Shown piece after piece: positions 1 to 64,000 of a stretch of 64,000 nucleotides of DNA. The DNA is from Phyllobates terribilis (taxonomy: Eukaryota), in contig NW_027362765.1 of NCBI RefSeq assembly GCF_046119375.1, positions 129,580,001 through 129,644,000 of the forward strand, read 5' to 3'. How positions within the stretch are numbered: position 1 is the first letter of the stretch; every line of letters begins with the position of its first letter. The notes beneath the pieces were generated by a model. It was not told the DNA's origin, ran no database searches, and saw only the letters and a list, made by a program, of their open reading frames with translations. Position numbers and translations under genes: made by a program.

Positions 1-686
1 TCCCGTGTTGATAATGAGCTGAGAAGTGATCTCCACATAACAAGATTTTTATGGGGCTCATTGGCCAGACTAAATAAAAATCAATTTCTGAATTATTTTA
101 TTGTTTTTAAACTAAACTATAGATATGGAAAAAGAAAAAATCACTGAAAATACGTTTATCATAAAAAATTAATTAAATAAGAGGTGATTTTCAGACAATG
201 ATCTATTTAACCGTTATTGTTGTATATATGACAACCATTACTCTGGGTGACACGAATTTACCCACCAACACTCATGTCATTACTGGAGAGACTGAAGGGA
301 GCCTTGAACCCTCACCGTTCCATAATGTGCCCATATAGCGCCAAATCAGTATCCATATAGGGATGTGAAGTCTCAAAATACTGTCAACCAGTCCTCAGAG
401 AGCGCCATCCTTCGCCCACATAAATAAGACATAAAGTGACAGTATACACATAATACCTGTTATTTAAGGGATTGCTATTTTAGCAACTAACCAATATAGT
501 CTGCGGATATATTTTGGGGGTGTCTTACTCCTGAGAATTGTTGAGCCTTTTAATCATCATTTTGGCACCCCCACTCTTGCTGCTACATGATAGGTATTCT
601 GCAATAGCCAACTAATCAGTAACAACGGAGTAAACAATTTCCAGTGAATGGTGGTCACAGATTTTACTATATTTATATATATATAT

Positions 687-2296
687 AAGTTTGGACACAC
701 CTCATTTAAAGATTTTTCTGTATTTTCATGACTATGATAATTGTACATTCCCACTGAAGGCATCAAAACTATGAATTAACACATGTGGAATTATATACTT
801 AACAAAAAAGTGTGAAACAACTGAAAATATGTCTTATATTCTAGGTTCTTCAAAGTAGCCACCTTTTGCTTTGATGACTGCTTTGCACACTCTTGCCGTT
901 CTCTTGATGAGCTTCAAGAGGTAGTCACCGAAATGGTCTTCCAACAATCTTGAAGGAGTTCCCAGAGATTCTTAGCACTTGTTGGCCCTTTTGCCTTCAC
1001 TCTGCGGTCCAGCTCACCCCAAACCATCTCGATTGGGTTCAGGTCTGGTGACTGTGGAGGCAAGGTCATCTGGCGTAGCACCTCATCACTCTCCTTCTTG
1101 GTCAAATAGCCCTTACACAGCCTGGAGGTGTGTTTGGGGTCATTGTCCTGTTGAAAAATAAATGATGGTCCAACTAAACGCAAACCGGATGGAATAGCAT
1201 GCCGCTGCAAGATGCTGTGGTAGCCACGCTGGTTCAGTATGCCTTCAATTTTGAATAAATCCCCAACAGTGTCACCAGCAAAGCATCCCCACACCATCAC
1301 ACCTCCTCCTCCATGCTTCACGGTGGGAACCAGGCATGTAGAGTCCATCCGTTCACCTTTTCTTTGTCACACAAAGACACGGTGGTTAAAACCAAAGATC
1401 TCAAATTTGGACTCATCAGACCAAAGCACAGATTTCCACTGGTCTAATGTCCATTCCTTGTGTTCTTTAGCCCAAACAAGTCTCTTCTGCTTGTTGCCTG
1501 TCCTTAGCAGTGGTTTCCTAGCAGCTATTTTACCATGAAGGCCTGCTGCACAAAGTCTCCTCTTAACAGTTGTTGTAGAGATGTGTCTGCTGCTAGAACT
1601 CTGTGTAGCATTGACCTGGTCTCTAATCTGAGCTGCTGTTAACCTGCGATTTCTGAGGCTGGTGACTCGGATAAACTTATCCTCAGAAGCAGAGGTGACT
1701 CTTGGTCTTCCTTTCCTGGGGCGGTCCTCATGTGAGCCAGTTTCTTTGTAGCGCTTGATGGTTTTTGTAACTGCACTTGGGGACACTTTCAAAGTTTGCC
1801 CAATTTTTCGGACTGACTGACCTTCATTTCTTAAAGGAATGATGGCCACTCGTTTTTCTTTACTTAGCTGCTTTTTTCTTGCTGTGATACAAATTCTAAC
1901 GGTCTATTCAGTAGGACTATCAGCTGTGTATCCACCTGACTTCTGCACAACACAACTGATGGTCACAACCCCATTTATAAGGCAAGAAATCCCACTTATT
2001 AAACCTGACAGGGCAAACCTGTGAAGTGAAAACCATTTCCGGTGACTACCTCTTGAAGCTCATCAAGAGAATGCCAAGATTGTGCAAAGCAGTCATCAAA
2101 GCAAAAGGTGGCTACTTTGAAGAACCTAGAATATAAGACATATTTTCAGTTGTTTCACACTTTTTTGTAAAGTATATAATTCCACATGTGTTAATTCATA
2201 GTTTTGATGCCTTCAGTGTGAATGTACAATTTTCAAAGTCATGAAAATACAGAAAAATCTTTAAATGAGGTGTGTCCAAACTTTTGGTCTGTACTA
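687..2296 (-). mobile_element. Tc1/mariner DNA transposon, DD38E spacing (Intruder-like), long TIRs, decayed; lies in SS18L1 intron 1
   Basis: ~255-bp inverted repeats at 687-941 and 2028-2284 (AAGTTTGGACACACC...). Transposase motifs WSDESKF, QQDNDPKH, SPDLNPIE with 38 residues between the second D and E. Both ends abut (TA)n tracts; the outer left TIR is eroded. Confidence 0.9.
834..1885 (-). pseudogene. Tc1-family transposase pseudogene (DD38E)
   Basis: ORFs 1367-1849 and 914-1348 are in one frame, separated by TGA at 1367-1369 (probable CGA>TGA). The start codon is apparently mutated near 1885. A 1-bp deletion near 930 shifts the C-terminus (SGDYLLKLIKR..KGGYFEEPRI*, stop 834-836). Confidence 0.88.
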
Positions 2297-3281
2297 ATTA
2301 TATATATATATATATTTTTTATTATTTATTTTTCGCTGCTATTAATCATTTACAAGACCATATACAGTTTCCTATGTTAAAGAATTGCAACGTGTCTGTA
2401 AAAATGCTACACAGTTGCTCCATATGGCATCCAATTTTTTCCTTGCACCCATAGACTTGAATGGGTGAGTCTCCTTTGATTTTTGGAGGGAAATCGTGAA
2501 TGCTGTGATTTTTTTTTGCACATGCAGATTCAGTCAGTGAAAAAAAAAATCTGTTCATCTGCACTAGCCCATTGAATAACATTGGTCCGAGCGCTACCTG
2601 ATTATTTGACGGACAGCACTGGGACCGAAATATGGTCCCAAGGAAGAGAGATCCCTCCCAGCTCGTCCAGGATCAGCGGCAGGTTTTCTACAGGTGATCT
2701 CACTTATCAATGTGTTATTCTATACCAGCCATCCTGAAACTACATCTCCCAGCGTACGCTTCCACGCTTGGAAGTGTAGTTCTAAGCAGGAGAGGCACAT
2801 GTTGCAGATGACAGGTCATATAGGAAAGGTACTGTGGAATTAATGGCGCTACATCAGTAATCATAATAAATTTAGATTCTTTTTTTGCCCTGCAGGAAAT
2901 ACAATATACCAGTAAAAAAATAAATCCCTAAATTATTCCCAAATCTAATCCAATAATTATAATATATATATATATATATATATTCAGCTCATGTCTGCAG
3001 AACTGATGCAGGCAGTTTCTCATCCCCAATCTATGCATCAATGTCCAACACATGTATCAGATGGTTACACAGCAGCAAGAGGGAACTGTGAGGAGGTGGT
3101 AGACAATGGTGATTTATAGGCTCTTCTTCACACCCCTCCTCCCTAATCCACAGATAAGGATGAAGGCACTCAGGGATGCATCCTGCTCTTCTGTCATCAT
3201 GGAGGCAAATGACATGTTAGAGGACAGCAGATTAGCACCACCTGCAAATCTCCAAATCTCCCTGCAATTTGGATGCAATAA

Positions 3282-3349
<68 letters not shown>

Positions 3350-3484
3350 CTGCACCTGTCAGCCATATTTTGGGAGTTAGCACCCATGCATCCTCATACT
3401 ATGCATGACACATGAGGAATTTACCTCCCTCCTCCCTCCTTAGAATAAGCCTGGTGCCATCAGACACCCTTGCAGATCATTTAC

Positions 3485-3553
3485 CTTCTGGATAGTTTGC
3501 TGGGTGACCTCTCCTTTCCCTCTGGGTCTGGCAGAAGCAAAGGCCACAGACAT
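3485..3553 (-). CDS. SS18L1: SS18L1 (CREST) first coding exon; remainder lies beyond the window start
   Basis: Encodes MSVAFASARPRGKGEVTQQTIQK, the known SS18L1 N-terminus. Followed by donor GTAA. Head-to-head with PSMA7 as in other vertebrates. Confidence 0.93.
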
Positions 3554-4187
<634 letters not shown>

Positions 4188-4532
4188 TAGCCGGCAGACA
4201 TATGTAGTATGGTGGGCTGGGGGCGACCCCGGCATTTATGCGGTGTGCAGTATTACAGGAACAGGGAGCAATTGTGGGGACCCCTTGTAAGAGACAGAAT
4301 GGGCAGAACAAGGAACACAGAGACCTGCAGGGAATTTGGAGTTTGCATTAAAAATGGGGTGTGCTCATTCTGAGATATGTTACTGCTGTGAAAAAGAGGT
4401 GGGGGGGCACCCAGGGGAAAGGTGCATTCATTGGGAACCTTACACTTCAGGAGTGTGGGAGGTAACAGACTGGTAAGATTTTTTTTTTGGTTGGGGGAGG
4501 GGGTTGCACTTACTTTTCATGGTCAGGGTTGT

Positions 4533-6906
4533 GGGGGCCACGCGCTGTCTACGGCCAGGCATGGAGGGGGCCCAGGCTCTGTCTACGGCTAGGCATGGAG
4601 GGGGCCCAGGCTCTGTCTACGGCTAGGCATGGAGGGGGCCCAGGCGCTGTCTACGGCTAGGCATGGAGGGGGCCCAGGCGCTGTCTACGGCTAGGCATGG
4701 AGGGGGCCCAGGCGCTGTCTACGGCTAGGCATGGAGGGGGCCCAGGCGCTGTCTACGGCTAGGCATGGAGGGGGCCCAGGCGCTGTCTACGGCTAGGCAT
4801 GGAGGGGGCCCAGGCGCTGTCTACGGCTAGGCATGGAGGGGGCCCAGGCGCTGTCTACGGCTAGGCATGGAGGGGGCCCAGGCTCTGTCTACGGCTAGGC
4901 ATGGAGGGGGCCCAGGCGCTGTCTACGGCTAGGCATGGAGGGGGCCCAGGCGCTGTCTACGGCTAGGCATGGAGGGGGCCCAGGCGCTGTCTACGGCTAG
5001 GCATGGAGGGGGCCCAGGCGCTGTCTACGGCTAGGCATGGAGGGGGCCCAGGCGCTGTCTACGGCTAGGCATGGAGGGGGCCCAGGCGCTGTCTACGGCT
5101 AGGCATGGAGGGGGCCCAGGCGCTGTCTACGGCTAGGCATGGAGGGGGCCCAGGCGCTGTCTACGGCTAGGCATGGAGGGGGCCCAGGCGCTGTCTACGG
5201 CTAGGCATGGAGGGGGCCCAGGCGCTGTCTACGGCTAGGCATGGAGGGGGCCCAGGCGCTGTCTACGGCTAGGCATGGAGGGGGCCCAGGCGCTGTCTAC
5301 GGCTAGGCATGGAGGGGGCCCAGGCGCTGTCTACGGCTAGGCATGGAGGGGGCCCAGGCGCTGTCTACGGCTAGGCATGGAGGGGGCCCAGGCGCTGTCT
5401 ACGGCTAGGCATGGAGGGGGCCCAGGCGCTGTCTACGGCTAGGCATGGAGGGGGCCCAGGCGCTGTCTACGGCTAGGCATGGAGGGGGCCCAGGCGCTGT
5501 CTACGGCTAGGCATGGAGGGGGCCCAGGCGCTGTCTACGGCTAGGCATGGAGGGGGCCCAGGCGCTGTCTACGGCTAGGCATGGAGGGGGCCCAGGCGCT
5601 GTCTACGGCTAGGCATGGAGGGGGCCCAGGCGCTGTCTACGGCTAGGCATGGAGGGGGCCCAGGCGCTGTCTACGGCTAGGCATGGAGGGGGCCCAGGCG
5701 CTGTCTACGGCTAGGCATGGAGGGGGCCCAGGCGCTGTCTACGGCTAGGCATGGAGGGGGCCCAGGCGCTGTCTACGGCTAGGCATGGAGGGGGCCCAGG
5801 CGCTGTCTACGGCTAGGCATGGAGGGGGCCCAGGCGCTGTCTACGGCTAGGCATGGAGGGGGCCCAGGCGCTGTCTACGGCTAGGCATGGAGGGGGCCCA
5901 GGCGCTGTCTACGGCTAGGCATGGAGGGGGCCCAGGCGCTGTCTACGGCTAGGCATGGAGGGGGCCCAGGCGCTGTCTACGGCTAGGCATGGAGGGGGCC
6001 CAGGCGCTGTCTACGGCTAGGCATGGAGGGGGCCCAGGCGCTGTCTACGGCTAGGCATGGAGGGGGCCCAGGCGCTGTCTACGGCTAGGCATGGAGGGGG
6101 CCCAGGCGCTGTCTACGGCTAGGCATGGAGGGGGCCCAGGCGCTGTCTACGGCTAGGCATGGAGGGGGCCCAGGCGCTGTCTACGGCTAGGCATGGAGGG
6201 GGCCCAGGCGCTGTCTACGGCTAGGCATGGAGGGGGCCCAGGCGCTGTCTACGGCTAGGCATGGAGGGGGCCCAGGCGCTGTCTACGGCTAGGCATGGAG
6301 GGGGCCCAGGCGCTGTCTACGGCTAGGCATGGAGGGGGCCCAGGCGCTGTCTACGGCTAGGCATGGAGGGGGCCCAGGCGCTGTCTACGGCTAGGCATGG
6401 AGGGGGCCCAGGCGCTGTCTACGGCTAGGCATGGAGGGGGCCCAGGCGCTGTCTACGGCTAGGCATGGAGGGGGCCCAGGCGCTGTCTACGGCTAGGCAT
6501 GGAGGGGGCCCAGGCGCTGTCTAGGGCTAGGCATGGAGGGGGCCCAGGCGCTTTCTAGGGCTAGGCATGGAGGGGGCCCAGGCGCTTTCTAGGGCTAGGC
6601 ATGGAGGGGGCCCAGGCGCTGTCTAGGGCTAGGCATGGAGGGGGCCCAGGCGCTGTCTAGGGCTAGGCATGGAGGGGGCCCAGGCGCTGTCTAGGGCTAG
6701 GCATGAAGGGGGCCCAGGCGCTGTCTAGGGCTAGGCATGGAGGGGGCCCAGGCGCTGTCTAGGGCTAGGCATGGAGGGGGCCCAGGCGCTGTCTAGGGCT
6801 AGGCATGGAGGGGGCCCAGGCGCTGTCTAGGGCTAGGCATGGAAGGGGGCCCAGGCGCTTTCTACGGCTAGGCTTGGAGGGGGCCCATGCGCTTTCTAAG
6901 GCTAGG
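4533..6906 (+). repeat. 34-bp GC-rich minisatellite, ~70 copies, in PSMA7 intron 1
   Basis: Unit GCTGTCTACGGCTAGGCATGGAGGGGGCCCAGGC. The line phase recurs every 1020 bp (30 x 34). Variant units are confined to the array ends. Confidence 0.97.
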
Positions 6907-7476
6907 TTTGTGGAATTAGTGAGCACCCATTGGTTAAACTGTTTGGGGAGGCACACACTGATTAGATTTGTGGAGCTGGGGGTCATGTTTAGATAGAAGA
7001 GGGGGCAAACACGGAAAGTTTGGTAAAGTCACCAAAATATTATTTGAAACAAAAAGTATATTGCAGAGTTCTAGAAGACTTAATTATCTACTGATTACAG
7101 GGGTTCTCCAACTTTGAAAAAAAAAACCATTTTTTTCCAGTGACAGGGATGGATTTACAACACTAAAATGATGTGGACTCACCAGCCGTAGCCCCAGTGC
7201 TGGATGATGTCCCACTCTTCAGTCATCTGGCTGCTGAGGCCTATGATTGACTGCAGTGGTCAGGTGTCCTAAGAGCTGAACATTATTGCTTCCTGTTTTG
7301 ATGAAGGCCACTGGAGCATTGGGCCATGGGGGCTACAGTAGTTAGCATTAATTTTAAAATCATCCTTGCCATTAAAAACAATTTTTAGTGGTTGGAAAAC
7401 CTACAGGAAAACTGGGGAAAAAATCTGCCTTGAGTTCTCCTGAGTTTAATGTGACTTTCTGTTCTTTCGGCATTAG

Positions 7477-7677
<201 letters not shown>

Positions 7678-7901
7678 TAGAACCGTAGGTGGTGCACAAT
7701 TTGCAGTTGTGATATGGTCCCAAAGGCTAGCACTCCATATTGATACTTGGTCTCTCTCTGGACTGTGGCAAAATTGGTGCTTGACCACATATTGCACTTT
7801 ATTTCAGCGGGCATCAGAAGTGTGGGTTACCAAACAGAACCTGTGGACAGGGGTGGTGCTGTCTCTGTGCCCAGGAGGGTGTACAGAATTACAATACATA
7901 A

Positions 7902-8379
<478 letters not shown>

Positions 8380-8408
8380 TAAATGGTAAAGACTTAATTA
8401 TCATCTGA

Positions 8409-8731
<323 letters not shown>

Positions 8732-9533
8732 GTAAGTGTGACGATGCACACAGGCCGGCCGTATGTAAGGCGATTATTGAGATACTAGGGGATAATGCCT
8801 CCATAATATGGCATCGGTTGCAATATGCCGCCATAGCAAATCCGACTGCCAGTGGCAGAGAATGACGCCATAGACTGGTATGGATGCCAGCGCTTGTATT
8901 ATGGCATGAGCCCTCATTTGACCATGATTTTATCTGATGGAGGAGATATAATAATTAGGTAATGGGATAAATCAGGAAAGTCACTATAGGTCCAAGGTAC
9001 ATTGTAGTGTAACATAGCAGTACCATTGTCATTTTAATAGGAATAATCACTTAAAGGGGTTTACCCCTAGAAGGAATTAGGGGCGCTGTATTAGCCTCCT
9101 AATATAGTGTTTAAAAGCTATGTGCACATATTGTGCCCTCAGCAGGGTGACGGACATCCCAGCGTGTGCTGGGAGAAATTGTCCCTTTTCTTCTCCTCCT
9201 TCTTCCCGCTGTCTTGCTCTTTCTGCACACCCTGGGATGCCAGTCACGCCGCTGTGGGCATTATACTAGCGCACTGTTGCAGTGATTGACATCTAGTCAG
9301 GTAGTGCTATCTTGCTCTTTCTGCACACCCTGGGATGCCAGTCACGCCGCTGTGGACATGATACCAGTGCACTGATGCAGTGATTGACATCTAGTTGGGT
9401 ACAGGCACTTAGGGATGATGAAATGACATTTTTTAAACATACAAATGTGCCATTTAGGGACAATACAAGGATCTTTGAAAATGGTATAGGAAGCTAATAA
9501 AGTGCACCTTGGGGTAAATCAAGGTTCCCTTTA

Positions 9534-10567
9534 GGCTGTGTGCCCACTATGCGTTTTTTTAAGCATTTCCGCAGCGGCAGTTCCGCTACAGAAACGCTTA
9601 AAAAAACGCTTGGTAGAAGGTCTGCCATGTTCCCTAATGATGATCTGCATGTGCTGTGCACATGCTGCGGAAATTTCCGCTGCGGATTATCATTGCGGAA
9701 AAATCCGCAGCACTACCAATTATTTTGCGGAATCGCGGCGTTTTCACCGCCATTGACTTGCATTGGAACGCATGGAATCCGCATCACTGCATCTGCAGAT
9801 GCGGATTCCATGCGTTTCAATGTGCGGATGGTACTCTGGTTTGGAGGAGAGGAGACTCTCCTCCAGACCTGGGTACAATAATACCTGTAAAAAAAAAAAG
9901 AATAAATTAAAAAAAATATACATTATACTTACCTTCTGATGGCCCCCGGTGTCCTCAGCAATGCGTCCGGTGTGTTGGGCGGCTCGCGATGGTCTAAAAA
10001 GGACCTTCCATGACGTCATTTAGTCATGTGACAGGTCACGCGACCGCTGACGTTGGTGGTCGCGTGACCCATCACATGACTAAATGACGTCATGGCAGGT
10101 CCTTTTAATCCACCACGAGTAGCCGGCAAGCCAAGACGCATCACTAAGGACACCGAGGGCCATCAGAAGGTAAGAATAATGTATATTTTTTATTTTATTC
10201 TTTTTTTTTTTTTTTTTTACAGTTTCTATGGTACCTGGGTCCGGAGGAGAGTCTCCTCCACACCCGGGTACCATTCTTTTACGGTCACACTATATAAATC
10301 CATGCTGGTTGCATGGATTTATATAGTGTGGCCAAGTTGTCAAGCACTTTCCAAGTGATGCTAAAATCGCTTGGAAAGCGCTTGACAACCCGCATGCGGA
10401 AATGCATGTGAAGAACGCTTCACATCCGCTTGTCCCTGGCAGGAAAACGTATGTACAATCCACATGTACAATCCGCATGTACAATCCGCATGCATTTTTT
10501 CTGCCAGGGAGATGCAGAAACGCTCAGGAAAAAATCCGGAGCATTTCTCCATCATGGGCACATAGCC
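9534..10567. mobile_element. Non-autonomous PIF/Harbinger-type MITE in PSMA7 intron 6
   Basis: TIRs GGCTGTGTGCCCA / TGGGCACATAGCC, with TTA on both flanks (9531-33, 10568-70). Internal inverted repeats; no coding capacity. Confidence 0.7.
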
Positions 10568-10906
10568 TTAATATTGCATATTAATGTTGAATATTCTGGC
10601 TATATACGTCGCTACAACGAGATAAATACATTGGGCAGATTGAGTCGCACGGCGTCTTGCCATTAAAGACTTGATGATCCCTGTTTGTTCTCTTGGTGCA
10701 ACGCCATATACAATCATCAAAACGCTGAGTTTCCAACAGCCCGCAGCACTGGAAGTGGAATAAGACTTTGTCATTGTAGAACTGAAAAATGACCACTAAG
10801 TTTCAACCGTTATCAAGCAAATTGTATATTCTACAGTGTAGTCTTGTCATTTGGCTCAATAAGGGACGATTGTGGCTGAAACATCGCTGTCCCTTTTGCA
10901 GTTTAA

Positions 10907-11713
10907 GGCTATGTTCACACGTTGGATTTTTTTCAGCGTCACAAATCTGCAGCAAAACCCAACTCTGGCAGGAAAGCAGCTGCGTCAAAAACGCAGGTTT
11001 AGCTGCTTTTTTTTTTTGTTTGTTTGTTTTTTTTCAGCTTTTTTTTTTAACTGTCCTTTTGTCTCTTTATGCATGTACATAAAGTTCAGTAAAAAAAAAA
11101 TCTTCTAGTATTGGCATAGTGGGGAAGGTGAGTTGTTCAGGAATAGTTTAGACACTGGCAATGCATTGAGTTTGTATGACACTATTTATTTTCACACTAT
11201 GGGGTCTGCCATTGAGTTGCTCAGGGTATTGTTCAATTTCACACCTCACTGGGCCACAGGTATTGTTCAATCTCATACATAGTTCAGCTAATGTTTCCAC
11301 TCTACACATCACTAATTTAATTAAACTCTCCCAATGCAAACAACCATCTCAGTGACCAAGACAAGATGGTAAAATCACAAAAATAAATGACTTTTACATA
11401 CTGCTGTACTTGCTTATTTTCACTAGAAACGCAGCAAAACCTGATGGCTGTGTTCACACCATGTTTTTTTTCAGCGGTTTTTCCACTACCCATTACTTCC
11501 AATGGGTGAAAAACGCTGAAACAATTGACATGCTTTATTTTCCAAAAACCCAACCTAGGCACAAAATACTCAGCAAAAAAAAAACTAACGATGTGTGAAC
11601 AGAGAATTCTGGTTTCTCATAGACTTTGCTGGTACTGCAAGACAAAGCTGAACGTTTGCATAAAAATCTGCAGCAAAAAACCGCTGAAAAACCCGACATG
11701 TGTGAACATAGCC
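10907..11713. mobile_element. Non-autonomous PIF/Harbinger-type MITE
   Basis: TIRs GGCTATGTTCACAC / GTGTGAACATAGCC, flanked by TAA and TTA. Confidence 0.65.
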
Positions 11714-13920
11714 TTACAATGACATAAACAAGCGTTATAATGTTATTTTACACCCGGGCCTGGAATTGTGCAATGCTGACAAGGTCTGTGTCTCCCCAGT
11801 AATCTGCTATGAGCAGATCTAATAGACAGCCGGCATTAAACCACTATGATCAGGTGATCCCAGCTTCCTACACACAGAGCGAAAAAAATATTAACGTAAA
11901 GAAATTAATTGACAAATAAAAGCCTAACATTTGTTTTTATTCACATGCTATTTTTTAACACCATCCCAACCAATCCCTGCATAGTCAAGGACCATCTTTA
12001 ACATGGATATCAAACCAAATACTCATGCATCCATATAGCAGAATATGGTTTTATCTTTCGCTGGATTTTTTTCCTCCCTACCTTGCCCTAATCTGCTTTT
12101 ACACCTACAATAAGAGTATGTTCACACTGTGTCTTTTTCCGATGCTCAAAAACGACCATCTCAACGAAGATCTCTTTTCTCTGCAGTTTTCAAAAACGAC
12201 AAACTTTTTTTTTTGGGCTTTTCCTAATTTTTTTTCAAACTTTTTCTTCCTCCAGTTTCCTTTTCTTACCTAAAGCATTTAAAAGAAGCTCTATGATCAG
12301 TGAGCTGTTTTTACATAGAAATGAATAGGACCATTCTTTTGAGCATTTTTGGAGTTTTCTACCCCAAGAAACGCTGGAAAAAGTCGTAGTGTAAGCATAC
12401 CCTAAGAATTTCTGTACATGGCATGGGTGCTCTGTGTCCATTTACAGATACCGTATGACACCTAAGGGCAGGAGTGGCACTGGGAAAAAAAGATCTCTGT
12501 AGTGAAGCCTTATTCAGATGTCCGTTTTTAATGTACGTGTGGGATCAGTGTTCTACAGAAAATGTCCATTTTTTTTTTTTTGCAAACTGTTTGGTGCACT
12601 AAAGAAAATAGAAAAAAATGAAGACATGTCTGTTTTTGATCCGATCTACTAAAGTCTGTGGGAATCATGTACAGCACGTGTGTTGTCCGATTTTAACATT
12701 TTGCTGGGTATGAGAAGCTTTGCAATTTTTTCTATTTATTTTTTTTTTCTTTTTAAAGCAAAATTACTGATGGTAAAAACTGAACCACTGAAGAAAATGT
12801 GATCCAAAATACTGATAAAAGTTGTCAGTTCTGTTCACGTATGGGGAAAAAAAAATTAACGTCTGAGGCCTTATAGTGATGTACAGTGCAAAAGTTTTAG
12901 GCAGATGTGGAAAAAATACTGCAAAGTAAGAATAGATTCAAAAATAGAAGTGTTAATAGTTTACATTTTATTCATTGATTAAAAAAAAGTGGATGAACAA
13001 AATAGAAGTGTAAATCTCACAATATTTTCTTTTGGATACAGTTTCTTAAAGCTTTTTGAAGGAACTCCGCAGGGAGGTTGTTAAAAACATCTTGGAGAAC
13101 TAACCACAGATCTTGTGGACATAAGTTTGTGCAAGTCCTCTTCTTTTCACACCATTAGGGTCTGTGCACATATTATTTGCTGCAGACATTTCTGCAGTAA
13201 AAACTGTGCATAAAAAAAAATGCATGTTTTGCTTTTTGTATTTATTTTTTTCCCCCATCATTCATTAGAATGGATGAAAAACTGCTTCAAATATGCAAGG
13301 AAAAAATAAGCAACCTGTGCATGAGATCTCAGAAATCTCATTCTCTTTGCTGAGACAGTAAAATGCTGCATTTTGGTTTTGTGTGGCAAAAACGCAACGT
13401 GTGAACATACCCTAAAAATCTGCAGCATTTTATTTCCTCTACACCTGCCTTTTTGCACCGTACTGTACTGTATATGGGACAAAGTTTACTTATTCAATGA
13501 CAGGAAAACCATGCATATTGTCTGGCATAAATGTGTGTAGTCCATTAAATTAAGAATAAAGAAAAAAAAAAAGATACATTTCCATTACTCTCTACATAAA
13601 ACGTAATGAAAAAAAATGGCAGTTCTGTCTCAATACAAGATTAAAGACCCATCCGTGGCTCAAACAAAAATAGGCTAAACTAACAAAAATAAAATATTCC
13701 CCTTTAGAATAGGTCCTGTTAAAAAGGACACTTCAAGAAAGGCTGATACTGCCTTATACCTAGTAGAAGATTTCCAGGACCCCAGGCCATGACACGGGTA
13801 TTAAAAAAGTTACATTTCTCGGCACTGCAGCTCATCATCTTTTTCTTTCTGGTATCTAAACCCTGGCTCATGGGTAAAGTATTGACTAAGTATTGAGTTT
13901 TCTACTGTTTGTCTTCCTGA

Positions 13921-14013
<93 letters not shown>

Positions 14014-14051
14014 CTTATTCTTCTGGACAATACTGTGTAAATCAGTTCGAC

Positions 14052-14057
14052 AATAAA
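14052..14057 (+). terminator. PSMA7: Probable PSMA7 polyadenylation signal
   Basis: AATAAA 38 nt after the stop codon. Confidence 0.65.
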
Positions 14058-14770
14058 TGTTTTTCTTTATTACATTTCTTTAAGGGCTCAGTCTGGTATT
14101 TGGCTTGCAGCAGATTGCAGGATCGGCAGCCTCTTCAAGCCTTGTTTCTGAGTAATATATAGAATTATTGGAGATCATTGAAGTATAACATGACATTACG
14201 ATTATTGATTACTCAGTGTATCGTTATTTAGGGCAAAACCACACAGAGCGCCCAAATACTGCACCGACCTCATGGTGTTTGTATTGATTGGTAGTGCTGA
14301 CTGTCTTGCTAACTAACTGCAGTTTTACTCGTAAAATTGTGTCTGATCTTGATTTAAAAACTGCTCCAAAATGCAAGTCCGTACATCTAATTTTACCCAC
14401 CCCCACCTGGCAGATGTGCAGCTTTAATACAAGGTTAGCGAAAATGCAGTGTTTTTTTTTTCCCTTTGCGTATTCGCTTGCAGAAAATCCGCTGCATTTT
14501 ACAGTGCAGGTACAATGCATTAGATTGTTGAAATCTCGTGCACATATTGTGGAAAAAAAATCCTCCTTGTAAATTGCCGAGAGCTGTTGATTTGAGACCT
14601 GCAGCACGTCAATTTATGCTGCAGATGTTAGTGCAAATGTCATCCTTTGTAATGCAAATGCTGAAATGTGCAACACATTCACAATGATATCTACAGCGTT
14701 AAATACTGCTGTGGGTAAGGCCTCGTTCACACATCCTTTTTCCTTTACAAGTGCTATCCTGTGATTAGTA

Positions 14771-16347
14771 CACTGCTCAAAAAAATAAAGGGAACACTTA
14801 AACAACAGAATACAACTCTAAATAGATCAAACTTCTGTGAAATCAAACTGTCCACTTAGGAAGCAACACTGATTGACAATCAATTCCACATGCTGTTGTG
14901 CAAATGGAATAGACAATAGATGGAAATTATTGGCAATTATCAAGACACACTCAATAAAAGGAGTGGTTCTGCAGGTGGGGACCACAGGCCACATCTCAGT
15001 ACCAATGCTTTCTGGCTGATGTTTTGGTCACTTTTGAATGTTGGTTGTGCTTTCACACTCGTGGTAGCATGAGACGGACTCTACAACCCACAGAGGTTGC
15101 TCAGGTAGTGCAGCTCATCCAGGATGGCACATCAATGCGAGCTGTGGCAAGAAGGTTTGCTGTGTCTGTCAGTGTAGTGTCCAGAGGCTGGAGGCGCTAC
15201 CAGGAGACAGGCCAGTACACCAGGAGACGTGGAGGGGGCCTTAGGAGGGCAACAACCCAGCAGCAGGACCGCTACCTCCGCCTTTGTGCAAGGAGGAACA
15301 GGAGGAGCACTGCCAGAGCCCTGCAAAATGACCTCCAGCAGGCCACAAATGTGCACGTGTCTGCACAAACAGTTAGAAACTAACTCCATGATGGTGGTAT
15401 GAGGGCCCGACGTCCACAGATGGGGGTTGTGCTCACAGCCCAACACCGTGCAGGACGCTTGGCATTTGCCACAGAACACCAGGATTGGCAAAGTCGCCAC
15501 TGGCGCTCTGTGCTCTTCACAGATGAAAGCAGGTTCACACTGAGCACATGTGACAGACGTGGCAGAGTCTGGAGACGCCGTGGAGAGCGATCTGCTGCCT
15601 GCAACATCCTTCAGCATGACCGGTTTGGCAGTGGGTCAGTAATGGTGTGGGGTGGCATTTCTTTGGAGGGCCGCACAGCCCTCCATGTGCTCGCCAGAGG
15701 TAGCCTGACTGCCATTAGGTACCGAGATGAGATCCTCAGACCCCTTGTGAGACCATATGCTGGTGCAGTTGGCCCTGGGTTCCTCCTAATGCAGGACAAT
15801 GCCAGACCTCATGTGGCTGGAGTGTGTCAGCAGTTCCTGCAAGATGAAGGCATTGAAGCTATGGACTGGCCCGCCCGTTCCCCAGACCTGAATCCGATTG
15901 AGCACATCTGGGGCATCATGTCTCGCTCCATCCACCAACGTTGCACCACAGACTGTCCAGGAGTTGGCGGATGCTTTAGTCCAGGTCTGGGAGGAGACCC
16001 CACAGGAGACCATCCGCAACCTCATCAGGAGCATGCCCAGGCATTGTAGGGAGGTTACACAGGCACGTGGAGGCCACACACAATACTGAGCCTCATTTTG
16101 ACTTGTTTTAAGGACATTCCATCAAAGTTGGATCAGCCTGCAGTGTGTTTTTCCACTTTAATTTTGGGGGTGACTCCAAATCCAGGCCTCCATTGGTTAA
16201 TGAATTTGATTTCCATTGATGATTTTTGTGTGATTTTGTTGTCAGCACATTCAACTTTGTACAGAACAAAGTATTCAATGAGAATATTTCATTCATTCAG
16301 ATCTAGGATGTGGTATTTGAGTGTTCCCTTTATTTTTTTGAGCAGTG
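14771..16347 (+). mobile_element. Tc1 DNA transposon, DD34E, full length but inactivated
   Basis: Perfect 28-bp TIRs CACTGCTCAAAAAAATAAAGGGAACACT, with TA on both sides (14769-70, 16348-49). Confidence 0.95.
15069..16089 (+). pseudogene. Tc1 transposase pseudogene (DD34E)
   Basis: [10 protein letters not shown]... with an in-frame TAA at 15381-83. Motifs FTDESRF, MQDNARPH, SPDLNPIE (34 spacing). A frameshift near 15940 precedes the ...QARGGHTQY* end. Confidence 0.9.
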
Positions 16348-16879
16348 TATATGGGGCCATTCACATGTTCATGATTTATTGTGAACCGAGCAATCCACAG
16401 AATATCATGGAGACATACGATTTTAATCCAAGGGTCAGATTACATTCAAGTGCGGTCAGATTTTCAAAAACTGTCAGAAAAGAGAAGGTGGAGAAACTTT
16501 TTTGTTCCCCCACATATACGAGAAAAAGTGTTGATACTCGGACCACAGATTATATATAAATATATATAATCTATCTAGATAGATATTGTAATTGGTCGGT
16601 TTTTCTTGTATGTGAGAAAAACTGATGTCTGAATGAGGCCTAACACTGTAGGACCTTTGCTGATGAAGGTCCTCAATAAATATGTTCTGTGGAAATGTAG
16701 TATAAGAATAAAGTATTATTTTTGGGGGATGAAGATTCCCCCCTCTAACCACAGTGACACACATTACTTATCTATGTGATATGTTTTTATTAAAGCACCA
16801 TTCCAGCATGTATTTTTTCAGTGCTGGAGTGGTGCTTCTAATTTAAGGTCCATCCTTAACTCTGCTGCCTGACTAGTTC

Positions 16880-17466
16880 ATCTCTCGCCTCACTACTCCT
16901 CTGCTTCCCCCCTTTGCAAATCCCTTCACTGGCTCCCAATTGCCCAGCGTATCCAGTTCAAACTACTAACACTGACCTACAAAGCCATCCATAACCTTTC
17001 TCCTCCGTACATCTCTGAACTAATCACCCGATGTATTCCCTCACGTAACCTCCGGTCCTCCCAAAACCTCCTTCTCTCCGCCACACTTATTCGTTCCTCA
17101 CGCAATTGCCTCCAAGATTTCTCCCAAATATCCCCCATCCTCTGGCATTCTGTGCCTCAACACGTCCGATTATCTGCCACACTTGGATCCTTCAGACGGA
17201 ATCTGAAAACCCATCTTTTCAAACAAGCTTACAGCCTGCCATGACCACGCTGCCTCCTCAACAACACCGGAGCTCTGCAACCCCCCAACCTACGGCCTCC
17301 CTCCACATCCTGTAGAATGTAAGCCCGCAAGGGCAGGGTCCTCTTCCCTCTGTACCAGTCTATCATCGTTAGTTTATTTATTGTAAGTGATATCTGTATT
17401 TGGTATGTAACCGCTTCTTATGTACAGCACCATGGAATCAATGGCACTATATAAATAATAATAATA
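16880..17466 (+). mobile_element. L2-clade LINE 3' fragment
   Basis: Translates to LCKSLHWLPIAQRIQFKLLTLTYKAIHNLSPPYISELI..LKTHLFKQAY, typical of the L2 ORF2 C-terminus. Ends in an (AAT)n tail. Confidence 0.8.
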
Positions 17467-18188
17467 TTAATGTCCCTGATAATAGTCTTATACTTCCCCA
17501 CCTTCTATAGCTCCAGTCCCACGGCGCCATCTTGTGATCGCAACTTCTAACTCACCAGAGGGTAACGGTCACAAGCTCTCAATGCAAATCTTTGAGAGCC
17601 ACCACGAGGCTGTCATAGATTTGTATTGAAAAGTGACCTCCGGCTTGATCCGGAAGGTCACATCCTGCTGAAGACCAATGGGAGCAGGCAGTGCCGATAG
17701 AAGGTGAAGATAGCAGCTGGTAAGTATAAGACACAGGGACCTTAGACTAGTAGCACCACTCCTGTGCTGCAATAAAAAAAAAAAAAAAAAAACCCTGCTA
17801 GAGTGCTGCTTTATAGGGGTTTCCAGTTTTGTGGAATTAAAACTTAATCCGTGTACCACAATCAGCTTTAACCATTTTGAGGAATTCTGCTTGTTCTCAG
17901 TGAATTGGGTAGGCCCAGATCGTGCAGCCAAGGCCCCACGCCGTCTGGTTACATCCTCAGGGTTTATCCAAATTGGCATCTACTAAAGGAATATAATTAA
18001 AGGGGTTATCTACTTTCGTCTTTTTTTTTAGACTGCTAATCTGATGCCATCCCCTGCGATCATTTAATGGTGGGAGAACCTGGCAGCAGCTCGCACCACT
18101 TAAATACTGGCCAGAATACTGCCATGTAAATGAGGCCTAATAGGAAAGGGTTCTGAATGGTGATGCATCTGCTATTGTTAATAGCCTA

Positions 18189-18230
<42 letters not shown>

Positions 18231-19548
18231 TTTGTTTGTTTGTTTTACAGCCTCCATAATGAATGAATATAGATATTTATAAATATTTATCTTACTGCTT
18301 AACAAACATACAGATATGACTAGTAGTACGGAAACCACAATTAATTGACTACATTTTTGCTCCACGTAGTAAAGGGACTCTGTCAGCACAGAATGACTGT
18401 TTAAACCCAGTACAGGCGCACGGTGCATCAGGGCAGGGCCAAATATATATGTGCACCTTCCCACCTACTTGCTTTTCCTTTATCTCCACTGCCCTCTTCT
18501 TTGATTGACATCTCTGGCTTCATAGATACAGAGAAGAACAGAGATAGATGGAAACCAGCAGGTGGAACCGTTCAGTTAAAGGGAGTCTGTCAGCCTGGAA
18601 TGACTGTTCAAACCCAGTACAGGCGCTCGGTGCATCATATCCGAGCAAACATTTAAAAATAAATGGATGGGGAGCGTTTCTCTAAGGCATGTTACCGCAC
18701 CTGGCAGATTCTGTAAGGCTTTTCCATCAGAATTTGTGGGCCGTAAATGGATGAAATGTTACAAATTCTCTTGTGGTATTGTCTGCAGCTGGCATTCACC
18801 TGCAATATGGATTTTCAAGATGGAGCATGTCTATTATTCTGCCAATATTATATTTTGCAATCCACAGGGTCAAATCCAAGGCAACTGTGTAAGGCCATGT
18901 TCACACATTCAGTATTTGTAAGCTAAAAGCAGGAGTGGGTGATAACTGCTGCAGTGGCGACGTGTTTCTATTATACTTCTCCTCTGATTGGTCAGTATTT
19001 TACCTCTGGTATATGTAAGCCAAATCCAGGAGTGGAACAAATACTGATAGGCCACATTCACACTAACAAATGACTGACTGAATGTTGTGTGGAAGATTTG
19101 GAAGTGTAAAAGTACCCAAAGGCTACAGTCTCACAATGTGCTTTTAAAATTTTTAATCTTGCAGAATTTCTGCACCTATCATTTAAATTACGTGCATATT
19201 TTTATTGCATTTTTTTTTTTACATTTGTTTATCACATTTTTGGTGTGCTATGATTTAAATAAAGCTGCTTTGTTTTTTAATCTTCCTGGTATTTGGCTTT
19301 GACAATTTTATCGATATTTAAAGGGGTTTTCCCATGAAAAAAAAGTTGAGTTTAAGCAATAGATCTTGGTATAATAACGTCCACAATTGGATGTGTTTAT
19401 CTTAGCACAGGGACATTTTATTTAAAGGGTTATTCCCATCTCCAAGATCTTATCCCAATATGTAGTAGGTGTAATAATATTAGCAAATACCTACAAATAG
19501 AAATGTATAGTTTTTCTGATTCGCTATGTCTCTTTCCTTATGTGCAGG

Positions 19549-20551
19549 TGTGACACCCCAGGGGTCTGGTTGCCACAGTGATAGAGATATTACGTCTGAG
19601 AGCAGGTGGGAGGTCCTTTGGTCAGGGATCCTGTGCATGCGACACCTCCTGCCCAGTCTTGGGAGGGGAAGGACTTCCCCTATATAAACCCGGGGCTGAG
19701 GCAGAGTTAGGGAGAAAGAAGACAGAACAAGAGTAGAGAAGAGAAGCAGCATAGCAAGAAACATCAGGAGCTCTGTGGGGAGCAGTGTTACAAGGAGTCA
19801 GGGGCTGGCAGCTACAGAGCTCGCCCTGACTGAGAAGATTTCTTACCGGACCCGGAGTCCGAGGCTGTGGGGACTAACTCCTACCCAGCAGCAGAAACCG
19901 TCCGGCAGAGGATTTCAGGTCCTCTGGCCCAGAAGCCCGAAGGCACGGTCACACGCGTGGGACCAGCACCGCCATCGTGGAGCGGAAGCCATTAGAAGGC
20001 CCCGAGTCACCGGCCATACGGGTGAGCACCACACGGTACACTCAGGGACGTGGGCTACTTATTCCCGCCTCTAGCAAGGTAGCCAGAAGAGTACAGTTAG
20101 TTGGGAAGGCCTACAACTCCGCCTGGCCAGGGGAGATCCCATCTGCTCAAGGACTGACCAGGCCCCTATCACTAGCAAGTACTCCGGGAGGGTCTATCTT
20201 TGTCACCAGTAAAGACCCTGAACTACACCGCACCGTTTCTGAGTGGTTCCTGCTACCCCCATCATCCACGTCGGCTGCCCTGAGGCCATACCCCTCCCGT
20301 TGGGGGTTATACCATCCACGCTGCACCATCCTTCCACCGGCCTCAGTGGTCTGCCCTGCAGCGGCAGCTCCATAGCTGCATTCAACGGGTGGCGTAGTCA
20401 CCAACCATCTACTGCTAGTACATCGCCGCTCAGTTTGACTCCCTGGGCGCGGACCGGGTCGCCGCCACGAGACTACAACCCTCAAGAGATCCGGCTCCGG
20501 GTAAGCTCCCGCGTGCGCAACGCAGCGCGACACAGGCCCAGGGGCGCGTCA
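19549..20551 (+). repeat. Gypsy 5' LTR (1003 bp, TG..CA)
   Basis: Direct repeat of 26433-27416. TATATAAA at 19681; AGTAAA at 20208. Confidence 0.93.
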
Positions 20552-20555
20552 ACTT

Positions 20556-20573
20556 TGGCGTAGTCGGCAGGAT
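20556..20573 (+). promoter_or_regulatory. Primer-binding site complementary to tRNA-Ser
   Basis: TGGCGTAGTCGGCAGGAT is the reverse complement of the vertebrate tRNA-Ser 3' end (..ATCCTGCCGACTACG-CCA); it lies 4 nt after the LTR. Confidence 0.92.
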
Positions 20574-20990
20574 TTCGTGCCCGCAACCACCGGGTACTGC
20601 GTGCCTGAAAGAGACTTTTCAAACTTACCTGTGGTGAAGATTCCCGCCATCCGGCGCCATCTTTAGCCTTCTTCCCGCCATCGGTGAAGTTTCCCGCCAT
20701 CCGGCGCCATCTTCTGCCTTCTTCCCGCCATCCGTGGAGTTTTCCCGCCATTGGACGCCATCTTGAGGACGCCGCGCGGGAAGAAGAGGGGCGTGGACTC
20801 CGAAAGCGCGCGAGAACTGAAGCCCCGCCTCACGTCCGGACGTTGCGTAAGGTCCTGGAAGGAGCCCAGCAGACGCCGACGTCACAGGAGCGCGACGGAA
20901 GGTCCTCAACCCTGACGATCCACTGCGGAGCCGCGGCCTACGGAAGAGGATCATCGCAAGGTAGGTCACGGTCCACTAGGGGGGAGGAAG

Positions 20991-21971
20991 ATGTCGGATA
21001 CGGAGGAGAGCTTCACTGCCTCAACCCCCGCCAGCGCTACCGCTGCTGCAGTTATGCCCTTCACCATGCCCTATATCCCGGGAGCAGCTTGGCTACCCCA
21101 GTACTCAGGGGAGTCACATACCCTGCATGACTTTAGAGAAAAGCTGGATAGCCTCTTCCAGGTGTACCCCCTCACAGAAGAGCAAAAAGTGAGCATCCTG
21201 GTGGCCCAACTAACCGGGGCAGCCAAAAGGGAAGTAAAATCCTGGCCACCTGGGAGGAAGACTGTCGCAGGGATACTAACCCGGCTGAAGGACACCTTTG
21301 ATACCCGCACCTCAGCCGAGATTAAGCTTAGATTCTATGGGTGCAAGCAGCGAGCGCATGAGAGTATAAGGGACTATGCACTAAACCTACAAGAGGCCCT
21401 GAGGGCCATAAAGCAGACCGACCCTGATGGGGTGGGAAACGAGGACAGGCTGTTGACTGAACAATTTATAGAGGGTTTATATTGCAATGCCCACCGAACC
21501 CAGTTGCGGGCAATGGCCTTACAGGATCCCCATCTGGACTTTGCACAGTTCAAGGACAGAGCCATCCGGGTGCTCCGAGAACCGGCACCGGGTGGCGTTG
21601 TGACCCACAGGCGCCCAGCTATCACTTACCACCAGGAGGCGGCGCCCTTGTCGGCAGGGCCTGTGGGAGCTGATGCGCAGGCTTTGGACAATGACCCGGC
21701 TCCAGACCTACGCCATCAGGTCCAAGAGCTAGCTAAGAGCGTTGCTGCGCTAACCCGAACTGTGCAGTCTTTACAGGTTTCCACCCCAGGGAAGATCCAG
21801 CTGGCATCCGGACCGGAGGACATCCCGTGGCGTCGACCAAGGAGGACCCCACCGGCCAGAGGAAGACCCAGTGACCGATACAGCGAGGACGGACGACCCA
21901 TCTGCCGCCGCTGCAATCAACCCGGACATATGGAAAGGTACTGTTCTTTAAACGGGCACAACCTGGGGTAG
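20991..21971 (+). CDS. gag: Gypsy Gag (326 aa)
   Basis: Capsid-like region (PQYSGE..LTGAAKREV..KQRAHESIRDY..FIEGL) and CX2CX4HX4C knuckle CRRCNQPGHMERYC. Confidence 0.93.
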   Translation: MSDTEESFTASTPASATAAAVMPFTMPYIPGAAWLPQYSGESHTLHDFREKLDSLFQVYPLTEEQKVSILVAQLTGAAKREVKSWPPGRKTVAGILTRLKDTFDTRTSAEIKLRFYGCKQRAHESIRDYALNLQEALRAIKQTDPDGVGNEDRLLTEQFIEGLYCNAHRTQLRAMALQDPHLDFAQFKDRAIRVLREPAPGGVVTHRRPAITYHQEAAPLSAGPVGADAQALDNDPAPDLRHQVQELAKSVAALTRTVQSLQVSTPGKIQLASGPEDIPWRRPRRTPPARGRPSDRYSEDGRPICRRCNQPGHMERYCSLNGHNLG

Positions 21972-24900
21972 AGGGCCAACCCCCAGGAAAAAGATCACCA
22001 GGCCCATCGAACTGGCGCGACAGATATGTGGGAGGACGTCCAGTCTTGCCTGTGGTACTGGATGGCATTCCCATGAGTGCCCTACTGGACACCGGGTCAC
22101 AGGTCACCACTATCCCGTACGTGCTCTTTAAGCAGTACTGGAATGACTCGGATATTACCCGCTACCCTGACGACGACTTGAGTATCATCGCCAGCAATGG
22201 CCAGCCCGTGCCACAGATCGGATTTAAAGAGGTGACCATCAAAATCGGTAGAGTCGAACTGGCAGCACAGGGACTGATCATTGTAGACATTGACAAACAT
22301 GAGAGCCACCCAAAAATAACTCTAGGAACTAATGTAATTGAGAATTGTCTTGCAGAGGTGATTTTCCTTCTACAGCAGGTTGCCAAGAACGCCAGCTCCG
22401 GCGAGCAGCGAGTGCTCCAGAAAGAGATCCGGGCACTGATGCGACGGCAACAGGTGGAACTCTCCGGCGGTGAGATTGGTAGCGTAAGAATGTGTGACCC
22501 TTTTCCTATTGCCATGCCCCCAAAAAGCGAAATGATGATTTGGTGCCGGGCAGCTATTGGTCTGAGAGGTAGAGATTACCAGGCAATGGTAGAACCAGTT
22601 TACTCAGACAGTAGGCCCACCATTTTGACAGCACGGGGGGTGGTCAATGTACGCCATGGGAGGGTGCCCGTTCGCATAATCAATATCGGGGAGAGGGAAG
22701 TGTACCTGCCCCGGTATGCCACGCTAGCAAAATTATATACCATCAACCAAAACTCTATACAGTCTGTGGAACCCTTGCCTCCATCTCACCCGGAGGAAGG
22801 TAACGGCTCTAAGAAAGTAATGGAGGATTGGTGTCAGCAACTACACTTGGGAACTGACTCCACTCCCTCCCACCAGAAACAGGGAGTCTACCGGGTGGTT
22901 CAAGAGTATGAGAGAGTGTTTAGTAAACACCCGTTAGACTTCAGGCGAGTCAAGGGGGTAGAACACCGCATCCCCACGGGAGATCATCCTCCCATAAAAG
23001 AGAGGTATCGACCCGTACCCCCTGCACATTACCAACACGCCAAGGGGATGCTTAGAGACATGAAGGAGGCTGGGGTAATCCGGGATAGCTGTAGCCCCTG
23101 GGCAGCCCCGCTAGTTTTAGTCAAAAAGAAAGACAACACCATGAGGATGTGTGTAGATTACCGGAAAATCAACCGTATCACACACAAGGATGCGTACCCC
23201 TTACCAAGGATAGAGGAGTCATTGGCTGCTTTAAGATCTGCTAACTTCTTCTCTACCTTGGATCTCACTAGCGGGTACTGGCAGGTTCCTGTAGCAGAGG
23301 CGGACCGGGAGAAGACCGCATTCACCACCCCGATGGGACTTAGTGAGTTCACCTGCATGCCGTTCGGACTCTGCAACGCCCCAGGAACCTTCCAACGATT
23401 AATGGAGTGCTGTCTGGGCCACAGAAACTTCGAGACGGTCCTGTTGTACCTGGACGATGTCATCGTATACTCCAAAACTTATGAGGACCACCTGAAACAC
23501 CTGGCGGAGGTGTTCGAAGCTCTGGCGAGTTACGGCCTAAAGGTGAAACCCTCCAAGTGTCACCTCCTGAAACCAAAGGTGCAGTACCTGGGACACGTGG
23601 TGAGCGCTGACGGAGTGGCTCCCGACCCCGATAAGATCACCGCAATTAAGGGATGGCCAAGCCCCTCCAGCGTAAAAGAAGTGCGGCAGTTCCTCGGGTT
23701 GGTAGGCTACTACCGAAGGTTTATTCCCGGTTTCACCAAAAAGGCAGCGCCTATGCAGGACCTCCTGATAGGCCAGTCCCGGAAGGCCAAGAACCAGAAG
23801 CCGCCCTTCAAATGGGAAGAGCTAGAAGAAGAGTCCTTCCGCCAGCTGAAGATGGCCCTCACGGGGGATGAAATCTTGGCGTACCCGGATTATAGCCAGC
23901 CCTTCATCCTCTACACCGACGCCAGTAACATCGGGCTAGGAGCCGTACTGTCCCAGATCCAGCAGGGGAAAGAACGAGTAATCGCCTACGCCAGCCGAAA
24001 ACTGCGACCCACCGAAAGGAACCCCGAGAATTATAGCTCATTTAAGCTAGAGTTCCTGGCCGTAGTATGGGCAGTCACTGAGCGCTTTAAGCATTACCTT
24101 GCTTCTTCCCGGTTCACCGTGTACACGGATAACAACCCGTTGACACACCTGGACACGGCAAGACTCGGTGCCCTGGAGCAGAGGTGGATGGCCCGTCTGT
24201 CCAACTACGAGTTCATAATCAAATACCGGGCAGGGCGCTCCAATACTAACGCGGACGCCCTGTCCAGGATGCCCAACCTGCCAGACGAAGGAGAAGATCC
24301 GGAGGGACTGGAAGAAATTGAACTCCCTGCGTTCCACCGTCATGGGACTATCCAGTATTCCCACCGGGTAAGGAGTAAGCAGGCTGCTACGTTGAACCCC
24401 TTACCTCACTACAACTGGGCGGAAACGCAAGACAGCGACCCTGCCGTCCGACTGGTGAAGGAGATGCTGACTCGGCCGGAGGCTCGCCTTGAACCAGACG
24501 CTCCGGAGGAAGCCAAACAACTATGGGCAGAGAAGAGTCGACTGTTCCTTTACAAAGGGAAGTTGTGCCGCAGAATGGTTAACTTCCGGACGCATGAATT
24601 ACTCTGGCAAGTAGTGGTGCCACGAAGAGACGCAGCCATGGTGATGGAGGCATACCACGACGGAGCTGGACACTTCGGGTGGAAGAAGCTGGAGTTCCTG
24701 CTGCGCGAGCGATTCCACTGGGTAGGCATGAGGGGAACCATTGAGAAGTGGTGCAGAGACTGTGGCCCGTGCAACCTGAGAAGGAAGGACCGCGCCAGCC
24801 AGAAGACTCCCCTGCAGTCCATCGTCACCCGGCAACCGTTGGAACTGGTAGCCTTGGATCATGTAAAACTGACCCCAAGCAGAAGTGGCTACGTCTACGC

Positions 24901-26083
24901 GTTAACCATCGTGGATCATTACTCCCGGTTTCTGGTTGTCGTCCCCGTCAAGGACTTAACGGCTCAAACAGCAGCTAGAGCCTTCCAGCAGCACTTTTGC
25001 CGTCCACACGGGTACCCGGACCAAGTGCTGACGGACCAGGGACCTGCCTTTGAAGCGGAGGTCTTCCAGGAATTCTGCAATCTGTATGGCTGCCGGAAGA
25101 TAAGGACGACACCCTACCATCCGCAGACTAATGGACTTTGTGAAAAAATGAACCAGGTGGTAATGGATCTTCTAAAAACATTGCCCCTGGAAGAACGCAG
25201 TCTGTGGCCTGAAAAGTTGCCCGATCTGGTGGACCTATACAACCACATCCCGGTAGGTTCCACCAACTGTACCCCGGCTTACCTAATGAGGGCAAGACCT
25301 GGTAAGTTACCTGTTGACCTGGAAATGGGAGTCCTGACACCCGAGGACACTTCACCAGAAACAGACTGGGACACGGAGAGGCAGCAGCAGTACCGGAGAG
25401 TACAGGAGAGCGTGGAGCGAAGTCTCTGTCAGGCTAGGGAAAGACAAGAGAAAACTTACAACCAGTATGCTCCCGCTGTTCCCCTGGTACCCGGAGAGCA
25501 GGTCTTGAAGAGGAAGAGACGGCTCCACAAGTTGGACGACCAGTGGGAGAAGGACCCGTACACCGTACTGCCCTCAAGCCACGAAAACCCGAAGGTCTGT
25601 ACCATCAGTAAAGACGGAGGGGAAACCACAGCCATTGTATCCCGGGACCACCTGAAGAAGTGTCCCGAACAACTGAGGAACCCTGAAGAGGAACAAGAAG
25701 ACCATCGACCCGTAGAGGAAAGGGAAGATATGGTTAGTACCGTGCTCGGGGACTTCCCTCGGTCTTGGACTCAAGTCAATGGTGCAGTTGTGGTACCCGT
25801 ACTCACCTTCCTCCAACCATCATCCCAAGAACCTACGGAGCAACCGGTAGAGCTGGAAGAACAGCCGGTCCAGGAGGCAGAAGACTCTACACAAGCAGAC
25901 CAGGAAAATCAACCCTCTGCTTATAGTGAGCATGCCATACCCCTAGTGAGCCAGAGGGCCCATGGACAGCTGCCCAGTTTACCCTTGGCAGCTCCTACAC
26001 CCTGTAGTTCAGGGCCAGACAGTCAGCTCCGTAGGTCCACTAGGGCCACTAGAGGCCAGCTACCCGCACGTTGGAGGATCTAA
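21947..26083 (+). CDS. pol: Gypsy Pol, expressed by -1 frameshift from gag (ORF track 22028-26083, 1351 aa)
   Basis: Protease LDTGS, RT YLDD, RNase H YTDAS..EFLAV..TDNNPL, integrase HHCC plus D,D,E (ALDHV, TDQG, LCEKMN). The -1 frame is open from slippery TTTAAAC at 21947. Confidence 0.95.
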   Translation, partial: FKRAQPGVEGQPPGKRSPGPSNWRDRYVGGRPVLPVVLDGIPMSALLDTGSQVTTIPYVLFKQYWNDSDITRYPDDDLSIIASNGQPVPQIGFKEVTIKIGRVELAAQGLIIVDIDKHESHPKITLGTNVIENCLAEVIFLLQQVAKNASSGEQRVLQKEIRALMRRQQVELSGGEIGSVRMCDPFPIAMPPKSEMMIWCRAAIGLRGRDYQAMVEPVYSDSRPTILTARGVVNVRHGRVPVRIINIGEREVYLPRYATLAKLYTINQNSIQSVEPLPPSHPEEGNGSKKVMEDWCQQLHLGTDSTPSHQKQGVYRVVQEYERVFSKHPLDFRRVKGVEHRIPTGDHPPIKERYRPVPPAHYQHAKGMLRDMKEAGVIRDSCSPWAAPLVLVKKKDNTMRMCVDYRKINRITHKDAYPLPRIEESLAALRSANFFSTLDLTSGYWQVPVAEADREKTAFTTPMGLSEFTCMPFGLCNAPGTFQRLMECCLGHRNFETVLLYLDDVIVYSKTYEDHLKHLAEVFEALASYGLKVKPSKCHLLKPKVQYLGHVVSADGVAPDPDKITAIKGWPSPSSVKEVRQFLGLVGYYRRFIPGFTKKAAPMQDLLIGQSRKAKNQKPPFKWEELEEESFRQLKMALTGDEILAYPDYSQPFILYTDASNIGLGAVLSQIQQGKERVIAYASRKLRPTERNPENYSSFKLEFLAVVWAVTERFKHYLASSRFTVYTDNNPLTHLDTARLGALEQRWMARLSNYEFIIKYRAGRSNTNADALSRMPNLPDEGEDPEGLEEIELPAFHRHGTIQYSHRVRSKQAATLNPLPHYNWAETQDSDPAVRLVKEMLTRPEARLEPDAPEEAKQLWAEKSRLFLYKGKLCRRMVNFRTHELLWQVVVPRRDAAMVMEAYHDGAGHFGWKKLEFLLRERFHWVGMRGTIEKWCRDCGPCNLRRKDRASQKTPLQSIVTRQPLELVALDHVKLTPSRSGYVYALTIVDHYSRFLVVVPVKDLTAQTAARAFQQHFCRPHGYPDQVLTDQGPAFEAEVFQEFCNLYGCRKIRTTPYHPQTNGLCEKMNQVVMDLLKTLPLEERSLWPEKLPDLVDLYNHIPVGSTNCTPAYLMRARPGKLPVDLEMGVLTPEDTSPETDWDTERQQQYRRVQESVERSLCQARERQEKTYNQYAPAVPLVPGEQVLKRKRRLHKLDDQWEKDPYTVLPSSHENPKVCTISKDGGETTAIVSRDHLKKCPEQLRNPEEEQEDHRPVEEREDMVSTVLGDFPRSWTQVNGAVVVPVLTFLQPSSQEPTEQPVELEEQPVQEAEDSTQADQENQPSAYSEHAIPLVSQRAHGQLPSLPLAAPTPCSSGPDSQLRRSTRATRGQLPARWRI

Positions 26084-26423
26084 ATGTTTAAGCTATCTTA
26101 TAATGTTTACTTGTTTATAGTTGCTTGTGTATAATTTTGTGTTTCTAGTTCTTTTTAGGAGTCCTTGGTGGATTTACCGGGAATCCTTGTACATAGTTGG
26201 AGCGTAACCCAGGATGGACTAAAGACTGTTAAGGACTCGGGGCAGGACAGGCCCCTACCTGGTTACGTCTCCCTGTTTTGGTGAAATGGACACCTTGCTT
26301 TTCAAAACTGCACCCGGTTGCGGACACGCCGTAACCATCTTATGTGTTTTTCTTATTGTATTGTTATACCTTGTTATGTTTTTCTAAAAAAATATGTTTA
26401 GTCCCAGAGTACTAAATTTCACT

Positions 26424-26432
26424 AGGGGGGAA
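26424..26432 (+). promoter_or_regulatory. Polypurine tract
   Basis: AGGGGGGAA immediately before the TGTGAC start of the 3' LTR. Confidence 0.85.
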
Positions 26433-27416
26433 TGTGACACCCCAGGGGTCTGGTTGCCACAGTGATAGAGATATTACATCTGAGAGCAGGTGGGAGGTCC
26501 TTTGGTCAGGGATCCTGTGCATGCGACACCTCCTGCCCAGTCTTGGGAGGGGAAGGACTTCCCCTATATAAACCCGGGGCTGAGGCAGAGTTAGGGAGAA
26601 AGAAGACAGAACAAGAGTAGAGAAGAGAAGCAGCATAGCAAGAAACATCAGGAGCTCTGTGGGGAGCAGTGTTACAACGAGTCAGGGGCTGGCAGCTACA
26701 GAGCTCGCCCTGACTGAGAAGATTTCTTACCGGACCCGGAGTCCGAGGCTGTGGGGACTAACTCCTACCCAGCAGCAGAAACCGTCCGGCAGAGGATTTC
26801 AGGTCCTCTGGCCCAGAAGCCCGAAGGCACGGTCACACGCGTGGGACCAGCACCGCCATCGTGGAGCGGAAGCCATTAGAAGGCCCCGAGTCACCGGCCA
26901 TACGGGTGAGCACCACACGGTACACTCAGGGACGTGGGCTACTTATTCCCGCCTCTAGCAAGGTAGCCAGAAGAGTACAGTTAGTTGGGAAGGCCTACAA
27001 CTCCGCCTGGCCAGGGGAGATCCCATCTGCTCAAGGACTGACCAGGCCCCTATCACTAGCAAGTACTCCGGGAGGGTCTATCTTTGTCACCAGTAAAGAC
27101 CCTGAACTACACCGCACCGTCTCTGAGTGGTTCCTGCTACCCCCATCATCCACGTCGGCTGCCCTGAGGCCATACCCCTCCCGTTGGGGGTTATACCATC
27201 CACGCTGCACCATCCTTCCACCGGCCTCAGTGGTCTGCCCTGCAGCGGCAGCTCCATAGCTGCATTCAACGGGTGGCGTAGTCACCAACCATCTACTGCT
27301 AGTACATCGCAGCTCAGTTTGACTCCCTGGGCGCGGACCGGGTCGCCGCCACGAGACTACAACCCTCAAGAGATCCGGCTCCGGGTAAGCTCCCGCGTGC
27401 GCAACGCAGCACGACA
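26433..27416 (+). repeat. Gypsy 3' LTR (984 bp, lacking the terminal ~19 bp)
   Basis: Colinear with the 5' LTR without indels; five substitutions seen by eye. Confidence 0.93.
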
Positions 27417-30020
27417 CAGGCATCGCAAGACCTTAGGTATTCATGGTTATAACCACTAGCAGCTAGCTAACTGACTATCAGTGGACGTAACCATGGATAC
27501 CTAAGGTCCTGCAATGCCTGCACATAAGAAAAGACATAGCGAATCAAAAATACTATACATTTCTATTTGTAGGTATTTGCTAATATTATTACACCTACTA
27601 CATATTGGGATAAGATCTTGGAGATGGGAATACCCCTTTAATCTCATAAAGGTGTCCCTGCTGTGTACTGTGTTATGGCCGTGTCTGACCGTACAGGGAC
27701 ATGGTCTGATCATACCACAGCTCCTGGGCAGGGGAGGAAGGAAAAGAGTATACTGATAGAATCATTTGTGATCCCTGCTATCCTTTCTTTGAAGTAAAAC
27801 ATTGTTAAAAATAGGCAGTGTAATGTTTTACCTCACAGAAAAAATCCTGTAATTCCCGGCTGTAATGTCTGTATACTCTTTTGCGTCCTCCCCTGCCCAG
27901 GAGCTGTGGTATGATCAGACCATGTTCCTGCGCGGTCAGACACAGCCATTACACAGTACACAGCAGGGGCACATTTATAAGATTATCTCAGCACAGGAAC
28001 ATTTTATTCACACACATCCAATTGTGGAAGTTATTATTATTCCAAGATGTATTGATTAAAATAAACTTTTGTCCATGGGGAAAATCCCTTTAAGTGTGGA
28101 TTATATGCATTTTTCATGAGTTTCTGCCGTGGAAACGCATGTGCGTTTTCAGCATGCGGATTTTCCGCATCTAATGCCAGTCTATGGGGAAAATTCCCAC
28201 AGAAATATCCACGTACCCACAAGAGAAATCAACATTCTGTGGATATGAAACGCACCGCAGGACAGTTAATCCTGAGTAAAAAAAAATAAAAAAAAATAGC
28301 AGTGGGCTGGAGATTTCTATAAATCTCATCCACTGTGCTGGATAAGACGCGGTGTTTTGACGCAGCAAAAATACGCAGCGTCAAAAACGCTCCAAAAGCT
28401 CATTGGGAGAAGGTCGCCTAAGGCCATCTGCACACGTTCAGTATCTTACATCAGTATTTGTAAGCCAAAATCAGGAGTGGAACAATCAGAGGAAAAGTAT
28501 AATAGAAACACGTCACTTCTGTATTTATCACCCACTCCTGGTTTTGGCTTATAAATACTAACCAAATACTCAATGTGTGAACATGGCCTAAAGCCCCCGT
28601 CTCACATAGCGAGATCGCTGCTGAGTCACGGTTTTGGTGACGCAACAGCAACCTCACCAGCGATGTCGCTATGTGTGACACTTTGCAACGATCAGGCCCC
28701 TGCTGTGAGGTCGCTGATCGCTGCAAAATCTCCTGGACCATTTTTTGGTCGTTGCCCTCCCGCTGGTCAGCACACATCGCTGTGTGTGACCAGCGGGAGC
28801 AGCGATCAGGCTGGTAACTATGGTAAACATCGGGTTACTAGGGGCACACGCGCACTTAGTAACCCGCTGTTTATCATGGTTACGAGCCTGCTAAAGTGAG
28901 CGCTCACCGTAGCAGAGTGGTAACCATGATAAACAGCGGGTTACTAGGGGCACGTGTGCCCCTAGTAACCCGATGTTTATTATGGTTACCAGCCTGCTCC
29001 TGCTTCAGCAGGCTGGCAACCAGGAGCTGGACATCGTGGAAAGATTCTTTCCACGATGTCGCTGCTCCCCTGATCGTTGGTGAGCCTGCCTGTTTGACAG
29101 CTCACCAGCGACCACATAGCGACGCAGCAATGATCCCTGACAGGTCGTATCGTTGTCTGGATCGTTGCAGCGTCGCTAAGTGTGACGGGGCCTTAAGTCT
29201 TTGTTCCCACACACCATCTCAACTGCTCGCTCCTGCAGAGGGATTTACTATTGTGAAGGGATGGGGGGATATTTTGCCGCACTTTCCATTACAGGGTGAG
29301 ATTTCGTATGTACATTTACAGCATAAATTGAGATGTTACATTTTGCCTCAGATATATTTCGCAGCATGTTGTTGGCACTGTAAGTCGCAGCAGAGTTTGC
29401 TGCAGTGGATGCGCTGTGTTTTCGTAGCATGGACACTTAGGTCATCTGCTGTGGACTTTCTGCAGCATAAATGCCTCTGTGGATTATGTAGCCTCCTACG
29501 CTGCACGTCACATTGTCGCAAGGGGTAAAAGCTAAAAGATCATTGTCCGATATTGTTACAATCCACAATTTCCAGTACACATGCATAAAATAGAATGAAT
29601 GTAGGTATGTCCGGTTTATTGTTCTGAATAGGCTCAGTTCTGCATGTCTCATTCACAAGCGTAGGACAAGGGCAGAACCTGCTGCAGAAAACCCACTCCA
29701 TGTCAATATATGGTGGTAGACAATCAATGTTCAATTAGTCATAGAGACACTTGTGATTGTAGCGCTAGTTACAATGTACCAGAGTTGTGCCTGATAATGG
29801 CAGCTTCTGAGCTACTCTCACCTCATTTATAATTGTAGGAAACTGGAGCTGAACTTTCTGGTCGTAAACCAGCTTAGCGCTGAGGTTCACTGACTGGTTC
29901 TCAGATTATTCATTCTGCAGCCAGTGCAACATAAGAGCTAGCCAAAAATATATGCATTTATATCGTTTTTTTCCCCCCCGAAAGCTTTCGTATGCAAAAA
30001 GGGTATTCTACAATCCTTAA

Positions 30021-30573
30021 AGGGTTTTCCCACTAGGAAAAGTTGGTTTTAATCAATAGATCTTGGAATAATAATAAGTTCCACAAATTGATGTGTTTAA
30101 ATATAATGTTCCTGTGCCGAGATAATCTTATATATGTGTCCCTGCTGTGTACTGTGTAATGGCTGTGTCTGACCGTGCAGGACCATGGTCTGATCATACC
30201 ACATCTCCTGGCCAGGGCAGGAAGCAAAAGAGTATACAGATATTACAGCATGGGATCACAGCTGATTCTTTTTGTGAGGCAAAACATTTCCCTGCCTGAT
30301 TTTAACCAATGTTTTATTTCAAAGAAAGAATCAGCTGTGATCCCCTGCTGTCCTGTCTGTATACTCTTGCTTCCTCCCCTGCCCAGGAGATGTGGTATGA
30401 TCAGACCATGTCCCTGTACGGTCAGACACAGCCATTACACAGTACACAGCAGGGGCACATTTATAAGATTATCTCAGCACAGGAACATTTTTTGTAAACA
30501 CATCCAATTGTGGGAATTATTATTATTCCAAGATCTATTGATTAAAATTACTTTTGTTTGTGAGAAAATCCCT
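30021..30573. mobile_element. T2/Kolobok-type palindromic MITE (uninterrupted)
   Basis: TTAA at 30017-20 and 30574-77; AGGG..CCCT ends; long inverted arms. Confidence 0.8.
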
Positions 30574-30577
30574 TTAA

Positions 30578-31791
30578 CCCCTTACTGGCCTGGGGCGTAT
30601 TAGTGCACCCCAGGCCATCACCCCCGGTTCAGCACAGCCTCCGGCGCTGAGCCCGCACTGAACCGGGCACATGTCAGCTGATTCTTACAGCTGACATGTG
30701 CCCGCAACAGCCACAAGTGGAATCGCGATCCACCCACGGCTGTTAACCAGTTAAATGCCGCTGTCAATCTCTGACAGCGGCATTTAACAGCACCGTGCCG
30801 GAAGCGTTTCACTTACCCTGCCCATCGGTGACCCAGTCACATGATCGCGGGTCACTGATGGGTGGGCATTGCAACCCAGGGTCTGCAGCAGACCCCAGTG
30901 GTTGTCATGTAAAGATTACTATGAGCGCCACCTAGTAGTCGGCGCTCATAGTACAGGAGCATTTCTGTTACATAGAGGTGATCTGCTCATCGCCTTTATG
31001 TAGCAGAGGCGATCAGGTAATTGCTGCTTCTAGTCTCTTATGGAGACTATAGAAGCAACCAAAAAGTGTAAAAAGTTTTTTTTAAATATTAAAAAAAAGT
31101 TTAAATCACCCCCTTTTGCCCCATTCAAAAAAAATAAACCCCACATACACATTTGGTATCGCCGCGTTCAGAATCGCCTGATCAATATAAAAATAATTAA
31201 TCCGATCGGTAAATGGCGTAGAGAAAAAAATTCCAAACGCCAGAATTAAGGTTTTTTTGGTCAGCGCAACATTGCAATAACGGGCGATCAAAACATCAGA
31301 TCTACCCCAAAATGTTATCAATAAAAACAGCCAGCGCTCAAAAAATAAGCCCTCACCCGGCCCCAGAGATCCCGAAAAATGGAGATGCTGCAGGTCTCGG
31401 AAAATGGCACTTTTTTTTATAGCAAACTTTGAATTTTTTTCCACCACTTAAATAAAAAAAGAACCTATACATGTTTGGTGTCTACGAACTCGTAATGACC
31501 TGGAGAATAATAATGGCAGGTCAGTTTTAGCTTCCAGTGAATGTGGAAAGAAAAAAAAAACTGGAATTGCATTTTTTTTTTTTGCAATTTCACCACACTT
31601 GGAATTTTTTCCCCTGTTCTCTAGTACACGGTATGGTAAAACTAGTAATGGCATTTAAAAGTACAACTTGTCCCGCAAAAAATAAGCCCTCACATGGCCA
31701 TATTGACCAAAAAATAAAAACTATGCCTCTGGGAACAAGGGGAGCAAAAAACGAAAATGCAAAAATGACAAATCCCAAGGTCGTTAAGGGG
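30578..31791. mobile_element. Non-autonomous piggyBac-like element
   Basis: TTAA-CCCCTT ... AAGGGG-TTAA termini (TTAA at 30574-77 and 31792-95); no transposase. Confidence 0.65.
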
Positions 31792-33053
31792 TTAATGCAG
31801 AATTACAAGCTCAATCGGGTGTAGTATATGTGGAAATATCCCTCCCTAGATAGAACATAAAGCTCTATCAGACAGTCGGTACAATGCCTTTTTTAATGGA
31901 ATATTTGTACAAGTAGAAAACAAACCCTTTTATATGCCTCCAATGAAAGTTTCTTATGAGGGCGCCATCAGATTGACACACCTATATACATAATATTTAA
32001 GTTTCCATAAACTTAGAGAAGAGCCCCAATTCATCATTGCTGTTGCACCAGTTTTTGGGAGTAATTTGCTCCTTGTTAGAGGCTGCTATATTTGCACCCT
32101 ATTCTTCATATATTTTGTATTTTTAACTTTTTTCATTTTGCTCTTCCACATGTGAATCAATCTAATATAACATGTGACATACCAAACATTCCATTTTCAT
32201 GCATCTCACTCCAGCTCCTACCAACAAAACTGCACGCAGGTCTTAAAACATACTTTTGTTGAGATTAAAAAAAATATATATCTATATCTATATCAGTGGT
32301 TTTATCGTCTATTTTTTCATCTCATTAAAAGTTAGTTTTATGAGACTTGCATGCACCGTTTTGTTGGCAGTACATTCAGTGGGTGCATCCCCAGTCACAT
32401 ATTGATATCACATATGTTCTAATATTCACTCCGCTCCTGTCTGGAGTGAGGTTTCTGGAGGAGTTTTTAATGTGGGGCACCTTTAGACAAATGTTCTACT
32501 TACCAATTGATTTGACACTTGGTGCTGAATAGCTATAAAAGACTTTAATTTACACAAAAAGTTCTCATGAGCCACATGCACAGTTTTGAAGAATTTGGCG
32601 CACAAAGACTCCTGGCCTAAATTGTCCAAACATAACAGGCCATCTTCACATGATTGATTATGTGAACCAGAAGGCAGCTGTTCTTTATATGGATACATCT
32701 CCAACATTCTCTACCCAATGGGAAAGACAGCTCTAACTGTGAAATGTATAGCACGTGGATGCGAATGAATACAAAGGAAGCATTTGTTTCACACATTTAA
32801 TCCATAGTTCAGTTTTGGTTGGCGATCACTGTCTAGATATTATAGCATTCATTTCCCAGACTTTCCTGCACTTTTTACCTTTGTGAGATTTACTGTTTTT
32901 TCCTAAAACTTTTTTGTCTTTTGTATTTTAACTTGTAAAATCAGATAATCCCATAGATTGGATGGTGACCAGGTATGACATCTGAACATCAGACACAACA
33001 ATGAGATGTAGGTGAAAACTCAGGATCCACCTTTCTGCTACACTGGATCTAAA

Positions 33054-34060
33054 ATATGCACATATTCTCTTCTCAAATAGGACACTAGTCCCCCAAGAAA
33101 AGACCTGAAGCGAGTATTTCAACCTTAAAATCAATACTTTATTAACATATATTAAAACAAATCACAGTGCTTCACGAATACGAATGGGCAAATATTTGTA
33201 TGAATCCTATTGATACTCAAGGTATATTGTATTCTGGTTTGCAGCATAAAGTTTGCAATTGTAACCTATTTCTGTCCCCACATAATAAGATAATTTGTGC
33301 AGTGGTGATCACTATTGGTTAATGTGATATAACGTAAGAATTCAAGTGCTGTTAAATACACAAATTAAGGGACTACCACTGTTAGGCTTATGAACCCATG
33401 GGGAGGTGTCCTAAAGGGATAAAGCATGGAAACCAATTGTCCGCAACGAAGCAGCACAAAAGTGGAACCAAAAACTAAAGGGAACTAAATGGAATACCTG
33501 GATCAGTGTAATAATGCTGTCGACAGCATTATTACACTGATCCAGGTATTCCATTTAGTTCCCTTTAGTTTTTGGTTCCACTTTTGTGCTGCTTTGTTGC
33601 GGACAATTGGTTTCCATGCTTTATCCCTTTAGGACACCTCCCCATGGGTTCATAAGCCTAACAGTGGTAGTCCCTTAATTTGTGTATTTAACAGCACTTG
33701 AATTCTTACGTTATATCACATTAACCAATAGTGATCACCACTGCACAAATTATCTTATTATGTGGGGACAGAAATATGTCATAAGCAATAGTGATTATCA
33801 CTGCATCATTTATCTTATTATGTGGGGACAGCAATAGGTTACAATTGCAAACTTTATGCTGCAAACCAGAATACAATATACCTTGAGTATCAATAGGATT
33901 CATACAAATATTTGCCCATTCGTATTTGTGAAGCACTGTGATTTGTTTTATCTAATTTTTAATATATGTTAATAAAGTATTGATTTTAAGGTTGAAATAC
34001 TCGCTTCAGGTCTTTTCTTGGGGGACTAGTGTCCTATTTGAGAAGAGAATATGTGCATAT
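33054..34060. repeat. ~1-kb near-perfect palindrome without spacer
   Basis: Centre GCTGTC|GACAGC at 33521/33522. The arms are reverse complements to ~33054 and ~34060. The right arm carries a ~58-bp internal duplication. Confidence 0.93.
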
Positions 34061-35197
34061 GTTATATGAGTTAAACAACCGATAGCAATTTTCAGGATTC
34101 CATGTGTGGAACTTTGTTGGTAATACTGGATCTAAAATGCAAGTTATGGTACATGTGTGTGTATTTTAGTATGGCCATATTCTCCCTGCAATATTGCTGA
34201 TGGCCAAGATGCATTGGGGCACATGCAGTGCAACTGAATTAAAAAGAATGGCACTCTGACTAAGGACCAAGTCTACCCTGTTCAGATGTTTGTCTTAAAA
34301 GGTTCAATACTTTCAACCCTAACCTACATAAGGGGTGCAAAAATTAGTCTAAATGGAGTTAGTAGCCATGCTTGCCAACATTGCAATGAGCAATATCACC
34401 ACCTATACATATATGCTATTCCAAGAGATTGCCAGAAGACATGCTTTGCTTAGCCTTTCAGGCAGAGAACAAGTTTAGTGTTCATGCACTCCTGTCACAT
34501 GGATGGTTAAACCTTTGCACCGAAGACTTTAAATATGCAAATTGCCAAATCAGAGGAAGAGGACTAGAACTTTATCGCCATCAGAGTTCTAGTTCTCTTC
34601 CCCTCTGAAGGAGGAATTTGCTTATCTAATTTGCCAGAGGAGCATTGCATGCCTTAACAGTCTCCTCACATTGGCATGCCAGGCTTGGCATGTCACTCTC
34701 CACAAGAGAATGTTACCCCTTGGATCCCCCTGAAGACTTTGAATGGCATATAAAGCCATATGCACATCCTGCCACTTCATTCAACTCCTAGCCACTGTTT
34801 TTCTGCTTGTAGAGAACAGACTTGTGTTCCCAATTCTGGCAATAGGAAAATAGTTTTATAGGTTGGATTAACACCAATCTAACCAGTTATCACCTATACA
34901 GTCCAGTCTAAACTGGGTGAAGGGAGTGTCAACACAGTGACTGTTCAAACCAACCATGCACACTTACCTTACCACCCCACTTGTTTTTCATCCCTTTTCT
35001 GGCTCTTGTAAAGCCAGAGCTTTCAATTAAGGGTGAGGGGGTGTAGAAAGATGCAAAACAGGCAGGTGGGAAGATGCACTGAACTGTGCAGCCACACAAA
35101 CAGGTGCACAGAGCATCTGAGCTTGGTTTGAGCAGTCATTTTATGCTGAGTGCAAGAGGGTGGAATAAATATATGGCACAAGTCAAATGGTTGTAGA

Positions 35198-35203
35198 TTT
35201 ATT
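35198..35203 (-). terminator. LSM14B: Candidate LSM14B polyadenylation signal
   Basis: AATAAA on the minus strand ~950 nt after the stop codon, at the end of repeat-free UTR-like sequence. Confidence 0.45.
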
Positions 35204-36154
35204 GGTAGCTTACAATTCAAATCACATCCCCCATGGGCTACTGGTTATCAGCACCAGGATTCTACAAAAATAAAGACACTTTCTTAAATTAAATCTTATA
35301 ACTTAAAAATGGTGGTTTGCAGAAAGTTTTACAATACCGGGTTAAGTGCATCAATGTCGAAAAAAAAATGTAGATCCATCTCATGCAGACGGTGGTCTTG
35401 TGGCATTTTTATGCTAGAGGATAGCTTCGGAGTCAAGCTGCTTAACAGTTGTGACTGCAACCTTGCAGCAGATCTCCATGTGCAGCAGGAAATGTGTCCT
35501 TTATAACATGAGCTCGAGGGCGGCAGGGTGACTACTCCTTGTTACACGACACGTATGGCAGTTGGCTAGCAGTCTGGGCCAGTGATCAAAGAAGAGCGAT
35601 TGTGACAACAGAACCAAATGAGTAAATGAAAAAAAATAATCAGTGAGGGGGTGAAGCTGTACCCACCACCTACCAGTGCACCCACTTTGGTGCACCATTG
35701 AATACTCAGGTGATATCTTAACATAAATTTAAGGGGGGACAGTGAGCAGATCGCTCATCTGAGCACAACAAAAAGGCAGTAAAACCCCCTCCTAAAAAAG
35801 AAAACTGGCATTCAGATTATACATTAAAAAGTACAAGAAAAAAAAAATCTCCTTCCGTCTGAGGTCCAAAATATAACTGCTCACCTCACTGAAGTACCAC
35901 ACAAACCATTCCCCTATATGATAAAGCACTGCCATGGCCTCCTATACACACATCTGTGCCAAGTCCAATCTGCAGTTTACAAACCAGTGTTACATAGATG
36001 AAAGCAATGCAGGGGCTTATCCTGCCCGGTGCACAGTTACAGAGCTGCTACGAAGCGTTTGGAGGGGTGTGGGAAGGGGGCAAGAAGTTATGGAAGACTA
36101 GTCCATTTAGAGACGCACAAACCCCTTTTTTGTCCATGTTACTGACAGAAGTCT

Positions 36155-36320
36155 TCACACCCTCCCAGTGCCAGCCCGCTGCGTTGTCTGGTTTCTTCGT
36201 GGAACGGCACCACCCCTTCCTCCTCTGAACCCACCGCGAAAGCTGCGGCCTCGACGGAATCTGCCGGAGACCCCAAAGGTTTCAGTGTTCAGCTTTTTCT
36301 CCTCTGCCCACGTGGTGCGT
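36155..36320 (-). CDS. LSM14B: LSM14B last coding exon (TFG box, RGG region)
   Basis: (R)[54 protein letters not shown]; acceptor CACAG. Confidence 0.95.
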
Positions 36321-36499
36321 CTGTGCAAACAAGAGACTTGTTAATCAATTTAGGTCTTCAGGTTATCACAGTATTTCATACATCTGATAACTAATCTGCA
36401 TATGTGGTAAAACAAAGCCACTACATGCAAAACAGCCAAGACCAGCTGTACTAAGGGCATTCAGAACACCCTGGACTTTATAATAGACAAGAGAATCTT

Positions 36500-38595
36500 G
36501 TATTATACTTTAGAGCTGCACTTGATGTACATACATTACTTATCCTGTACTGATCCTGAGTTACATCCTGCATTATACTCCAGAGCTTCACTCGCTATTC
36601 TGCTGGTGCAGTCACTGTGTACATACATTACATTACTTATCCTGTACTGATCCTGAGTTACATCCTGTATTATACTCCAGAGCTGCACTCCCTATTCTGC
36701 TGGTGCAGTCACTGTGTACATACATTACATTACTTATCCTGTACTGATCCTGAGTTACATCCTGTATTATACTCCAGAGCTGCACTCACTATTTTGCTGG
36801 TGCAGTCACTGTGTACATACATTACATTACTTATCCTGTACTGATCCTGAGTTACATCCTGTATTATACTCCAGAGCTGCACTCACTATTTTGCTGGTGT
36901 AGTCACTGTGTACATACATTACATTACTTATCCTGTACTGATCCTGAGTTATATCCTGTATTCTACTCCAGAGCTGCACTCACTATTCTGCTGGTGGAGT
37001 CACTGTGTACATACATTACATTACTTATCCTGTACTGATCCTGAGTTACATCCTGTATTATACTCCAGAGCTGCACTCACTATTTTGCTGGTGTAGTCAC
37101 TGTGTACATACATTACATTACTTATCCTGTACTGATCCTGAGTTATATCCTGTATTCTACTCCAGAGCTGCACTCACTATTCTGCTGGTGGAGTCACTGT
37201 GTACATACATTACATTACTTATCCTGTACTGATCCTGAGTTACATCCTGTATTATACTCCAGAGCTGCACTCACTATTTTGCTGGTGCAGTCACTGTGTA
37301 CATACATTACATTACTTATCCTGTACTGATCCTGAGTTGCATCCTGTATTATACTCCAGAGCTACACTCACTATTTTGCTGGTGTAGTCACTGTGTACAT
37401 ACATTACATTACTTATCCTGTACTGATCCCGAGTTACATCCTGTATTATACTCCAGAGCTGCACTCACTATTCTGCTGGTGGAGTCACTGTGTACATTCA
37501 TTACTTATCCAGCACTGATCCCGAGTTACATCCTGTATTATACTCCAGAGCTGCACTCACTATTCTGCTGGTGCAGTCACTGTGTACATACATTACATTA
37601 CTTATCCTGTACTGATCCTGAGTTACATCCTGTATTATACTCCAGAGCTGCACTCACTATTTTGCTGGTGTAGTCACTGTGTACATACATTACTTATCCT
37701 GTACTGATCCTGAGTTACATCCTGTATTATACTCCAGAGCTGCACTCACTATTTTGCTGATGCAGTCACTGTGTACATACATTACATTACTTATCCTGTA
37801 CTGATCCCGAGTTGCATCCTGTATTATACTCCAGAGCTACACTCACTATTTTGCTGGTGTAGTCACTGTGTACATACATTACATTACTTATCCTGTACTG
37901 ATCCTGAGTTGCATCCTGTATTATACTCCAGAGCTACACTCACTATTTTGCTGGTGTAGTCACTGTGTACATACATTACATTACTTATCCTGTACTGATC
38001 CCGAGTTACATCCTGTATTATACTCCAGAGCTGCACTCACTATTCTGCTGGTGGAGTCACTGTGTACATTCATTACTTATCCAGCACTGATCCCGAGTTA
38101 CATCCTGTATTATACTCCAGAGCTGCACTCACTATTCTGCTGGTGCAGTCACTGTGTACATACATTACATTACTTATCCTGTACTGATCCTGAGTTACAT
38201 CCTGTATTATACTCCAGAGCTGCACTCACTATTTTGCTGGTGTAGTCACTGTGTACATACATTACTTATCCTGTACTGATCCTGAGTTACATCCTGTATT
38301 ATACTCCAGAGCTGCACTCACTATTTTGCTGGTGCAGTCACTGTGTACATACATTACTTATCCTGTACTGATCCTGAGTTACATCCTGTATTATACTCCA
38401 GAGCTGCACTCACTATTCTGCTGGTGTAGTCACTGTGTACATACATTACTTATCCTGTACTGGCGTTGGAGTTAGCGTGTGACACTATAAATTACTTATC
38501 CTGTGCTGATCCTGAGTTACATCTTGTATTGTACTTCAGAGCTGCACTCACTATTCTGCTGGTGGAGAAATTATGTAAACACACTACTTATCCTG
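36500..38595 (+). repeat. 97/92-bp tandem satellite, ~21 copies, in the last coding intron of LSM14B
   Basis: Unit ..CACTGTGTACATACATTACATTACTTATCCTGTACTGATCCTGAGTTACATCCTGTATTATACTCCAGAGCTGCACTCACTATTCTGCTGGTGCAGT. ORF starts recur every 97 bp. Confidence 0.95.
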
Positions 38596-38755
38596 CAATA
38601 CACTGCAAAGCTGTATTTCATACTGCAGCCTCAGCTGAAATTTTGAAGCATTTACTACTAGTATATCATAGGAGGGAGGAATATGGAGCCAACTGCCAAG
38701 AACTCAAATAAAACCCCTCTTTTGCAACAGATGTTACAGGAGTTTGACTGTCCAC

Positions 38756-38912
38756 CTGGATTTCATCTCTGAAGAAATATTATCGAAGAAAGACTTGGTA
38801 CGATCATAGTATATATTGGGTCCCAGGGGATCTTCCTCTGGATTCCCATCACTATTCTGGGTTTCCACTCCAGAGTCTCCCTTCTCGTCACCCTCCTTAT
38901 CAGGCTTGTCAT
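38756..38912 (-). CDS. LSM14B: LSM14B exon (FFD box)
   Basis: (D)[34 protein letters not shown](R); phases 1/2 fit the neighbouring exons. Confidence 0.95.
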
Positions 38913-39409
38913 CTGCAAGGGAAAAGAAACTGTCAAGTCCAGCATGGCATCATGTAAAAAAGGTTTTATACAGTCCCATAATCTGCCAAACAATTGTTTA
39001 GGAGTGCCCATTCCTGATCACTGCCCCATGCAAGCATGCCACTGACCAGCGGAATAAGCAAAATGCTCATTCACATGAGCCACCGTACTACAGACACGGT
39101 TGTTCTTAGGCCACAACCGGTCATGTGCTACCAACAACATTGGGTATTCCGGTAAGTATTCACAAATTTACAGAAAATTGAGAACATCTAAACTGGGGGA
39201 AAGGGGGAAGGAGGGTCCAACCATAGAGAACAGAAATTACTATGGGATGCATGCGATTTGCAGAATGGAGCAAAGTGTGCATGCTTCTCCATGGACCTGC
39301 AGCAACTACCAGGTTCAGCAGTCAGACCCCCACTGATCTACAAGTTATCACTTTTGTATACAGCAAGAATCAATGGTTATTTTGTCAAATCTTATTGGCA
39401 AAAATCTAC

Positions 39410-39571
39410 CTTTCAAGTTTAGTTTATCCTTGAATTCTTTATCCAGTTCTTCCCGATTAAACTGAGCGTTTGCACTTTCAAAATCAAAGTCCCCATCAAA
39501 TTTAATGGCGCTCTCTTTGACGGTAGTTTGTCGGTTTTGCCCTCGAGAGCGATTCCTGGCCCGTCTGTTAC
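39410..39571 (-). CDS. LSM14B: LSM14B exon (FDF domain)
   Basis: (G)[53 protein letters not shown]; AG/GT. Confidence 0.95.
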
Positions 39572-40183
39572 CTGCAGAATCACATGGTGAAAATAGTTAA
39601 TGCAGAGATTGTACTGCCAATGATGTTTGGAGGGAGAGAGCGGGGGGCATTGGTTACCACAAGTCAGACATTGGAAGGTCTACACTTCTGCCATCAGTGG
39701 GGGGGCACATAAGTGACTATCAAACCTATGTGGTTCATTCTTAGTCGGGGTGTCCAGTTTTGGGCACAAAGCTTAAACTTTGCTATACTTTGTTTATGAT
39801 CCACTTGCTGTCAGGGAATGGAGACATTTTGCTTTACATTCAAACTCCCAATAAGCATTTCCATTTAATGAAAACACCAATTTCATAAATTTACGACACA
39901 TTAAAGCTTTATCCACATGGAATTGGATAACCCTACAAGACTGAAAACTAGTTTACTGGATAATTTCCCAACTGCTTATGGTTATTAAAAGGACCCCCAA
40001 ATAAGATCTATGCTCCAGAGCCATTAAGTGTGACAAACTTGGCCTGGCTGTCCCCTGGTTGATTGGGCACCATATTATACCATGATAGCCCTATATGTGG
40101 TTCTCCTTAACTTCCCTTGGGGATATTTACCGGGTGATTGTTTTGATCACCCACAATATGACCACCACACCCCATTATTTTAC

Positions 40184-40255
40184 CTGACCTCCGTCTTTGG
40201 GGTCGTCTATTCTCATCATTGATCATATTCTGTGTCGGTGCAGTCTGAGGTGGTA
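40184..40255 (-). CDS. LSM14B: LSM14B exon
   Basis: (V)PPQTAPTQNMINDENRRPQRRRS; 72 nt; AG/GTAAAA. Confidence 0.92.
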
Positions 40256-40506
40256 CTGAAAAAAATCAAAAGGGGTTCTACATAAATTACATACCAGGTT
40301 ATAGTGCAGGTGGTGCTGCCTAGTATGAATACTGGTACACTCCCTGCTGAGCAATGGTAATAGGGAATGCTACCCCATAATCATTGCAGGAACTTTAGAA
40401 AAGCACCAACCACGACTTATGGAAGTGATCAGTAAGACTAAATGCACTCCGGACTCAAGCCCATGGATGCCAATGAGAGCCTATACCCAAAACCAACACC
40501 ATTTAC

Positions 40507-40677
40507 CATTCATAGGTGCAGGCTGTCCCGCTGCCTGGCCCTGTCTGTTCCCCCGTTGGCTCACAGGTGGTCCCTTTGCCGGCTGCAGCTTCTTCTGTGT
40601 CATATTCTCCATTGGACCAGTCTGGACAGCTTGTTCCACCATAGGGCTTTTCTTTACTGGGATGGATGGGAAACCAG
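40507..40677 (-). CDS. LSM14B: LSM14B exon
   Basis: (A)[56 protein letters not shown]; AG/GTAAAT. Confidence 0.93.
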
Positions 40678-43621
40678 CTGCAGGGAGAAAAGGGGAACCC
40701 ATTAGTTGGAGTTTGCAGGCAGAACTGACATGGGAGCCCCCAGCAATGCTCAATGTCTACAGGGAGGCCATAACAGTTATAATGAAGGCACCAGAAAGAA
40801 GCCGAGCTGCCGGCAATAAAAGCCAACCAGGTATGAAGCCACCGACAAAGCTGAACTATCCCATCAGACCCCAGTTTAGTTGTTAAAGGGGTTTTCCAGC
40901 CTTAGAAAGACATGGCTGCTTTCTTACAGAAACTGCACCTAGTCTCTCCACAGGTCATGAGTTCTACTGCAGCTCCAATTCCATTGAAATAAAAGCCGCA
41001 ATACCACTCACAACCTGGGGACCAGAGTGGTGCTGTTTATTGAAGGATGCAACCAGGTTATTCTAATAAGCTGGGTAGTACCTAATAAACGCAGTTAAAG
41101 GGGTATACTGGTTTAAACACGTTATCCATCCACAGGATAGCAGTAATAACAGCTATATAGGTGAGGGTCCAACCACTAGTACCTCCATGGGTCAGCAAAG
41201 TAGCACTGCCATTCCCCCCACACCTCTAGTCTGGAGGGGCAGTTGTACTGAAACACCAATAAAAGTCTATGGATCTGACAGATGGCAAAGAGCTGTACTT
41301 AATTCTGAATGGAGCAGAGGAGTGAACAATTGACCATGGCCCTAATAAAAAGGGACAAGTCCCATTCTGGAGAGGGTCCCAGGATAACTTGTTACAGCAA
41401 GAATACCCTTCCAACCAAGTGGAATAATAGGCTTCTGTAAGGGATTGTACCTTGTCTGATCACATACACTGTGCCTTCATTATAACACGATGCTACAAAC
41501 ATGCAAACACCACAAACTACAATGGAGACTGTTGGATGCAAAAACATCAAGCTAAACATCAGCTCTGCCGCAGGGAATGTGCATCTGAAGATGAACCCAT
41601 TGTTACACGTCATTTTTTTTATCCAATTCTGTCCAAAATGTTGCACTTGTGATTTATTAGTATCTGACCTTCATTAAGAGCCTCAAAAAAAACCTTATAC
41701 CATCAAAGGATAATTCTAGGCACCTGTGGTGACCACTGGAGGGAGCAGTTTGTGTGCAGATTTAGTAGGCTGCCATGTAACCTGGTACAATGATGCAGAG
41801 GTTTTGGAGCTTTAACAGTAAAGTAGTGCTTCATCCCCTTCAGAAATACAAGAACCCTGTGATGGGTGCTGTAGTATAGCTGAACCCAACATAGTGAATT
41901 AAAGGGGCTGCTGCCCAGTTACTGTTGGGTGTCTTCAAGGAAAGTTGGGGATGAATCCACCATGTTCCAAATCCTAGTGTGAATTGGATATAACCTGGTT
42001 TTACAGGTGAACCATACATTGCAGTGGATTGACTACTATAGACTGAACCAATAGGATTTAATTTGGATCTCAGCAGCCTTTTTCAGGTGCAGAGGTTGGC
42101 GGGCTGCAGGGACAAGTCTGAGTGTCAATTAGACAAAAATGTAATTACTAATTAATGGTTGGTGTAACTAAGACAGGACACACCTGTGTGATTATACAGT
42201 CCCATCCTCATCCAGTGTTTGGCACATTGACTATAGAAACCAGTGCAATTCATACTGGTCATAGAACTAATAGAAGCATGTGATGGGGTATGCTACTTCT
42301 AGCCACAGGCATTTGAGGGTATTAATTTTGGCACTGCAGATCACATTCATTTAAGAGACTGACCTCTTTGCAAAGGTATTTGCTTTCTAAATGCTATAAA
42401 GCAGTTCCCTGGTCTTCAGTATAAAGTTACCACTTACAGAATCACCTAGTTAGCTGCACAATCTTATCTCCTGACAGCCCTCTCCTCAATGTTAGTGATA
42501 GCAGCAGGGAGCAGTTATATCAGGGGAGGGGGAAGGATATCAAGGTTTTAGTGACAGCAGCTCACTGATTGTGGATCAGGAGATCATCATCATGAACTGA
42601 AGATATGGAAATCACTCCAGGAACAGAGGCTGATACACATAAGCGAGTGAATTCACTGCATTCTGGACAGAGCTCCCCCAGCCACTGCAGAGACATCCAC
42701 GAGAGAAGAATCTGAGACTAGGATGAGGCTGCATCAGGGGGACTAAGAATTAATGGAAATTGCAGACTTGTGTCAATAGGAGTCTACAGCCAGTACAGGA
42801 CTGGTCTCCGGCTTCTGGCCTGTTGATTCCTGGAGGATTCACATGGTCAGCTGTCTGAATGAACCATTAGACAAGGCTTCCCTCAGTAGTAGAGCTAGAG
42901 ACTTACAGCAGCTCTGTATGGGCCAATATCAGGATCCAAATGGGGGAATGGCCCATTATATTCATATGCCATGCACAACACCTTACATAAGTAGTGAAGC
43001 ATGTCAGATCATCAGAAGCTTCTGGAAAGTTATTACTGCACCCGAGATCAGTACCTCAATGCTTGACTCTTAAAAGGGTTGTCTAGTTTAGAAAACAATA
43101 AAATTGATTAATTCTGGGTTAATAGGGGGAACAGTTCGTCTCACCCTGGGAGAGCTAATGGGTTTACACATACCAGCTACTTAGATAAATGGACATGTTG
43201 TAATGCCCAATATAACCTGTGGAGGCACTGCAGGGATACTAAACTCTTGCCAGGGTTTCCTACAGTTGCAGCTGTTTTCAGGGGGCATTTTTGCTTACCC
43301 ATATGCTGATCACAAGTGGAGGCTGTACAAAATAACCCATGTGATACAAGACCTTCTCTAGCCAACACTAACTTGGCCACCACTCAGCATACTCATGGGC
43401 TAGCGTCTTACTGGCCGTTCTTTTTTCTCTAATGCGTCCTTGAAAGTAATCACATTCTCCTGTCTGGCTGCTGCAGTAACTCAGCACCGATCCGACACTG
43501 GACAACACCACAATCACAATGTTAGTAGACGTGGAACAAAAGCGACTATTCTACCCATGAATAGAACTAAAGACAATAGCATGCGAATAGGAGAATAGGA
43601 GATACGTGCCAGCAATGTTAC

Positions 43622-43738
43622 CCTTAGAGAGGTGCGGGGGCTCTGCCAGCAAGTCAGGATCCGATGCCACAGGTTGTGGTGATGGGGAAGAGGAGGAGCT
43701 GGAGGCTGCGGCTGACGCCGAAGGGCTTACCAGCTTCT
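43622..43738 (-). CDS. LSM14B: LSM14B probable cassette exon (117 nt, symmetric phase 1)
   Basis: (E)KLVSPSASAAASSSSSSPSPQPVASDPDLLAEPPHLSK; CAG/GTAACA; frame-preserving. Confidence 0.75.
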
Positions 43739-45169
43739 CTGCATGGACAGTGCAACAAGTCATTAACAGATCACTCCCCAGTGCCACATACAACCCAACC
43801 CCAAACCTGCAGATTAGCTCGCTTATTGTTATACCTGCAGACCCCTTACCCCAATATTATAGCAGTTTGCTGTACATGCAATTCATTTATTGTTCCCTTT
43901 TATCAGTTATTTCAGGCTTTGGAAAGAAATCCCAGTGATCGACAGTCTAGACTTTTCTCCAGCAGGAGGTTTGCACTCAAGTTTAAGGCTGAAGCTTTAG
44001 AAAATCCAAGGGCATTTACTAAATTTGCACCAATTCTTGAACAGTTTTAAATCCAGTTTTTTTAACATATCAATTTTGATTAGTTTAAAAAAAGCAAAAA
44101 CGCTGAAAAAATAAGAACCCCAAAAACAATTGGAAATTTGCTAAGTCCACATAGAGGCAGCCTAACAGAAAAATAACTCTGCCCATTGGTAATTCATTTT
44201 TATTGATCCGGATACTAAAAACATACTAATGGCCTGAAACTCGAACCATGTTCTTCCAGCTGGCTATATCCCAGTTGTGTTAAGCTTTTTTTTTTTTAAC
44301 AATTCTAGAACATGCTACATGGCATTTCATAAAAGGTACATTCACATGTATCAGAATTGCTGCAGTTTTTTTTTTTTTACTTCTTATGCTCACAACTTCG
44401 AGTTTTGCTGGGGATTACCTGCACAATCCACAGGTCCAGGGGGAGGAAATAGATCCCCTGAAAATGCCAACCGCTCAGTAGTTTTTGTTCTGGACACAGA
44501 TTTTTGCTGTAAATCTGTGGGTAATCTGCAGCAAAACTGTCAAGCCTGCCTAGAATCAGCATTACTTAGCCAAAGAGGTGGTTGTGGAAAGTCTCAGGTG
44601 TTGAAATTCCAACTGCCCAATCCGTCTCTTCCCTGCATCTGTCATGAGGTCCCCATAGACTTCAGAAGGTCAGTTGGGCAATCCAGTATCTATTGGCTTG
44701 ATACACTCCTAATGTGCATGGGGGTCTTAAGGGTGGGTTCACAAATGCTGCATTAGCTCATTATTAGAGAACCCACCCTTTTAAGGCCCCCATGCACATT
44801 AGATGAAAGTCTGCCAAACCAGCAGATATTGGATTGCCAAACCGACCATCTGAAGTGTATGGGGGCCTTATGACAGATGCAGGGAAGAGATTGGGCAGTT
44901 GGAATTTTAATGATTTATCTTTTCAGGGGTGACAAGCAATGTACAACAGTGACTCTCCTCGCTCCCCATTAAGTGAGGGGGGAGCCAGAAGAGATTGCAC
45001 TCTGCCAATAGCCCATATGCATACGGCCAGCTTTAGTCTGATGCATCTGCAGTAGAGCTGCGCTTACAGTGACCCTGCAGATAAAGCAGAGACGCTGGGA
45101 GTTCAGAGTGACCAGCAGCTGCTTTACTGTACATTGAAGACAACTGAATGGTAATTGCACGTTACATAC

Positions 45170-45305
45170 CTAGACCCAGGGAGGCCGCATACTGCTGGCT
45201 AAGAAGAGAGGAGGCCGCAAGCTGGCCATATGACGGCATGCCTCGAAACGGGCTGTAAGGCACAGAAGGCTGGTACGAACTGGTGGAGGCAGAACCCAGG
45301 GATGA
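45170..45305 (-). CDS. LSM14B: LSM14B exon 3
   Basis: [45 protein letters not shown]; AG/GTATGT. Confidence 0.95.
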
Positions 45306-46099
45306 CTGCAGACAAGATCACAGCAAAACATGAATTCACAACCGAAGGAAAACAATGTCTCCGTGCACAGAAATATCCACATGCCGGATATGCAAGACAC
45401 CTAAAGTGTAATCATGCACCTGTATGGCACTATGCTAGGATATTATGGGGATTGACAGGGGGTGGACACATCAATGGTGCAATAGGGGCCCCACTTCTAT
45501 AACAAGCTGCTTTGGAGGTAAAACTATTGGACAGCAAGGGGCCCCCTTATATTGTTCTTGCACAGGGGTCCTTTTCTGTGTCCACCATTGGACAGGACTA
45601 TGGTGCTTTGCAGAGCCTATCCCCTTTTATCCTTGGTTAGCATTTGGATTCCCAGAAAAAAGTGCTGATGTAGTCACCCTGCTCTAACTGGAATCCCCCT
45701 TTATTTTCATAATGTCACAATTTCGAAAACCAGTTTTGGACATATAAACAGACTTTAAAGAGTATAAATGCCTCTCTGCTTGCCAACAGTTGGACACTTA
45801 CATACTATTCAGTTCCACTCTTCTGCGACTGTATACATTACTTCATCTAAGCACGACACCTAAACTCCTGAAAGGTTCAATTACTGAGAGTTACAGGTAC
45901 TGCCGCTGTGACTAGCATCTATCACTCATGGCATATCCTGGTAATTTGCCACAAGTGTCCCAGAGGTCACATACAGAAGCTCAGCATTCAATGGACCCAG
46001 CTGTAGCCAACAATTAGCAGGACTATAGGTTTCAGTCTCTGGATGTAAAGAACTTTTTGATCCATTGTCTTAAAGCAGAGATCTTGAACACTAAACTGA

Positions 46100-46900
46100 A
46101 ATAAGTGGGCAAACACTTGGCATATGAGGTTTAATGTAGATAAATGTAGAGTAATGCACCTAGGATGGAGTAATCATATTGCTACATATACATTAAATGG
46201 GAGTATACTCAGGACTACAGAATAGGAAAAGGACTGGTGTATTCTGGTTACAGGTCAGCTGAGCAGCAGTAAATGCCAAGCAGCAGCCGCAAAAGCAAAC
46301 AAGATTTTAGAATGTATAAAAAGAAAAAATCCCAAGATTCCAATGTATTGTTACCCCTTTATAAACCCCTGGTGAGGCCACATCTGAAATATGGGATCCA
46401 GTTTTGGGCTCCACATTTTAAAAAGGATATTCAGAAGTTACAGTCAGTTCAAATGCAGGCAACTAGATTATTACAAGGGATGGAAGGCCTCCCATATGAT
46501 GAGAGGTTGGAAAAGTGGAGTCTGTTTAGCTTAGAGAAACGACGCCTCAGAGGGGATCTCATTTACATGTATAAATATATGTGTGGTCAGTACAAAGGAC
46601 TAGCACATGACTTATTCCTTCCAAAGACCATACAAAGGACCAGGGTGCACTCATTACAGGTGGAAGAAAGGCGATTCCGGCACCTAAACAGGAAAGGGTT
46701 CTTTACAATCAGAGCAGTTGGACCATGGAATGCCGACCACAAGAGGTAGTAATGGCAGACACTAACAGCTATTAAAAAGGGCTGGATGATTTCCTCGATA
46801 CACAACATTGTTGGCTACAGTTAGTGACAAAATGTACAATTGGGGGAGGAAGGTTGAACTTGATGGACCTAGGTCTTTTTTCAACCTATGGAACTATGTA
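46100..46900 (+). mobile_element. CR1 LINE 3' fragment, antisense in LSM14B intron 2
   Basis: WANTWHMRFNVDKCRVMHLG and LYKPLVRPHLKYGIQFWAP..FSLEKRRLRGDLI are CR1 ORF2 C-terminal motifs. CR1-like 3' end ..CAACCTATGGAACTATGT. Confidence 0.88.
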
Positions 46901-47459
46901 AAAAGTTGCAGAACATATAAGTCAGTCATTTCTCATCACAGCTGAAACTGGGAAAAGCTTCACCCCAACATTCATTTTGAGCCTTCACCCGAAATCTGCT
47001 GCAGGTGTAACTGGGATCTGACAATGACCGTCTCTGCTTTGTTAGCAGCTTTCACCCATTTAATTGCTTTGATAATTGGCTACCGCTGGGATCCTGGGCA
47101 GTTACATAAACAAGGACTAAATCTGGCAGCGACATTTTAAAGAGCTTCCCGCACCCGCTGCACGTTTTAGAACACGATCCAGGAGCAAAAAGAAATTAAC
47201 CATTACAATGCCTGCCATTGAGTTTTGACAGTAATGTAGCATTTTAACCCACAAAACCAAAACACTAATGACTGCATGGATTCATGTGTAAACTGATTGC
47301 TGCAAAACCATGTGGATAATTGTGACCATTTGACAACTCTACCAGCCAAATCTCAGTGTGGCTGCAGCCACCACAGTGGGGGGAGGCACATGGAGAGGCA
47401 TTGTCAGTCCAATATGGCTCTCCCCTGAATTAAGCATCATCCAGATGTAGTGATCATAC

Positions 47460-47623
47460 CTGGACAATGGCTGGATCCTGGGGTAAGGCATGCTGGGCTT
47501 TGGGGGGCTCACACACCGTAATGTCTTTGATGTCACTACCCCGGAATATTATATACTCATACACCTCTTCTCGGGGAGGCACAGGGCGGTCTGTCGGACG
47601 GTCTTCTGTCCCAAAGGATCGCA
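47460..47623 (-). CDS. LSM14B: LSM14B exon 2 (LSm domain)
   Basis: (V)[54 protein letters not shown]; AG/GTATGA. Confidence 0.96.
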
Positions 47624-48331
47624 CTGTGTAATTGTTGGAAAAAAAGAAAGCAGTTATATTCAAGAGGAACCAATAATATAGCCAGGAATACAACGCAAAG
47701 ATCTCATGTATGGAGGGGGTGAGACTCATGGGACACCACACTGTCCACCTTATAAAGCCAAGAATCTTGTAGCAGAGCTCCATTTACAGGACTAAACCAT
47801 ATTTACCAGTTAGTCGAAAAGTTGCTTATTGCTGGGGTCCCATCGATCCAAAGAACAGGGCTCTGGGTGTGCCATAGGGTGGATCTAAATACAGACTACT
47901 GATCCACCCATTTGGTGTCCCATTTGGTGTTCTACTCTGGTATTTCAGTCCAACTGACAAACAAAAAAGTTGTTGGTGGACCATCATTTCATAGTCATGT
48001 TCTTGGGAATATAGCCATCAGCAAGTTACTTATCCTATGGAGAGAATGTGCATTTATCGTACTACCCCTTTAAAGAGACAAAAAAAAATGGATTGTCCAT
48101 ATGCTTTAAGGAAAAATGTCAGATGGACTCCATGCTCAGGACCCCCTACCCTCTATGCACCAGAGCTGCTCGTTACCCACTTGATTGACCCACACATTTC
48201 CCCCAACTATGGGAGAAAAGTACAGCAATAACTTCTGCTGGCCAAGATGTGGCTTTAATTTAAGGGGATCTACTGGATCCTCCCTGTAAAGAGTCACATT
48301 CTATAATCCATTGCTTCAGATACAAATTTAA

Positions 48332-48689
48332 AAGGAACCTGAGAGCCGATACGTGTCCGACCCATAGGCAACATGAAACAGACAGTGGCTTTATGATCTC
48401 AGCCAGGTATGACAAATGCAGCAGAAACTTTAAAACTGTCCTCCGCTTCTCCCCATCAGCTCCCCTGAGTGACAAATCTCTCCCTGCGTGCGTATATAAG
48501 GAGAGATCTGTCAATCATTGGTATCAGGCAGGGAGAAGCCTCTGAAGACTGGCCTTTTTGACTAGTCAATGTGGCTCAGTTCCAGGCTGGCAGCTCCTAA
48601 AAGGTTTCTTAAACGCTGCAATGTTTCAAACACCTGGCTGAGATCATACAGCAAATGCCTGATATATAGTATTTGCTGTCAGGCTCCCT
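48332..48689. mobile_element. T2/Kolobok-type MITE, first of a chain sharing TTAA sites
   Basis: TTAA at 48328-31 and 48690-93. Further AGGG-starting elements begin at 48694 and 48845. Confidence 0.6.
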
Positions 48690-50733
48690 TTAAAGGGTGT
48701 CTCATGTCCTCACAAAATTACACAGCACTAGATAGGAGAGCTACAGTGGTGTTATAGTGTTAGTAGCATCATTACAGCTCATAAGGCTTTCATCTGGAGT
48801 CTGTCGCGCTAGCAAGTGTCCAGAAGGCGGTGCCTAGTGCTTAAAGGGAACCTGTCAGCAGGATTTTGCTAAGTAAACTACAGGCAGTGTCATGATGGGG
48901 CAGCTGCGCTGATTAAAATGATACATTAGGTGAAGAAATCAGTCTTGTGGCTCTTGTTTAATCTGTTTGCAGTTTTGAGTTAATGAGATGCTCGTGCACT
49001 GGGGCAGGCCTTATTTTGGTGCTCTGGCCTCAATCATTCTGGGCTTAAATGACCGGTCACTGGACCTTCAGTGACCTGCCTATTTTAAACACTGCTCCTG
49101 CGCATTTAATATTGTGGTCCTAAAAAAAGAAATTGGTTCCAACAAAACGGCACCACTGCTGCAAATTGAGAGCAGCACTTGCTGACAGATGCTACTGCGC
49201 CGCCATTTTGTTGGAGCCAAAACATTTTTTGCTACATCATGGTGGCGCATGCCCAGCAGCATCTATCAGCGAGCAATGCTCTCAATAGTGGGCAGAGCTT
49301 GCACAGATTGAGAGCATCGCTTGCCGACAGATCCTGCTGTGCATGTGCCGCCATTTTGTTGAAGCCAATATATACATATTTTTTTCAAAACCTCAATATT
49401 AAACGCACAGGCGCAGTATTTAAAATAGGAGGCAGGTCACTGAAGTTTCAGTAACCTGTCATTTAAGGTCAGGTCTCCCACCATCACATCTAAACATGTA
49501 GGAGACCACCAACTCCATGGATTAACCCTTTAAATTCAGTCAAGCCTACAGTTAAAAAGGTTGGTTGGCAAGAGACAGCCTTTAATTTGATAGCCATTGA
49601 AGATATAAGCTAAATGTTGTGGAGTCAGTAGCTAGGCCTCCCAGAAAGCGACACTCCTAAGAGGGGGAAATGTTTTATTGTCATAGTATTACACACCACA
49701 CAAGGGTCTCTATGCCCTAATAAAGTACATGCACAAGATTTGCTTATCTGAGAAACCCCCAATATATCTACGTTACAGGAAACTGGGGTGGTCATCATGG
49801 AAAAAGTTATGAAAATCTTCCAGTAGGTTGAAAATGAAACTATAGTTACATGTGTGTGAACAGCCCTGTACTGCTTGTCCTCATGAGGACACATAAGAGG
49901 GGCCCTGGAGATTTGCTCCCCTATTATAAATGTACTATAGAACATCTTATCAGTCATTAAAGGGTATGACCAGTGGAAAAAAGCCATCACCCATCCACAG
50001 TATCGGTGATAAGTTACAGGTCATGGGGGTCCAACCACTGGTCAGCAGAATGAGGAATTAGTATGGAGAGATCAGACCCCAGACGAAACTCCATTATGGA
50101 AGCGCCAAAAGAGCCGAGCGCAGAACCATAGGGAATGAATGGAGCAGGTGCACTGTAGCACTACTCTAACAGGGATAAGCGCTCCCCATTCTGCCCATCA
50201 ATTGGGGTACCATCAATTGGGGTACCTGCAGGCAGACCCCCCCCCCCCCCCATCAATAAGGTATCATTAAGCCTGTGCATAGGGGATAACTTGTTTTCAC
50301 AGGAGAATCCCTTTAAATGGGCCTTCCCCAATTACCTCACATGCAAAATCCTACCAAGGTCATCTGTCAGGGGGTGACTAGGCTCAGTAATATACAGGAA
50401 GGCTCCAGGGAGACCCCATTACCAGCTCCATGAGCAGCACTGCACCCCATCTTCCCTCCTCTTACCCCCACACTGCGGCCAGCCACCCTCAGCCACGTGC
50501 ACCAGGGTCACTAGCTGCAGAAATGACCCCAGGATCCCACCATGACCCCACCCACTGCCCTCGCCCCCCAGGGGTTGTCCCGGCTCCTCACCGCCCCCTG
50601 GCGAGCACCAGCTGCAGGAGGGTTTCTGCCTCGCATTAGGGCAGCCGTATTCGGTGAGTTACCCCGCGCTGTGATGCGCATACAGAGCGAAGCCCCCGCA
50701 CGACTACCAGGCCCGGGGTTTCCCCTTGATCAC

Positions 50734-50854
50734 CTTTGGCTAGAGCCACAGTGGAGTTCTCGGTGTCGATGGTGTACAGGATGCCCTCATAGCGGATCTG
50801 AGCCTTGGAAATGAGGCTGATTTTGCTGCCGATGTACGGGGTGCCTGAACTCAT
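50734..50854 (-). CDS. LSM14B: LSM14B (RAP55B) exon 1
   Basis: [40 protein letters not shown]; Kozak GGCACCATG; donor GTGATC. The C-terminal exons (..RAGTGRV*) match LSM14B rather than LSM14A. Confidence 0.95.
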
Positions 50855-50944
50855 GGTGCCGGCTTTTCTGCAACTCCCTGCTGGTCCGCACCTTTCCACT
50901 TGAGAAACCCCCCCTGGACTGCCAGGCGCCGCCCACTGTCTCCG

Positions 50945-51064
50945 TTTATATAGCAGACGCGCTGCCCCGCCCTTTCACACGCCAGGGGCGGGGCTAACTC
51001 TTGTTTCTTACTGCGCACTCTGAGCGGGCTTCTCCCGGCTAGTGACGTGGAGCGCTCTCATTGG
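50945..51064 (-). promoter_or_regulatory. LSM14B: LSM14B proximal promoter
   Basis: TATATAAA (50945-52, minus), GC box GGGGCGGGGC (50985-94), CRE-like TGACGT (51043), CCAAT (51060-64, minus), in canonical order ~90 bp above the ATG. Confidence 0.7.
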
Positions 51065-52031
51065 TTTGGGCAGGCAGAATTAGCGGACCCGGCAACTAAT
51101 GACGCTGGGAGACGGCAGCTGCAGGACCACAGTGACGACTGCTGCGGGGGGCGGCGGCCATGTTGTAGGTGGGATTAGGTGATGGCGAATGTTTATGTTG
51201 GAGGTGATGTTTGTTGTGGACGATGATGGCGGCCAGAGCTGCGGGCACTTCGTTTCCATTATCAGAGTTGGGGTCTCATAAGGGTGTTCCAGCCACAAAC
51301 CTTATCTACAGATGTGACATGCCTGTGTGCACTGCCCAAAGGGTGCCAGCTGATGCCCTGCCCATTCCATAGGACGTGCCCCAGGCTATGGGGTATGGCT
51401 CATCAGCGGGGCATATGGCGGCCATCATCACACCCCGACTCATCCAGGGCGTTACCACCGTATTGTCCCACGCGGGAACTGGCATCAGGATGGAGCCATA
51501 TTTCCCAACAGGCCCAATACTGGAAAAAAAAGTCATGCAAACCGGACTGTAAAATGGAGGGATAGTAGAGAAGAGCGAAAAGGCTGCCCTCATCTGCGCC
51601 CACGTCAGGAGATATTGGCAGCTGGACCTGGCAGTGCCAAAATCCGCAGCTGCTGGTCAAATTACCAAGCCCCTGCGCCATCATAACGTCCCCCGAGTCC
51701 TAGTGACGAGGCCTCTCACAATGCCTGGTAATCCCAAGAGGCTGACAGCTGCCATGCAATGTACAGAGGTGGGCGCCTGATCAGGACTGTGCGAGTCATT
51801 CTGCTCCTCTCTACAAGATAGTGCGGTATCCCCGTCCATAGGACAGAGGCGCCTATACTGATCGCCGGCCGTCCATGCAGATCGCTGGCGTCCTATAGTC
51901 TGTCAGTGGAGCAGTAGTCCGGGTTCAGATTCCTATTCTGGGGATCGCTGTGGGCCCAACCACTGGATCGGTAACTTACCCCCTTTTCTATAGATAAGCG
52001 ATAACTTATTTTCTAGATAGTAAGCCTTTAA

Positions 52032-52510
52032 TGGGAACCTGTCATGTAAAAAAACTCTATTAACCTGCAGATATAGTGTTAATCTGTAAGTTAATAGCAT
52101 TCTAACACCGTGCGGCCACCGCACTGAGAGCCCCGCTACCGGGAGGAAATTAACTTCATTCACCCGGCAGGTCTGCTCTTTCAGTCACGGGTGTCGCCGG
52201 CGCTGTTGCAGTCACCACTCAGTGCATAGAGAGCATAGGCTGTGACCGCGCCCCCGGCACTGACTGATAGCAGCTCAGCATTAGGTCTGGCTGTCAGTCA
52301 GTGCCAGGGTCGTGGTTACAGCCGCTGCTCTCTATACACAGAGCAGTGAATGAAGCCGTGCCGGTGTCTCCCCTGTGATTGAAAGAGTGTGGCTGCTGGG
52401 GGGGAATAAAGTTAATTTCCTCCCGGCAGTGGGGCTCTCAGTGCGGACGCCGGGCAGGTTCAGAACACTATTAACTTGCAGATTAATATTTTTTACATGA
52501 CAGGTTCCCT
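52032..52510. mobile_element. T2/Kolobok-type palindromic MITE
   Basis: TTAA flanks (52028-31, 52511-14); termini GGGAACCTGTCATGTAAAAA / TTTTTACATGACAGGTTCCCT. Confidence 0.75.
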
Positions 52511-53869
52511 TTAAAGGGAACCTGACAGCTGATTTGTGTTGCAATAACTATGGGCAGCATGAATCAGAGTCCGGCTCCATGATTTCAGCCAAGTAGGTTT
52601 TATTCTGAAACACTGCAAACATACATTTAAAAGCCGGCCGAGAATTATGCTATATGACTAGTCCAAGAGGTCAGTCCTCCGCTTCTTCTCTTGGACTAGT
52701 CACCTGAATGGCTCGGCCGGCTTTTTAAGGTGTGTCTTTCTCTGAAACGCAGCAGCACTTCCTAGTATTCCTGACTGAACTGTGCCAGTGTCTGATACAT
52801 GCTGTCAGCGGTTCGGGTTCATTTCACTTCAAATGCTCCAACTAGGAGTAGATGTAGATTTGCTGCAAAATTGCTCCATTTCTGGCTGTAAAGGGAACCT
52901 GTTATCAGGATTTTATATCCCAAACTAATAACATGTGGGTAAACCCCCACTATCAGTATTTGGTCAGTATTGGGTTAGTATTTTTTCTCAGGAGTGGGAG
53001 CCAAAACCAGGTGAGGAACAATCAGAGAAAAGGTATAATAGAAACAAGTCACCAATTCTGGATTTATCACCCACTCCTGGTTTTGGCTCCCACTCCTGAG
53101 AAAAAATACTGACCAAATACTGATAGTGGGGCCATGGCCTCATGCTGAATAAATCCTCACCTTTCTTGTAGAATCCTTTTTGCCGTTTTAGGCTACGTTC
53201 TCACAATGAGTTTTTGGTGCATTTTTGACGCTGCATATTTTCCCTGAGAATAAAAAAAAGCAGCGTCGTACAGTTCCAGCACAGTGGATGGATTTCTAGA
53301 AACCTCCTGCCCACTGGGCTTCCTTTTTACTCAGCTAAAACTGACCCGCGGTGCTTGTCTCATATCCACTGCATGACAATTACTCTTGCGGGTACTCTTG
53401 AGTTTTCTGTGGAGATTTTCCATTAGACTTACATTAGATGCGGAAAATCCACAGGAAAAAAACTCAAGTAAACCACACATGACTGTATCAATAAAGTTTT
53501 ATCAAAGCCAAATACCAGGAAGTATCAAAAACAAAGCAGCTTTATTTAAAACATGACACACCAACAAGACACAGCTTTAAATCTGATGCAAATGAGTTGC
53601 AAGCACAGCGGGGTGGGACAATGCCCCTGCCTCTCTCCTTATTGCCCACCCACCTCCTACCAGTGACCTCCCCAAGGTCTCTCACCAGCTCCGCCATTGA
53701 CTTGGGGTGGGGCATGTGCAGATTAATTGTCCGGCTTTCATCTTTCTGATATGAGGAAAATCCACAATACACCAAATTATTAGGAGGTGTGAAATTCTTA
53801 AGAAATTTACAGCAATTCGCTCTGTTATATTTGTGTATGAAACTGTAAGAAACACATACTTGTCGCTTG

Positions 53870-55806
53870 TGTAGCGCCCCGAGGGCTCGGTTGCTACAGG
53901 GGTATTGCACCTCAAACCAGAGGTGTGATATTCCACTCCCGGGTAAGGATGGAGTGTGGACCAGGGCTCAGTTAGCTGCACACACACACACACACCCCAT
54001 ATCCGGGGGACAGCTCGACGGTGCTCCCAGCTGCGGGCACAACTGACCATGTCCCTGGTTGGAGTGGGGAGGGGGGAGGGAACCCAGTGGTGTAGGAGCA
54101 GAAAGGGGACGGTTCCTGGAGCACAGGAATGAGCTCATTGGGTGCAGGTCACCTGAGCTCAGACACAGAGAAGTAGATAAAAGGTGGGAGCCATCTCAAG
54201 TCGAGGAGTGGAGTGGAGAGAAGTAGTTCAGTCAGAGCTGACAGGGAGCCGCGGCTCAGCCTGAGCTCAGCTCCACGAGGCAGGCCTAGAGAGAAGGCCA
54301 GGGCCAGAGAGGAGAAGAGAAGAAGGAGAAGGAAGGAAGGAGAAGAGACAGAGGAGTGGAAGGGCTCCAGAAACAAGAAGGCAGAAGGGACTCTAAGAGT
54401 GCAGAACGGTCAGCAACCGTTGCATACCCCATTATACCGGGTAAAAGGGTCAGGCTGTGAAAAGGTACCGGATCCCTAAGTTGGTGGAGGCGAATCTACC
54501 CTCAGCCAAGAACCGGAGGTTGTGACCATTTATTGGTGCGACCCCCCCCTGTAATGCAGCAACGTGCTTGCATTACGGTAATGGTCTAGGATGTGTTTTA
54601 CTTGACCATATACCTTTCCCTCAGCTGACTGGTCACATGACTGTGACATCATACAGGTCCTGTATGCACAGTAAAGGTCTGTACACATGACTGGGACAGC
54701 ACACAGGACCTATACACACAGCTGACTGATCACATGACTGTGACATCAGAAAGGTCCTGTCAGTATGTGGGTGTGTGTGCACAGGATATATAAACCCTGG
54801 TAATTTGAGACAGGTGTGTTCGGTGTGAGGCCTGTGCTCCGTGTGTGTGGGACACCGTTTGTGAGAGGCCGAGAGTGAAGCCTGGCAGCCTGAAAGGCTG
54901 AGCCTGGATCCTGTGCGTGGATGTCAGTGGCCTTTGAGGGAGAGCCGGCTTGGTGTTGAACCCTGAAAGGCGCAGGCTGGATGTCAAGTGTGGAAGACAT
55001 ACCAGTAGTCTACGAGGGGTCGACGGCTAGAGACCCCCACCTGGGAAAGCCGCAAAGCCACAGTGGTGGCGGAATAAACGGACTGTAGCAGCCAAAACCC
55101 GCTAAAGGTAAAAACGCTGCGTTATAAGGACATTTATGTTGTTGCCTAGCCGAGGGCTATAACGGGAGCCAAGTGGACATATCTGTCGCTGGAAAGGCTC
55201 CCGAATTGTGATGTGTGTAATATGCCGGTCTGCCACTTGAGAAGCTCCCGGAGGTGATAGGTGTAAACATGCCGGGCGTATACTAAGATGGACTGTGTGA
55301 TTAGCGGTTTATGACGAAATAATAAACTGCATTGTGAATTATCGGAAGGACATTGCTTATGTGCCTTAATTGACCCGGGGGTTGACCGAGCTCCTCACCT
55401 GGTGGACGCAGCACGGCTCGGGCAGTCCTTGCTGACAGAAGTGACTTGGATAACAACTGTGAGTAAAAGACCCTGGACTGCATCATTGGCCTCTGTGTGA
55501 TTTCTGCTGCGCCTGCACCATCACCCCCAGCATCCACTTGTACTGCCCTGAGGCTACACTCTTCCCGTGGGGAGTTATCCTACCCCAGTGCTGCACACCA
55601 ACACCAGCCTCAGCGGTCTGCCTCGCAGCGGCGGTTATCCCTGACCGCAATCCACGGGTGGCGTAGTCGGACATTCAAAACACTGATAAATAGACTGACA
55701 CAATTTGGTCTGACCACCCTGAGCCACGGGATCGGGTTGCCACTACTACCCCCAGCATCGTACAGAAGCCCGGTTCCGGGTATCCCACGGCCCAGGGGGC
55801 GAATCA
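53870..55806 (+). repeat. 5' LTR (~1.94 kb) of the CSD element
   Basis: Starts TGTAGCGCCCC and ends CCCAGGGGGCGAATCA, 5 nt before the PBS. TATATAAA near 54786; AATAAA at 55321; AGTAAA at 55462. Confidence 0.8.
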
Positions 55807-55818
55807 GCTTTTGGTGTA

Positions 55819-57376
55819 CAGTCATGGCCAAAAGTTTTGAGAATGACACCAAAATAATATTTTCACATGATCTGCTGGCCTCTGGTTTTTATTAGTGTTT
55901 GTCTGATGTTTATATCACATACAGAAATACAATTGCAATCATATTATGAGTACCAATAGGTTATATTGACAGTTAGAATGAGTTAATGCAGCAAGTCAAT
56001 ATTTGCAGTGTTGCCCCTTCTTCTTCAAGACCTCTGTAATTCTCCCTGGCATGCTCTCAATCAACTTTTGGACCAAATTCTGACTGATAGCAGTCCATTC
56101 TTGCATAATCAATGCTTGCATTTTGCCAGAATTAGTTGGTTTTTGTTTGTCCACCCGTCTCTTGATCATTGACCACAAGTTCTCAATGGGATTAAGATCT
56201 GGGGAGTTTCCAGGCCATGGACCCAAAATCTCTATGTTTTGTTCCATGAGCCATTTAGTTATCACCTTTGCTTTATGGCTAGGTGCTCCATCATGCTGGA
56301 AAAGGCATTGTTGGGCGCCAGGCTGCTCTTGGACAGTTGGGAGAAGTTGCTCTTGGAGGACATTCTGGTACCATTCTTTATTCATGGCTGTGTTTTTAGG
56401 AAAGACTGTGAGTGAGCCGATTCCCTTGGCTGAGAAGCAACCCCACACATGAATGGTTTCAGGATGCTTTACAGTTGGCAAGACTGGTGGTGGCGCTCAC
56501 CTCTTCTTCTCCGAATAAGCTGTTTTCCAGATGTCCCAAACAATCGAAAAGGGGATTCATCAGAGAAAATGACTTTGCCCCAGTCCTCAGCAGTCCACTC
56601 CCTGTACCTTTTGCAGAATATCAGTCGGTCCCTGATGTTTTTTCTGGAGAGAGTGGCTTCTTTGCTGCCCTTCTTGAAACCAGCCCTTGCTCAAAGAGTC
56701 TCCGCCTCACAGTGCGTGCAGAAGCTCTCACACCAGCCTGCTGCCATTCCTGAGCAAGCTCGGCACTGCTGGTAGTCCGATCCCGCAGCTGAAACAGTTT
56801 TAAGATACGGTCCTGGCGCTTGCTGGTCTTTCTTGGGCGCCCTGGAGCCTTTTTGACAACAATGGAAGCTCTCTCCTTGAAGTTCTTGATGATGCGATAG
56901 ATTGTTGACTGAGGTGCAATCTTTGTAGCTGCGATACTCTTCCCTGTTACACCATTTTTGTGCAGTGCAATGATGGCTGCACGTGTTTCTTTAGAGATAA
57001 CCATGGTTAACTGAAGAGAAACAATGATACCAAGAACCAGCCTCCTTTTAAAGTGTCCAGTGATGTCATTCTTACTTAATCATGACTGATCGCCAGCCCT
57101 GTCCTCATCAACACCCACACCTGTGTTAATGCATCAATCACTAAAACGATGTTAGCTGCTCCTTTTAAGGCAGGACTGCAATGGTGTTGAAATGTGTTTT
57201 GGGGGTTAAAGTTCATTTTCTGGGCAAATATTGACTTTGCAAGTACAGTAATTGCTGTTAAGCTGATCACTCTTTGACATTCAGGAGTATATGCAAATTG
57301 CCATTACAAAAAATGAAGCAGTAAACTTTGGAAAAATTACTATTTGTCTCATTCTCAATACTTTTGGCCATGACTG
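55819..57376 (-). mobile_element. Tc1/mariner DNA transposon, DD35E spacing (Traveler-like), inserted in the PBS
   Basis: TIRs CAGTCATGGCCAAAAGT(T/A)TTGAGAATGA, with TA duplicated (55817-18, 57377-78). Confidence 0.93.
55996..57004 (-). pseudogene. Tc1-family transposase pseudogene (DD35E)
   Basis: MVISKETRAAII.. with two frameshifts (~56650, ~56480). Motifs FSDESPF, QHDGAPSH, SPDLNPIE with 35 residues between D and E. Confidence 0.88.
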
Positions 57377-57734
57377 TAGTCGGCAGGATCGTGACCAACC
57401 CGCCACAAACGGGTATTTCGTGCCTGAAAAGAGACTGTTTCACTGTATTGAATGTGGCGCCCGCCTCAGCAGAACGGACGCCATCATGTGCGCGCCAAAA
57501 GACCACAGGAAGCCACCGCCCATCGTGGGCCAGGTCCCAGAAAGGCGCCAAAGACGGAGCCCACCCCCAACAGCCATGAGTGTGGCTGTAGAGATGTCCA
57601 TCAATGTGGGGGGGCTGCCCCTGAGAGTGATTGTCAGCAGGTTGCCCCGGGACCACCCCCAACAGGGACAGAAAGAGAAGAAAACCAGGGGGCAGGGTGT
57701 GGTTTGGATCAGTCTCACCAGATCACACCCGGAG

Positions 57735-59012
57735 ATGGAGAGGAGCACCAACTCCAACACCCTGGCAAGCGGCCTGCTGCAGGCCGAGGCGTCCCCGTAC
57801 AGCCTCACGGAGCTGATGGCTCAGCTCCCCGCAGAAGACCCTGAATTCCTGCGGACAGCACTGGAGGAGCTGGATCGGAGGATGGTCCGGGCGCAGAGGG
57901 AAGTCATCGCCGGATGGAGGGAGGAGATGGCTCGGCGGGTCGCGACCCGGCAGCAAGAGACGCTGCCAGCACCCGGCAGTGTGCCTGCTCCCGAGGACAG
58001 AGAGAGGAGACCGGAGGGCGAGTATTACGCTGCCGCGGAGGCAGGTAAGGCGGACACCCCTGCCCCGGGTCCTGACGCAGTAAGCTTACCCCTGGATCCT
58101 GCCGCTGAGCCAGAAGTCCCGGGAGCCTCTGCAGCTTCCACGCTCCCGCCGCATACACCTGGGCCTCAAGCCGCGAACTCCGCCGCTGAACCACGCCCCA
58201 CGTCGTGCCCCCTGACGCCGGGTGCGGTCGGAAGCGGCCCGCTCCAGGCCCGGTCGCAAGCCCTGACCTCCCCAGGCGCCTCCCAACCCCGTGTGCCCCT
58301 GGTCCCGAAGCTACCACCCCTTGGGACTGACCTGTACAGCCAGCTCGCCGGACCCGATGGAGAGCCGGTCCCTGTACCAGAGGGATGGGTTCACCCCAGT
58401 CAGCGGAAAAACCTGGCCGCAGAGGCCCCGCTTGCTCCGCTCTTGCCCCTACCACAGCCAGTCGTCGTCTCTCAACTCCCGGAGGAAGAGGTCCAGATAG
58501 GATGGGACCAGAGTGGGGAGGATGTGATGGGGTTTGCGCAGGAGACGCGGGTGGCCGCAGCCCGCAGGCAGGAGGTCTGTGAGCAGCTTGAAAAGGAGGA
58601 GCGGGCGCGGTGCCGGAAGAGGGAGCAGCTGCAGGCCCGGAGCGCGGAGGAGAAGACACGAACCCGCCAAAACCCTCAGGCTGCACGTGGTCTTAAAACT
58701 GCTGGGACCGTGGTAAGATTCCATCAAGAAAAAGGGTGGGGGTTTATCCGGGACTCTGCCACAGCCACAGACCTCCATGTTGACAGGAGGGATGTGGAGG
58801 GTCACCTGCCAGCGGGTCTCCCGAAGCGGAAGTTGTTCCCGGGAGATCGGGTAATATACACCCGACATCGAGGCCTGAAAGGGTGATATGCCCTCAATGT
58901 CCAGAGGGTGGAGGAAGAGTACTACCGTGAGCACTACTACCCAGATGACCCGGACGGGTCTGGAGAGTATGGCGAGGAGGAAGAGCGTGCACAAGGAGGA
59001 CACAGTTATTAA
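57735..59012 (+). CDS. Retroelement ORF: helical N-terminus, Pro/Ala-rich linker, basic coiled segment, cold-shock domain (58704-58910), acidic Tyr-rich tail; one in-frame TGA at 58884-86
   Basis: GTVVRFHQEKGWGFIRDSATATDLHVDRRDV..LFPGDRVIYTRHRGLKG*YALNVQRV follows the CSD pattern (CspA GIVKWFNADKGFGFI..DVFVH..L.EGQKVSF..G.KGP.A.NV). The start codon is uncertain; the frame is open from 57291. Confidence 0.75.
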
Positions 59013-59776
59013 AATGTGAGTGCACTGTAGATAGTTGCCCATTAGGGTACAGAAGAGAAAGTTCACCCCGGATGGGGACTGTTGCCTGTATGTCGTTTGA
59101 ATAACCGGCTGAGGACTGGGAGCAGCCAACTTAGTGAACTATCCGGCCGAGGACTGGGAGCGGTCAACTTTGTAAATATTTGCACTTCTTAAAGTGCCCC
59201 CTACTGGTTTTATAAGAGACTACAGCAACAACTGACCTCAGAACAAAAACCCGTTAGAGGTGGCTGAAGACGAGGTCCAGCAGCTGGATCAGCTACGCCC
59301 TGCAGCCACCCCAGGGCCTTCGTTGAGGGTTTACGAACGGGTACCTCATGTTTGTGTTTACAAGTTTGCATTTTATAAAAAGATGGACACCTGGTCGCAA
59401 AGCGCACTGTGACCAGTTAACAAAAGTTTTACATGAAGAATGTTTATAAGAAAAATGTTTTATATGTGACAAATGTGATTATAAAAGTGAAAAGAGTTTT
59501 ATAATGTTTTATATATGTGAAGAAAGTCTTATAATAATTGCTGAAAGAGAAAATGTGCCAGTAACGTTAAAAGAGAAGAATTGCCTCCCATAAAGGGATG
59601 AGTAATAATGGTTTACCCCCCCGCTAAACCTGCTAGGAAGGCACCATATAGGATAGCGGGAAGCGGAGGCCAACGCTTACCCGACACGGTCCGCGGTAGC
59701 CGGACAGAAGTCAGGACACTGGTCGGGCACGAGAGGCCAGAGAAAGGACAGAAGGGGGTCCTGTGCCATACTCCTG

Positions 59777-60207
59777 AATTGCCTGGGGGTTGACCGAGCT
59801 CCTCACCTGGTGGACGCTGCACGGCTCGGGCAGTCCTTGCTGACAGAAGTGACTTGGATAACAACTGTGAGTAAAAGACCCTGGACTGCATCATTGGCCT
59901 CTGTGTGATTTCTACTGCGCTTGCACCATCACCTCCAGCATCCACTTGTACTGCCCTGAGGCTACACTCTTCCCGTGGGGAGTTATCCTACCCCTGTGCT
60001 GCACACCAACACCAGCCTCAGTGGTCTGCCTTGCAGCGGCGGTTATCCCTGACCGCAATCCACGGGTGGCGTAGTCGGACATTCAAAACACTAATAAATA
60101 GACTGCCACAATTTGGTCTGACCACCCTGAGCCACGGGATCGGGTTGCCACTACTACCCCCAGCATCGTACAGAAGCCCGATACCCCATGGCCCAGGGGG
60201 CGAGTCA
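59777..60207 (+). repeat. 3' LTR remnant of the CSD element (last ~430 bp only)
   Basis: About 97% similar by eye to 55368-55806; ends CCCAGGGGGCGAGTCA followed by the TSD. Confidence 0.85.
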
Positions 60208-60278
60208 CTTGTCTGAGAGTTCCCAGGGCTCCTGAACAGAAACAAGCAAGGGCTACATAAAAGTGGGTGTTCTCAGGT

Positions 60279-60625
60279 GGGCCGGGGACGTTCCCAGGAT
60301 GGGCAGGGCTTGGCCGGGGACGTCCCCAGAAGCGGTAGTCTTGGGCCGGGGACGTTGCCAGCATGGGCAGGGCTTGGACTGGGACGTCCCCAGGAAGGGC
60401 AGTCTTGGGCCGGGGGTGTTCCCACGATGGGCAGGGTTTGGCCGGGGACGTCCCCAGGAGGGGTTGGGCTGGGCACTGCCCTTCCAGGGGACGTACCGAG
60501 GAGGGGCAGGGTTTGGCCAGGGATAGTCCCAGGAGGGGCAGAGTTGGGTCCAGGACTTTTCCAGGAGGGGCAGGGTTGGGCTGGGATGTCCCCAGGAGGG
60601 GCAGTCTTGGGCCGGGATGTCCCTA
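60279..60625 (+). repeat. Degenerate G-rich tandem repeat, ~32-33-bp units
   Basis: Recurrent GGGCCGGGGACGT(T/C)CCCAGGA(T/G)GGGCAG(G/T)(G/C)(C/T)TT, about ten copies. Confidence 0.8.
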
Positions 60626-61790
60626 GAAGGAGTAAAGTTGGGCTGGCGATGTCCTCAGAAATGTTTACAACTATAACCTCCTGTCTCAGTAAATCTGCAT
60701 CCATGTTTTTTATGGAGTTGAATACAAAAATGTTTCTGACAAAACGGATTTTGGAGTCCACTTGCTCAGAAGTTTTCCACCACCAATTTCACAGCAGATC
60801 CTCATACATTATAGGCAGATTTCAGTGTGAACTTCCCAATACATCTTGCTGAGGGTGAACTCCACTGTGAAAATCCATGACACAATTGACAATCTTCCCA
60901 TTAGAAAGTCCACATCGTGCTCTCAATCCTGTGTGGATTTTTTCCGCTGCAATGTACGAGGGTTTCTTTTTCCTTTGTGAATCCACTGCAAAATACACCA
61001 AATTTACAATACGTGGGCATCAGTACACATAAATGATCATTATATCAGTTTTCCAGGTAACTGCAGTATATGTTTCACTAAGGGACTCTGTTAGCAAAGA
61101 ATGACTGTTCAAACCAAGCACAGGCGCTCGGTGCATCATGGCGGGGACAAACATTTAAGTGCACCATCCTACCTGCTTGTTTTCCCTCTATTGCCATGCC
61201 ATCCCTCATTTTTTGACAGCTCTGGCTTCATAGAGCCAGTGAAGGATGAAGATCTATGGAAACAAAGCAGGTGGCAACATGCAATTAAATGATTGGCCCC
61301 GCCATGATGCACCAAGCGCTTGTACTTGGTTTGAACAGTTATTCTGGGCTGACAGAGGCCCTTTAACAACTTGCTGTTCAGAAAATGTTTTAAAATGTCC
61401 GGTCGGTCAGTCTGTATTTGACATTGCAAGGATGTTTCAGGACATCCTTACTGAGTCAGCAGCTGAATGGACTCCTCATAGAGAAGGCAGAGATTGTTTA
61501 TTACCATCTCTGCCTTCCTGATCGCTATATACACAGATATCAATGAGAGTCGTATAAAGCATTCAGTGAGTGGTAATAGCGCCTCTTCCTGTCCCTGTCA
61601 TAAAAATCACATTATTGTCTGGTGCCAGGACCTGCCAGCCCTTAAAGATCCACATTAGCACTACATTACAAGCCAAATGCTGAATTCAGCCTGTAGATGA
61701 AGCTAATATGTCAGCCCTATTTACAAGGTAAAACAGCAATATAATAACAAATGTTAGGGGTTGTCCAGGTTTGGCATGAAAGTCTGCAGT

Positions 61791-64000
61791 CATAGAATCA
61801 TAGAATGTTAGAGTTGTAAGAGACCTCCAGGGTCATCGTGTCCAACCCCCTGCTCAATGCAGGAGTCACTAAACCATCTCAGACAATTGTCTGTCCAGCC
61901 TCTGTTTGAAGACTTCCATTGAAGTAGACCTCACCACCTCTCGTGGCAGCCTGTTCCTCTCATTCATCACCCTCACTGTGAAAAAGATTTTTCTAATATC
62001 TAAACTGTATCTTCTCCCTTTCAGTTTCATTCCATTGCTTCTCATGTTTCCATGTGCAAATGAAAATAAGGATGATCCCTCTACACTGACATCCCTTCAG
62101 ATATTTGTAGACAGCTATTAAGTTTCCTCTTAGCCTTCTTTTTTGCAAGCGAAACATTCCCAGATCCTTTTTTACTATATTTTGCGGTCCGCTCACCATC
62201 CTGGTTGCTCTTCTCTAAATTTGCTCCAGTTTTTCAATGTCTTTTTTAAAATGTGGTGTCCAGAACTGGACACAGCATTCCAGATGAGGTCTGACCAAGG
62301 AGGAGTAGATGAGGGATAATTACTTCACGTGATCTAGACTCTATGCTTCTCTTAATACATCCCAGAACTGTTTGCCTTTTTTGCTGCTGCATCGCACTGT
62401 TGACTCATATGCAGTCTGTGATCTATTATTTTTCCAATGTCTTTTTCACATGCGCTTGTTGCTTAGTTCTATTCCTCCCATTTTGTAGATGTAATTTTCA
62501 TTTTTCTTGCCAAGATATAGAATCTTGCATTTCTCCCTGTTAAATACCATTCTATTAGTCACTGCCCATTGTTCAAGCTTATCTAGACCCTTCTGAATTC
62601 TTTCTGTGTTCTCTAGTGTTTGCTATCCCTCCTAGCTTTGCATCGTCTACAAATTTGATTATTTTGCCTTCAATTCCCTTATCTAGATCATTTATAAAAA
62701 TGTTGAACAACACTGGGGCCAGGATAGAGCCTTGTGGTACCCCACTTGAAAGACTCTTCCAATTGGATGTGCAACCATTTATTACCACTCTTTGAATACA
62801 GTCACTGAGCCAGTTATGAATACACCTAACCGTAGCCTTTTCAATCACATACTTGATCATTTTTTCAATAAGGATAGTATGAGATACTTTATTAAATGCT
62901 TTGCTGAAGTCGAGATATACTATATGTATTGTATTTCCCTGATCCACCCAGTCAGTGATTCCATTGTAGAAGGAAATTAGATTAGTCTGACATGACTTGT
63001 TTGTTACAAACCCATGCTGGCTATGGGTAATTACTGTATTCTTATCCAAGTACTTACTTGCATGCTGTTTAATAATTTGTTTAAAAATCTTTCCTGGTAT
63101 AGAAGTAAGGCTCACTGGCCTGTAATTTCCTGGCTATATCTTCTTTCCTTTTTTGAAGATAGGGACAACATTTGCCCTTCTCTAATCCTCTGGGACTTCT
63201 CCTGTTCTCCAGGATTTTTCAAAGATTCTGGCTAGTGGTTTTGCAATTTCCTCTGCTATCTCTTTCCGTACCCTACAATGTAATTCATCTGGACCAGGAG
63301 ATTTAAATTAATTTAAATGAGCTAAGTGTTCCCTCACCATCTCTCTGTTTATAGATAATGTGGATTATTTTATTCCTTTGATAGCACAGGGAAGATCAGT
63401 TGATGTTACATTTGCTTTCTTAGAGAACACAGATGCAAAATATTAATTTAAAAGTTGGGACTTCTCAACATCTTTTTTGACCACTTGACCTTTTTCATCC
63501 TGTAAAAATCCTATAGCATTTTTAGCTTTTATTTTGCGTTTGACATCTTTTTTTATTGCTTTTGGTCTCCCTTGCAAGCCTCACTTCATTACTGGCTTTA
63601 GCTTTTCTAACGCTTGCCCTGCATTCCCTGCAGACATCATTATAGTCTTCTTTAGATATGCCTCCCTCTTTCTATTTGATATACATTTGTTTTTTCCTTT
63701 TTAACACGTGTTTAAGTTCTGTGTTCATCCCTCCTGGTCTCTTTAAATGCTTCCAATTCTTCCTTCTTTTTGGGATTGTTACTGATTGTGCAGTGAGAAT
63801 TTAATTTAGCAAAATCTCTCATCCTTCTTGGACATTTCTGTCCTTTAGAACATCCAGCCATTGGACCTTTCCTACCCTCTTTCTGAGTCCATTAAAATCT
63901 GCCTTTCTGAAGTCCAACCTTAAAGTCTGAGTCCTCGCTTGTCTTCCTCCTCTTGTAATAGAAAATTCAAGGATAGCATGATCGCTGCCTCCTAAATTCC
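61791..64000 (-). mobile_element. CR1 LINE (3' part of ORF2, degenerate), continuing past the window end
   Basis: (ATTCTATG)n tail at 61791. RT motifs SLTSIPGK, QHGF..SCQTNL, YLDFSKAF, GVPQGSIL, KFVDD. Endonuclease end GNLGGSDHAILEF at the window edge. Confidence 0.92.

Follow-up and report, generated by a model that had tools for sequence, protein, structure and literature searches.

A cold-shock-domain LTR family in Phyllobates terribilis as a probable satellite of a Gypsy clade with which it exchanges U5 segments

How an LTR element without replication genes is copied, and whether a Gypsy element next to it belongs to the clade that does so, is the question raised by a stretch of 64,000 nucleotides from Phyllobates terribilis (the window), in which an intact Gypsy element and an element encoding a cold-shock domain (CSD) had been proposed to form a helper/satellite pair with common cis signals (Table 1). 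The Gypsy element (19549-27420) possesses gag followed by protease, RT, RNase H and integrase between two LTRs, as is characteristic of an autonomous Ty3/Gypsy element, and its LTRs are 99.5% identical over 984 nt. Its primer-binding site is presumably of the tRNA-Ser type, and we take Barthez/PNMA-related as a candidate name for its lineage, with the PNMA match itself staying below the cut-off (E 1.4e-4). The CSD element (53870-60207) has decayed; the LTR family to which it belongs is present in many copies, has neither gag nor pol, and possesses LTRs of normally about 1.2-1.3 kb and an internal part of mostly 1.6-2.9 kb. In the window copy the 3' LTR remnant is 96.6% identical to the 5' LTR over 435 nt, and the ORF, in which the cold-shock domain lies at about 58701-58910, is disrupted by an in-frame stop at 58884-58886. 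The 4-bp target duplications proposed for both elements can be read directly as CTTG/CTTG for the CSD element, whereas the Gypsy 3' LTR lacks its final 15 nt and its 3' duplication CAGG is inferable only by way of the second arm of the palindrome that served as target.

Table 1: Features of the Gypsy and CSD elements in the window.
Feature	Position	Strand	Remarks
Gypsy left target duplication CAGG	19545-19548	+	read via other arm of host palindrome
Gypsy 5' LTR	19549-20551	+	TATA-like box 19681; AGTAAA 20208; shared U5 segment 20208-20551
Gypsy primer-binding site	20556-20573	+	
Gypsy leader block after primer site, common to CSD element	20574-20640	+	
gag with CCHC knuckle	20991-21971	+	weak PNMA and Retrotrans_gag matches below cut-off
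pol: protease, RT, RNase H, integrase	21875-26083	+	1402-aa open frame
Gypsy polypurine tract	26422-26432	+	
Gypsy 3' LTR	26433-27420	+	final 15 nt missing between two CAGG words; 27417-27420 is also the right duplication
CSD element 5' LTR	53870-55806	+	shared U5 segment 55462-55806; left duplication CTTG 53866-53869
Foreign segment within CSD 5' LTR, piece of another repeat family	54551-55364	+	4558 first-look candidates
CSD primer-binding site, interrupted by Tc1-like insertion	55812-57389	+	insertion 55819-57376, TA duplicated
CSD shared leader block	57390-57460	+	
CSD single ORF	57486-59012	+	helix, long disordered linker, long helix, cold-shock domain, acidic tail
CSD 3' LTR remnant	59617-60207	+	lacks the polypurine tract and about 680 nt at its start
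CSD right duplication CTTG	60208-60211	+	

Blocks 2-5 and 8 of the proposed common signals were found at or beside the expected positions in both elements (Gypsy/CSD: AGTAAA at 20208/55462, block 3 at 20277/55545, block 4 at 20340/55607, block 5 at 20385/55654 and block 8 at 20591/57410), and the LTR starts and ends match their earlier description as well. When compared with 200 shuffles, the alignment of the final 350 nt of the two LTRs (z = 36), of the leaders (z = 18) and of the first 40 nt of the LTRs (z = 6.8) was in each case reached by 0/200. The shared LTR blocks are not separate islands and form a single continuous alignment of about 350 nt. The primer-binding site is common to both elements as predicted, but in the CSD copy it is split by the Tc1-like insertion. 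A lack of similarity elsewhere holds for the coding regions, for which 50/50 shuffles scored as high, and mostly also for U3, apart from a weak purine-rich U3/R match (z = 3.4, 4/200 shuffles). The hairpin described for the LTR start does covary as claimed, with the pair being G-C in 19 and A-U in 15 of 34 rows, but because this split follows two lineages it counts as about one event. For the U5-leader fold, a putative packaging signal, 98% of the cells are paired and seven pairs covary, a number also reached by 96/500 shuffles, and the stability of this fold was not above that of shuffled sequences in any of the four sequences analyzed (z -1.2 to +0.7).

The original prediction would be refuted if the blocks were generic to all Gypsy LTRs of the clade. 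That they are generic Gypsy motifs can be ruled out for the controls used, which reach up to 41% RT identity with none between 41% and about 78%: LTR families at 23-41% RT identity do not possess the blocks, as they are absent from all six distant LTR pairs, two of which share only an identical primer site, and from all three Gypsy pairs at 38-41%. A specific pairing of the window CSD copy with the window Gypsy was also considered and rejected, as the U5 of this copy is 69.6% identical to the subfamily of the window Gypsy and 87.7% to an older one. With 88% against 70% in round figures, the two window elements themselves are not the closest pair.

For the families, the sample consisted of the initial 19 Mb of a single contig and 20 picked copies. 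Among 100 elements with an LTR-end/primer junction, representing all junctions listed, 48 are of the CSD type, 50 of the Gypsy type and two unclassified, and none carries both bodies; pol is present in 0/48 CSD-bodied elements, and an autonomous CSD partner, the second case that would have spoken against the prediction, was not seen among the 100. None of the 20 picked CSD copies matches the window Gypsy coding DNA within the element. Both types have the primer site, the polypurine tract, 4-bp duplications (matching in 39/43 CSD and 35/38 Gypsy elements with both ends located) and a TG-NNNN-CA target bias in common, and both appear young, with a median LTR identity of 99.75% for CSD and 99.24% for Gypsy. 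The CSD family thus shows what is expected of a non-autonomous LTR family, namely paired TG...CA LTRs, primer site, polypurine tract and target duplication, no RT or integrase, and an autonomous partner with cis signals that unrelated families lack, and the dependence on the Gypsy clade that had been proposed agrees with all of these data. A total of 49,435 exact junction matches was found, with tandem and nested copies being present, and extrapolation from the one 19-Mb sample gives approximately 24,000 CSD copies with an intact junction (19,000-29,000), which would be roughly 1% of the genome.

TRIM and LARD elements are non-coding satellites without maintained coding capacity. The CSD family is different from these, as 33/46 of its ORFs are open and dN/dS is 0.04-0.20 in 10 of 11 estimable pairs (0.67 in one pair, a further one being saturated, and the pairs are not independent), showing at the sequence level that the ORF is kept by purifying selection. 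Pfam detected the CSD above the cut-off in 6/6 copies, and the predicted structure has the five strands of this fold, matching CspA, YBX2 and YB-1 with TM scores of 0.66-0.86 over the target among the top five matches; the best sequence matches are likewise to YB-1 (E 0.07). Despite the same fold the protein is only 27-29% identical to such proteins, its RNP2 residues are altered and, unlike in them, the domain is located near the C-terminus behind a long helix. The idea of a diverged Gag was not supported (hhalign probability to the helper Gag 0.2), no Gag family was found in the Pfam scans of the copies and no capsid among the listed fold matches, for which the N-terminal model is of low confidence. 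Homology of the ORF to Gag or capsid, as seen in semi-autonomous Gag-encoding elements of the Sabrina_SA, WHAM or 1a11 type, was not detected. Judged from the fold, the protein is predicted to bind RNA or single-stranded nucleic acid, and it might act as an RNA chaperone or coat that stabilises the RNA of the satellite or secures its entry into helper particles, a role for which we see the chances as evenly balanced.

Phylogenetic trees of U5 interleave the two families. For 110 rows the U5 tree needs 14 label changes, at least six of them forced, and in a subset of 39 rows, picked after the larger tree was seen, the AU test rejects a single CSD clade (p = 1.8e-67). The helper U5 classes track the RT lineages with five changes (minimum four), and on the satellite U3 tree they appear in order with five changes, which is the minimum, and cross between two helper branches. 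Two Gypsy rows, L066 and L068, are placed inside a CSD U5 clade. A separate U5 clade is formed by the CSD subfamily that is both largest and youngest (31 rows), and for 30/31 of these rows the identity to any helper in the sample is no more than 75-83%, so a close U5 match appears unnecessary for success. Four elements of the sample can be regarded as fossil transposition products. L086 and L130, among the freshest swaps, are 94-95% identical to the helper L077 over a segment that starts immediately behind AGTAAA and includes the whole primer site, and satellite-like outside it, and in each the captured U5 is of the same type at both LTRs (LTR identity 99.4% and 99.2%). L075, the only discordant-LTR case in the 100 elements, has a 5' LTR with 95-100% identity to young Gypsy copies on a body and 3' LTR with 91-99.5% identity to young CSD copies, the junction being at the primer site and CTTA flanking both sides (chance 2-4%). 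Finally, L143 carries a Gypsy leader and gag between CSD-type LTRs and is flanked by GTTG on both sides. These data support that the U5 similarity is renewed through exchange of the whole segment, beyond a conservation of separate motifs, and the swaps as well as the discordant insertion would be the products expected from strand transfer in mixed particles.

Taken together, we consider it quite probable that the CSD family is copied and integrated by proteins of the helper clade, that shared particles lead to U5 swaps and that its own protein, predicted to bind RNA, would favour its own transcript. The family has no replication genes, yet it shows young and complete insertions in which primer site, polypurine tract and termini as well as the target pattern are those of the helper. 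U5 moves between the families, in two of the freshest swaps from AGTAAA to the primer site, presumably by a first-strand transfer between co-packaged RNAs in which AGTAAA might serve as short homology for the jump, and the Gypsy 5' LTR on the CSD body of L075 might be the matching product of the second-strand transfer. From the ordered U5 changes on the U3 tree it seems that the satellite would follow whichever helper subfamily is active, retaining its apparently non-Gag ORF under purifying selection. It could also be that the partnership is cooperative and that the helper benefits from the CSD protein as well, e.g. through protection of both RNAs against decay or silencing in the germline. 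This would help to explain a joint expansion and would fit the near-equal abundance (48 versus 50 of 100) and youth of both families, the selected protein and the position of L066 and L068, from which exchange may be two-way; however, selection on a gene of the satellite is most simply explained by a benefit in cis and other young Gypsy families of the genome have no such partner that we have seen, making cooperation unlikely. Distinctly less probable is a mobilisation in trans by the Gypsy clade in which the U5 likeness originates from gene conversion or ectopic recombination at the DNA level among tens of thousands of chromosomal copies. The very high number of junction matches, the tandem and nested copies and the fact that only a single discordant-LTR case was found would be in line with it, and conversion followed by another round of transposition could copy a swap to both LTRs, but the same captured U5 in both LTRs of L086 and L130, the breakpoints located at AGTAAA and at the primer site, and the full non-homologous U3 of L075 together with its one matched target duplication argue against it. 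That the CSD family arose by deletion from an autonomous gag-pol and CSD element outside the sample, having U5 in common by descent only, is very improbable, even if L143 has CSD-type LTRs enclosing a Gypsy gag, the genome searches scored the best 150 candidates and a second CSD family stands without an identified helper, because CSD and pol occur together in 0/100 junction elements, the 20 picked copies are free of matches to the window Gypsy coding DNA, descent alone predicts the single CSD U5 clade that the AU test rejects and the U3 of the two families cannot be aligned.

The second CSD-only family has only the primer site in common with the helper clade. A search for its helper via partly similar LTRs and the control Gypsy families did not identify one, as the former turned out to be an older subfamily of the same family and the latter (RT 38-41%) gave no match, and no database relative of its protein was found. 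In several frogs the annotation lists CSD ORFs as normal host genes, and protein-based classifiers would likely leave the main family unclassified because it has no transposon domain. Contigs of four sequencing runs cover 30/30 bins of a young CSD copy and are probably RNA, since a control stretch shows a spliced joint of the host in three of the four runs, but with thousands of copies this coverage leaves element-driven transcription unproven. As a tentative view that we hold with less than even confidence, there may be a class of frog cold-shock satellites, with at least two families here and homologues in the poison frogs Ranitomeya and Anomaloglossus and in the toad Bufo, whose Y-box-like proteins capture RNA into helper particles or shield it from silencing, the main family hopping between successive Gypsy helpers via U5 at strand transfer and contributing to the expansion of a genome of 10 Gb.

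LTR helper/satellite pairs have mostly been documented in plants and are usually inferred from shared motifs. The frog genome retains products expected of both strand transfers, so that co-packaging and helper switching might be counted from sequence alone, and the conserved non-Gag protein of the satellite suggests that a parasite of a parasite may compete in a manner not described before. A cold-shock-encoding LTR satellite was not found in the literature searched, which did not extend to Repbase, Dfam or supplements, where a catalogue entry may exist. Du et al. (2010) reportedly describe an autonomous/non-autonomous partnership with LTR swapping in soybean, as stated in their title, and Jiang et al. 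(2002) are said to describe Dasheng and RIRE2 of rice as a non-autonomous LTR element and its autonomous partner. Compared with these systems, the frog likewise combines a non-autonomous LTR element and its autonomous partner, but the host is not a plant, AGTAAA and the primer site delimit the swap, and a non-Gag gene under selection is present in the satellite. The Xenopus elements 1a11 and xretpos are also frog LTR elements having an ORF without pol, but 1a11 encodes a Gag-like protein with tens of ORF copies; in the available part of that text no helper is named and 'cold' has no match, and the likeness is one of description (PMC4585706). Also comparable to the CSD/Gypsy pair are Wilma, Sabrina, WHAM and Angela of wheat, for which the sections consulted describe a long co-evolution with homology down to essential motifs, helper switches proposed to occur via LTR transfer and unrelated ORFs in some satellites, although the extra ORFs given there are Gag-Pro, capsid-like or of unknown type and a cold-shock domain is not named in these sections (PMC9744471). 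The pattern of L086 and L130 is that of the first-strand-transfer recombination of LTR retrotransposon clans, in which, according to the portion of the paper used here, R/U5 of one RNA becomes connected to the U3 of a co-packaged one through a jump between molecules; clan recombination is described within one family, whereas here it would connect two families with unalignable U3 and coding regions (PMC6894440).

The CSD element, an LTR element without gag or pol whose single ORF encodes a cold-shock domain (CSD), works like a satellite of the clade of the window Gypsy, the autonomous Ty3/Gypsy element nearby, and its family very probably depends in trans on this clade. It shows those features of a non-autonomous LTR retrotransposon that were tested; the ones tested for a non-coding and for a Gag-encoding satellite type were not seen.

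The original prediction proposed that both elements share a set of blocks, motifs in their LTR ends and leaders, and these were indeed found in both. Similarity exceeded 200/200 shuffles for the last 350 nt of the LTR (z 36), for the leader behind the primer site (z 18) and for the first 40 nt of the LTR (z 6.8). The coding regions show no match, as proposed, but U3/R shows a weak purine-rich match that 4/200 shuffles equal. The 4-bp target duplications are present on both sides of the CSD element, but we infer the right copy of the window Gypsy, as its LTR end is lost between two CAGG words. The compensatory pair in the LTR-start hairpin does covary, although this covariation tracks the split between the lineages. 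The common primer site is presumably complementary to tRNA-Ser, and AGTAAA in these LTRs is taken to be the poly(A) signal. A predicted U5-leader fold joins blocks 3, 5 and 8 of the original prediction, with 98% of cells remaining paired; its 7 covarying pairs were reached in 96/500 shuffles, and four U5-leader sequences fold no better than shuffles. In addition, U5 repeats the start of the primer site, and this repeat might either contact the tRNA a second time or pair with the leader.

The window CSD copy itself is decayed. A Tc1-like insertion interrupts its primer site, a stop falls within the cold-shock domain, the 5' LTR contains a foreign segment and the 3' LTR is shortened.

Features of the window and of two other genomic loci (the latter in oriented coordinates)
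Feature	Position	Remarks
Window Gypsy	19549-27420	gag and pol frames open; LTRs 99.5% identical
CSD element, decayed	53870-60207	CTTG on both sides
U5 repeat of the primer site's first 10-12 nt	20385-20399 and 55654-55668	conserved in both families
Foreign segment in CSD 5' LTR	54551-55364	part of another repeat, copies of which are sometimes 3.8-4.5 kb apart, like LTRs of a short element
Palindromic miniature element surrounding window Gypsy	19408-19548 and 27417-27660	
Several further palindromic miniature elements	27639-30577	
Tandem arrays	4397-7000 and 36526-38597	units 34 nt and about 95 nt
Host gene, minus strand, exons	40180-40255 and 40507-40682	joined in contigs from three runs; no Pfam match in 2 frames scanned of the larger exon
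L059, Gypsy with integrase upstream of RT	6759-9097	order presumably Gmr1-like
L204, more divergent CSD frame	5326-6111	no recognised LTR pair

To judge the specificity of the blocks, 20 integrase loci were examined, of which 6 belong to the helper clade (RT 91-94%) and carry them. LTR pairs were located in 6 of the other 14 loci and in 3 of four more Gypsy loci (RT 38-41%), with blocks in 0/6 and 0/3, respectively. As these unrelated families lack the blocks, the latter mark the helper clade and the CSD family, the clade having 77-99% pol identity to the window Gypsy and all comparison families being distant, with none of intermediate distance. Two of the 6 unrelated LTR-pair loci have an identical primer site and otherwise nothing in common; L094 and L110 represent such an unrelated family (RT 26%).

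Searching the genome with the CSD region, we obtained 35,771 first-look candidates, the best 150 of which were scored; in 20 picked copies the family norm is LTRs of about 1.2-1.3 kb around about 2.3 kb with one ORF. The exact LTR-end/primer junction occurs 49,435 times in the 10.6 Gb genome (reversed control: 0). Of 100 listed junctions, all of which lie within a single contig's first 19 Mb, 48 lead into a CSD body, 50 into a Gypsy body, none into both, and 2 were unclassified; extrapolating this 48% share (38-58%) suggests about 24,000 CSD copies genome-wide. Where both ends were located, 4-base duplications match in 39/43 CSD and 35/38 Gypsy elements, and both families favour a preceding G (26/39 and 22/35) and a following C (33/39 and 19/35, respectively). 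Median LTR-pair identities in the census are 99.75% (CSD) and 99.24% (Gypsy). LTR-sharing tandem arrays (LTR-body-LTR-body-LTR) were seen at L038, L045 and L203, in both this and a second CSD family described below.

Satellite and helper also exchange sequence, probably in mixed particles. The last 350 nt of the window CSD copy are 87.7% identical to an older helper subfamily versus 69.6% to that of the window Gypsy. In a U5 tree of 110 rows, excluding L075, L143 and rows whose 5' start was not located, CSD and Gypsy interleave with 14 changes, at least 6 of them forced, and an AU test on 39 rows picked after this tree had been seen rejected a single CSD clade (p 1.8e-67). CSD loci L086 and L130 are 94-95% identical to helper L077 from just after AGTAAA through the primer-site end and less so on either side; in L154 the similar stretch runs from AGTAAA to 66 nt beyond the LTR. 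According to a review, an RNA's R/U5 can become coupled to the U3 of a co-packaged RNA by intermolecular first transfer (PMC6894440), and the L086/L130 pattern equals the product described there. L075, the lone case of its kind, changes type at the primer site: its 5' LTR matches young Gypsy copies at 95-100% identity, and its body and 3' LTR match young CSD copies at 91-99.5%. It fits a second-strand transfer between molecules. It is flanked by CTTA on either side; two random duplications match with a chance of 2%, and CTTA makes up 3/73 duplications. L143 is the opposite type, with Gypsy leader and gag between CSD-type LTRs. Helper U5 classes track RT lineages (42 rows, two without RT dropped). 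On a satellite U3 tree of 52 rows these classes lie in order with 5 changes, the minimum, and switch helper branches, the direction not being fixed as the tree is midpoint-rooted. The largest and youngest CSD subfamily forms a separate U5 clade, 75-83% identical to any sampled helper in 30/31 rows, which counts against exchange.

The CSD-family ORF is open in 33/46 elements, then encoding 490-630 aa, and Pfam CSD scored above cut-off in 6/6 copies. Between subfamilies, dN/dS of the domain is 0.04-0.20 in 10/11 estimable pairs and 0.67 in one, with one further pair saturated, and near 0.4-0.5 in the linker. In the predicted model (mean pLDDT 44) only a single long helix and the CSD are confident, the latter matching CspA, YBX2 and YB-1; the protein showed no match to the helper's Gag. 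A cis-acting RNA role is conceivable, and we propose it tentatively. The nearest database proteins carry the label Phyllobates terribilis, so that a poison frog is the probable host. Searching 1.84 billion proteins with a profile yielded 538 matches. Among ten whose labels were inspected, five come under Ranitomeya variabilis, R. imitator or Anomaloglossus baeobatrachus, the others being one labelled Bufo bufo, one CspA-family protein and three unnamed.

Using the toad (Bufo bufo) protein as query, we identified a second CSD-only LTR family at 18/20 loci (L195-L203, L205-L213), with LTRs of about 1.02 kb, 4-bp duplications, the same primer site and a CSD 28-38% identical to that of the first. 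Its LTR end occurs 822 times; in 21 of 30 loci with this end its ORF follows, and in none does gag. Only the primer site is common to this family and the window Gypsy's clade, and no helper was found for it, including among the Gypsy loci at RT 38-41%. Like L204, L214 has a more divergent CSD frame and no recognised LTR pair.

Rice Dasheng/RIRE2 is reportedly a plant pair of this kind and a soybean partnership is said to involve LTR swapping. No cold-shock-encoding LTR satellite was found in the literature, a search that left repeat databases and supplements aside. As reported, poison frogs are rich in Gypsy elements with a large share of repeats unclassified (PMC6278860, PMC12822217, PMC12208295), Xenopus 1a11 and xretpos are without pol (PMC4585706), and the animal Helenus TRIMs have 4-bp duplications and assigned Gypsy helpers (PMC10886601). 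Partner pararetroviruses reportedly exchange non-coding regions (PMC5491270), and wheat partnerships are described with homology at the level of motifs, changes of helper and additional ORFs (PMC9744471).

Follow-up and report, generated by a model that had tools for sequence, protein, structure and literature searches.

The window analysed here, a stretch of 64,000 nucleotides from Phyllobates terribilis (contig NW_027362765.1, positions 129,580,001 to 129,644,000), contains an intact autonomous Gypsy element and, further downstream, a damaged LTR element whose only gene encodes a cold-shock domain (CSD; Table 1). The initial annotation described the latter as a retroelement in which a CSD protein takes the place of gag-pol, and we found this element to be genuine and its family to be bigger than described there. 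The proposed CTTG duplication is present on both sides, the element termini are TG...CA, and the primer-binding site matches, as suggested, the 3' end of the genome's own tRNA-Ser genes followed by CCA (18/18 bases in intact copies, with one mismatch in the window copy). The window copy is a dead, rearranged member of its family. Its ORF is interrupted by an in-frame stop that falls within the CSD. The Tc1 element entered the primer site at a TA, which was duplicated, about 830 bp of a foreign LTR lie in the 5' LTR in place of about 150 bp, and about 780 bp, comprising the polypurine tract and the start of the 3' LTR, are missing. Because of this deletion, the two LTRs can be compared over 443 columns only (94.8% identity).

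Table 1. Features of the CSD element and of the autonomous Gypsy element in the window
Feature	Position	Strand	Details
Autonomous Gypsy, intact (gag, PR-RT-RH-INT)	19549..27421	+	LTRs 99.5% identical; tRNA-Ser primer site as in CSD element
LTR element (window copy)	53870-60207		CTTG target duplication at both ends
Left target-site duplication, CTTG	53866..53869	+	Sequence
5' LTR, interrupted	53870..55806	+	Own parts 53870-54550 and 55364-55806; alignment to natural copies
Near-complete solo LTR, second gag/pol-less family	54550..55378	+	93-95% identical to L158-L162 paired LTRs
tRNA-Ser primer-binding site, split by Tc1	55812..57389	+	Halves 55812-55818 and 57377-57389
Tc1/mariner DNA transposon, broken transposase	55819..57376	-	Pfam DDE_3 and HTH_Tnp_Tc3_2; inverted ends
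Single ORF, 508 codons	57486..59012	+	In-frame stop 58884-58886; no capsid, CCHC, PR, RT or IN
Conserved N-terminal long helix (predicted)	~57841..57957	+	Sibling-copy model H89-126; dN/dS 0.10-0.48
Conserved charged helix of ~40 residues upstream of CSD (predicted)	~58539..58670	+	Sibling-copy model H81-121
CSD, Y-box-length loop between strands 3 and 4	58701..58907	+	Pfam, fold, profile
3' LTR remnant	59617..60207	+	First ~680 bp missing, as is the polypurine tract
Right target-site duplication, CTTG	60208..60211	+	Sequence

The family consists of high-copy LTR elements of about 4.4-5.0 kb, with a tRNA-Ser primer site, a polypurine tract, a single CSD ORF and, in intact copies, LTRs of about 1.27 kb. 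A repeat pair of at least 900 bp was identified at 44 of 58 loci, and 20 of these 44 had an exact 4-bp target duplication, many of the others having no right end within the stretch taken. The homologues in this genome were thus LTR-associated, as anticipated, and lay between LTRs with 4-bp duplications. Searches with the gag and pol of the window Gypsy yielded no match in any of 42 interiors, and the matches obtained at 8 of the 58 loci all lay outside the LTR pair or on the opposite strand. The non-autonomous reading therefore holds, since complete copies lack gag-pol: these elements have paired LTRs with TG...CA ends, a short target duplication, a primer site and a polypurine tract, but neither the gag nor the PR-RT-RH-INT of an autonomous Ty3/Gypsy (Metaviridae) element. 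We infer that they are mobilised in trans. They have been active recently, with LTR pairs 99.8-100% identical in ten copies chosen for their long open frames. Frequent recombinants and tandem arrays with common LTRs were also observed among the copies. Contigs from four sequencing runs (run type guessed) cover the element and its flanking repeats alike, no RNA record holding the element is on record, and no Rfam family was found in three elements. Relatives were recovered by exhaustive profile searches, word-index protein searches returning nothing or the query alone; the named homologues are all from dendrobatoid frogs.

The CSD of the window copy passed the curated Pfam cut-off (31.4 bits, E = 1.7e-7), and no other family was matched by the ORF at E ≤ 1. 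The domain from a sibling copy was predicted to fold as a CSD (pLDDT 84-90 in the strands), with CspA retrieved by Foldseek (E = 4.5e-6), such that the assignment to PF00313 has both a profile match and a predicted five-stranded OB fold; in the ESM Atlas, this part of the protein matched only CSD clusters under 0.9. Long helices precede the domain, which is C-terminal in family A and central in a second family, B, in which it scored 24 bits, under the 27-bit Pfam cut-off. The initial annotation recognised DLHVD as a degenerate RNP2 motif; this sequence is indeed present in the window copy, but it is a copy-specific variant, other lineages having DVFV, DLYV or EVFV. The reported lack of capsid, CCHC, protease, RT and integrase motifs was confirmed, none being detected in the ORF, and the CCHC motif was absent from all three ORFs inspected for it. 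A Gag origin of the ORF was considered and rejected (hhalign probability 0.8%; predicted N-terminus without a capsid fold, in a low-confidence model with a mean pLDDT of 58). The zebrafish elements BHIKHARI Bik-1 and Bik-2 and the Xenopus elements 1a11 and Xretpos are likewise described as LTR-bounded and multi-copy, with one long ORF, no pol and a presumed helper (PMC12067270, PMC4585706). The ORFs of Bik and 1a11 are presented there as Gag or Gag-like, whereas the ORF studied here shows no Gag likeness by hhalign or in its low-confidence N-terminal model and contains an RNA-binding domain of cellular type.

Between source lineages, purifying selection acts on the CSD, which decays more freely once inserted. 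Its dN/dS ratio was far below 1, at 0.05-0.32 in 10 of 13 family-A pairs (the other three were saturated) and 0.10 in the one pair from family B, and differences in four disjoint pairs were distributed 36/30/104 over the three codon positions. Variants common to at least four copies had a dN/dS of 0.12, versus 0.53-0.79 for singletons. These ratios are distorted by recombination, since the CSD has a higher dS than the linker (0.99 versus 0.24 between copies L081 and L084); despite this difference, its dN remained below that of the linker. It could be argued that the CSD is a passenger and that selection acts only to keep the frame open, for RNA stability, as the fast evolution of the proline-rich linker (dN/dS 0.38-0.79) might suggest, but the strongest amino-acid constraint falls on the CSD in two families that share no DNA similarity, and we regard this explanation as extremely improbable and largely refuted. 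We also consider it very unlikely that the protein serves the host, with the spread of the element as a by-product. A young non-autonomous element with a host-required ORF has been reported in the BHIKHARI Gag of zebrafish development (PMC12067270), and gene annotations exist for related ORFs in four dendrobatoid species, but inserted copies degenerate, as seen from their stops and the singleton ratios given above, and none of the loci examined was old, fixed and intact.

A host Y-box gene is the likely source of the CSD, to judge from profile comparisons and with weak tree support. A profile of all lineages aligned with YBX1/2 at 55-57 bits without gaps over 69 columns, other CSDs scoring lower (bacterial Csp at most 42 bits, Lin28 20, CARHSP1 18.5 and CSDE1 16), and with a profile of family A only, YBX1 (35.3 bits) and CspA (34.6 bits) tied. 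CSDs from other species were included in the trees only, and not in the CSD alignment. In a first tree, built like the second one without an intact frog YBX row, the element CSDs did not group with the Y-box-type rows; after the removal of five long or short rows, the two grouped together (46/80). Like YBX1 and YBX2 (FRGY2), the element CSD has the cold-shock fold, the RNP1 motif and a long loop between strands 3 and 4, but it is only about 30% identical to them and intronless. The strand-1 Trp and the RNP2 His are part of the set of residues with which YBX contacts RNA; the Trp is replaced in 12/12 rows and the His retained in only 2/12, so the full contact set is absent, and RNA binding by the element CSD may therefore differ or be weak. 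A pseudogene used as the query for an intact host YBX retrieved nothing but itself. A viral fold library yielded only generic Csp matches, at 22-24% identity, and there is therefore no sign of a viral donor.

The window Gypsy and the CSD element have LTR ends, a primer site and a leader in common. In a young subfamily, L137, the CSD ORF is surrounded by the LTRs (89-97%) and the UTR and polypurine tract (94%) of the window Gypsy, and at least 40 near-identical copies span the junction. The window Gypsy is therefore the likely helper type. The likeness to the Gypsy 3' UTR claimed for the window copy is real in this subfamily, but was not above chance in the window copy itself (longest common word 11 nt, equalled in 33/500 simulations), and the LTR of the window subfamily resembles that of the window Gypsy at about 75% over 147 nt only. 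Gypsy elements are reported to be highly expressed in the ova of poison frogs (PMC6278860). The Gag of the likely helper has a zinc knuckle of its own (a weak Pfam match, below the cut-off), and a nucleocapsid substitute, one of the roles first proposed for the CSD, would therefore be unneeded. The same weak match weighs against a function of the CSD as an annealing chaperone of single-stranded DNA and RNA for strand transfer in helper particles, or as an LTR transcription factor, as does the lack of a recognisable particle-entry signal in the protein. The binding of CSDs to single-stranded DNA as well as RNA (PDB titles) and the recombinants and LTR-sharing arrays would fit such a role, which we nevertheless judge quite unlikely.

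The reading we prefer, and hold to be moderately probable, is that of a gag/pol-less family likely copied by a Gypsy of the tRNA-Ser type, with a CSD, likely of Y-box origin, that likely binds the element's own RNA and shields it in germ cells. The 5' LTR would drive a single RNA serving as both mRNA and genome. The newly made protein would bind preferentially to this RNA through the CSD, the long helices possibly allowing oligomerisation, and the bound RNA would be stabilised or stored in the manner of YB-1/FRGY2-type proteins. A preference in cis is suggested because selection can act on the amino acids of a helper-dependent element only where the benefit returns to the encoding copy. Helper Gag would then package the RNA via the common leader, tRNA-Ser and the polypurine tract would prime synthesis by helper RT, and the 4-bp duplication would come from the helper's integrase; co-packaging with helper RNA may give rise to template-switch recombinants, such as L137. 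For retroviruses, host YB-1 has been reported to support both RNA levels and the production of particles (PMC6040738).

The foreign LTR in the window copy comes from a second family without gag and pol, with a single ORF carrying a KH module derived from FXR1 (Pfam KH_9, E = 1e-24) from which KH1 has been deleted and in which no Agenet domain was detected. Its dN/dS was 0.48-1.74 among five close copies, with few changes, and the ESM Atlas returned no match for it. FMRP and FXR proteins are connected with Argonaute/Piwi pathways, and this second family, together with the loss of YBX-typical residues from the CSD, as in a possible dominant-negative, could point to an anti-silencing factor or a decoy acting on Y-box mRNPs or small-RNA silencing, which would free both element and helper from repression. 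The benefit of such a diffusible product would also reach cheats without the ORF, yet the source lineages are under selection, and we consider this explanation unlikely.

Non-autonomous LTR elements usually carry no cargo, or Gag only. In replication-defective transducing retroviruses, cis signals are kept, a host-derived gene replaces the coding region and a helper is required. The CSD element resembles them in these three respects, but it is a germline element of Ty3/Gypsy type with no env seen, long diversified into several families and under purifying selection. The bdelloid elements Vesta and Juno also contain cellular domains, in ORF3 (GDSL esterase and DEDDy exonuclease), but the captured gene is described as adjoining an intact gag-pol, whereas here it is the sole gene; the main text of that article does not contain the word 'cold' (PMC5408684). 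A search of the literature, with Repbase and Dfam outside its scope, identified no LTR family with a CSD as cargo. In the present case, selection maintains an RNA-binding domain of likely host origin in a non-autonomous vertebrate element whose several families diverged long ago and are still active, and a second family of the same genome shows a parallel capture of FXR1. Caution is required with gene models of these frogs named 'CSD-containing' or 'FXR-like', as these can be transposons. According to PMC12208295, unclassified repeats account for 62.6% of reads in P. terribilis. It is conceivable, if rather doubtful, that poison frogs harbour a guild of helper-dependent LTR 'satellites' in which gag-pol has been swapped at least twice for captured RNA-binding modules of the host, once for a YBX-type CSD and once for an FXR1 KH module, and that with these modules the satellites seize control of the storage or silencing of germline mRNA, win out over their helpers and add to the giant, mostly unclassified repeat fraction of these genomes. 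It would be of interest to determine how a parasite of a parasite gains access to helper machinery and persists in the germline, and whether families of this kind account for part of the genome gigantism of poison frogs.

Two CTTG copies enclose the element at 53870–60207, as proposed in the initial annotation, and its ORF contains a cold-shock domain (CSD) that scores 31.4 bits in Pfam (cut-off 27; E 1.7e-7) and is the sole Pfam family in this ORF. The proposed tRNA-Ser primer site was also borne out: it complements tRNA-Ser plus CCA, the 18-mer so defined matches the site in intact copies exactly and the window copy with one mismatch, and ARAGORN identified a tRNA-Ser at two of three genomic sites fetched. 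In the structure predicted for the last 206 residues of a sibling copy's protein, a 40-residue helix precedes the CSD strands, and the best Foldseek matches of this model were CspA, CARHSP1 and YBX1. The window copy is dead; the polypurine tract and ~680 bp of its 3' LTR are deleted, and it carries further lesions (see table). The suggested likeness of its UTR to that of the Gypsy does not exceed chance for this copy (reached in 33 of 500 simulations). A Tc1 of the family that interrupts it has also inserted into another CSD element (L092:6749-8327; 96.9% identical).

Features of the window
Feature	Position	Description
GC-rich minisatellite	4397-7000	34-bp unit, ~70 units
Tc1-type transposase fragment	15384-16046	
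Gypsy	19549-27421	intact; gag + PR-RT-RH-INT; LTRs 99.5% identical
Palindrome	33047-34067	near-perfect, ~1 kb, 95-98% complementary; probably a MITE or head-to-head insertion
Foreign LTR	54550-55378	~830 bp; within the 5' LTR of the window copy
Tc1	55819-57376	divides the primer site of the window copy
ORF of window copy	57486 (ATG) to 59012	in-frame stop 58884-58886, read as X

The CSD elements are real, active and under selection. Searches of the 10.6 Gb genome yielded 2146 first-look candidates with the CSD-region DNA and 33,380 with the Pfam CSD (150 scored), neither figure being a copy number. The 40 scored DNA matches comprised the window itself and 39 others (88–94% identity), and the 30 loci opened comprised 21 of element type, eight CSDE1-like loci and one YBX-like pseudogene. 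Homologues in this genome are LTR-associated: 44 of 58 loci, fetched at 6–10 kb, contained paired repeats of 900 bp or more, and an exact 4-bp target duplication accompanied 20 of these 44 pairs. The non-autonomous reading was upheld, with gag/pol of the window Gypsy matched in none of 42 testable interiors; where a locus had any Gypsy gag/pol match (8/58), this lay beyond the paired LTRs or in the opposite orientation. Ten copies selected for long open frames (L081–L090) have LTRs 99.8–100% identical and 591–606 open codons from the ATG. Head-to-tail arrays of two to three units with common LTRs are frequent (L035, L091, L096, L125), and array-type spacing of ~3.6 kb was seen in the genome search. 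Separately, L051–L056 (G000:C1:734435000-734454999) are tandem intronless CSDE1/UNR-like retrocopies, distinct from the apparently intron-containing CSDE1 on C2 (L057, L058).

Several lineages were distinguished, of which families A and B share no DNA similarity. Family A, including the window copy, has LTRs of the form TGTAGC...GCGTCA or GAGTCA, and in one branch the primer site is instead TGGCGTCACGAACAGGAT, which we take to be that of another tRNA-Ser. Family B (L120–L136; ~4.4–4.6 kb) has TGTAAT...CTTACA LTRs, 97–99.7% identical within pairs, the tRNA-Ser primer site of the main CSD elements, and a protein with an arginine-rich, protamine-like N-terminus and a central CSD. No LTR context was seen for the older relics L110, L111, L163 and L164; L110 and L111 form a local cluster of divergent CSD relics (G000:C4:791.50-791.52 Mb) that retain the RNP2 His.

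Exhaustive searching with the profile gave 1229 proteins (E<=0.001), and the 150 of these that were listed are mostly tandem-CSD proteins. Six of nine proteins looked up among these 150 were element-like, from Phyllobates terribilis, Ranitomeya variabilis, R. imitator and Anomaloglossus baeobatrachus, a range read from annotated proteins, in which repeats are masked. They are annotated merely as 'uncharacterized' or 'CSD domain-containing', and in the tree the P. terribilis protein was nearly identical to a young CSD subfamily of this genome. In full-text literature searches we found no paper on an LTR element encoding a CSD or FXR1 module, although supplementary repeat libraries, Repbase, Dfam and subscription journals may hold these families unnamed; 'cold' or 'cold shock' is absent from the main text of four frog-genome papers, of PMC5408684 and of PMC10516033. 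The CSD-element family is apparently undescribed.

With a profile built on 12 CSDs that represent every lineage, YBX1/2 scored 55–57 bits, gapless over 69 columns, followed by the best bacterial Csp (42), Lin28 (20), CARHSP1 (18.5) and CSDE1 (16); with a family-A-only profile, YBX1 and CspA tied. In trees built on 75 columns, element CSDs grouped in a single clade, at 86/86 in the tree of 31 rows and at 96/98 once five long or short rows had been removed. Y-box-type rows fell outside this clade in the first tree and joined it at just 46/80 in the second. Capture of the CSD from YBX is likely. The RNP1 aromatics are largely retained, the strand-1 Trp is missing in all 12 element rows, and the RNP2 His is present in two of 12. 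No Gag likeness was detected in the ORF outside the CSD, and a Gag origin of this part was rejected.

Nei-Gojobori counts on natural open copies gave dN/dS values of 0.05–0.32 for the family-A CSD in 10 of 13 pairs (three saturated; pairs not independent) and 0.10 in the single family-B pair. Both helices were mostly constrained and the linker gave 0.38–0.79; these ratios are distorted by recombination, since dS was strongly unequal among ORF regions. CSD differences at codon positions 1/2/3 numbered 36/30/104 in four disjoint pairs. Within the window copy's subfamily (29 copies, a tandem twin having been left out), the ratio was 0.53 for singleton CSD variants, 0.24 for those in 2–3 copies and 0.12 for those in at least four. 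Rarer variants have higher ratios; selection therefore falls on the source elements, and a copy decays once it has inserted. Against this background, it is extremely unlikely that the CSD is a passenger domain, and a benefit to the host is very doubtful.

The window Gypsy has the primer site of the main CSD elements and a similar leader. L137 (G000:C1:579516061-579522060) carries a family-A ORF between the LTRs of this Gypsy (89–97%), with the last ~310 bp of its UTR, including the polypurine tract (94%). All 40 scored genome matches to the L137 junction were ~100% identical, indicating at least 40 near-identical copies. This structure would be the expected product of template switching between co-packaged RNAs. 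A role of the CSD on DNA or in strand transfer seems improbable. The LTR link was seen for the L137 subfamily, and no helper of the window copy's own subfamily was found.

FRGY2 masks oocyte mRNA. The observed anatomy, activity, selection and helper-shell recombinant lead us to lean towards the CSD protein being a cis-acting RNA chaperone. Element RNA would be expressed and translated, the protein would bind its own element RNA preferentially, stabilising or storing it, and Gypsy Gag, RT and integrase would perform the remaining steps, packaging included. The protein could instead act as an anti-silencing decoy, which we consider unlikely. In favour of the chaperone, two reports describe YB-1 as promoting both the RNA levels of retroviruses and their particle output (PMC6040738), and Oophaga ova as rich in Gypsy RNA (PMC6278860).

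The foreign LTR in the window copy, a solo LTR, had 5392 first-look candidates in the genome and flanked an element of 4.7–6.5 kb in all five paired loci fetched (L158–L162), none of which matched the window Gypsy gag/pol. These elements have one long coding region (~990 codons open in L158), a 4-bp TSD in L159 and L160, another primer site (TGGTGGAGAATGCGGGCA in L160) and 6-bp LTR ends in common with family B. The ORF combines an FMRP KH0 domain (Pfam E 1e-24; 3582 first-look candidates in a KH0 genome search) with a region predicted to be coiled-coil-like. Its module is KH0/KH2 with KH1 deleted, closest among host proteins to hyloid-frog FXR1 (38% identity), and, judged by sequence, is FXR1-derived; a related protein occurs in R. 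variabilis (P0176). The dN/dS of this module among five close copies, 0.48–1.74 on few changes, gave no evidence of selection. The CSD element is a non-autonomous LTR retrotransposon whose sole gene bears a likely host-derived RNA-binding domain, and a second such family, of the FXR1 type, is nested inside the window copy.
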